A stretch of 64,000 bases of DNA from Klebsormidium nitens (GCA_000708835.1 DF237428.1:7755-71754); one strand, 5' to 3'. Positions 1 through 64,000 are shown, counted from the stretch's first letter. Program-made: numbers and translations. The notes: generated by a model from the sequence alone, not told the origin.

Positions 1-614
1 AGAGTCAGCAATTCAATGCTTCAGGGCACCTATAATCGGCAGGCCGCATATAGGAACGCGGAGACAAACGACGGTGTCATATGGGGCCGCCAAATGAATT
101 ATTAGACGCTTCCGTCGAATCAGGCTATGCACGTATTACCTGTACGTGGCACTGACACTGACATACCGCCCATTGAAATTGCTTTCAGCGAAAATCGATC
201 ATCGAGATCAGAGACCACGTTCATTCAATCTAGCCGCCGCGCCGGTAGCTAACCTAGGCAGCACATGAGATCTCGGGCTTCATGCCTTAGCTAGGCGCGT
301 TTGCGCGCAAGACCACATCACTCAACTGCTCGGTACACATGCCCTAGATCTGGCGGCCGACCAATGATCGCCAACATATACCTTTTTTCAAAGAGGGCTG
401 AACTTATTGCACGAGCCTTCTGGCCCGATCCATACATGCAAGGATCAGACCAATTCCTGACGAGATTTTGCGACGGTCGCATCAAGCCTGCATCGACAGA
501 AGCCTCCTCGCATCTGAGACCGTCACACGGTTGGCAGTGCTGTGTAGGAAGCGCGAGCTTCGGTCGGCTTATGATCTCTGCCTCCACCACTTCCTCAGCC
601 GCTCTGCAACTTTC

Positions 615-3600
615 TCATAGATCGTTGTAGTAGTACTGTGGAGGTCGTCGACGCTTTGCGGGCGGTGTCGTCTTCATGTATTGGTCCATTCGAGCCAGTA
701 GCTTGACACAGACGTACACAACAATGATGGCTATCAAAAGATAGAGCGCCCACAACGATGCGCGTACCAGCAGCTTCGCGTTGTCCTCCGAAAAGAGATT
801 CTGCAACTAGGTGAGAAACATTACGGTCAGTACAGCGCGGTAAGGAACACTGCTTCAATACACTCTGGGAATTGAAATAGCCCAGAAGGTTCAGGCTTCC
901 AGGGGGTCATCAGGTTTCCAAAGCAAGCAACGACTCCGAACTTCGACATAGACGATGCACAACGAGAAATTCAAAAGGTTTCTACGCTTTTGCTTGCTCC
1001 AGGCCCGTAGTATACACATCAGCTTTCTACCGCCCAACTCGATCTACTGTCGCAGAGCAGCCTTCCTGAGGTCAAAGCTTAAATCTAGCCAACGATATTG
1101 AACCGGTCACTCACCCGCTGTTCCTGCGCTTCATCCCGCCTCCGCCCCCTTTTCCGACCTCGCGGGCGCTCCTCTACCGCATTTCTCGGGGACTGCTCCT
1201 CTCGAGGCTCGTCGTTCACTTTCTTAGCCGCCGCTGCGTCCGCCGCTTTCTTCTGCTCCGCAAGTTTTCTGCATTCTTTGTCGCACGAGAGGAGCTCGAG
1301 CGTCTGGTTTCCGGACTTTGCCTGGGCTGCTCGGACGTCCGTACAGGGCCAATCCTTCTTTTGCCGGCGGCAAGGACACCGAACGTTTGTCTGCAATTGG
1401 AAAAGAGTGACCTTTTCTTCGGCGCGAATGTTTCTTTGGTGGATTCTGAAAGATTTGCACTCTCAAATCCACCTCTCCTCAAGCGCAGTCATTCATGAAG
1501 GCGGTCAATAGGGTTTTGAGAAAGTAGGGGGCTTTGATTGCAACGTTGTCCGGCAGATCCTAGGGAGAGTTTGTAGGGGTAGCGACCAGGAATACGACCT
1601 TTCGAAATCAACAAGAAACTTAAGAAGCGACACTACTAATGTTCGACCGAGACCCCCTGAACCAACCGGTTCCAACACCCCCGTAAGCTCGTAACAAATC
1701 TGAAAAACCTCCCGAAAACCCCAGATCCGAGTTTAACCGATTCTTACCTTCTTGCGGCACTGCTCCGGGTGTGGACACGCCCCCGCGTGACACACCTCCT
1801 GACACGTGTGCGCGCACAGCGGCAGCTTGCGGTCGCACTTGTTCCCGCACGAGAGCAGCTTCTCCCACTCCCCGGTTCCCCCCCTTTCCGCAGCCGCCAA
1901 CTCTCGACACTCAATGGCTAAAGCAACCCCCGCCTCGCAATGACATTTTCGACGGATGAGTTTCGTACAGGGGGGGCAGGGGCCCGGGTGGCATCCCCGG
2001 GGGCAGGCGTGAATGCAGGGGGGGGTGGGCGGCTTGGAACATTTGCGCGCGCACTGCTCGCAAGGTTCCGGGGGGGGCATGTCGAGGGTATTCGCAGCAG
2101 CGGCCAGCCCCCCGTTTGGAGTGGTCGCGTCCTCTTCCGTTTCGTGGGGCAAAGCGCCATTGCCTTTGCCCCCCGGCCGCGAATCAAGGGAGTGCTCCTG
2201 CGAAGCCGACTCAGCACCGCCCGCATCAGCGACGTCACCTCCGCCGTTCTGAACGGACGCTGACGTCATCACAACGTGGCACACCTTCTCGCACGTGTGG
2301 TTCCCGCACGCGAGCGCAGTCCCGCAGGGTTCGCCGCAAGAGAACGGCGCCGCGGCGCTGCAGGCGACCAGCTTGTGTGAATGCGCCCCGAGGCAGGGGA
2401 TGGACACCGGCTCCTGGCAAGGTGGGCAGGGGGATCCCTCCGGGGACTTCTCTTGCTCGAGGACTTTCTTTTGCTTCTTGGTGTGGCGGAGGGCGTAGAC
2501 TGGGCCAGGCGGAGGGTGCGGCCCGTGGCACCTGCAAAACGTGACGGGTATGTGCTCTGTAAACTTATGTTCACCAGAGAGCGCTTCCAAAAAGAAGATC
2601 CAAAAGCTCTCAACAGAGAAGGGGTTGAAGAAATGGTTTGTCTTTACGGTAGCAAGACGTGATGCAAAGAGCGGTCCGTCCAAACCCTCTCCGCACGCGT
2701 CCCTTGCGGCCATATTATGGAACGTCAAAATAAAGCTTTGAAGACCAAATGATCGTCTCTGCAAAGAAATGAAGTAATGCTTCAATCCAAGGGATTGATT
2801 GGGCGATAAGTATCAACCATATTCACTTCACAATCGGACGCTTCAAACCACCCGGTCTGACGATACCACCGCTTGGAGCTACCTAGTCTACGGAAACGGA
2901 CGCCGTAATCCGATCGCGGAAAGTGATTGAACACCTCGGGTTTGAGTTCTAAACGTTATCATTTGGGTTGCAAAAGCGCCGTCCAGCTATCCCGTCGCTT
3001 ACCTCTTTGGGCACGCGTGTCCGCAGCCCAGGTCTTCCTGGCAGACCATGTTGCACGGCGGACAATTGCCGTAGTGGCACCGGTGAAGCGGCACTTCGGC
3101 GGAGTGACGGCAGCGGCGGGGAATGGGGCACGGTTTGCTGCACCGGGGGGGCTTCACTTGGCTCTCCGTTCCGCAGGGGACCTAGGGACAACAGACCGGG
3201 GTTTGAGGCGGGGCGGGCCTTCAACACCGAAAGTTGAGCAGACAGGAGCAGAGAAGTGAGTTTGTAAGATTGCATGACATTGAACTGACAGAAAGCAAGT
3301 TGGGAAAAAGCGAGGCGACGGAAGCGACGATAAGGCCACCGTTTGCCTCACTTGGCCCTCCGTTCCGCAGGGGACCATGGACAACAGACGGGAGGTTAGG
3401 TGGAGCGGGGTTTCAACTACACTCAACACAAACCAGGTCGGAAAATAGTGACGAAGCGACGAGGCAAGAACGAAGCAACGATGCGGCGCGCTTTCACGTA
3501 CCGGGAAGGCTATACCTTTGCCTCGATTCTGCACCGCAACTAGAAATCCTAGCCCCGGGTTGGACTAGAAGAACCAGCTATAAGGATACCCAAAGACGGG

Positions 3601-6600
3601 CAGCGGCGCAATCCGGGTCTGATGAGCAGAAGGACGGTATTGCGAGAAAATGCGGGGAAGGACAAACGGAAGTATGGGACGGTGATAAGGACAGACGGAA
3701 GGCCTCGGCAGCTCAAGAGTATGTTTGCAGCTGTGAAGCCACCCGACCAAGGTGCCATACACCGAGAACTCGCTGAGTTGAAAAAATTGACCACCAATGG
3801 CTAGAAATGCAAAGTGAAAGGCATTAGAAGTTTTTGGACGAATTGGAAAGTTGAGCGACTTGAGCGAGTTGCAGAGCCTTCCCTTTATTTTCAGACACGG
3901 CGCATTTTGGTGTATATTTTTCAAATCGTTCTGACTTACGCCGTATTTTAACACTTTATGGCTTTGAAGGGCGTCCATTTAGAAAAGACTTACATTACAT
4001 CTTTTTGAAGCACTCACCGTGATCGTAGTCTCCCCACACGATACGCCATTCGCACGGTGACCGGGCACGGCGCGCAAGACCCCTCATGGCACGGCGCGGG
4101 GCACTTGTGGTTACCGCACCGCAGGCAGCTCAATCCAGCCTCTACGGTTTCATGATTCCAGGGTTACTTTCAGGACAAGAACGAAAGAAGTGGACTTTCA
4201 ACCCGAAGTTCTCACCGTGATTGTTGTTCCCCCGCATGCGCACGCAATCGGCACGGTCACCGGGCATGGCGCGCACGGTCCCTCGTGGCACGGTGCGGGG
4301 CACTTGTGGTTGCCACACCGCAGGCGGCGGCCGCACGCCTCGGGGCAGGGCGGGCAGTCCCCGTCGCAACAGCGCCGCTTGCAGGCATGACGCCCGCATG
4401 CCCGCTGACGTTGACACCGGCGCTCGCACTGGAGCTCTTGGAAGCAGGGTACCTTGAGCAAGGAGGAAAAGGAAGACCTTCTGATGTATGACCTCAATGG
4501 TGTAAACCTAAAGGAAAGTAGCGGCATTCGCAATCTGCTGCTTGACTAAACAAATGAGAGTCTGCTCGAGAATCCACGAAGTTCAGGATCTCGTCCTTGT
4601 CCATGCCGGCGAGAAACTGCTTCCTAGCAGATGCAAAACGGTCATGGGGTTTGGGGCCTGCTGCAATCAAGGCAAAACTCTGAACGTCCCAAATCTGGAG
4701 GAGTTCTGCGCACCTGTTTCCGGAGGCTGCCGCAGCGGCAGGCCTTGTCGGTCATGACGCGGCACGTCTCGACACAAGGGCCCACGTGGCAGCGCTCAGG
4801 GCACGCGTGGCGGCCGCATGCGAGGAGCTTCTCACACGTGGCACCGCACGTGGGAGTCGGGACGTCGCACGGGAGCTCTCCTAGCTCAGTCTTGCCGCAC
4901 GGGCATACGCGCACGCCTGGCAAAGAAATAACAATAGGTTTCAGATTTAAGTCTTGAACTTGGGGCCCTATGGAAAGTTCTTGGCGCTGAAATTTTAAGA
5001 ACTGGAAGGGTGGGGTAGAAGAGGTTGAGGAACGCAGGTTGCATGGCCGTAACGCTGAAGGCGACTAAAGAACGACGTCCTAGGATACTCACGCTGAAGC
5101 AGAAGTTACCCGCGATGATCTGGCTCCCAAGATCGATTTAGGGCGAGACGTGTTGCTGTCTCGGTCGGAGACAGCAACACGAAGCGCAACCCTCGGTTGC
5201 GCTTGATCAAGTAACCGAAGGACTGGCTCACTCCAGGGCGAAGGACTAGATTGAGACTACGGCAGAGTTTCATTCGACAAAGGTTGAACGATGAATTAGA
5301 AGCAGAACTGATTCTGCGGGCAATCCCCGCAGTGTCCCATGACAGAAACGTTCCCGTTCGCCGTTCTTTCATTCATAAAGTACACAGCTAAAGATTCAGC
5401 AGAAGACGTGACGCGTCCACAACCAATATACTTGGGCAAAAGAGCAACCGAAACTCCATATAACCAATTTACTTGGGCAAAAGAGCAACCGAAACTCCAT
5501 ACCTGAAAGTGGACAGTCTCCGCACTTCCCGCCATGGCAGAGCCGCTCGCAGGCGTGCCTCCCACACGCAAGCCGCCGACCACACTTCTTCCCGCAGGAG
5601 AAGTCGCGCTGCGCGCAGGTCCGTGTTTCTGCCGCTTTTCTGCAGCGGCACGGAAAGACGCCGGCCTCCGGGCACGGGGGACATTCACCCGGGTGGCAGG
5701 GCTGGGGAACATCGGAGGTGTGAATTAGCAAGGTCTGGCACGGGTGGGTTGCAGGGGGGATGATTATCTTCGAGGATCCTGCTGAAATTCAAACCCCATT
5801 GATTATTTCAACCGGGTGCGCAAACCATCAAAGGGCGTCGGACTTTCCCCCATCATAAAAGATGCGGAGTCGTCGAATCTTCCAACGGGACAGTTCTGGC
5901 CTCCACGAGGACCAAAGGTTCCGAAAACAAACGTTGTCTCAGAAGCGGACCAAGCAGATCCACCTGATTTCGTAGAGTTCCCACGCCCTTCGCATTCTTA
6001 CTCTCCTCTTCTCAATTGGAAAGGAGTCCCTTACAAAATCAGGCGGCCTTCCCAAATCCCAAACAGGAATATCTGAACCTCTCCTCATTAACCATCTTTG
6101 ATCCTCAAGTCCTCCCCAAGAGCTCAAGCCCGCAACCTTTATGCACATCCTCTATCAACTATCAAGCCTAAAAACCCTTGCCGACTTTGAAAGCCCCCAA
6201 AAGCCCCTAGAATGCCGATGCCCGCACCTGCTTGCACGAGTGCTTCCCACACGCCAGCTTTCGCCCGCACATCCCTCCGCACGCCCACTCCTGCCGGCCG
6301 CACCGCCGCACGTCCTCTCCCGCCCCGCAGAAACAGCGAGCCGTCACTAGTTGCGGGCACGGGGGGCAGGGGCCGGGATGGCAGAGCAAACGGCACGTGT
6401 GACCGCAATCTGACTCCAGGGGCCGACCGCAGGTTTCACCGCATGTGTGCGGGGGAAGCCACGGGTTGAAGGAGGGGTTGTGTTCCTTGCCGCAGAAGCA
6501 GCGGTATGCGGAGGGGATGTGAGAGGAGGGGTAGTCGTGACGGCACTGCAGGAACAGAGCGGGGGTTCTTCAGTGAAAGTGATGATCGATGCTGTTGGTG

Positions 6601-8115
6601 GGGGTTACTTCTTGTTTAGTCTGCTGATTCGCATCTTGGGCGAGACACAAAACGTGATGACACGAGTAATATTCAGGCCGAACAGGACCGCACATCATCA
6701 AAAAAACCATCTGAGGTGAACAAGATGGTGACCACAATTCTTTGATTCTGCGAAAAGTCACAAACACTCTCTCTCATAAGCCTCGCGCATCTGTCATAAC
6801 TCTGCCGATGGCACCGATCGATCACTTATTTCAGACTGTCTCGCTTGCTATAAACACGGACGTCAGGTTGGCCAACCACTCATTCATCCAACCAGCTTCT
6901 CTATCAGCATCCGACAATTTCGCGCACTGACCTTGGGGCAGTGCCAGTTGGCATCCGCCTTTGGCTTTGGCACCACTGCAGGGGCGTTGGAAGGCAAGGG
7001 GTCGGAGGCGGTGTTCCGCAGGCCCACTGCAGCAATAGACTGGCGGGCCCATGACTGGATGCATAGGAGATGCATGATGGCATAGCAGCTGTCTTGGCAG
7101 TCCCATATGGGGTCCGTCGCTCGGATCTGCGGGTGTAGGAGAGCCACTTGTCAGAACCTAGGCAATAGGAAATGGTCCATTATAGCAAGTTGGTCTTGTC
7201 AACTTGCTATAATGACTTATTGACATAATAAACAGCTGCGCAAAGGAGACGGTAGACAAACGAAAGGTGTTTGATTGTTAAAACCCCCCAAGTTTTTAGA
7301 AGGTGGTGAGGGCCAATATCTGAACGGAAGGACAAGCTCGAGGACCTCATGGAGTCTTGACGATCATAGTGCTCAACTGCTGAAGTTTTTCAATGATTAT
7401 GTCTCATATAACTGTAAGTAAAGCAGCAGCGCCCTAATAATTGAACGCACAAAGCAGGAAGGTCGCAAACAACTCTGAACGTTCTGGAATTTCAGGGTAT
7501 GAAGGGGGTTTGTGGGGCTTTGTTCTGGCCTTGTTTAGCATTGCTTTTTGCAGTGCCCCTTGCTGAGCCAATCAGTTTCTTTGCCTTTCATAGTTTAGAT
7601 TGTCTCTTCATCTCTCGAAAACATGAACACCGAATTCTTGAAAATCCTAATGAAACCAAAAGAATACGGCATGGCCGTATGATCGAAATACGATCACCCA
7701 CCTTCTCCAAACAGATTAGACATCGAGCGGCGCCACTCTGCGCGCTGATCAAATGGTCCCGGATCTTCTCGATCCCAGCGTCCCCATCCGCCCCTTTCCC
7801 CAGCTCATAATCGCCAAAGATCGATGCCTCGAGCCTGCTGATATCAGGTCTCTCCTCATTGTTGTCCTCCTCATCACTGCTGCTGATGTCACCAAAGCGG
7901 CTGTTGATGTTATTCGTCTGAAAGGACGTTGGGGGCTTAGGAGAAAGCTTTGCCTCTGCCGGGCTGCTGGCGGAGGTCTGAGAAGACGCCAAATTTTGCT
8001 TCGTCGATTGGGCGGGCTTCCGGCCCCAGGGGTTGACACTCGCTGGCGCGAAGGTGCGCGCCTCGGCTCCCTGGTTGGAGGAGCTCCCGGCTCCGTGCCC
8101 TCCCGAAGGCTCCAT
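615..8115 (-). CDS. NFXL1: NF-X1-type zinc-finger protein, NFXL1/plant NFXL2-like, with C-terminal transmembrane helix; 10 exons, about 998 aa
   Basis: Hand-spliced exons (minus): 8115-7702, 7126-6932, 6545-6228, 5701-5503, 4916-4714, 4452-4216, 3181-3003, 2531-1748, 1390-1115, 806-615. All are GT-AG and phases close (2997 nt). N-terminal RING/PHD-like segment CLICLEK|[26 protein letters not shown]...WHCPK|C, many NF-X1 repeats (CG.H.C...CH.GPC.PC), a coiled coil, and a hydrophobic tail ([26 protein letters not shown]). Confidence 0.92.
3325..4124 (-). repeat. Intronic partial duplicates of NFXL1 exon 6 (3' end, 4124-4018) and exon 7 (5' end, about 3395-3335)
   Basis: Direct sequence match to 4324-4216, including a GTGAG donor, and to 3200-3140, with the acceptor TAG changed to ATG. 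Confidence 0.9.
5421..5501. repeat. 41-bp tandem duplication of the first bases of NFXL1 intron 4
   Basis: aaccaat(a/t)tacttgggcaaaagagcaaccgaaactccata occurs twice (5421-5460, 5462-5501) with one mismatch. Confidence 0.95.
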
Positions 8116-9375
8116 GGTTTGACGCCCCCTTCCTCTCTTCAGCCAGTGCCAGCCAGGCAAAAGCTTCAAAGCTTGAGCTGCTTGAGCTGCAGGAACTTGA
8201 CGAAGCAGCCAATGCTGACAACTAGGTATGTGCCAGTCTGAGAGAGTCTGCGCTCAGTGAGTGATAACGGTAAGGATGATGGATGGCGACAACGGTCTTG
8301 CGCGTTCCGCGCGTTCTGTTGAGCCAGCACCTGCAGCACTAGTTCGCTCCCGGAGTCCACTTTTGCTGCGATGCTGTGATGCGCGCGCGGTGATAATCAC
8401 ATCATCACCGATTAGGAGCGCGAGCTCGATGATTTGTGCGCGCGTTTCCGAGGGCTTCTGGACTATTAGAAGCCCGTTTCCTCGACTCAGCTTGTAAATA
8501 GGGAATAGGTAGATCCTTGTCGACTTGCGAGGTGTCGAGTGGGTGCAGCCTCAAATATAAATACTCAATAGTGAACACGCTCCTTCGTCTACTCAGATTA
8601 GCTATCGGTAGCATCCTACACTGAGCTAGAAGAGTATGCTTGACCAAGTGGGCTGCGCTGAAATAAAAAACTCTTTTTTTAAACATCCGATTTTCCTTTT
8701 TCAAGAAAACAGCGCTCCTAATTCTTTTGTTTTTCCTTTTGAGGCCAAATGGCATGATGCATTGCCGCCTTTGAGGTATATGACGCACAAGAAGGTCGAC
8801 ATCTTTGATCAGGATGATTACTGGCCACTAAGAAAGCAATCTTCATGCAACGAACAGGATGCCGAAGTTTGTCTTAGGCGCAGGTTAGAGACCCTGAATT
8901 CCAGTCGTCTAGGTTCTAATCAGAGGCCGAACTGATGGGAACAACTCATGTCGAGCTGCCTCGCCCCAGGGGCTGGCGAGGAATGCTGGGCTGTATCGAT
9001 CTGTAGTGCCGTTTCAGGCGCCATGAGTGGCCCAGAAGACTCTTATGATTAAGCACCACCAGTCAGGTTACAGCAAGGAGACTTGCAAATGATTTCAAAA
9101 CTTGGTAGAAAAGGCTGCAAGCGGTCTTGAAGCTCACCAGACAACGTGGAGAAACGAGCCCTGTTGTCTACGGTTCAGGTCCTATACACGTTTACAGCTC
9201 CCCATTGAGCTCCGTCCTTTCAGGCACACTGGTTGACATTCATTTGTACGAACTTTTAGCGCAGGCTTTTGATCTGCGTCAGGGGGGCCAGCAGGACTCG
9301 CGATGCAGACTTAGGTCTACAAAGGTAAACAAGGTAAACAAATTAACAAGGTAAACAGTCACAGCAGTCATAGCC

Positions 9376-12300
9376 ATGGCGGCACCGTCACTGTTCCTGC
9401 GCCACGTGTTCGGCCTCAAGGGCTCCATACGCGACAACATCCACTTCATCGAGGACGTGACGGTGGTCTACCCGGCCGGGCGCAACGTCGTTGTCTACAA
9501 CATTGAGCAAAAGACGCAGCGCTTCATTTCCGGGTCCCCTGAGAGCGATGGCATCTCCGCAATCGCAGTTAGTGCTAACCGCAAGCTAATCGCGGTTGCG
9601 GAGAAGCCGCTCGGGGCACGCGGGGGCACGGCAGCTCGAAGCACTCCCGATGGGGGCCATCAGCTGGATAAGACTGCGACCGAGAAGAGCATCGGGTTTG
9701 CGGAGAGCTCAAAGGGAGGGATGACGTCAGCGGGGAGCTTTGTGGATGGAGCAAAGGGGGCGGTAATTACACTGTACGACTCGACGACATTGAAGAAGAG
9801 GAAGGTGAGCGGGCAAGTCAGGCGTATAGGGGCAGCATTGCAATGAAGTACCTGTGGGGAGAGATGTGGGGCTGATATAGAAGTGTGAATGAAATGGAGA
9901 AATCGAGTGGGGTCATGTTGCTGACAAGAATTGGTGCTCGGTGCTTTCTTCTGCTCTAGAAGTGGCCAAATAAGCTTTCCCAGAGAGCTTCGTTGTGCTA
10001 AGCTTGGTAATGTGATACCAGTCACTCTAAAACTAACATCTGGTCGACATTCAAAAGATGAAAGAGGAAGGGCGATGCGGATCTACACGTTTCATGGTTG
10101 AATAATTGCAAAATGCGTTTGCGCTGGCAGTGTCATTGCCTCTGTTAGCTGCATGCACTGTCCAAAGCTGTGCAAACAGATATTGGTTCACTAGAAGCTC
10201 GGAATGAAGACGTCCTTGTCTCCAAATTATCACCACTCAGGTTTGTTTAAACGCCTTTGCTTGAGATGCCCTTTGTAAAAGGCATTCCTCGGCTCGACTA
10301 GACTATACACACTTGAGTAACACATTTGGTCCGAATATATGCTTTTCCTCTGCCAATGTTTGAAGAGATTATGCCAAGTCGATGCAGTCTTAAGTTAAGC
10401 CTGAAGTAATCAAACAACCCTTCTCTTTGCACTTCCAATTTTCTACAGACGCCCCACCAATCCAGTACACGAGCGTCACCTTCACTTCAAATTCTTCTCC
10501 TCTCGATGGTTTCTTACAGATGTGATTCATCCTGACAATACGCGTGCTTACTTTGTCCCCCAGCCATCTTAAACTGAAGACGAACCATGCTCATCGCAGA
10601 CGCTTTCTCTTCCCGACATCCTTTCCGTCGAGCAAACCACATCGCTTGCAGTCCGATGGAGAACTCATCGCAGGATTATGAAATGTTTCTTCCGTGGTCT
10701 CTGAGGAGCGTGCTTCAAGCAAGAGGGGATATCGTTCTTTCTACGAATCGAACGCATCATTCTCATTGCAGTCTCTTCCCGACATCCCTTCCGTCGAGTA
10801 CACTGCCATCGCCTTCAGTTCCGATGGGAAGCTCATCACTCAGAATGGAAGCTTCCCGCGGTGGGACCTAACATGCTTGCTTCAGGCGAACAGGAAATCG
10901 TCCTTTCTTGCGGAATAGAATCTAAACCAAAAAAACCATTCTCCCTGCAGACGTTGTCCCTTCCCGACATCCCTTCCGTCGAGTACACCAGCATCGCTTT
11001 CAGTTCCGATGGGAAGCTGATCGCGGCCCAGGGGGCGTGCCCCGNNNNNNNNNNNNNNNNNNNNNNNNNNNNNNNNNNNNNNNNNNNNNNNNNNNNNNNN
11101 NNNNNNNNNNNNNNNNNNNNNNNNNNNNNNNNNNNNNNNNNNNNNNNNNNNNNNNNNNNNNNNNNNNNNNNNNNNNNNNNNNNNNNNNNNNNNNNNNNNN
11201 NNNNNNNNNNNNNNNNNNNNNNNNNNNNNNNNNNNNNNNNNNNNNNNNNNNNNNNNNNNNNNNNNNNNNNNNNNNNNNNNNNNNNNNNNNNNNNNNNNNN
11301 NNNNNNNNNNNNNNNNNNNNNNNNNNNNNNNNNNNNNNNNNNNNNNNNNNNNNNNNNNNNNNNNNNNNNNNNNNNNNNNNNNNNNNNNNNNNNNNNNNNN
11401 NNNNNNNNNNNNNNNNNNNNNNNNNNNNNNNNNNNNNNNNNNNNNNNNNNNNNNNNNNNNNNNNNNNNNNNNNNNNNNNNNNNNNNNNNNNNNNNNNNNN
11501 NNNNNNNNNNNNNNNNNNNNNNNNNNNNNNNNNNNNNNNNNNNNNNNNNNNNNNNNNNNNNNNGGAAGCTGATCGCGGCCCAGGGGGCGTGCCCCGACTG
11601 CTGCCTCACGCTGTGGAGCTACGAGAAGGGCAAGTGCGTGGGGCAGGTCAAGAGCAGTGTCAGCTCAGCGGCCCAGGTCAACCAGGTAAGGTTTTGACAC
11701 TCAGTTCTTGTCGTACCTGCTTCGAAACAATACCAACTTTAAGTTCGAGGAGCCGGTCAAGAGCACGTCAGCTCCACGGCTCACGTCAAACACGTTGGTA
11801 TCAGCGCTTCTCGTGACACTCTCTGCCAGACTCCTGCGTGTTTGCCCGGCACGATGAAGGTGAGCCCACAAAGAGACTGCTTCGGTTCACAGTTCACCTT
11901 GATTTCGCACAGCTTTGCTCATCAACCAGCTCGCTCATTAACCAGCTCCTCATGTCATACAGACCAATCAGTGTGGTTTGTCCACCCCGTTTTCCGATAA
12001 TACAGGTCCATCGGCGTCCTAGATCCCGTATGACAGAATCTCAGAATGTTTACTGTTTTCAGTGGGCAACTTTCTTCGATTTGCCACACCCCAGTTTATA
12101 TCTCAGCTATACCCCCCAAGATTGCTTTCTGCCTGCCACTCGTCTCCCTTCTAAAAGCAACCGGGGACCGCTATTTCTGCGGCAATATCGTTCTTCCCAT
12201 TGACACTGCATTCGGGCAATCAAACACGCGACCATCCGCATAAACAAAACGTTCTGACTGCATAATATGTCCACTTCAGATTGTTTTCTGCCCCTCCGAC

Positions 12301-15300
12301 CCTTCCGTTCTGGGCGCGGTCGGGAATGGCTTCCTGCCTCTCTACCGGGTAACAGGATTCGAATACCAAACATCTGGGTCACTAGACACCCCACTTTCCC
12401 ACAAACTGTATATTCTGTCCACCTCAGATCGCTTTCTGCCCGTCGGACCCCTCCCTTCTGAGCGCGGTCGGGAACGGCTTCCTACGGCTCTACCGGGTGA
12501 CAAAACCTTTCTCATCAACTGAACTTTTGAACCGTCAACCACAACATTTTCTAGTATACCAAGATTGTCAGACTGCATGCTTCTTCGTCCACCTCAGATT
12601 GCTTTTTGCCCCGCGGACCCTTCCCTCCTGAGCGCGGTCGGGGACGGCTTCCTGCGGCTCTACCGGGCCACAGAGGCAGCTTTGAAGCAGCTCCCGACCA
12701 GCCTTGGGAGACGAGAGCCGCAGCCGTACCCGTGCCACGCGTGGCTGGTGGACCTAGCGGAAAAGGCGGAGAAGGACCGCTGCGTGGTCGCGAGCGCGAG
12801 CGGGGAGGTGCTGCTCGTCGAAGGGGGGGAGGTGAGCATCGCATCTTCGCACTTTTGCAGACTCTCATCAGTTTTGGCTTCGGTTCTCCAGTCTTCGTAA
12901 GATTTGGCAGTGGGAAAATAGCATATAAAGAGGAGGACCGCTGCGTGGTGGCGAGCGCGAGCGGATAGGTGTTGCCCGTCGAGGGGGGAGGTAAAGGGTT
13001 GCTTTTATCTGTTGGGGGGAAAGGAGGGGGGTGGTGATTAGAAAAGGGATTTTGATCGCAAATCGGATGTCGTTGTTCAGTCGCACTCGTGCGCCGGCTG
13101 AACCGCTGAAACGCTCAGCCTCAACTTACGCTGATGTCACCCCGAGTCAGAATCTTGGAGTTGTCGCAAGAGCTGCGTGCTATTCGCTTTACACGTTCAA
13201 CCGCCAAGTTTCGACATTCTCAAATGAAGATTTCATATTTTTGTACCCCAGGTAAAAAGCGTGATTGCGCACGTGGGTTCCGAAGAAGGCGGCGGATTCT
13301 TCTCCGTGGCGGCGCATTCGAAGGGGTTCGTCTGCGGCGGGGAGGGGGGAACGCTGTCCATGTTCGAGAAAGAAGACAAGGACGTCTATAAGGTAAGCCA
13401 AAAGCCAAACCCCAAAGCCACAGCGAGTCAATGAATAACCATCCCAACACTGCTAATTTTTAGATGAAGGCCGCTTATAAATACTGTGCCACATCCTTTC
13501 TTCAACGCCCTGCCGCGCAGACCTTCTGGCAATTTGGATATAGATCAAGCCTTTTTTCCAAGGTGGCCATCGTGGCTGAGAGTGGGGCAGGAACAGCTCA
13601 GTCGTTTCGGATCCCGCGTGCTTGCTACAATAGACCATCTGTCATCCATAGTCTCACTCCTAAAGACACGAAAGACACGTGTTGGCCTGGCTCTGTGGAA
13701 CCATGCTTTTCACTTTACGAGCTCGGAATGAAATCCTCATTGTCATCTCAGCTTCTAACCCTCTGTTTTGCCGCCGACAAATTTTGCCTTCTCTTCCACA
13801 GCGCGTTCGGACGGTCCGCATCGAGAGCAACGCGTCCGCGGTCCGCAGCCTGGCGCTGAGCCCCAACGAGGAGACGCTGGTGTGCGCGCTGGAGAACAAC
13901 CAGATCTTCGTGCTCGCGCTCACTTCCACGGAGATGCTCAAGACGGAGGACATGAAGATCGACCTACTTTCGCAGGTGGGAGTGAAGGGTTTCATCGCTC
14001 TGTTAATGGTTCTTCATGCACTGAATCCTCTGACTTTTCTGTGATCTTTTGCGCTCGCCGGAGCATAGACAATCTTTTGTCCTCCCGCTCACGTCCGTGG
14101 AAATGCTCAAGACGGAGGACATGAAGATCGACCTCCTCTCGCAGGTGGGCGGAATCACAGTTTAGGTTTTCGAAGATTCATGATTTCTATCTGAAGAGTG
14201 TTGAAGGTTACTCAGTTGAGGATTTTGCTTCTGCCGCGGGCTCTCGTGCGGGAGTCAGGGATCCGTTGGCGGATCCGTGGATACCGTGAGATACCAACGC
14301 GTATGCGGAGGATTGCCGCCAAAGCTTTTTTCGCAGTTTCGGGCACAGTTTCTGAACGAAAGGTAAGCATTATATTCTGATCAGACGCAGCGCTTCCCTT
14401 CCAAGAGGCAGGTTCGATCATTTCCCACCCAACGAAACGCCTTTCCAAGACCCTTTATTCAAACCTATAAGACTATTTGATGGAGGGCCCCAAAGCCTGT
14501 CCCCTCAAATCTCTGTCTCCAATTCCTCCCACAGTCGTTCCACTCGGAGGGCATCACCGGGCTGGACGTGTGCGCGCGCAAGCCGCTCGCGGTCACGTGC
14601 AGCACGGACAAGAGCGTCCGCGTGTGGAACTACCTGGACCGGACGTCCGACATCGTCAAGTTCTTCCCGGAGCAGGCGCTCTCCGTCGCCATCCACCCCG
14701 CGGGTGAGCGCCAAACATTTCAAGGGCTGGAGGCGTCAGGTGTCTCGTTTTTGAAGGCTACCCAAATCTGCAAATTCGGAGGATTTGAAGGACTTTTTGA
14801 AGCAAGCGCTCTCCGTCGTCATCCACGATGCGAGTGAGGGCACGACGGACGTCCGAGTCGTTTGCGTTGCAGTTCTTAAAGATTTTTTACGACTTCGGAA
14901 CCTTGAAATCTCAGACTGGACTTGAAGAGGAGTCTGCCAACAAGACACAAAGTGGTTCAACTGTGGAGGAAGGTCCATGATGCGTCCACGAAAGTGCCTC
15001 CAGATTGCCTCGGTTCCGTAAAGGGCGTCTTCTGGCCCCCGACTCTCGTGTCTAAGAAGGGGTTTCGGGAGCGACCGCCTCAGCTTCTAGCGCGGCCTAA
15101 AGGTCTAAGAACCTCCGTAGCAATCTGACCTGTCAACTCAGGAATCCAGGGACCCGGGTCTGGTCACTTCCAAGACTACTTCTTTTAGACTCCCTGTCAT
15201 GACATATTGCTTCAATGGCGCTTGGAGCTTTCTGGAGTCTCTCAGTTCTCAATGTCAGACTCTCGCGTGCCGGGCACCCTGCAATCTACAGTTCTTTCCT

Positions 15301-18300
15301 TAGCCCCAGGTTTCCAGCTGCTGGCAAGCTTTGTGGACAAGCTGCCCCTGATCAATCTTCTAATGAACGACATTCGGCCGCCAAACGGAGCCCTGACTTT
15401 CTTTTTCAACTCGGTTCCAAACCAGTCCCTAATCCTCGGTTCGCAATGTCAGGTTTCCAGCTTCTGGGGGTTTGCCGACAAGCTGCGTTTCATGAACCTC
15501 CTGATGGACGACATCCCACCTTCCGTCGAATCTCAAACTGAGATGCGCAGCAATCCTCCTGACAAACTTCTTGACTAGAATCGTAACACGTTCTCCTTAA
15601 CCCCAGGTTTCCAGCTGCTCGTTGGCTTCGCCGACAAGCTGCGCCTGATGAACCTCCTCATGGACGACATCCGGCCGTTCAAGGAGATCAACATCAAGGC
15701 CTGCCGCGAGGTCTGCTTCAGCCACGGGGGACACCTCTTCGCGGCAGTCCACTCCAACACGGTCCAGATCTACTCAACTTATACGTGCGAGAACGTCGGA
15801 AACTTGAGGGGCCACAACGGAAAGGTAAACCGCAGAGGATTTTCTTAGTAATGCGATCTGTTTATTTATGATTTGGAGGCTTGCTCGAAGTCTGCTTCAG
15901 TCACGGGGGACACCTCTTCGCGGCTGTCCACTCAAACACGGTCCAAATCTACTCCACATACACATGCGAGGATGTGGGAAACTTGAGGGGGCACAACGGA
16001 AAGGTGGGTGGATGCAATTCGAATTGATTGGTTTATAAAGTCCGTATTGAGGATTCAAAAGCTTTCAGAAATGACACTGCGATCGGTGCGGTCGACGGCT
16101 AGCCACGCCCACTTAAAACGTTTACCAGCCATTCAATAGTTTATAAAGAGCAGAATGCGCCGTGTCTGACAATAAAAGAAATGATTCGCTCTCCAAATGA
16201 ACGTCTCATACTGTGAATCTCAGCAAAATCGACTCAAAAGAAGATAAGAAATTGGTAAGAGAAAGGGGGACGCAGAGGCACACATTCTTTTGAGAAGGTG
16301 CGGCCAGCGCTTAGGAAACTTTTAAAAGGTGCGGCTAGGAATACCACGAGTCGTAAAATTTCAGAATCCAGTTGAACCTCTAAACCCGTACTTTTGCGCG
16401 CGCAGTGCGCAGCATCTGGTGGTCGCCCGACGACGCGATGGCGGCAGATTCTGAGCGACCGAAAAGAGCATCTACTTGAATGCTCAGCCCTAACCCCCAG
16501 AAGTGCGCGCGCGCAGGTGCGCAGCATCTGGTGGTCGCCCGACGACGCGATGGTAGTGACGGCCGGCATGGACGGCGCGGTGTACGAGTGGCAGCTGCGC
16601 GACTTTAAGCGCGAGCGCGAGAATGTGAATAAGGGCTGCGGCTACTCGTGCGTGGTCGGGGCCACCGACAGCAACTCGATCTTCGCGGTGGGGAGTGACC
16701 GGAAGCTGAAAGAACTGGACGACTCGCAGGTTATCAAGGTGGGTTTTCGAAGCCCACTTGTGTTGAAAATTGGGTTTCAAAGAATTATAATACTGAGGAG
16801 GATGTGGATAAGGGTTGCGGTGATGTGCCTTGATCAGAGACAACCGACAGGAGCTCTAGTTCGCGGTGGGGAGCGACTGGAAGCTGAAAGAACTCGACGA
16901 CTCGCAGGTTATCAAGGTGGGTGTTACGTTCACTTGGTGTTACCTTCTGACTTTCTAGTTCCTAAGAAGCAGTAGGAAACGGCTGCGGCTACTAATTGGT
17001 TTTGGAGACACGGATAGCTAGTCGATATATGCGGTGGGGAAGTGATGGGAAGCTGAAAGAACTGGACGACTCACAAGTTATCAAGGTAGGTGGTATGGTT
17101 TCAGGGCGCTAACATTTGGTGACTGGACATTTGAGCTTTAAAAGGAAACGACAAAGGGCTGCGGCTGCGCGTCTTGATTGGAGCCGCCGATAGCCGGTCC
17201 ATCTCTGCTGGTGCAGCGACCGGGAGCTGCTGAAAGAGCCTGATCATGACGTCTCGACTTGCCATCAAGGTTGCAATCGGCATAGTGGTACTTGAAATGC
17301 CAGAATTCTTACCGTTGAGGCGCTTTCTCTTTCTGATTGATTGGATGCCAACAACAGCAGCGGCTAGCTGCGCAAGAGAATCTTATTAGACCCGGAGGCT
17401 GCTTTAGCGCCACTTTCTTCGTTTTATGATCCCAACCGCGCTTGCTCTGAATTCGAGACGCAACTACACCTCTCGTGAGAAGAACCTACACCTTCCCCAT
17501 ATAAAGCGTTAAAGTTTGGTACTGATCGCCTGCGCTGAGCCAACTCTCCTTTGCAGGAGTTCGACGGCGGCGGAATCATTACGCAGATCGTCCTGCCGTC
17601 GTTCGGACGCTTACTGTTTGCGGCGATGGACACCGGTGCCGTCCGAGCGTACAAGTACCCCCTCACAGGTGGGTCAGAAACTGAACGGGTAAATTTAACC
17701 CATGGAGCTTTCAGCTGTGCGGAAGCAGATTCCGACTTTGACAAATGGTTCCAACATGAAATGCTCGACCTATCAAGCAGCTGAACGTATACGAAACATG
17801 GGGCGTACATTCTCCTTATGCCAGGACGATCCCGCGCCCCTTTTCTTCAGACTCTGTCACAGATTCCCAACGAAGATTTATTTGTCTCTAGGTGTAGAGC
17901 ATTCAACCCGCCATTCGATGTGCCGAGTCTCTTGGCGGCCGCAAAAGCATACGTCCGTCAAACAAAAGCATACGTCCGTCAATCCTTTCGCTTAATTGCC
18001 CAGTCCTGAAACCTGGTAAACCCCGCAGGCGAGTACTCGGAAATCCAATGCTGCGCGGGCGCGGTCGCGCGGCTGCGCGTGTCCGTGGACGACTCCATTC
18101 TGATGGGCGTCGGCGAGGACGGCGCCTTTTTCTTGCTGGACGTCAAGGACCGCGAGCGCGCGGTCGCGATCGGGTCGGGCGGGCGGCGCGAGCGCGAGGC
18201 GCTCCCCTGGGCGGAGGAGGTGCTCGTCACCAAGAGCGACCTCGAGGAGAAGCGCGCCAAGATGGCGGAGCTTGAGGCGCAGGTGCGCGCGCGCGCTCTT

Positions 18301-21300
18301 CGAGTTTTTCGTGCGGCTTGTTTCCAGTCCTTTTCCCCTGATTGTTTGCTGGAGATGCGCGCAAAATGCAGGAAGGTGCGCACGCGCGCTCTTTCAAATT
18401 AGCTTTATCAGCGCGGCCAGCCTTTGTCCGGCCTGATGATTTGCAGGAGAAGCCCGTGGAAATGGCGGAGCTTGAGGCGCGGGTGCGCGCGCGCCCGCGG
18501 GAAATTACAACGTTTTTGTCTTTTTCTGTGCGGTCTTGCCGTCAACTGGAACTCGACGATCCTTCTTTGTGCAGGTTCAAGCGCTGACGTTGCAGAACGA
18601 GTACCAGCTGCGGCTGAAGGACCTCAACCTGAACGAGCGCCTGAAGGAGCTGACGAAAAAGTACACGTCGGAGGCGGAGGAGGCGCGCGCGCGCCACGTG
18701 CTGCTCGCGCAGGAGAAGACGGAGATGGAGGCGGAGTACGAGGAGAAACTGCGCGCGTTCGAGGAGCGCGCCGCGCAGCAGGCGGCCGCGGTCGAAAACC
18801 AGTACCAGCAGAAGCTGATGGGCGAGGTGGAGCGATACCAGCAGCTCGCGCAGGTGCGGGGTTTTGAGGGTTTGAGGTATTTAAGAAGTTGGTTTTGGAC
18901 CAGTAAATGGTTAAAGCTTCTGTACGGTCTGGTCGAGAGGGAAGCTGGCGGATGACAGGAAAGGCTCGCACGAAGCTCCGAAAACTGACGGAACAGAACA
19001 AAGTTCGGAGAAAGGTTGTCGCGCATGTCGGTTTTGTTGATTTCGTGGGAGGAGGAAGGTTTTCTCGACGAGTGATGAAAACAAGACCGCTGTGTGAACG
19101 GATACGACATTTGACCAGTTCACATTGCTTCTAACCACTTTCAAACACTCAGTACCGCTCATTTTCATTTTCCAAGCCATCTTCACAAAGTTCCATTGCA
19201 TCCTCGTTATCCCCATTCCGTTGTTCCGCCTTTTTGCAGGAAAAAGAGCTGGTAAACGAGCGGTGGGAACAGCAGAATGTGCTGCTGGCGGACAGTCACG
19301 AGCGCGTCATCGCGGAGCTTTCGAACACCTTTAATCATATACCTTTAACACGCTTTCCGCCGTTCCACCGCTCCGCAGGAGAAAGAGCTGGTGAACGAGC
19401 GGTGGGAGCAGCAGAACGGGCTGCTAGCGGACAGCCACGAGCGCGTAATCGCAGAAGTAACGGAAGAGTACGAGGCGAAGCTGGGCGAGGAGCGGCTCCA
19501 AGCGGAAAAGCTGGCGGCGGAGCGCGACGCGGCCGCGAAGGAGTACGAGGAGACGAAGCGCCAGATGGAGGAGGACGCGGACCGCGAGATCGAGGTGCTC
19601 AAGGAGAGGTGAGAGCGCGCGCGCGCGGTGCGGGGTTTCAGAGTTTGGGGTTTTGGGGTTTGAGCAAAGTTGCGAAACGGTGTGCTGTCTGGTTGACGGA
19701 AGCTCCTAAGTGAAGGGCCGCCAGCATGCGGACGCAGAGCGCAAGATCATCCTGCACAAGGTGTTGAGCGCGCGCGCGCGCGTGCCTCCGATGTTGTAGA
19801 AGCCCGGTGAACCCTTTGTTTCGTCAAAAGAGTCTTTTGAAGGCTTATTCTGGCTCTGCGCGTCATCTGAAATCAGAAGCTCGCCAACGTGGTTCGGCCA
19901 GGTTAGGGCAGGGATGTCAAGGAATGGAAAGCCCGAGATTACCCGAACGTGTATTCGTACGCGGGTTCGTGCTCGGAAGCTTTCACCTTCATATTGGCGT
20001 AGGCCACGCATGTCCAGGCGGAATCGCACGGGCAAGGCTTTCATGGAATTGCAGTCAAAATCAATGTGATCGAAGCAATCTAAACATTAAACAGCATTTA
20101 CAGGTGACGTCCGTTAGATCTCAATGCCCTTTTAAAGAAATAGACCACTTACTCAACAGATTTTGTTTTCGTATATGATATTGATCCTCGAATCACCCAT
20201 TCTCGCAGGTATGAGCAGAAGCTGACGCAGGAGCGAGAGGTCGGTCTGCGGCTGAAGGGCGAGAACGGGATCCTGAAGAAGAAAGCGCTGGCGTTCCAGA
20301 AAGATCTCGAGGACCAGAAGGAAGAGATACGGGAGCTCTTTGAGAAGAAAAAGGATCTTTACCAGACCATTGCCAGTCTGGAGAAGGATATTGCGAGTTT
20401 GAAGAAAGAGATTAAGGAACGGGACGAGACGATCGGGGACAAGGAGAAGCGGATATACGACCTCAAGAAGAAGAACCAGGTGAGAATGAGGGGTTTTGGA
20501 GATGTTCTGGGAGTTTCAAGTTTCCCAGCCTTTGTTGGACGCAGCTTCATGGACTGCAATACGTGCTCGACGGTCTCCCGCAGCATCCTGGCAATAACAT
20601 GGGTTGCCTCGTTGCGCCAGCGAATATCAACGACTCACGTTGAAGATGAGTAGCAAGTCTCCAAAGTGAGCTTCGGTCCTCATTGTTGAGGAGCTTGTAG
20701 AGTAAGTTTCCTTGAAGATATCGAATCAAGGCTGAAGATGATAACCGCACTTGATACTTGCTTAACCTCTACTTACCTTCTTTTTCCCCAGGAGCTCGAA
20801 AAATTCAAGTTCGTGCTGGACTACAAGATCAAGGAGCTCAAGAAACAGATCGACCCGCGGGAGCAGGAGATCCAGGACATGAAGGACCAGGTCAGGCGCT
20901 TAACCCCTTTTTCTTAGCCTGCATAACCGGAGTTATTCCTACAGTGAAAACACGGCTTCACTCTTTGTCGAATTCAAAAGATCCCCTGGAAGAACATTTT
21001 TCTGCTCGGACTCAACGCCTTCCGATTAAGAGCGGATACGACAACGATTGAACACCTTTTTCTGACAGCTTGGTCGTGGATAAAAGGACGAAGGTTTCGG
21101 TCCTCTTTGAAGGTTAGCTCTGGGGCAAACAAATCTCTTGGAAACCTGGTTGCTTCACGAAGTAACTTTGAAGCCACGCCCTCGAAAGCATCTTCGGGTG
21201 TCCTGTTTGCCAAACTGTCAGCCGGACTTTCCGCTTCGGCTAGTCTGATCAAAGGCTTTGTCCGAGTAACTGACTCCGAACCTGTCCCTTCTCCTATCTC

Positions 21301-23759
21301 TAAATATCGGGATTAATAACTCGCATCACTTTGGAATCCTCAAGTGACAACCCTCGCTGCTTAACCCCGCAGGTTAAGGACATGGACGGTGAGCTGGAGA
21401 AGTACCACAAGCAGAACGGCGCGCTCGATCTAGTTGTCGGCGAGCTGAAGCTCAAGATCGACGGCCTGCAAAAGGAGGTCGCGGGCGCGCGGCAAGCGCT
21501 CGCGGATGCGCGCGCGCTCGTGCAGCGGTTCCACCACGACCTCTCCGAGGTGGCGCATCACATACAGGTGCGCAAAGAAAGAGCTCTCAAATGCCCTCGC
21601 GTAAATAAGGTTAGTGTCTTGGGATAAGCAGGACAGGAAACTGCACCCCGGGTGTGGACCACATACTTCATCGCTAGAAACAATAGATTCTTTTGGAGCT
21701 AGTTCTAAAAAATAGTGAGTAGAGCATGGCTCTTTCAATGTTTCGAAGAGCAAAGCTTGGCTATGGCAACGAAGGGCAACAACTCCTTTAAAAGAGAAAC
21801 TTGGGCAACGCCGCGTAACGACCCACGTCGAACCTTCAGCACATTCCCCGCTCAAAGCGTTTTTCGTGGCGTCGTCCGGTCATTTTCAAGTCCATTATAA
21901 GTTCGTCAAAGCCTTTGGATTCGCGGCCGCCACATCATGTCGCGCCAGACCAGAAAAGTGGAGATCTGTTCTCAACTCCGCGCCCCGCGGCCGCGCAGGA
22001 CCCGAAGGCGCTGAAGGAGGCGGTGAAGCTGCTGTACCAGAAGCACGTGACGGAGGCCATCAAGCCGGTCGAGCTGGACGCGGACATCCTGCTGGAGTAC
22101 GGCCGCCAGCGGGAGTACCTCGAGAGAACGGTGCGCGCGCGCGCGCGCTATTGCTCCCCTCCTTGGCTCTTCAGATCGTACGCCGCTTTCTGGGGGCCTC
22201 TAACGAATGACGGATGCGCCACTTTATCGCTCGTGCCGGTTTTGTCGCCGGGAAGCTCTGTTGTTGCGTTTTCTTGATAAGAGACGCTGTATGCGAGATC
22301 GCCATCAGAATTCATGGATGGGTCACCAAACACAAAGTAATCTCCGATGCCCAAATGCACCACTGCCAAAAGCTAGCAAAGCCCTCCATTGCTTTTCGTA
22401 AGCGACGCAAACCCAACATAGCATTTTGAAGCCTCAGTGGCCCTTCACATACTCTGACGGGTATTGGTATAAGAGCTTTCAAAATTTTCTCAAAACAATG
22501 GTCGATTCTCAGGTGGAGGGCCTGAAGAAGAAGCTGACGAAGGACAGCGAGATGCACAAGGTGGAGAACGGGCGCATCATGATGGAGAACGTGAGCCTCA
22601 TCAAGGAGATCAACGAGCTGCGCCGCGAATGCAAGATCCTCAAGGTGAGCCGTACGCGATGCGCGGGCCGCATACGAGATGCTTGCTCCTCGAACAAATA
22701 TCATAACCCAGTGGGCGGTGGCAAGATTGTCGGCAAAAGGAAAAAGATTCGTGGCGAGACTGATTTGGATCAGGCTTCCTTTCAGATCAGGCTTTCTTTC
22801 ATAGTTTCCACATGTAACTGATCCAGAGAGACAGCGTCAAAACTAAGTCCCTGCTTCCGCCCAAAAGCAACGTTCATCTTTTGATCCTCTGTGCCGCGCT
22901 CTTATTACTAACCACCCAAAATCTCGGCTAAACCCTTTGCCTTAACGCGTTTGCCCAGGCCGCGGCGCGCACCAAGCGCGACTCCAAGGAGAACGAGCTG
23001 GAGACCTCCCCGAGCTCCCAATCGCTCGCGAGCGGCGCGAGCGCGGCCGCCCGAAAGAGCGGGCTGCTGTCGCCCAGCATGAAGAACGACCTTCTAGTGC
23101 GCGAGGTCGAGGCGCTGCGCGTGGAGGTCACGCAGCTGCGCGAGCAGCTCGCGGAGCGGCAGGCGCGCGTGGAGGAGCTGCAGCGGGCACAGGTGCGCGA
23201 GCGCATCTGCGTGGCCGCACTCCCTCTAATCTGGGCATAAATTGTCGATATATCGGTGTCTAGCAAAACCTCAAACAATTTGCTGCCTTTTGAAAGATTC
23301 GCTCGGTTGCCAATTGTAGTCATCTAGACCTTTGAGTGAGGTTTCTTCCATTTCTAGAGTCGATATGCAAGCTAGATAGTCTGCACTCTCTAATTGAACT
23401 TAGACCGACCAGCTCCTGTATACGCATCGGGTCGCTACATTTTTCCACTTTCTTATCTTGTTCACCACTCTCAATCTCAGAATGATCATCCTCTTCAAAA
23501 GCCCTTGCCTGACAGGCCCCTGATCAATGACGTCATCGTACACTGACCCGCTTCTTGCCACGTGTCTGTTCCGCAGGCGATCAACGAGTCGGTGCAGCGG
23601 CGGCCCAAGTCGCGGGAGCTCCTACCGCCCATGGACGGCTTCAATACCGTTCCGGTTCCGCTCTCCTCGCAGCCAGCGGAGCGGCCGCCTTCAATCCCAC
23701 TCCCACCGAAACCCCCGACACCCAAAGTTTCGGAGATTGTGAGCTCAGAGCAGCAATAA
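9376..23759 (+). CDS. CFAP57: Cilia- and flagella-associated protein 57 (WDR65/FAP57): WD40 N-terminal half, coiled-coil C-terminal half; 19 exons, about 1296 aa
   Basis: Exons: 9376-9804, 10951-11685 (spans the gap; 183 nt if the 33-nt overlap is collapsed), 12598-12831, 13252-13392, 13802-13975, 14535-14703, 15607-15824, 16517-16738, 17557-17668, 18029-18282, 18575-18853, 19379-19608, 20209-20479, 20792-20890, 21373-21567, 21999-22130, 22513-22644, 22959-23192, 23577-23759. Phases are consistent (3891 nt). Recognised motifs: [117 protein letters not shown]. Confidence 0.95.
10441..19790 (+). repeat. Dispersed set of intronic exon-edge duplicates in CFAP57 (about 18 copies)
   Basis: Approximate positions by exon copied. 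Exon 2: 10441-10490, 10594-10675, 10765-10860. Exon 3: 12118-12190, 12270-12355, 12420-12500, 12928-12995. Exon 5: 14088-14150. Exon 6: 14800-14840. Exon 7: 15301-15390, 15446-15530, 15890-16009. Exon 8: 16394-16445, 16860-16925, 16978-17092, 17152-17275. Exon 10: 18443-18497. Exon 12: 19225-19320, 19720-19790. Confidence 0.92.
11045..11563. other. Assembly gap (519 N) inside CFAP57 exon 2
   Basis: Run of N. The flanks 11012-11044 and 11564-11596 are the same 33-mer. Confidence 0.99.
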
Positions 23760-24406
23760 GCTGTGGTCGTACCAAGATACAGCATAAGCGATGGGCCACT
23801 GGTTAGGCTTTGTGAGTCAAACTTTTGGTCCTTGACTGTGGGCGGCTCATTCTCAAACCCTCAGATTCCACATTGAGATTCACGACGTACGTTGGTAGCC
23901 CGTCGATGCGGTTCTGTGGAGCCGGCCGACTTCTCTTGTTTACCACAGGTATATGTGAAGAGGCGGTGTATGTGGAGTCTCAGTGACATTTAAAAGATAG
24001 GGTTCTCTTGTGCAGGTAAATGATGGGTGACGTAGCCACACGACAAGATAACGGTCATCCGTTATCGCAGGATCTATCATTGATTCTGGTATACACATGA
24101 CAAGCAGTGTTTTATCAACGTTGTATCTATATGAATCCTAATGGTGAAACGCAAGTGCCTCAATGCCATTGAACAGGTATTACTACTGAGATTGAAGTTG
24201 CATGTGGTTCGTGGCTTCCAGCCTGTCGAATTGCCACCAGATCCATCTATTCGAGTTAACTTCATGCGTGCTGGTGTCGATGAACACGATGGCTTTTATA
24301 TGCTGTTAACTAAACTTATAGTCTGACTTCTGTACTCGTATGTCTTGATAGCCAGGCATCTCTCCTACGCAACCTCAACGCACATACTCTGCATAATTCC
24401 GAAGGC

Positions 24407-27400
24407 TTAGAGTTGAACAGTCAGTGAAGCTGAGCTTTGCTTGTCTTGGTAGACGCCAACGAGGGTCCGTGCCAACTCGTAGACCTCCGGCTTGTGCGAA
24501 ACGACGATGTACTGGGCTGTATTTTGCTCCTGCACCGTGAGGTATCCCGAGTTCTTCGTTTAAGTTGAGCTTTACTTGCTTCGCGATCATTCATGCACCT
24601 GTACAACTTCCCGGATCTTGTTGCTAGCGTTTCCACACCTGACGTTATTAACAACTTCTAAGCATTTCTTTCCATCGGAAAAGGATGTGCAAAGCTGCGA
24701 ATGCATGCTGGTGTCCTACTCAAACCTGTAGCAGTGCTCTTCAGAATCCAATGTGCCAGGCTGCTCACCCTGATATACTCAGCAATGAGGCGGGCATTTT
24801 TGGTGTCGAGGGACCCGTCGATCTCGTCGAAGAAGTAGAAAGGAGACGGAAAGACAGCTTGCAAGCTGAACGACAGGGCCAATGCGGCCAGAGCTTGCTG
24901 ACCACCAGAGAGAGTCGAGAAGTTCCGCCATTTGTGGCGGTCGGGTCGGACTGCATCCAAACGGCGGCAGATTTTGGTTTTAAGCGATCGAGGGGACGTT
25001 TAGCTTTAGATGCTCAGCTGAGACCACCTGTCAAGGAGATCAACTGATGAGAGGTCTCTGCGCGCGACCCACTCAGAAGACGCAAATTCCTACATATATT
25101 CAACACGATTCCCTGTCAATGAAAGGGCATATCAGTCTCTTACCGAGCAAGGAGACCCCGTCGGCAAACAGCACGCTCTTGTCTTCCGTGTAGCTGAGGT
25201 ACGCATCCCCGTGTCTGGTGAGCTTCCGGTAGATGCTGGATAATTGCTGGTTCACCTGCGTGGTTTGGGAGAACCTCAGCTTTCGGGCAAGGATTTCCTC
25301 CGAACGGGACTACATTGGAAAATTTTGGACTTCCCTTTCGTCTTGCCAAAAACGTGTCGAAATTCAGCGCAAGCATGTGCGGTTGCACATCTACTTTGAC
25401 TCCCACGAGCTCAAACTTCATCTTACGTTCACAAGTTCCTCCGCACAGCACGTACCTGCGTCATGGTGCTCACGAACGCTTCGAAGCGCTGGTTCTCCAA
25501 GCTGTCTCTCTGGCTTATTGCACTCTGCAGCTCCAGGCTTAGCTTTTCCAGCCGCTGCGAAGTAGTCGCAAGGGTTTTTCTGCAGCACACGTCTCTTTGA
25601 AGAGCGTCTGGATCGATTGATCTGCAAATAATTGGGATGGAAGTTAATGAGCAAGCCCCACTGCATCATCCCGTCTTGCCAGAACGATGTCACTTGCTTT
25701 ATCAGAGTCAGGGTCAGCCAAATCTTATATTCTTGTTCCAAACAAGGCCTCGCCTGCCATCTCTTAATCCTCGGCCTCCATTTCAACGATTTCAGGTCTC
25801 TTTAACGATTTATCGAATCAACTCGACCGAGTTCATTCAGCCAGCCGTTTCTATTCTCCATGTTGTTTCTTCAAATCTTCACCTTTTCATGTTGGCCAGT
25901 TCCTCTTCTTCCTCTGCCAACTTCGTTAGTCTGTCGGCCAGCGTTTCGGTGTCGCTATCTTCTGATTCTGCTGGGTCAGGGGCGTTTACACGGTCCCGAT
26001 CGTCGGTGTCCGGGTCGCCTTGCGGTTTTTGCCGCTTCGTGGGAGGAATCTCTGGCACGCAGACAAGCGCTTGCTCTAGTCTAGCAAGCTTCTCTGCTGC
26101 CATGGCCCGTTCCGCCAGCAGGTCAGCTAGCTCCTCCTCCGTCTTGCTCTGGAAGAAGGCGAAAGGCGGGCTTCGTCAGGTTAGGCACGGTTTCTGTCCA
26201 TAAATGACCAGAATAGTAGTGCTTAAAGGGAAAATTGACGAGTGAGCGCCAATGAATTTTGAGCTGTTATTGCAAGTTTAGAATGTACTGCCTGGAGTAC
26301 GCTATTAAGTTCCTCACCTTCTCCAGTCGAACCTTCTCCAGGTCCCTTATCGCACTGCTCACAGCTTTGTTGGCCTCCAGTTGCCGCCTTTGCAAAGCCT
26401 CCCTCTCGTGTTCTCTGGAAAGCATAACATAGTTCGTATTCGCGCCTCAGGACTTTCGGTTATCAACATGTATATCGTTCGAAATCCTCCAGCGACTGAA
26501 AGTGACCATTTATTGCTCACAAAAAAGAAGATGGAGAAGCCAACAACGCGTGTGTTCCCATCACTTACAGATTCTTGCTTTCGTCTTCGACCGCTTTCGC
26601 CTCTGAATTCAATCGTTCAAGCTTCTCCTTGGTTGCCTCCACCCTTGCAACGACTTCTCCAGATTCTCGCTTCGGGTCCCATGAAGTTTCTTCTTCTAAC
26701 AAGTCAAGCAACCGGGCTTCGAGGTATTGAATCCTGGAGCGCCTCTTTCTGACATCACTCCTGCTTTTGCGGAGCTTTGAAGCCGTGTGTTGTAGTCTCT
26801 GTTCTAATGCAGAGACTTCTGGGTCATCGCCATGTGCCTCGGATTCCTGGTATGCTTGAGCAAGAGATTCTCTTTCTGTCCCCACTTCGCTCAATTCTTG
26901 TTGACAGCGATCAGCAGAACTGCTTTCCTTAGCGGCTTTTGCCTTGCAATCTGCTGCTTCCTTTTGAAGCGCAGCCAGCTTCTTCTGCATCTGACTCGCA
27001 GTATTGTTCTTCAGACGGAGATCTGATTGCTCTCTTTGTCGTTCCAAAACCCGTATTGCTCCTTGTAGCGCTTTTGCATTCTGTTCTTCTTGAGTGACCT
27101 CTGCTTCCTTGGCAGCAACCTGACGCTTGAGTGTGTCGATATGTTTCAAGAGTTCCTCTTTACGAGTTGTCGTTTGATCTGTCGCTGGTAGGAGAACTGG
27201 AGTCGCTCTAGATCCAACAGTTGTGCCCATAAAGTACTTACTCGAGCCTGTGGCAGTCTTGCATGACCCCTTTGACACTTCACCATCCTGTAAGGTCAAC
27301 CGTAATTGGTTCAGTTAGTTGTTTGACTCGCTTGATTTTGCGGTTCTGGGGTTACTAGTGGGAACAAGCACTTGCATTGGCTTGGCGTGAGGACTAACAA

Positions 27401-30400
27401 CACGTCTAACATCTGAAACGGAGCCTTGTTTTTTTACCCGCATTACATCGGCGGGCATTTCTGACCTCTCGGAGATGAAGGCAGGGGTTCCGGAACGCAC
27501 CTTCTTGAAGATTTCTCCCGAGAGGGTCACGATATTGAAGGGCTTCATTCTCCTTGCCTCCGCTGACTCTAAGATTCTCACTGCTTGTAGAGAATTTGAA
27601 ACGACAACCCAGTTGCCGAAATACTTGTTCACGATTGGCTGAAACTTGTCGAACGAATGAACTTTGGAAGCCAATGGGGTTGCATGAGGTCCCAGAGAAA
27701 TTGCTGACAAAGGCCTTGGGTCTGGCAGCTCCGCCAGAATGTCACAAGACGCTAGCCCAATCCGGTTGGCCTTAAAGTACTCAAGCACCTGACTTGCCGT
27801 GTGCCGGTCCTCGGTGATGAAACTGCAAAGCAATCACATGCGATCGAAGGAGGACTGACACTGGTGCACAAATTTAGTTCGAAAGATTCTAAGCGTGCTC
27901 TAACGTATTTCAACGTCATGTGGTTTCCCTGAATGTGATCTTCTGAGGCATCTAAATGCTAGGTTGCATAAAATGGAAGAAAAAAGCATGATCAGAACCT
28001 ATAGCGGATCGATCTTTGTGTTCTGACCTCGAAGAAAGATTCATGCTGGAAAAGAGAACCGCATTGACCGCCGTGAGAAACTCTTGGGGCGCCGCCGCTA
28101 CGTCTTGAATTCTGCCGAAGAAAGATCCGCCGAAGCAGGTTCTCAGGTCCGACGCCGCTTCGTCAAACCTCCGGAATCGATCGTCCTCTGAAGTTGCAGC
28201 TCTTTCCTTTTGATGCTGCACTGCACTGAGTCTGACCTGCAAGAGATGTTTAGCCTGATTTCCTGACTGATGTTAGTTAAAAATTTCGTTCATGAACACG
28301 TGACCTTACTGAACCTTTTGGCATTCTGCGCGATGGTGGACCCTTCATATGGCCTGAACTGGTGACAGGGCAACATAATAGTCTTCTAGCCCCAATTGCC
28401 TGATGTTTATTCCGCCACTTCTCGCGACGTGCGTCTGGGACCTGAAACACTTTCTTGAAACCAAGAGGAGGCTCGTATGCTCACCTCTAGATCCGTCAAC
28501 TCCCCTTTCAAGGCGGGAAGCACAGCAGTGTTCTTTCTTGCTAGTTCTCCTTCCAACCGCGCAAGTTCCTGGGTCACCCTGGCCTTTTCATCGATTGTTG
28601 AGACGTTCTCCGCAAGTGTCACTGTGACCAACTTTTCCAAGTGCTTCATCTGCAACAAAGGGATCAACAGCATTACGTGTTACCTCTTCCTAGTAAGTCA
28701 TGATCAGCCAGGTTTGTCCCTGATTGCACATTGAAATTGTTGAAATGAGCGAGTTTAACCACAGGATATATCGATGCTCTAGGAAGACAAACATTCGCCT
28801 GTGAGTATTGAGGCAGAAATTTTTGACGATTGCGGCGGTGTTACCTCTTCGTGAAGGGTGCTCAACCGTTTCCGTTCTGCCTCTTGCTTCTTAAACAACT
28901 CGTTCAACCGGCTCTGCAAGGAAAAATAAGCATGATGAGATAGTTGCACGAGGAAAGAATCTGGTGTTTTGCTTGAGAAAGTGGCGGAGATGCTTGGAAG
29001 CACTTTTCAACATGTTGATTTGGTAGTTGGGGCAGCAGATTTACCTGCAGGCTGTGTGCACGTTTGTCGATTGCCGCAATCTTATTTCCCATCACATCCA
29101 GCTCTATGCGGCTGCCTCTTGCTTGATCAGCATATTTGTCGTGTTTCCTAAGCTGCATCTCAAGTTCCTGACACGTTTCCTCCGCTTCAGCTATATCCAA
29201 TGAGGATGCTTCGAGACATTTCCTCTCTCCTTCCAGTTCTGCTTCCCACTTCTCTCGCTTCTTCGCTCGGCTTTGTTTCTGCTTTTCTTGTAGGAGTCTC
29301 TTAGAACGTGCTTCTTTTTCGGCTTCGGAAAGCTGCACCTGCAAGTTTGACGCCAGTAGAAACCACCGTTTTACGTTTCCACTTCGAAAATTAGCTAGCT
29401 CTGGAGAAACGTTGTTGAAGCAAATTCAATTGGATTCTGCTGTGTTTCTTGGGTGGGCCAGCTTGTAGCATGTGCTTCTTCATCTCCTTACAGCACTACA
29501 GATATTGGTCCTAATGCACAGCGTTGCGCGCTCACCTCGGCTTTCACGACCTGGAGCTTCAGGTGCTCCAGAGACTTGTTAAGGTCCTTCAGGTGCTTGT
29601 GATGATCTTCCAAATTGCGTCGGAGCTTTTTTTCCGTTGCTTGCGCTTGGAACAAGAGTTTTCGTCCATCCTGTCTGTGAAGTCAAGGAATGGCATGTCG
29701 TGTGTTTCTGTTCAAGGCCAACGACTTGCAGTGAGAGAGAGGAAACTTGACGTTCAAATACCACAATTGTATGCGAACGCAGAGGGAACATGATACCTTC
29801 TCTGCGTTCTCAACTTTTAGCAGCCTTGCTTCGTCCGTATCGACAGACTTGTTCAGGTGAGCCATCCGGGTGTTGATAGCTTCGGCTTGTGCTTTGAAGA
29901 GCTTGTTCTGTATATGAGTAGATGAAGATAGGAAGAGGAACCCGATCAGCTGTCGTATAACTATCGTGCTCGTAGAGGTACGTCAGACGCTTGCTTCAAC
30001 AGGGTTTCTTCGCAAAGAGATCAAACATTTTTAGCAAGTCACCCATCCCCAGTCGAAGGGAACGAAGCTTACCCTCTTTTGTCTGAAGTCGACCATCCGA
30101 GAGTTGTACCTGATCGCAACAAAAAGTAGGAATGAGTTGGGTCTCAAAAATGGTCTTTAGTGATGCGACTTTGCGTGCAGCAAGTCAATCATCTTTCGCA
30201 TCAATGGACGAGAAAAGTTTTTCATGGTCGTGCAGCCAATATTGTTGGGATCCGTACCTTTCCCACTTCTGCACCTGAGGAAGAAGCTGCTCTCGCTCCT
30301 CCTCGATTAAGGAAACGTCTCCGTGACAAGCCTCAATCTGCTCCGTCAATGTGTGAATGGAGCTTTTCAGCTGCAGGATCCTCTCTTCGAAGTGATCAGT

Positions 30401-32236
30401 TCCAATGAGATGTTCAAGGTTCTGCAAAGAGAGCAACGGCATAATATTAGTTTGACGAAGCTCAAACCGTCTCTTGGTGAATTACGACGTTCAATATGCC
30501 CGAGTGAGATCGGAGTTCTTAGCGAAGCTAGGAAGTCTTGTATCCCTGTCCTGGAACTTGCAGACCAACTCTTAGATTGAAAAGAAACAGCTTCAGGTCA
30601 GTAATCACAAACCTTTGCCAGAAGAGAAGGGTTCTGGACATTGACAGCCTGCCGATTCTGCATCACGATGAACCTGCACGAAGCAGCTGAGTATGTCATT
30701 GCTGCCTCTTGATCTGCGAACCACAAGCTGCTGCCCACGTGTTGGATCTTTGATGCTGCGCCAGAAATGGAGGAAACGGCTTTTTTATTCGGCATCATGT
30801 TCGCTTATGCCTTCACATCCTCTATGTAGAGCTTCTTGCCGGTCAAGGGCTAGGTCAGAGCGTAAAATTCTCAGAGAGACCTGGCTCATGCGCTATGGAG
30901 AATTGCCGAAAATCTTCTCACCTGTCTATAGCAGCGATTGGGACGTTGTGCGCGGACCTTAAGAAGTCGGCTAACTCGTCTTTGCTCATCTTTCTGCATG
31001 TCATAAAAGTCCCCTCTTTAGACAATGGTTTTCTTCCGGGCTCCGGATTCGTCTCGATTATCGTTGACATGCTTGATCGCTAACCATATTGGAAGATGGA
31101 AAGCAGACTTTACTAACCTCTCGGGTTCCTCAGATAGACCTGAGACAGAGTAGGTGCTGGTAGTTCCGTGGAGGGTTCTTTTGATTGCGAGCAAGTCCTG
31201 CCCTTCTGAATCTTTAAAGTTCAGCTTCACCTGCATGAAGGTCGTTTTGAAATGCTAGTCGAATGCTAAAACGTGCATTCGACCATTTGCTCATGTAAAC
31301 GCTAACGAACTTCTGCTGCTTCTGCATTGCAGGACTGGATCTCGGAAAACTTCATCAAGAGTTCCATGTATAGTGGACACCGGAAATAAGAGGTCGCGCA
31401 CGTGAAAAGAAGGCAAACAGCTTCAAACTCTGTAAGAAGTAGGGGATTTCCTTCTTCCTTTTTGCAGTTTCCGTGTCAAAGACCTCTCCAGATCTTCAAT
31501 AACTCGGAAGGAGAATAACCTAGACTCGCAGAGAGCTATACGTCTTACCAATTCTTGTCGAGATTGCGTACTACTTTACCATTCGGTCTCCGTTCAAGTC
31601 TGCAAATGCTTTTCAACTTACAGACCAGCTTACCTCTGCATTTCCTTGATGTCCAGAAGATAATTGGAGAGAATCATTCACCAGAGCCGCAAGATTTTTC
31701 GCTCGCATATTCTTTGTTTGGCCACCAAGAGCGAAGGCAATTGCTTCTCCGATCACGCTTTTTCCGGTGCCGTTCTTCCCAACCTGTTGAAGGCAAGAAT
31801 GGAGTTATCTGAGATAAAATATTCCCGTAAAGAACTTGTGCTGACATTTGGAGGATGATCAAAAGCTTCCTATGAAGTAGCGCGAAACAAAGTAGCAATT
31901 GTATACACATTCTTAGAGATCAATTTCATGAAGCTATATAGAGCAAGGGTTTCTTAGAGTCTACACAACAATCAATTCTTGTGCTACAAACACCAGAGAA
32001 CGTCAGCAGGATTTGACAACTCTCACAATGCAGGTAAAGCTCGAAAGGGGTCCGATCTGTGCTTTGTCCCTGTAAGATTTGAATCCTTGGATGTCGATTG
32101 ATGCCAGTCGAAGCTGATTTGTGTTCGTTGGTTTGCCAGCTTCAGCTTGGTCTTCCTCGCAAGAGTTATTCGTTGAGGAAGCATTCCCCGTCCTCTTTTC
32201 TTTCGCCACAACCAAGCTTTGTGGTGAAGCCCCCAT
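24407..32236 (-). CDS. Divergent SMC-family ATPase of the SMC1/SMC4 group (head, coiled coil, hinge, coiled coil, head); multi-exon with short introns
   Basis: Exon 1 (32236-32027) LASIDIQGFKSYRDKAQIGPLSSFTCI joins exon 2 (31783-31634) VGKNGTGKSVIGEAIAFALGG...MRAKNL (Walker A). Q-loop exon RFIVMQ near 30670. Hinge-like segments FGGSFFGRIQDV...AVNAVL, FITEDRHTASQVLEYFKANRIG and NIVTLSGEIFKK|DGEVSKG at about 28150-27270. C-terminal head: RPDRHKWRNFSTLSGGQQALAALALSFSLQAVFPSPFYFFDEIDGSLD. Last exon (24529-24407) EQNTAQYIVVSHKPEVYELARTLVGVYQDK...*. Internal coiled-coil exons were not all phased by hand. Confidence 0.88.
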
Positions 32237-33645
32237 TTATTTTGTTTGGAGCTACCAAAGCTGCAGCCGATCCAAGATGACAAAGTCCTCAAAACGATAC
32301 TGCCATATCTAGCTGTGGCTCTGTACTCCGGTCTTTGTTCCTCTTTCAACCTGCTTTTCCCCTAGAACCTTAAAGACGTACAGCATACATCATCTGCTAC
32401 TTCAATGATCCTGATCGGGCTGGTTAATTGCTTACTTTTGGCCGCCAAGTATCCACTGCATTTACTTGTACCTACTGCATATGAACAGGAAGATGATCAG
32501 GGGCGGGTCAAATGTTGCTTGTGACTACATGGGGACTACATTGGCGCTGCAGATCAAGAGCCAGCAGCGCGGCAGAGTCACCCCGGAAACAAAGCTTACA
32601 TGTGCACGCTATCTAGGCCAAAAGATCAGAGCTAGGGTTGGTGTTTAAGCGTTCAGAAGGCTGACGGCGATCTTTGGGACTTAGTCGCACCCTCATCAAC
32701 CTTTTTCCAGACTGATCATACAAATCGATGAGTTCGTAGGGTGTGATATTGCACAGCATTGCTAGCACCGCTTCCCTTTCATCAGACTTGGTAAGATAGT
32801 ATGTACAGCAACGGAACAAGAGGGAGCGCGCGCTCGCACATCAAGATCTGCCGCAACGTAAGCTAAGACCGTACGAGACGTAGCCAGCCCATACGGGATG
32901 TGGCAAAGTCATTGTGGCTCGCGGAGATCATCTGGCGTTTTTACATTCCAGTCGTTCCGAGAAAGGTTGATTTTTGACTAAGCGTCTTAAGACTGTTCGC
33001 ACAAGCTGGCTGACTGTCTTCTTCTTTGGGGTTCATAGCATGCGATGCCAAGCTTTTGGATGTCAGAGGCGCAAGCACATTGCGACGGCCACATTGCGAA
33101 CTCGTACCAACTTCATTGAATGTTCAATATATGCTAAAGGAACCAGTCCGGCCGTTATGACCGCACGAATTCTGACTAAGAATCACATATACTGACAGAA
33201 AAGCTGGACGTTCAAGTCTTACCAATGCTATACGTCTTGCGATTGCAGCATTTCTTCAGTTCGATACTGATATTTGTGTGCCCCTACTGCATGCTTTGCT
33301 GACCTTTATCGGCGTGGAGTTTCCACTTTATGGGCAGACCAATGTTATGGTAAGCTCTTTCAAGCCTGCTTAAAAGCACTCCAGTAGCTTTTATTGCGAC
33401 AGTGATCTCGATCCTCTCTATGACATTGCTACTTGGCTACGAGCTCGTCAGAAACTCACTGCGAGCATAAACAATTGTACCGGATTCAACGCTTTGCGAG
33501 ACGAGACTGAACGACTTGGCCTACCCGATCACCCACGGTTGGGCTGGGTGTTTCTAACGTAAGGCCAGTTGACAATTGCCGGTCTTACACTGATTTAACA
33601 ATACAAAGTCCTGATGGACAGCTTATATCTGTGAATCAAACTTTC

Positions 33646-36600
33646 TCACGGCGGCAATCCTAGTACCTCGCGCCGTCTCCGCCGGTTGTGCCCCCGGTTG
33701 ACCCCGCGAACTTTTCGACCGATCGCTTGCCAGATCATCTGCTCGCTGCCAAACCGTTGAGGGGGGTAGCCGTACTCAAAGTACTTGTCCACCTGCAGGT
33801 TGTTGAGAAGACTGGCTAAAATACCGAAATTGAAATCTAATTCACGGTTTGCAAGAAAGTCCAAGAGGGATAATTAGCAGCTTTATCCTTGCATTTTCGG
33901 CATTGGTGAAGTTTTGAAATCACGAGAACGAGAGAGAACTAAGGAGAGTTGCCGTACCGAAGAGATCGATAGCGACAGCATCATTGTTCAAATCACGCGC
34001 CAAGAGAAGAGTAGGTAGGTGCTTTAAACAACGCATGGCTCGAGGCGTTCACTGATTCGCCTCACGGTGTTTCCGGAACTTATGTATTGATCTCGAAAGG
34101 GATGCTCCTGTCGAATTCTACAGCCAGTTTGGAAAACCGGCTACCACAATCACCATGTGTGTGTTGCGCAAGCTGTGTCTAAAGAGGCGCGAGATTGACA
34201 GATTATCTTGGTCATTGTCAGCAAACTTCGTCGCTCCTTGAGCGTCAGATGCTGACACGTGTCGCGTCGACGTACCTCCTTCAGGCGCTGCCACATGGCC
34301 TCCCACTCTGTTTGCGTGACATTCCGCAACGTCCCGACCAGATACCCCGGCTGAACGGCGCGTTCCGCCGGAACGAAGATCGCGAACCGGGTATAATCGA
34401 GAACGTCCTCAAAGGGCAGCTCGAGTTGGTCGCTCACCACAACCGGGACGCAGTGACTAGCGATGGCGTCGAAAAGGCGACACGAGGACGGGGTGTCACC
34501 TAAATTAAGAGAACCCTGTTTAGCGCGATTGCTGCATCCTCCTCAGATGTAATCAAGAATAGCCTTCTATGCCCCCGCTCACGCAACCGGGGCGCGGTGG
34601 TTTCCAATGGCGTTGAACACCAGCATGAAAAGACGTGTTCGCAAGGTTCTGGTGGTAGTATGGAAATTCCCAACTCGCTTTCTCTGATGTTTGGAAGGCT
34701 TTCTCTGGATGTTTGGAAGGAGCTCAAAAGTTTTCGATGGTTAAGAAGCACTGAATAAGACGGCAATTCAGTAGCTTCCTCATCTTCGGTCGCTCTAACT
34801 GGTTGGTTCAAGAATGAGAAGCTGACAGATTCACCCCTTCCGAGGAGTAATTGGATTCTACCTATTTCCTTTCCGGCGTCTTCCTCATAGTGGCACAGAC
34901 CGTTTGCGGTTCCGCCGGAACTCACCCGCGGGCATGAGGCAGAAGCGCGAGTCGCGCATCCGTGTCGCCGCGTCGGCCACGCCAACCGAGCTGGGCCGCC
35001 CGGGCTGCATCACGACGCCCGTCTCCCGGCCCAGCACGCCGAGCAGCTCCTGCCGGACGGCGCCGCCCTGGAAGGAAAAAGAGGGCGACCGTGAGAAACT
35101 TGTGAATCGACTTGTTAGACAGAAGGTACTGCAGGTCTTTCAAATCGGGCCGTCTGCGCAACTCGATTCCGCGTCGTATAGAGATTGTCCGCCGTTCGAG
35201 TAAGCAGATGCACGCTCCGGATGGCTTGAGTATTGCGAATGTGCAAATCGAAGTCAAAGGGAGCGGCCAAGTTCACAGAACCTGTGCTACAAGATAAAGC
35301 GGGGTTCGGACCGGATGAGATATCAAGGGGATGGTTCTGACGACAGGATTTTGCGAGGATCAAGATGGTGGTTCGGCATTGAACAAGGGCGCGCGGTGTT
35401 TTGGTGGCAGAGTTGGCGGAGATTTTGAGAAGTTGGAAGCAAGAGAGCTTCGGAAGGCGTGAAGGCACCGGCAAAGGTGAGACATCTCGTGCACAGATCG
35501 ATGCCGGCCTCACCGCTTTCCGCTGCAGCTGGCCCTGAAAGAAGAGAAGGCTCTTGCGGGCTTCCCAACCGGCGGAATCCTCCACGTACGTGGGCACCAT
35601 GTGCTTATACGGCGCGACGATGTCCTTTGCTTCGTTAGAGACCTGCGAGCCAGACCAGATTGTTGACTTACGATGTGATCGTATCCCAGTTATTGATTGT
35701 ATCCAAGTTGTCAATCCAGCGACGCGGAAGAGGAACTCTACGCTCGGAGGTCACCCATGAAAGGAGTACAGACGTCAGGCTTCGGGCGACTCTATGGCGA
35801 GTTGTGGAGTAGTCGACCCGTTGCTTCGGCCGTCTTGCGAGAGCAAGCGTGCACGCCCCCTTTATAACAGCGGCTTCATGAGCGGGACGTTCGCCCCAAT
35901 AGAGACTTTTTCGTTTTCTTGTGTGTTAAAAACCCCTTCGTGCGACTGCCGAGCTCGCAACCGCAAAGATTGGCAAACCTTGGGTGCCCTTCGAAGTGAG
36001 AAAGAGTCCCTGTGATCACATGCATCTTGTATCATTCAAAAGTCTTTCCCTCTCACCTTTCGCGGCTGGCGTCCGAAGTCCGCCACAATGAAGCGCGCGC
36101 TGCGCAGCATGTGCGCGCACAGATTCAGCGCGTTAGGATGGTGCACGGGGATCACGTGGTCCGAGCCGCCGGACGCCTTCCAGGGGGGCTGCTGCGTCAG
36201 CCAATCAACGAAAGCCAGCTGTACGCTCCTGCAGGCCGAATCTTGAATCTCACAGACGGCACGGAAAATATCGAAACTTGGGGGGTGATCCACTTGAGGC
36301 TATGATTTTCGCCAACGCTTGATTTTGGCGAACGTCGAAGTGATATGCGTCTTCGCGAGCATACAAGGAAGGAATGAGGTACTGACAATTGAATTTGTAT
36401 CTCTTCTTCCGACAGAAGCCGTAATATTTATGTGGGTATTCAGAAGATAGATACGAGGTACTAGAAGAAGAGCATTTGACAGACAGCGGACAAAGTCTCG
36501 ACGAACTACAAAGCTTGGGCGTTCTTCATTTCGAGGCCAAACCATTCAACCCGAGAACTTTGTGCTTATCTCTATCCCAAGATCCATAGTAGAGACGTTG

Positions 36601-37517
36601 GCCCTTCTTGAAGGAAGAGAATCTCAACGATCTGTGAAGGAGGAAACAGCGAAGGACGTGATCGAAACCTACGTCATGTAGCTTCCAAACTGCGCAATGA
36701 TATCATCACCAAAGTCAGCTCGATACGGTCCTCACCTCTGTTCCATGATGCTTCTGTGCGAGTTTCCGTTGTAACTCAGGCTCGAGAAGAACGGCACAAA
36801 AAACACGTCAGCATCTTTTGGGTCCGCCACCCTGACGGCCGCTCTTTCCCAGTTCGCTCTAGTTGCATTGTGGTGCGCAGCTGACAGTAGATCCAACGTC
36901 AGCCAGAAAGCGATGCTGTGCTGCTTTCTTGAAACGCTGCCCGGGTACAAAGGATAGCTGATTCCACCTATGTTCACGCCATTGGTAGTGTTTGAGAATC
37001 GAGAATGTTCCCAACTTTTGTCTATTATGCCCCAGTTGAATTGCGCCGGAAGATCGTACATGTAGACTCTCAGCGGGCCTCCCAACTGCTCAGCAGAATC
37101 TATGCTGTTTTTCGCTGACTTTGCAGGACTGGTCATTTGTAGCAACTTGGAAACGATCCCCGCGATCCCCGCCCGCCCAAACGGCCAGCCAATCCCAGCA
37201 GGCCGCACCGTGGTGCTTCTCTCAAACGTATACTTATACTCAATGACTTCTCTCCCTTCCAACATTTCCCCGCCCAACTCCTGCCCGACCCCACCAATCC
37301 TTGTCCCGTATCGCCGCGCTGACGTCAACCTCGGCTCCGCTGACGTCAGCCAGCTTGCCCCGCCCTCCTGCGCGCGCGTCACCAGGTCCCGGTGTGCGGC
37401 AAAGAGCATGAACGCCAGCGGGATGCTCAGGGCCAGTGCAATGGCGTAGAAGCGACCCACGGGGTGGAGGGCTCGCAGTTGGCAGTAGCGCAGCCGCCAT
37501 TGGAAGAGCTGAGCCAT
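33646..37517 (-). CDS. Exostosin-family glycosyltransferase (CAZy GT47, ARAD-like), type II membrane protein; 6 exons, about 531 aa
   Basis: Exons: 37517-36736, 36228-36057, 35642-35514, 35067-34926, 34499-34276, 33792-33646 (1596 nt, phases close). N-terminal TM (FYAIALALSIPLAFMLFAA). Motifs [88 protein letters not shown]. Confidence 0.92.
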
Positions 37518-38500
37518 GGTGACAGGGGTTCTGCTAACATCAACACATGATCCCTAGCAGTATGTTCCAAGGGCGAGGCTCCTTTTCAAATTGTGGCAGC
37601 TCGTCGTTTGACTCTTCCCTTATATCAAGGCTGAGGATCTTGGCAGGAGTTGTGAGTAGGCCCTAAGGTATGCTAGCACAGAAGTAGCTCCGCAACACTT
37701 TGAAACGAACGATTGCGGTCAGTAGACGCCCCCTGAAAATGCCGATGTAACTGCTCAGCTTCTGTCCAGCTCAGCCAACTCCCGTCAAGACTGAGCTGCC
37801 TTCCCCGTTGAACAACGCACCAGGAGCCGATTGCCTCGAGCTCGTCATGTCTTCTCAAAGCTGCAGCTGTTCGTGCCACTCAAAGATACAGAATCGATGC
37901 AGAGGAACGAGGCTCCCCTTCTGTTCATAGTATGCAGATCTCAGATCGCTCCCTTAGCAGCGGCTTTCCAGGCCCCCCGGACTGTCACATGTGCCACATG
38001 TCTCCTGGGCTGTACCACCTTCGTTCTTTCCAACGAAATTCGGGCGGAGCTGACCGATGCGACTTCTGCAGTAGGCTATAGCAGACACTGCCGGAATCAA
38101 CGATTCAATCCGCTATAGCCTTCCGATGAACTGAGCTCTACTAATACCTAGGAGTAGCTAAGCCTAGAGCCACGAATGCAGATTCTCCATTGTCCGAGTC
38201 GATCCAGCGCGGCTGCTCTCCAGCTGGTCTGACAAGATTCTTGAAAGCGTCAGATCACGCCGTGCAAGTGCGATTCAAGAGTGTCAATGGAATGCATATG
38301 CCCTTCTTCAAAGAGCCAGCATATGCGTATATGCAAGGAAATATATTGGAGGCATAGTGATTCAATGTTCACATCAGGTATGACAACCTAGACCCTAATT
38401 TGGCTGCTTTAATTTGACCTATAGTACCTACCTAGTTCCCCAGTAGCTTAAAATGCATTACCGGTACCTAATGGTACTGCTAATGGTACTGCTTTGATCT

Positions 38501-39672
38501 TGCATGGTTGGCAAGAAGCACGTGGGAGTTGCGGGCCTGATTTCAAGTGTGGGACTCGCATATGAGCAGCATCTCGGTGCCTGAAAGATTTCTGGCCGTC
38601 TGGAATGCAGCTGAAGCCAGCTGAAGACACAGGTCTAGACTCTGCCAGTGTGAAACCTCAACAAAGTTTGCATCGCCGCGCGCGGCGGCGCGGGCATTGC
38701 GGATTCCGTCATCGCAACCGCTTGTTTCTTAATCGGACGGTCAATCATGCAGCTTGTGTAACTTGTGTAACAGCGCGCGTCAACTGCCCCCGTATCGTGG
38801 TTGCCTTTGACATAGGCGGTTATTAGTTGGCCGGTGTTGTAGATATTTTGAACACGTACACCTCCGATGATCAGGAGATTGCAGTACCTAGTACTGGCAT
38901 CCGAAGCAGAGGTAAGTATGTAGTACGACAGCATGCATGGCTAGCACGGGTTTAAAATTGATGACATCAGATATAGGCCGCCTGGGCCCAGCCAGGAAAT
39001 TTGCTGATCCGGCATGGCGGCCGCTAGCTGGGGTCAATTAGTATTGCATGATCATGACGTCCTGCATGATGGCTCTAAATGCACGACTAGTTGCAGGTTA
39101 CCCCTCGGTTCAGCTTGAATCATTGTGACTTGCTTACTTGCAGGCTATACAATTAACAATTAAGCTCGATCACTCGATGTTGCCAATCAATGTCGAACAT
39201 CGAGACTCAATTTCTCTGCCAAGACTTGGCGACTAGTCAATTGCATTGCTAGAATTGTAATCATGCATGCAAATCGATCTCAGTACACGCATGTTTTGCA
39301 TACGAATACCTGTACCGCACACCATGGCCGTGGCAAGCTTTCTGCATGCATCGAAGAATCTATTGAACCAGCTAGGGGCCCGCGGCCAACTATACAATCG
39401 GAGCATTGGTTCTCCACGCGTATATACGTCATGCACGTAGCAGTATATTAGAGGTATATTAATAAATAAAGTCGCGGCGTAGGTTGGCTACCACGTCTTC
39501 ATGATCTAGTCAACTCAAACGGGCATGAACTGTCATGTGTACGCAGGGCCCACCCAGGGCCCATTGCCAGGTTGCGTCGGCGTCAACTCTACCGCCCAAA
39601 TGCATGCTTGAGTTGATGTCCAAAATATGCATCAAGTCAGGCCTGAGGCACGGTGACCAACATAAGCACGTG
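38501..39672. promoter_or_regulatory. Cluster of RY-core (CATGCA/TGCATG) and G-box (CACGTG) motifs upstream of the GT47 gene
   Basis: Nine RY-core loci at 38501, 38746, 38932, 39045, 39063, 39262, 39343, 39430 and 39601; G-boxes at 38519 and 39667. Function is inferred only. Confidence 0.3.
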
Positions 39673-40105
39673 TAGCACGGCATGACGATTTTGATATACT
39701 GCGCAAGGCCCGGCCTACCCTATAATGCTCCTGTTGGTGATTTGACGGCCCATGATTCGCAATTTTGGATGAAGAATGATTTGCAGCTCTTTGAATGTTG
39801 TCGTAATACACCGGAGTCGAAAAACAGATTCTACGGAGACCCTCTCAGTAAGTCTCTTTTCTCCATTGGCAAAAAAGAATGGAAAACGAGGCGAGATACC
39901 ATATAGCTGCTGACCGGCCCACTCCCTGTCGATGTTTGTTGCTCAGCACGTTGCTCATGCGAGCTGCATAACTGGCAAAGCCACATGACTTCGGCTTGCG
40001 TTAGCGACACCCGAAATCCTCGCTTGGAACAACTTCGAGACAATGGCAACCAACCTCCAATTGATCCCTTATTCTGGATGTACCACCCTAAGCCTCAGCT
40101 CTCCG

Positions 40106-43100
40106 CTAGCTCAAACTAGCTGCCAACGCCGTCGCCTGCGCTTGAACAACTTTCACCGCCTGTTCCGCCACCGCCCGACTCCGTGCTTCCTCCGCCCACT
40201 TCTTCACTAAAGTCTCCGCCCCGGTCCCCTTAAATGCGCTCTCCAAAACTTTCGCCACCTCCGTAAGCTCCCCATGCGCGAGCAGCGCCTCCGCCCGCGC
40301 CAGGGCTGCGTCTGATGTGGCAGCGTTTGGTTGGCTACCGTTCTGAGGTGCCGGTTCCTTGACCTTGAGTGTGGATGCGGCCCATGCGAGCGCGTGCGCC
40401 AGCATGCCCCCGCCGCCCGGGGGGAGGAGGACCAACTGCTTCGCGCGGCCTTGCAGCGCTTCGAACTGCACGGGGTTGTGAAAGAAGGGTTACAAATCCA
40501 GGCCGGCTCAGCTTGCTTAGGCGAAGGCTGCAGCGAAAACTTGACCTGATTTGAAGGAGACGCTCTGCAATGCCTTACGTCTGGGCCAAGAAGATATTCT
40601 GGTGCATCACAGACCAACTTTACAGATCTGCAATTGGACGACTCGCTTGGTGAAACAGTACACAACTCTCCCGACGCTCAAGTACCATCAAAGTGGTCTC
40701 TTGAGGGCGTGCCCCATCAGGAAGCGTTCGATGCCAAGCGCTTTCTATTACGACGTTGTCTGCATGATACACTTACTAGGTACACATATCCCACACATGC
40801 TGGTGCCGCAAGAGTCCTATAGAACAGTCGAGGGTTCACAGACGGCTCTCGTAAACACCGGCAGGTTCAATATATTATTGAGTAGGCTTTGCGACGGCAG
40901 TCTGCTGAGAATCTCGGCACCGTCAGAATTGACACGAACGGGCATGGAAACGCCCTTGATTTGGATGGTATCCAATTCCTACCCGCTCTTGCAGCTCCGC
41001 TCTCGTGGGCGCCCCTGTCTCCGCAACGACGGCCGGAACCGACGTGAGCGCGGCCATGACGAGGGGATCCCCCTCGTCCACCGCCGCTGCCAGCAGACGG
41101 ACCTCCTCCTTCAGCGGCTGCCCGCTCTCTAGAGCGTCTTCCAATGCGAACGCGCCCTGCAAAGCAAAGAGTCAACAATGTGTTTCTAGAAGCCTCATGC
41201 AAAGGAAAGAGCCAACACATGTGGCTTTGAAAGCGTCAAGTTTGAGCGCTTGCAACATCATCTCAAGTGGGCACACGCATGTGACGTAATGTCAGAAGAC
41301 GACGGAAATTGTTGTCGCCCTGCTCCTCGAACAGGAGTGTATACAGCAAGTCAAGATACTGCGAGAGCGACTTCAGAAACGACACTCGAGGCTGGAAAAC
41401 AAAGCAGTGGGCACTCAAGACCACGCGTTTACTCCAGTCTCTTTTTGTGTCCTTGAGTTAGGCCGAAGCATACGACACGGCCGAAAGTGCGGCTTCAAAA
41501 GCGATACAAGTCGAGGAAGGTAACTAAGCTGAAGGTTATCCTGGCGTCTCGCATATGCTCTCGTCAATTCACAAGCATTCCAACCTGACCAGAACATGCA
41601 CCTCAAAGAAAGATGCGAGCTTCGGTAATCTCGCCTACAATGTGGTCAATGAACGAGTATCTGTGCAAGGGCAAAACTTGCACATTTGAGATCAATAGAC
41701 AGACAGCAGTTGCCAAACGACGTGGGGGCTCACCAAGGCAAGCTTGTGGGCGGTGTGGCTCTTCTGCGCTTCCCGAGATCGGCTGCTGAAAGCGTCCTGG
41801 AGGGCGTTCACCTACAAAACGAGAAGAAGGACGACCAGTCAATCACATAAGGCTTGCTACTCGAAGGGGCTTGAAAGCACCGGCTGAGGCATTTACCTGC
41901 GGATGACACTAGAGGGGCCGTATCAGCCAGCCACTCTTGCTACAGCTCTTTGCGTTCAATCTGCCGCCCTCGAAACCTTGAACTCTCGCGCGAGGCACAA
42001 TCTTGGACTGTACCTTTGGCAGGACCGGCTGATCGACTGGTGTAGATGAGGTACTGAAGGTCGAGAAGTGAGGGGGAAAGTGGCGAGGATGACGCAAGAG
42101 GCTGTGAGAAAAGTAAAGCAACGGCTAAACTGCAGCAAACTCATTGGACTTGAAGATCGGACGCACAAACCCTTCCCAAGTACCATTCCAGACGGCAGAA
42201 ACCTCTTTAGAAAACCGTAGTCAGCCACCCAAAGCATCCTCCTACCTGCATCCGTAGTTCATCCAGCTGCTCTGCCCGTTCCTTCCTCTCGTCCGCAACC
42301 GTCAGCGCGGCTTTCGCGGCCGCAGTGGTCCGCACTTTCTCGATCAGAGCCTCTGTCTCGCGCAGCGCCGCCTGCAGCGCCGCAATGCGCTTCTCCTCCC
42401 CGCGCCGCCACTGGTCGTGCAGCGCCGCACGGTATGCGGCCTTCTTGCGGGTCAGGTCCTGCACATAATGTATACAAACTTTGAGGATATGCGACGTGTT
42501 GGCGTTTTGAGAAAGTTGTGCCTTCCGTAAAACCACCTGCATGGAATGTGCTTCTCCTCCTCGCGCCGCCACTAATCATGCGGCGCCGCACGGAAGGCGG
42601 CCTTCTTGCGGGTCAGATCTCTGCCCACCAGTAATCAGACTTTCACATTGTTGCACTCTCGTTGTCAGGTAGATCCCCTGCGGCATCGCAACGAGCATCT
42701 GTCCCCCGCCGTGCCACTGATCGTGCAGCACAGCACGACATGTGCCCGTCAATCCTAACGAGAAAGACGTTTGTTTAAAAACGTGCGGATTTCTCAGGGT
42801 GTTCAAGTGGTAAGGGCTCTGTCTCGCGCCAGGAGGATAAACATGGAAAGAAGCGGAAACCCGGGCTCACCCTCTCAAGCTTGTGCACGATCTGCGCGTG
42901 CCGGAGCGCCTCCGCCCGCGCGTCCGCCAGCTCCACCCGGTGCTCCTCGTGCAGCTCCGCGATCTCGCGCTGGAACGCCTCCGAGTCGGCCTCCGCCTGC
43001 CCACGCACCGCCTCCTGTACCGCCTGCGACAAAGACCGACGACCACCTTATGTCAGGTTTCCGTAGTCGTTTTTCCATGATTCCGTTTTTTCTACCCGTT

Positions 43101-46100
43101 TCGTAGGTTCCATACTATTCGCGCTGGAACGCCGCCGAGTCGGCCTCTGCCTGCCTGCGCACGCCTCCTGAACCGCCTGCAAAAGAGACTGACGACGACC
43201 TTATGTCCAATTCTGAAGTCGTTTTTAAAAAAATCCATTTTTCTGCCCGTTTCGGAGTTTCCATATCCGCAGTGGAAGGCCTCCGAGTGGGCCTCCGCCT
43301 GCCCGAGCATCGCCTCCTGTACCGCCTGCATTGAGATTTGCATCAGTAAGTGTCATGTCAAATCTCCAAATCCACCAGTCCTTGTTTCCTTTGCTCTAAA
43401 GGTGCCCAGGTGACCAAAATCTTCAAATTTGGAAGTTCTTAATGTTCACTATGGGGTGCAGACTCGGCGTCCGCATAATAACACGTGGCAGCCTACATCG
43501 CCTGCAGAGTTGACGAATGCAAGTTGTTCTCAGTCCGAAAGACTCCACTGCTTGCGGTTCTGGACCGGGTTCGAATCCTTCCTTTATACTCTCGGGGCAG
43601 AGGAGGTGTGATGGATTGGACGATACAACAATGAAGTCCGTAGATTGATCAGGCTCGCTGGCCGCCAGCAGGTCTTGGATGGTGTGCACAGGCAGAGCAG
43701 CACAAGTCAGAGCGCGTTCCAGACTCTGACCAGCAAACGGATTCAAAGCCGTTTTAGTACATACGGGATACTCAAAAGAGTCCGATTTCGAGGTTGCCAT
43801 ACACGAAGCGCTCAGACCAAACGCTTACCTCTGCAATCAGCGCTCCGATTGCTACATCTCCTTTGGCCCCCAAGTACCCGAACTCCCCGCGCTTCAGCCG
43901 ATCTGCCTCCGCCGCCAACGTCTGAACACCCGCCGCTAGTTCCTCGAATCCCTCAAGTTTCGGACTCTTCGCCGCCAGAAGTTCCTGTTGGCTCGGCCTC
44001 CTGAAAGGGCCGGACTCCTCTTCGTCCTCCTCTTCTTGTCGCTTCCTGAGGGCTTCATGCGCCACTTTCTCCGCTTCGCGCTTGGCTGTCTCGGCGCGTT
44101 CGTGGGTCTTGCGGATGTTCTCAAGAATGAGGCTCTCGGGGGCTAGGGACTCGCTCTGGCCGGAGGTCCGTTTCTCGACCTCTTCAACCGCACGCCGGAG
44201 CTGCGGGGCAAAGCTGCATATTTCAGATTGCAGCAACAACAAGAGAATCAACCCCTCCTCGTCACATGAGAGACGGGAGAAGCAATCCGCATTCAGTGCC
44301 GAGAATAAAGCGATCGACTCAGGCCTTACTTAGACCTTTCTTACAGCGCAGTGACCGTGCACGTCGCAACAGCCTTTCTTGAAGGGCTTTGCAGGATCCC
44401 AAGGAGCACGTGCACGTCTACCTCGAGTCAGCAACACTCAGCAGGACCATACTCGAAACATCTGCTACGTTTTCAAGAACGCTTGGTGTAGCTTATGGAA
44501 AAACAGCAGAATTGAGTCTCAATCTGCGCGCAACTGACAGATTACGTCAGTGACGTTAAAGGCCTGAAATCCAAACCGCTTGACTCCCCAAAAGCCTTAC
44601 GTTGTGCACGTGCTGCTTCGCCTTCTTGGAGGCCTCCGTCTCCTCCTCGCCCCCTTCCCGCCTCGCCGCCTCCTGCAACACCTTGTGCAGCTCCGCGTCC
44701 CGCTCACTCTCATCGCTGACATCACTGTCCTCGTCATCACCCTCATCTCCCCCCTCATTGCTGACCTCAGCAGACTTCTTTTTATGCAATTCTTCCTTCC
44801 CGTTGACATCATTTTGCTGCTCCTCCCCCTTGCGGACAATAGCGGTGCCGTCCAGCAACGCCTGCACGGGCGCCTGGGGCCCCTGTGCACCGCCTGCACG
44901 TGCGGGCCCGCTCTCAACCTCACGCAGAGTTTCAGACGCTTCGGACACTGGAGCTTCGGCGCTTTCAGACGCGGCCTCGGACGCCGCCTCTCCCGCAGTG
45001 TCGAGCTTGCCTTCGGACGCGCCTACAGATGCCGCTTGGGACGCCGCAACCGGCTTGCCTACGAATGCTGCCCCTACTAATGGGGCCTTGCCCTCTGCCG
45101 GCTTTTGGTTCCCTGCTTGCTTCTTCTCCTGCTCGGAACCCTCTGCTTTTGCCTCCTTTCCTTCTGATTCCCCAGCAACTTCCGCATCTTTCTGCGCATT
45201 TGCTACCTTCGCCGCACCGCTCAGCTTAGCTGCCAGATCTCCAGTCCCGTTCTTCCCACCAAGGATTCCCGAAGTACTGCTCTTCTGAGGCAACCTCGTT
45301 CCCTCATCCGCCTCTCCCCTGTCCGCCGCCCCTTGTTGACTTCCCTTTCCATTCTGCTCTCCCCCCTGCTTCGGCGACACCGCTGTAGCAACCCCCTTCG
45401 GAGTTGTCTCTGGTCCTAATGGCAAATAGCCCTTCAGATCGTCCCAGTAGTAATATGCACCACCACCGGCACCTAATGCCGCCAACAGCAACAAGATTGT
45501 CCCTGCTCCCTCCCCCCCGCCAGAAGGAGCCGCGCTTGGCCCCCCAGCTCCTGAGACCGCCCCCACCCCCCCTGTCCCGGGGGGCGAATTCAACCCCTTA
45601 GTGGTTGGGCTTCCCTGCGCGCCAAAAATAGGCGCCGCCTGAGCAGCCCCCGTGTCATGAACTGGAACATTTACTTTGCTGATGTCAGCGGCGGGGGTCT
45701 CTACTGTTGGGGAGGGGGCGGGGGTTGCGCTGCTGCCGGCGGTTCCGACGACCACCTTCTGGCCAGCCGCGAGGCCGCCACTTGCCGCGCTCGCATTGGC
45801 GGTTGCGCTGTGCACGTGCGGCTTGGCAGAGGGAGGTCTGGCAGTGTGCTTGTTGGAGTTGTTTTTCAGGTTGGGGAAGGAAGATGTGGTGAATGGCTGC
45901 AAACAGCAGAGCTTGCTAGTTTTTGATGCGGCTGGAGAACAGAGCTTTGCATGCATTTGAGAGCATCTCTGCATCAGTCCACAAACCACAGATTGATTTC
46001 TTGTTTGCAGTGCTTTGATTCTTTCGACGGCCACTACTTGGAGCTCCCAGACAGCGATGGACTGCTGAAACTATACACAAAGTGCTTATCCCATACAACA

Positions 46101-46815
46101 CATTACATAAGATGCAAACAAACTTCATTGACTCGCAGTCTGGACCAATGCAATTTTGGAGAAAAGCCGCTTTTAATCCCAGATAGAGTCATAACTAATG
46201 GAGATCCGGCCGCAAGTGCCGGATCAACCTGATTAGCCGAGTGCTCAGGCTTTGATCAGGAGGCTTAAAACATTTATCCTCTGCTTTAAAACTTCATCTC
46301 CAATTGATGCGTGCAACCTTCTGAAAATGTATCACAGAGGTTAAATGAACACAATCTCATCCTCAATCTGCAAACTGACCGCGATCCAGATCGCAAGGAC
46401 TATACTGTTCGCTCCACTTTCACCATGAGTGTATTCATTGTCCACCGAAACCTGTCTACTTTACCATAGTCTTGGATTCCGAAGTCCAATGACACAGCCG
46501 CGGATTTTCAAACCATCAGTGTCTACAGATTCTGATGCAGCACGCCGACAAAGCAAGAATGCCGCGCAGATGATATTTGGAAACGAGCAATCAACAACCC
46601 GCAGCAGCAAAACCCTTCTGCAGCAAAATCACAGAAAGCACATAGTCAGCATTGTTCTGACGCACCTTATTGGCTAGAGCTGGCCCCTCTGCGATGGCAA
46701 TTGCGAAGGACTCGCTTGACACAGAGGTCGTCCCTTCAATGCATGCCTGCAGCTGCGTCTGGATCGCGCGCCTGCTGAGGTGGCGCGCGAGCAGGAGGCG
46801 AGGTAGCAACGACAT
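40106..46815 (-). CDS. MIC60: MICOS complex subunit MIC60 (mitofilin); 8 exons, about 904-931 aa depending on the exon-1 donor
   Basis: Exons: 46815-46747 (or 46666), 45896-44601, 44200-43829, 43023-42871, 42458-42246, 41811-41734, 41156-40983, 40465-40106. Presequence-like MSLLPRLLLARHLSRR, TM ILLLLAALGAGGGAYYYW, coiled coil, VNALQDAFSSRSREAQKSHTAHKLAL|GAFALEDAL, and C-terminal mitofilin domain (GGMLAHALAWAASTLKVKE...LARAEALLAHGEL...WAEEARSRAVAEQAV). The start exon is less certain than the rest. Confidence 0.88.
42540..43335 (-). repeat. Intronic exon-edge duplicates in MIC60, including a tandem unit of about 150 bp (intron end plus exon start) repeated three times
   Basis: Acceptor plus GCGGT(A/T)CAGGAGGCG begins at 43325, 43176 and the live 43023, with shared intronic spacer text. 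Copies of the 42458 exon start lie at about 42625-42540 and 42750-42670. Confidence 0.92.
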
Positions 46816-47862
46816 TGCTGACGCGCTGCTCTGCGCAGATCGAGCTATCTACCTACCAAGCGAAAGAAGGCGCCAAGAATGGTGGCAAGAAAGTCGCTGC
46901 ATGTGCACATGGCCCTGGCTGGGATAGTGGGAGAGAAGCACGGCGCTGGAAAATCGGTTCCGTCCCTCCGCTTCATGAGTCTTGATTCCGACCCGGAACG
47001 ACCGGATTCCGCCCAAGCGCTTCCGCCAACGGATTCAAAGACGGAAGTAGACGGAAGAGCCGGGACGCCGGACGATCTTCTAGCTTGACGAGTCTCAGCT
47101 CGCTGATGACTTTCAGAGGTGAGTCAAGGTTGGGGCGGTCTTGAAACAGAGCGGCGCAGGGGCAGATTTGTCTCGAAGTGCAATTCTTGAGTCATTACGT
47201 CAGGCCAACGATGTGGGCGTCAGGGCATCTGCCATCAAGAGTTAGTGCACCCAAGGTCGATGTCTGATACATGGAAACCGTCGGCTGGTTTGGTACAAGT
47301 TTATCCATGCTGTAACCTAACTCGCAAGGACTCAGCGAATGACTCATATGCAAATAAGCGTTGCCACATTTCACAATATGGGCCGGCCGAGTGGCCGCGG
47401 TTCATGGCTAGCATGTGACACATTTCTTACTCGATCCTTTCATTGAAGGAAACCACATGATGAGGATAACGTTGTTTACAGAGTGGCGACAAATGATACT
47501 CAACCGACTGTCCGTTGACCTGGATTTATAATGGTAGAATAAGAATCTGAAGGTCGTTTCAAGACATCTCGAGTAATAAACTGTGCTTCGCAAGTCCAGG
47601 TGTCAACGCTCCTGATGTGCGACGACGTCACATGCTATTCTATACCGCCACTCTTCGTCACCAATGCGGAGCTGTTTCCTTAACTCACAATATGCCCGTT
47701 AACCGAATCGTATGCACGCGCTTCAGCAACTCTCTAAGATTCTGCACTTAGACGTAAATGTCCTCGGAATTTGAGTCTGCTCTCCGAAGATCCTCTTTTA
47801 TTGTTTCCGTCGTATCTTTCTGTGTTGCCTGTTTCCAGAACGAAAGGTACTAGCGCTCGGTA

Positions 47863-50800
47863 TCACAAAATGCTGTGAACGGCCAACTCACGCATAGTGC
47901 TGCAGTCCACGCTCACAAAGCCCACCCTGCTGTTCTCTGCGTCGAACACTACCTGTCACAAAAACGACTTGGACAATCGGGCAAGTCAAGGTATACATCG
48001 CTTCTGCGCCAGAATTTCAGCTCGTTGCGTACTCGAAAGAGACCAGAACTGCCAAGGCTTTGACGTACCATTCCGTATCTTCATGGTGGGAGAACTAGTT
48101 AAAAGGTCCTTTTTCCCCTCTACAAATCGAGACGGTGTGATGCTCAATGACCTGATGGATGCAGCGGGAAGAGTTGTGCCGTAGGGCAAATTTATGAGGC
48201 TGTAGAAGTTAGCGGTAAACTGTGGAAGTTAAAGGAACACGTTGAAGCTTCCAAGCAGTCACTGCAGCCGTTCATGTTCTAAAAAGCTTTGCTCTCCAAA
48301 TTCGCAAGCGATCAGAAGGAATGTTGCAGCCGACTTCTGATCAGGACGCCCGCAGCGCTTTCAAGTGATGCCCACAAAGGTCCTCAACACGGATTCGTTA
48401 GGGTCGGAAATTAGGTTCTGAAGCACAAAAGGAAGCAAATTAAGACCATACTAGCCTGCCAGAGTCGTCTCCTAGCCCGGTTTGCTGCCGTCGGATTTAG
48501 TTCACCGTACCAGGTTATCCGTGAGGAAGCTGTCACCAATGACCCATGTTCCATTGCCTTCGCCCCCATTGGCGATCCCCGGGTGAACGAACGGCCCCAT
48601 AGCGTTTTGGGACCGGGAGGTATACGACGCCGGCCGCGCGATCGCTTGCGTGCCTTGCAGCTGGAGCGTGAGCGTCGGGAAGCGCGCAGAAATCTCCCCG
48701 TCCGAAAACGTCAGGAAAGCTGCGGAGAATCAGTCCGAGCTGCGAGGGTTTGTCAGTCACCTTCTCCTTGAACCATCCAGTCGAAGAAAGATAAGCACCG
48801 CTAAACCAGTATCCTGGACGGTAAACCAGCACGCTTCCGTGCTGATTGCTAGCACGAATCCGGTCGACGAGGCAGCCGAGGTGGATGCTGCCGTGCGGTA
48901 CCGTGTCCTTGCCGGCTCGTATCGGGACCGGCTAGACACACTACCCGATCCTACCTCCGACCGCCGGTCTCGACTCACTGCGGCCTACTCGGCTCTCGAC
49001 TCCTATAGACATGCTCACGACATGATGGAAAACGAAGGATCGCCCCCATCCGGGGCCAACCCCTTCATTTACCGTCAGGTTTTAGATTCAGAATACTTCA
49101 AGGCACTTTCCTGATCATTCGCCCAGTAGCGGAAGCGCTGATTGCTACTCCGTACCGCTCAATCTTTCAAAAAGGCAGCACGGACGTCGAGCAAGGATAC
49201 TGAACAGCAGACATCAGACAAAAAGTAGAGCGCAACGGAAGATTACTCACGTGGGTTACACGTCGTGAGACTGCACAAAGGCAAAGCGTACGACGCGCGT
49301 CAGACGGACGAGGGTCAATCGGACGGTCACGACAGGTGGACTGATGGTGACGATATTTCGGACATTGATCGAACTCGAAGCATCATTTCGTCCACGTCTG
49401 CTGGTTAATCAGGATAAAAACTTAGACTGGGCGGTTTCTTTGCTGCTCTAGTGCGCTGCCGATGTCACTGCAGAAGACCCAGCGCAGTCTACTGTTTCCC
49501 ACTTTTAGACGACTAACTCCAGATTCGCAGATGCCTGTCCATCCTTTTGACCCCTTGCCATGCGATGATTGACAGGAATGGCCGTTCAGTTCCATTTCAG
49601 CCGTTCGAAAGCGGGTCGGTTCATGCATGGTTATCCCTTTTCCATCTTCGAGGACCTATTTGTCAAGCGTCCGGACTTTTTCCTTATTTCGGGAAATGCT
49701 TGTTTGTGAATATTGCAGAAGGCCTCGTAGGGCAAACCGCACGATTTGAGATTTGAAGGTTGTTTTCCGAGGAACTTAAAAGAGAGAAACAACTCACTCA
49801 ACGTAGTCTAAACCGCCGAGAGAGACGGAGTGGAGGCACCCGGTGGCCAGCTGGATGGCGCCGAACAAACTGTTGTAAATTGGTGTTTCAAGAAACGTGA
49901 GCGTAGTGCCTGCAGGAGAACGCTCAAGGTTGCATAGGAAGTCCCCGGTTGAGTTTTTCCGTCCTACCAGGGCGGATCACGCTGTTAGTGAAGGTTACTC
50001 CTTGCAATATCTTAAACTGTTCTCAGTTCGAATCTGTTACGAAGAACTTGGCAGATCCCTGAGACTGGCTCGAGGTAAGATTCTGAAAGGAAACAGTTGT
50101 TCGAAAGCCGCTCCTGGAATTCGATGCCAGAAACCAGGGCTAACAAATTACTCTTCGTCTCAAACAGGAGCAAATATCGGCCTTTCCTCTCCCACAATCC
50201 TTCTCAGCTTAACGGATTCCATATAAGGAACCGCACCTGAGTCCACGATCCACTTGGAACCCCTCTCCGCATCCCGCTCCATTTTCGCTGCCGCCCCGGG
50301 CACCGGAACTCCGTTCACCAGAACGTCCGTCGCACTCGGGATGGCGAATTCGACCGACGGGTTTTGCAGCAGGGGGCCCGTGTAGGTTACGGCGTAGGGG
50401 CTACCGTCCGGCTGGGTGGGGACCCCCCCGAGAAAGAGCGTGCCCCCGGTGCTGTGGCCGGAGGCGAGGCAGAGAGCGAAAGTGGAGGAAGGCAGAGCGC
50501 CCGCCTGAAGGGGGGCACGAAAGAGGGGTTGGGAAAACGGCGCGAGACTGAAGCAAGGGGCTGGAGCTGAGGGTGAGACGAAGCGGGGAATAGGTGTGGG
50601 ACGTAAAACAGACATGTGTGAGAAAGGAGAGCGCGCGAAGCTTGCGGCGACGTCACTTTCCTAGTCCGCTCTGTTCAGAGGACGGACACAGTCGATTGAA
50701 ACAGGAACAGTTAAGTCACAGAGGAGGACAAACGATCATAGGGCCGACTCCAAATAAGAGCGAAATGGATTGCATGAGAAGTTCTAAGCAGATACATTCG

Positions 50801-52234
50801 CAGTTCGAAGCAATTTGTTATCAAAAAGGTTCAAGAGGGACCTTCATTAGGGGAGACGTCTTTGCAAGCCCGAACAATCGAAGCGGATTTCTGCGTTTAC
50901 GCACTTATACCAGTACTCTACTGTAAGATACAGTATCAAGCTCTCAACCAACGGCAGTATACTCAAAAGCCACCCGTAATATGTGGATATAAGGAGATGG
51001 GCTTATATATAAGCCCACCTCCTTTAGCTGGAATGGCAACGACGTGGCTGTGGGCCCAAACCCAAACAGACCGGCCGCGCCTTGCTCAAAGCCCGCCTGG
51101 AAAGTTGTCGTTCCGAGAAATATGCGGGCTTCCCCGGAGGAGACCCCACCTACCGACACCGTATCCTGAACGTACTTTCCTGCATCATAAGCGGGACGGT
51201 AGATTGAGATTCGTTAGTAAATCCGGTTGCTTGAGGACTTCGAACACAACTTCGAGGATCTAATTGCTCTTGATTGAAGTTGTCGAGGCTTGTGAGGACG
51301 TAATCCCGTTCGTGAGACCTCAGAGCTAGCTCCTTGAAGTTGAGTTCAACCTGCTCGTACATTCCCTCACCCGCAGTCAAATTCTGACGCTTTGAATGGG
51401 AGCATATAAGTTCTTCTATTTAACATGTCGGAGGACGTGGGTCGTTCCTAGTCGTTGCAATCTGCAGATACATTCTTTTACCCAACATTCAGATCCTGTC
51501 GCTTTCAACGGGGACGAAAGCCACTGCCTAGATTCCTTCAAGACACTTGTAATGACAGATTGAGCTTTTGATCTCAAATTACTCGTGAATTATCCATTTC
51601 ATGGCGCTCCGTTTCTCACCATAAAACTCAATAAGAAGCACTTTGTAAACAGATAACTCCAACCTGCCGCGTTGCCGCTCCCAAACCCGATCTCAAACTG
51701 ACACGTGCCGTTCTCCGAATAGCCCCTTCCCAGACAGCCCGTATCTCCTATCCCCCCAGGCGCCGCGCACCGCCCACATGGGGGGTCGGTGACCGCCGTA
51801 CTCGAAACCAGGGGGTCGTATGTCGGCCCCGCGTACGGGCAGCTCGACCCCCCCGAAAAGGGGCTGTTCTGGCACACGCTTGGCCCCGGGCAGGAGGTGC
51901 AGTCTGGCCCCTGAACGAAACATAGACTACTCCCGGTGTCAATGATGACCGGGACATCTACCGGGGGGGTGCCCAGTGATACGTTTACCAGGAACAGGCC
52001 CAGGGGAAGGTTTCCCCCCGAAAGGGGGACGGCTGTGCTGGCGGACCCTCCCTCCACGAAGCTGCTGAAGTAGGCCGCTTTGGCGGCGCTCTGCGATGCG
52101 CTGTGGTGAGGAGGGAAGGGCTGTCGCGCGACCGGAATGGTGATCTGAGCGGAAAGGAATGACAGCTGTCCAAAGAAGAGCGCGAGAAGGAGGAGCAAGG
52201 AGGAAAGAGGCAAGGGGCCGTTTTCCGGCGCCAT
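47863..52234 (-). CDS. Secreted pepsin-like (A1 family, plant atypical/nucellin-like) aspartic protease; 7 exons, about 476 aa
   Basis: Exons: 52234-51664, 51179-51019, 50504-50237, 49909-49798, 49270-49251 (20-nt microexon), 48719-48511, 47952-47863. Signal peptide; catalytic IIDTGSS and IVDS|GTT; GLFGFG; VIGDSFL; VVFDAENSRVGF. The 3' end is uncertain: a GTGAGT donor at 47891 could add a further exon. Confidence 0.88.
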
Positions 52235-54573
52235 GTTTGCTTGTGAAAAGGGTTCTTTCCTCCTCTAGGAGGGTCTTTGTAGGAGTCTTATTTATTTAAG
52301 AGTATAAATCAGGACTGGAAGCAAGTGAAGTAGCGCCAACAAATCTTGCTGGTTGAAGATGCGTAGACTCGTTTTTGCGATGGGACTATCATTCACAAGA
52401 AGCGAAGAGAGTTGCATGAAAGTGCGCCTCTTTATGCTCCTAAAGTCGAAGAGTTGTTGCAGTATGTAAAGTGCTGGTCCGAAATCTTTTGGAAGAAGCA
52501 TGTTACTCGTATTGAGATTGTGCCTCTTCAGCCGAAGCCCACCTCAAGCCCGCGCCATGATGCTTCTTCCCTTACGCGAAAGTGCTGAGACGGAGGGGTC
52601 TTTTGAGCAGTTTTTATCCTGAGCGCCTCTTGTTTGGGATGTTGAATAGCCTTCCACAATGATGAGTGGTTTCTCGCGCGAACTTTTCGCGACGCCCCCA
52701 AGTAAGGGGCCAAGAGAAGCGCACCCCTTACCAGACACGGAAAGCAGTGCCCGTTCCGAACACTCTCCTTGTGCTGGCGGATATCCCGGTTATAATGCAA
52801 AGGGGAGTGAATCAAATCATGTACTTAGCTAGTGAAGCCCGGTAACATCACTCCGTTTGGAGATCCGTTACTACAACCAGGGGAAACCTGAGAGTAACGC
52901 ATGCAGCGCCCAGGAACGACGTGTGTTAGCTGCCCCTTTGTCGTAACCTCCGAACTAACCCAGACTTTAAGGAAACCCCTAACGATCGGGGGCATCGTTC
53001 TTGACGTCCTCCTCACCATATTGATCTATCAATCTGCACACAAGTATCCAGGATACTCGACAACGTGGCAGCGTGCTTGGCTTCACACCTGGCGGGCGAG
53101 CTCACAGATCTTGGGGGGTCTCTTGCTTGACTGCGGTACTATGATTGATCACTGTCAGGATGAGGAAGAAATAAAGCTGAGAATCGTTGCTATTGGTCCC
53201 CATCAAGTGGTCCCCATCAATCGAACCGCCCTGCGTACCATTCGATGTGACTCCTTGCTTACTGTCGGATCATGATCCGCCATCAGCCAAATGCAACGGT
53301 GCAAAAAGCGTAGGTGGAAAAACGCAGATGGCTTATCACATCAGATATTCCCCAATCTTTTCCAAATGGGTATGCTTGTGCCGACTGATTCACAGATGCT
53401 GATCTGTGGTCTCGTTAGGGTGTTGGACCTGAAGAGAAGAGCGTCTATACGACTCTTTACCAAGGCATTCAAAGAGGAGTAGTTTGGGCGGCATCCATGC
53501 ATGCATGGTGCGTTTGCCTGACTCTGGTTGGCGTGTTGACTATGTACGTACGAATCAAAACTTGAGTAGATCTTATACGTAAGATTGACGAATAATTAGC
53601 GTCCCTTAAAGTCGGACATTGCGCGAATTTTCGGCAGCTTGCATGCATGGAAATCCCGGTTCAATCAACAGTGCGGCCAAGGCTTAAGTCACATTGATTG
53701 CAGAGATCGTCTGGCAAAAAGGTGAACGCTAGTCCGACCTGCAGGGCCTGGTACTAATCAGTCAATTAATATATACTGGCGGGTTTGCGCGGCTTGACGA
53801 CTTCAAAATGTCGGGGGTCGTGTTCGCAGGCATCCCGGGCAGAGATCCGGCAGGTGGCCATGCAATCCATACCGATATGACGTAATTCGGTCAAATTGCG
53901 AAGTTCGTATTTGCCATTGCATGCGGCGCATCTCCTCGCTGCCGTAAGTCCACTAGGCTTAGCACTGCGCATTTGGGAGTTCGATCCGACACATCAAGTC
54001 ACCGTGAGCGGGCCTGATTGCATTCAACAAGCACTCGCGTTCTTTATAAGTCGCATATGGAAGTGGCAACGCTTCCTAGCTGTTCGTTTTGCGTCATGTC
54101 CTCCCCTTCAATATATATTTTGCAATCGAATTCATGCTTCTTTGTGAAAGATTCGAAAGATCCATTGTCTGCAGTTCCGGCCGTCTGTCATCTGCAGTCC
54201 ACCCAGGACATCGACGTTGACGTCGCGGTCAAAAACAAGTTACAAAGCAGACTCTTGAAGAGAACGTTTGACATGATCCTCAATCTAGCTGGGCATCACG
54301 TCCCTACGGGATCGCCGCCGACATGCAAAACTGGGTACCCGATACCTTAACGTCAGCAACACGCTTTAAAATCTTGACAATGACACACAACAGGACCTCT
54401 ATAACTTCCGGAAACAACCTCTACACAAGCATACGTGCCTCTTATCCCGCAACCACCCAATGACCCCCAAGGGTTACTCAAAGCGGCGGTCATGTGCTCA
54501 GCTCTACCAGCATGTACTATTCTCAACCAACAACGGTCGACCTCAGGGCAGTCTATAGCGCGCTCCGCACAAT

Positions 54574-63471
<8,898 letters not shown>

Positions 63472-64000
63472 GATTGCGGATGAGCCGATGGGAATCGGTC
63501 AGCAACGAATCAGCAATAGAGCTTCCAGCCAGCGCCTCTGAGAAAGTCTCTAGATACCTTCCCCAAAAAGTTTTGAGGATGAAGGAAGGAGGGATCGTCC
63601 AGGATAGACCCTAGAGAAAGGAATCAGAAAAGGAGCTTTTCAGCAAATATCTTGTATGTTTGCCACATGGCACCATTTCATTCGCGGAGAGTGGGTCCTC
63701 GCTGAGAATCGAACTGAAGATGGGTTTGCTTTTCAGGACTGATCCCTCTGCCTGTAGAGGATGTTCTTCCTAAGTTGGTAACCATCTTCCAGCGACGTTA
63801 CCGCTCCCGCAACAACAACTCATGGCCGTCCGATCTGAATCTTCCACCAAAATCTGTTGAATATTGCGAACGACTGGGGGAAATAGGCAGGGGCCGCTTT
63901 TAGTAAAGTCTGTGACTGGGGGGTGATCGAACACACTCGAATCACCCCCTGGGAAGACACTACGGACTAGTCTACCCTATATACGCACTCGTCTCTATTT

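Follow-up and report, generated by a model that had tools for sequence, protein, structure and literature searches.

In the human F7 gene, a minisatellite lies over the boundary between exon 7 and intron 7 and is built of 37-bp units, each of which carries a pseudo 5' splice site (PMC1557585). A second precedent is the Rogers model, in which introns are gained by tandem genomic duplication (PMC3265369, PMC4974935, PMC2891723). Here, we compared these systems with the window, i.e. the whole 64,000-nucleotide stretch of Klebsormidium nitens DNA that was analyzed, in which the introns of three genes carry copies of the adjacent exon edges, hereafter referred to as echoes.

The window contains 22 junction copies at 16 exon edges. 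They are found in CFAP57 (+ strand; exons 2, 3, 5, 6, 7, 8, 10 and 12), in an NF-X1-type zinc-finger gene (- strand; two exons) and in MIC60 (- strand; two exons), which are the genes and places where the first-pass annotation had located tandem exon-edge copies. All are tandem direct copies with offsets of 109 to 351 nt and identities of 73 to 100%, and the offsets quoted in that annotation (169, 179/180 and 139 nt) proved correct. The polarity that it had described holds in every array: 5'-edge copies bearing an AG lie upstream and 3'-edge copies bearing a GT lie downstream. Of the 22 copies, which are listed below with the assembly gap and the live edge of CFAP57 exon 3, 17 retain an unaltered splice dinucleotide.

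10583-10671, + strand: CFAP57 exon 2, outer 5'-edge echo; AG kept, two 1-nt deletions.
10771-10837, + strand: CFAP57 exon 2, inner 5'-edge echo; 91% identity to the live edge at 10956-11022.
11045-11563: spurious assembly gap within CFAP57 exon 2, with an exact 33-nt overlap at its flanks.
11741-11795, + strand: CFAP57 exon 2, weak 3'-edge echo; 79% identity to 11632-11687, left outside the codon counts.
12269-12355, + strand: CFAP57 exon 3, 5'-edge echo c1; AG kept; 1 synonymous and 7 non-synonymous differences.
12417-12497, + strand: CFAP57 exon 3, 5'-edge echo c2; AG kept; 6 synonymous and 2 non-synonymous differences.
12598, + strand: start of the live 5' edge of CFAP57 exon 3.
12930-12992, + strand: CFAP57 exon 3, 3'-edge echo; GT kept, in-frame TAG, 2-nt deletion.
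14050-14149, + strand: CFAP57 exon 5, 3'-edge echo; GT kept, splice-distal half decayed with indels.
14801-14841, + strand: CFAP57 exon 6, 3'-edge echo.
15297-15380, + strand: CFAP57 exon 7, outer 5'-edge echo.
15450-15516, + strand: CFAP57 exon 7, inner 5'-edge echo; frame broken by a 2-nt deletion; 1 difference at codon positions 1/2 and 7 at position 3.
15877-16005, + strand: CFAP57 exon 7, 3'-edge echo, the cleanest of all; 1-nt deletion close to its start; differences at 2/85 sites of positions 1/2 and 13/42 of position 3.
16396-16441, + strand: CFAP57 exon 8, young 5'-edge echo of 16507-16553 (offset 111); 46/46 aligned letters match the live edge (98% identity across 47 columns when the one single-base indel is included).
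16798-16925, + strand: CFAP57 exon 8, 3'-edge echo 1; four indels.
16978-17091, + strand: CFAP57 exon 8, 3'-edge echo 2; two in-frame stops.
18445-18494, + strand: CFAP57 exon 10, 3'-edge echo.
19216-19316, + strand: CFAP57 exon 12, 5'-edge echo; 8 synonymous and 1 non-synonymous differences; window-specific states common to echo and live exon.
4007-4129, - strand: NF-X1-type gene exon A, 3'-edge echo; GT kept; its 1-nt deletion and boundary also occur in an echo of the relative L004.
3345-3409, - strand: NF-X1-type gene exon B, 5'-edge echo; AG lost.
43119-43200, - strand: MIC60 exon C, inner 5'-edge echo; 1-nt deletion.
43273-43329, - strand: MIC60 exon C, outer 5'-edge echo; 1 synonymous and 3 non-synonymous differences.
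42545-42627, - strand: MIC60 exon D, inner 5'-edge echo; in-frame TAG.
42677-42750, - strand: MIC60 exon D, outer 5'-edge echo; 2 synonymous and 14 non-synonymous differences.

The gap is flanked by identical 33-nt sequences (11012-11044 and 11564-11596). Exon 2 is one unbroken stretch over both flanks in the relatives L001, L002 and L005, with the 33 nt counted once, showing that the gap is an artifact; after removal of the duplicated 33 nt, CFAP57 exon 2 is continuous and in frame with a length of 183 nt.

In each echo core, 40 to 130 nt of exon edge are joined through the splice dinucleotide to 2 to 35 nt of intron; the unit repeated in the intronic direct copies spans an exon-intron boundary, as in F7 intron 7. 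Only exon edges are duplicated, never whole exons, and the echoes are mosaics in which clean stretches lie beside decayed ones. Head-to-tail homology of whole units generally fails, as spacers are clearly alignable in only 2 of 13 comparisons (MIC60 exon C, where the outer unit is homologous throughout to the inner unit, spacer included, and CFAP57 exon 2). In 10 of the 13 arrays the spacers are unalignable (z ~0), with cores that are 81 to 91% identical. Such a pairing of unalignable spacers with conserved cores is not predicted by plain tandem duplication followed by neutral decay.

The echoes share with the F7 minisatellite the tandem copying of an exon-intron boundary, an intronic look-alike of the splice site in each copy, and an exon-adjacent site that is normally the only one used. 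However, their units are longer (110-200 nt, of which 40-130 nt are exonic), they are spread over many junctions of many genes and over both ends of introns, and they are strongly diverged, most arrays sharing the core but not the spacer. As in intron gain under the Rogers model, a local duplication carries splice signals and one copy is spliced out, leaving the mRNA unchanged; in contrast, the echoes lengthen existing introns and create none, the relatives having the same flanking exons, and the duplication spans an existing junction instead of an exonic AGGT. Unprocessed pseudogenes likewise combine neutral decay on one branch with silent-only change on the other, together with frameshifts and stops, but the echoes are about 100 nt long, have splice sites as anchors, and belong to the transcript of their parent, from which they lie within 100 to 350 nt. 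Tandem exon duplication is also said to give rise to mutually exclusive exons, reportedly since Kondrashov and Koonin in 2001 and Letunic et al. in 2002. These too place exon-like sequence with splice sites in the adjoining intron, whereas the echoes are limited to edges, do not preserve length, have broken frames and were not seen to be used in RNA of the NF-X1-type gene. Mutually exclusive duplicated exons were rejected as a candidate on the copying of edges only and on the indels (14, none a multiple of 3) and stop codons (4) of the echo cores.

RNA contigs from two runs joined 4216 to 3181, skipping both NF-X1-type echoes, which are intronic in these contigs and whose only RNA coverage came from one low-depth unspliced contig. 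The exon-contiguous splice site is the only one used in these contigs of the NF-X1-type gene, and the unconventional splicing of copies that the first-pass annotation had entertained was not seen in this expressed gene. No alternative use of an echo was detected in its contigs, which can miss rare isoforms; CFAP57 has almost no RNA in public runs. The echoes are real, decaying copies of exon edges with their splice sites, unused as judged from RNA of the NF-X1-type gene.

The first-pass annotation had also claimed that the copies diverge from the live exons almost only at synonymous sites. On its trimmed coordinates, the hand count of five echoes was reproduced (129 codons, 35 synonymous and 6 non-synonymous differences). 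At full alignable length, the same five echoes gave 42 synonymous and 18 non-synonymous differences, all 20 measurable echoes gave 90 and 87 (51% synonymous), and 14 independent echoes in the orthologous loci of relatives gave 33 and 54 (38%), for a pooled synonymous share of 47%. The claim therefore does not hold, and the impression came from the choice and trimming of echoes. Simulated dead copies yielded 37% +/- 3.6% synonymous codon differences, in line with the earlier expectation of well under about half, and the 51% of the window was reached in 0 of 400 simulations. The relatives' echoes match this null (38% vs 37%); their ratio of position 3 to positions 1/2 is 1.65, and transversions at two-fold sites are not depleted.

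In the unbiased window set, differences amounted to 9.3%, 9.0% and 25.6% at codon positions 1, 2 and 3, respectively. Polarized with the relatives, the echo branch carried 32, 27 and 58 changes at these positions and the live branch 1, 1 and 22. The copy's branch thus bears substitutions at all positions as well as the frame-breaking indels and in-frame stops mentioned above. In the NF-X1 alignment, the changes private to each of two L004 echoes are evenly spread across codon positions, one echo having 8 at positions 1-2 vs 5 at position 3 and the other 7 vs 4. Much of the silent-site excess is best read as the product of the live exon's own silent drift and of picking and trimming.

Some excess of coding-type divergence is nevertheless real in the window. 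The odds ratio for position 3 on the echo branch, corrected for base, neighbors and echo, was 2.3 (p = 4e-4), and the window echoes had transition to transversion counts of 28:2 at two-fold sites vs 28:29 at four-fold sites. Divergence at position 3 did not rise with that at positions 1/2 across echoes (Spearman -0.16). About five echoes, with 2-7% divergence at positions 1/2 and 30-42% at position 3, keep a roughly 10-fold third-position excess that is borderline after multiple-test correction: the best single echo reached p = 0.0026 against a liberal null among 34 tests, or ~0.09 corrected. Base composition accounts for a factor of 1.1 only.

The copies turn over between relatives. We lean toward regarding the echoes as partial, non-coding duplications of exon-intron junctions, born locally and repeatedly at the same junctions. 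At birth, a copy would be identical or nearly so to the live edge; the exon-contiguous copy would remain the working edge, and the other, left behind in the intron, would amount to a decoy splice site that is not used. The latter would then decay by substitutions at the three codon positions, frameshifting indels and stop codons, while the live exon would drift at silent sites only, making the differences look more synonymous than those of a dead copy alone, and an observer's eye, by retaining the best-preserved stretches, would strengthen that look. Births may proceed by replication slippage, unequal sister exchange or templated break repair, and some later exchange with the live exon could keep the cores recognizable for longer than the spacers. 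One of the candidates of the first-pass annotation, in which junctions are renewed repeatedly and copy and exon swap sequence, fits this anatomy, but exchange alone gives no synonymous excess.

It is also possible, although we consider it doubtful, that the arrays are old and predate the split of the sampled lineages, with the adjacent live exon repeatedly overwriting their cores through gene conversion or unequal exchange. Selection would hold the live exon constant, and spacers, which lack a constrained partner, would drift apart. Such concerted evolution is consistent with the conserved cores beside unalignable spacers, with the clean and decayed mosaic stretches, with the presence of echoes at the same junctions in relatives, with the lineage-specific states that echoes have in common with their own live exon, and with the deletion and boundary shared by the NF-X1-type and L004 echoes. 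However, recurrent independent births fit the same observations, and no conversion tract was demonstrated. Moreover, exchange that is blind to codon position cannot lift the position-3 to position-1/2 ratio above ~2, and selection against copy-to-exon conversion would favor non-synonymous differences; both points count against concerted evolution.

For some echoes, copy and live edge might instead descend from different functional alleles, which we regard as unlikely; diverged alleles were also among the candidates of the first-pass annotation. Either a diverged haplotype served as template for the copy, through unequal or half-homologous exchange in a cross in which exons alone pair, or allelic conversion later replaced the live exon and the intronic copy preserves the earlier allele. 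On both routes, the offset at silent sites would represent allelic divergence of long standing, and the decay that followed would be uniform. Five or six echoes with ~3% divergence at positions 1/2 but ~28% at position 3 point in this direction, as do the flat position-3 divergence relative to echo age, the small contribution of base composition, and the lack of two-fold transversions, which indicates coding-type divergence and not hypermutable third positions. Likewise, the spacers are unalignable, as introns are between lineages, and CFAP57 exons 7-8 are nearer to L005 than to L002, unlike all other exons, suggesting mosaic ancestry. Conversely, the allelic silent divergence needed (~0.2-0.25) is as large as that to the other sampled lineages, and the young echo was born essentially identical. 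Compared with the live exon, the exon 7 echoes are no nearer to the other relative, the position-3 changes of the echo branch run 42 from G/C to A/T vs 2 in reverse, as in decay, the relatives' echoes show no excess, and the best echo is borderline (~0.09) after correction for the 34 tests. To our knowledge, sexual reproduction has not been established in this alga, which also weighs against allelic descent. It is quite unlikely that some echoes preserve exon edges of haplotypes ~25% different from the present live exon at silent sites and that this alga or species complex recombines between strongly diverged lineages, the inability of introns to pair restricting exchange to exons; if true, past alleles and aberrant break repair anchored at exons would have left a datable record in the form of intronic echoes.

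Very improbable is the use of the copies as alternative or mutually exclusive exon pieces, or by unconventional splicing, under protein-level selection. As read from the sequence, several echoes are flanked by splice-like sites at lengths that may be in frame, including two 69-nt copies before exon 3 and a possible 87-nt exon before exon 2 of CFAP57, a 125-nt piece after CFAP57 exon 7 could substitute for that exon in frame, and a subset of echoes has the silent-site excess. Yet one of the two NF-X1-type echoes skipped in RNA contigs ranks with the most biased ones, deletions break the reading frame in biased echoes (15450-15516, 15877-16005 near its start, and 4007-4129), stops lie within arrays, and edges instead of whole exons are copied.

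Stacking of diverged haplotypes or strains in tandem by the assembler, a misassembly that the first-pass annotation had named as a way to refute its claim, is extremely improbable. The assembly was built from short reads, contains one or more spurious gaps and duplicates a 33-nt contig overlap; however, an independent contig from the source reads covers 2950-4600 with zero differences, echo arrays are also present in three relatives that were assembled independently, the copies show frameshifts, stops and graded decay, and the spacers are not allelic to the sequence that follows the copy.

Our literature search found no paper describing such junction-copy arrays, and dense arrays of this kind are apparently an undescribed way of intron growth. 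They supply natural decoy splice sites. Most of the signal of coding-like evolution in the copies is ordinary, coming from silent drift of the live exon and from the choice and trimming of clean pieces. The small residual, if it survives genome-wide, would bear on sex or gene flow in this lineage and on exon-anchored repair.

Comparison of the window with itself revealed about two dozen local same-strand repeats (offsets of 109-351 nt, 70-100% identity) that were restricted to three genes:

~3000-8200, minus strand: NF-X1-type gene, with NF-X1 zinc fingers
~9376-23650, plus strand: CFAP57 gene, from exon-by-exon alignment of full-length homologues, the close hits being named CFAP57 or WDR65
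~40900-43050, minus strand: MIC60 gene, with a Mitofilin/MIC60 match

Every repeat consists of a live exon edge and a copy of it, hereafter an echo, located in the neighbouring intron. Copies of 5' edges lie upstream of the exon and retain a pyrimidine tract and AG, while copies of 3' edges lie downstream and retain GT; of the 22 tabulated copies, 17 still have the AG or GT. The other genes, at 20000-42000 and 44000-64000, yielded no local repeats of the echo type, and the arrays (the echoes at one edge) are distributed unevenly across neighbouring genes. The region of the NF-X1-type gene also contains a 40-41-nt unit repeated twice head-to-tail (5421-5501, 98% identical) that is unrelated to exon edges.

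The echo before CFAP57 exon 8 is near-identical to the exon edge, differing by one single-base indel and at none of the 46 aligned letters. This young echo supplies another AG (region 16406-16516), located exactly 111 nt (37 codons) before the true acceptor, and as these 111 nt read stop-free in the phase of exon 7, the upstream AG, if used, would add 37 in-frame residues. Two 5'-edge echoes before CFAP57 exon 3 end at 12349 and 12497 as CGG|GTAACA and CGG|GTGACA, where live exon 3 reads CGGGCCACA; with GT at its end, each of them constitutes a 69-nt AG-to-GT piece, a multiple of three.

An independent contig assembled from the source reads showed zero differences across 2950-4600, and the independent assemblies of relatives hold echo arrays of their own. 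Together with the self-comparison, these data confirm the splice-anchored exon-edge copies that the first-pass annotation had described in three genes. An artefact of stacked haplotypes is ruled out by the independent contig and by comparison of the spacers that separate the alignable copies (cores). Our literature searches found no description of the exon-edge echo phenomenon. The suggestion that splicing makes use of the echoes was not borne out in the NF-X1-type gene, as RNA contigs from two runs join 4216 to 3181 at a depth of 91-117 and skip both echoes, which are covered by just one low-depth unspliced RNA contig. CFAP57 is nearly absent from public RNA runs. In-frame mini-exons, for which the copies upstream of exons 2 and 3 and downstream of exon 7 would be candidates, were not adopted as an explanation because the frame is broken in other biased echoes and the NF-X1 echo is not used in splicing. 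We conclude that the echoes are genuine copies of junctions, non-coding and for the most part decaying.

CFAP57 exon 2 is interrupted in the assembly by an N run flanked on both sides by the same 33 letters (11012-11044 and 11564-11596). In the contigs of three relatives, exon 2 is one uninterrupted stretch that spans both flanks and contains the 33 letters a single time; at the orthologous locus L002, the left flank aligns to 876-989 and the right flank to 957-1080, and L001 and L005 show the same pattern. The gap is thus a contig-overlap artefact left by the assembler: no real sequence corresponds to its length of 519, and the assembly gives 33 nt of exon 2 in duplicate. CFAP57 exon 2 is continuous and in frame.

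It had also been claimed, from five hand-trimmed echoes, that the copies diverge from the live exon almost only at synonymous sites. The codon count proved accurate on the trimmed coordinates (129 codons, 35 synonymous and 6 non-synonymous differences); without trimming, the same echoes gave 42:18 (70% synonymous). We then assembled an unbiased set comprising every echo from a nucleotide search, aligned locally with fixed settings to the exon-derived portion of its live partner and read in the live frame (20 echoes, 1466 nt). Differences amounted to 9.3%, 9.0% and 25.6% at codon positions 1, 2 and 3, and codon differences were 90 synonymous to 87 non-synonymous (51%), the synonymous share being 56% in CFAP57 and 29% in MIC60. 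Simulated copies dead from birth, facing a live exon that accepts synonymous changes only, gave a synonymous share of 37% +/- 3.6%. The echo cores contain 14 indels, none of which is a multiple of three, and four in-frame stops. Across echoes, divergence at position 3 did not track divergence at positions 1 and 2. Transitions outnumbered transversions 28:2 at two-fold sites compared to 28:29 at four-fold sites, and this shortage of transversions at two-fold sites is a coding-type signature.

The relatives provided 14 echoes of their own (741 nt), partly at the same junctions and never seen in the first-pass annotation. These differed by 11.4%, 12.4% and 19.6% at positions 1, 2 and 3 (ratio of 1.65), with 33 synonymous and 54 non-synonymous differences (38%), and the transversion deficit was absent from them (10:4 at two-fold vs 15:7 at four-fold sites). 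The relatives' echoes behave as expected for dead copies. With the null ratio set liberally at 1.9, Fisher's p was 0.24 for the 34 echoes jointly and 0.023 for the window alone, with the most extreme echo (15877-16005) at p = 0.0026. Echoes were also heterogeneous (p = 0.011), and the excess is thus concentrated in about five of them, four being among the hand-trimmed five. Near-exclusive synonymous divergence holds for a handful of well-kept pieces and is not a property of the system.

Polarisation with orthologous loci from three relatives (L001/L004, L002/L003 and L005) assigned 1, 1 and 22 changes at positions 1, 2 and 3 to the live branch and 32, 27 and 58 to the echo branch, with 34 ambiguous sites. 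Drift of the live exon itself thus accounts for much of the silent excess, and changes on the echo branch fall at every codon position. Changes private to each L004 echo were spread evenly over codon positions. In a regression that allowed for the base, the bases on either side of it and the echo, position 3 of the echo branch retained an odds ratio of 2.3 (p = 4e-4).

A modest coding-type excess of divergence persists unexplained in the window. The reading that fits it best, which we still consider rather unlikely, is that some copies and live exons derive from different functional alleles. Echoes predating the outgroup split would inflate the echo branch, yet this would account for no ratio above 2; the echoes of exons 8 and 12 have window-specific states in common with the live exon. 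Gene conversion is likewise rejected as the source: by our reasoning, exchange blind to codon position would limit the ratio to about 2, and selection against copy-to-exon transfer would work opposite to a silent bias. Rapid switching of the live exon between preferred and unpreferred codons would need back-mutation rates estimated at several-fold above what echo decay allows. Hypermutable third positions are rejected, since composition and CpG account for a factor of 1.1 only, the position-3 effect survives regression, and positional mutability cannot yield a transversion deficit at two-fold sites.

Exon identity between the four lineages is 80-96%. L005, a 147-kb contig of JGI metagenome 3300060284, is a collinear relative of the locus whose own arrays include a 97%-identical copy just 74 nt from exon 7. 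For CFAP57 exons 7-8 (15607-16738), the window is 88.8% and 91.3% identical to L005 and 85.8% and 89.1% to L002, while for all other CFAP57 exons L002 or L003 is nearer to the window than L005. This local conflict of ancestry hints at recombination or sorting among lineages.

Outside echo cores, no intron alignment was found between the window and L001-L005, and introns are unalignable even at 18% third-position difference (NF-X1 gene vs L004). Exons align and introns do not, indicating that introns turn over much faster than silent sites.

Spacers are dissimilar (z ~0) in 10 of 13 arrays despite core identities of 81-91%, homologous spacers occurring only in MIC60 exon C and CFAP57 exon 2; a simple model does not account for this anatomy. 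Spacers resembled neither one another nor any other part of the window, which rules out a mobile element or shared filler there. The relatives' echoes at the same edges bear states of their own lineage, and the NF-X1 echo and one L004 echo have a 1-nt deletion and a boundary in common. Such an anatomy would be expected if echoes are born repeatedly at hot junctions, if old arrays exchange sequence between copy and exon, or if both processes operate.
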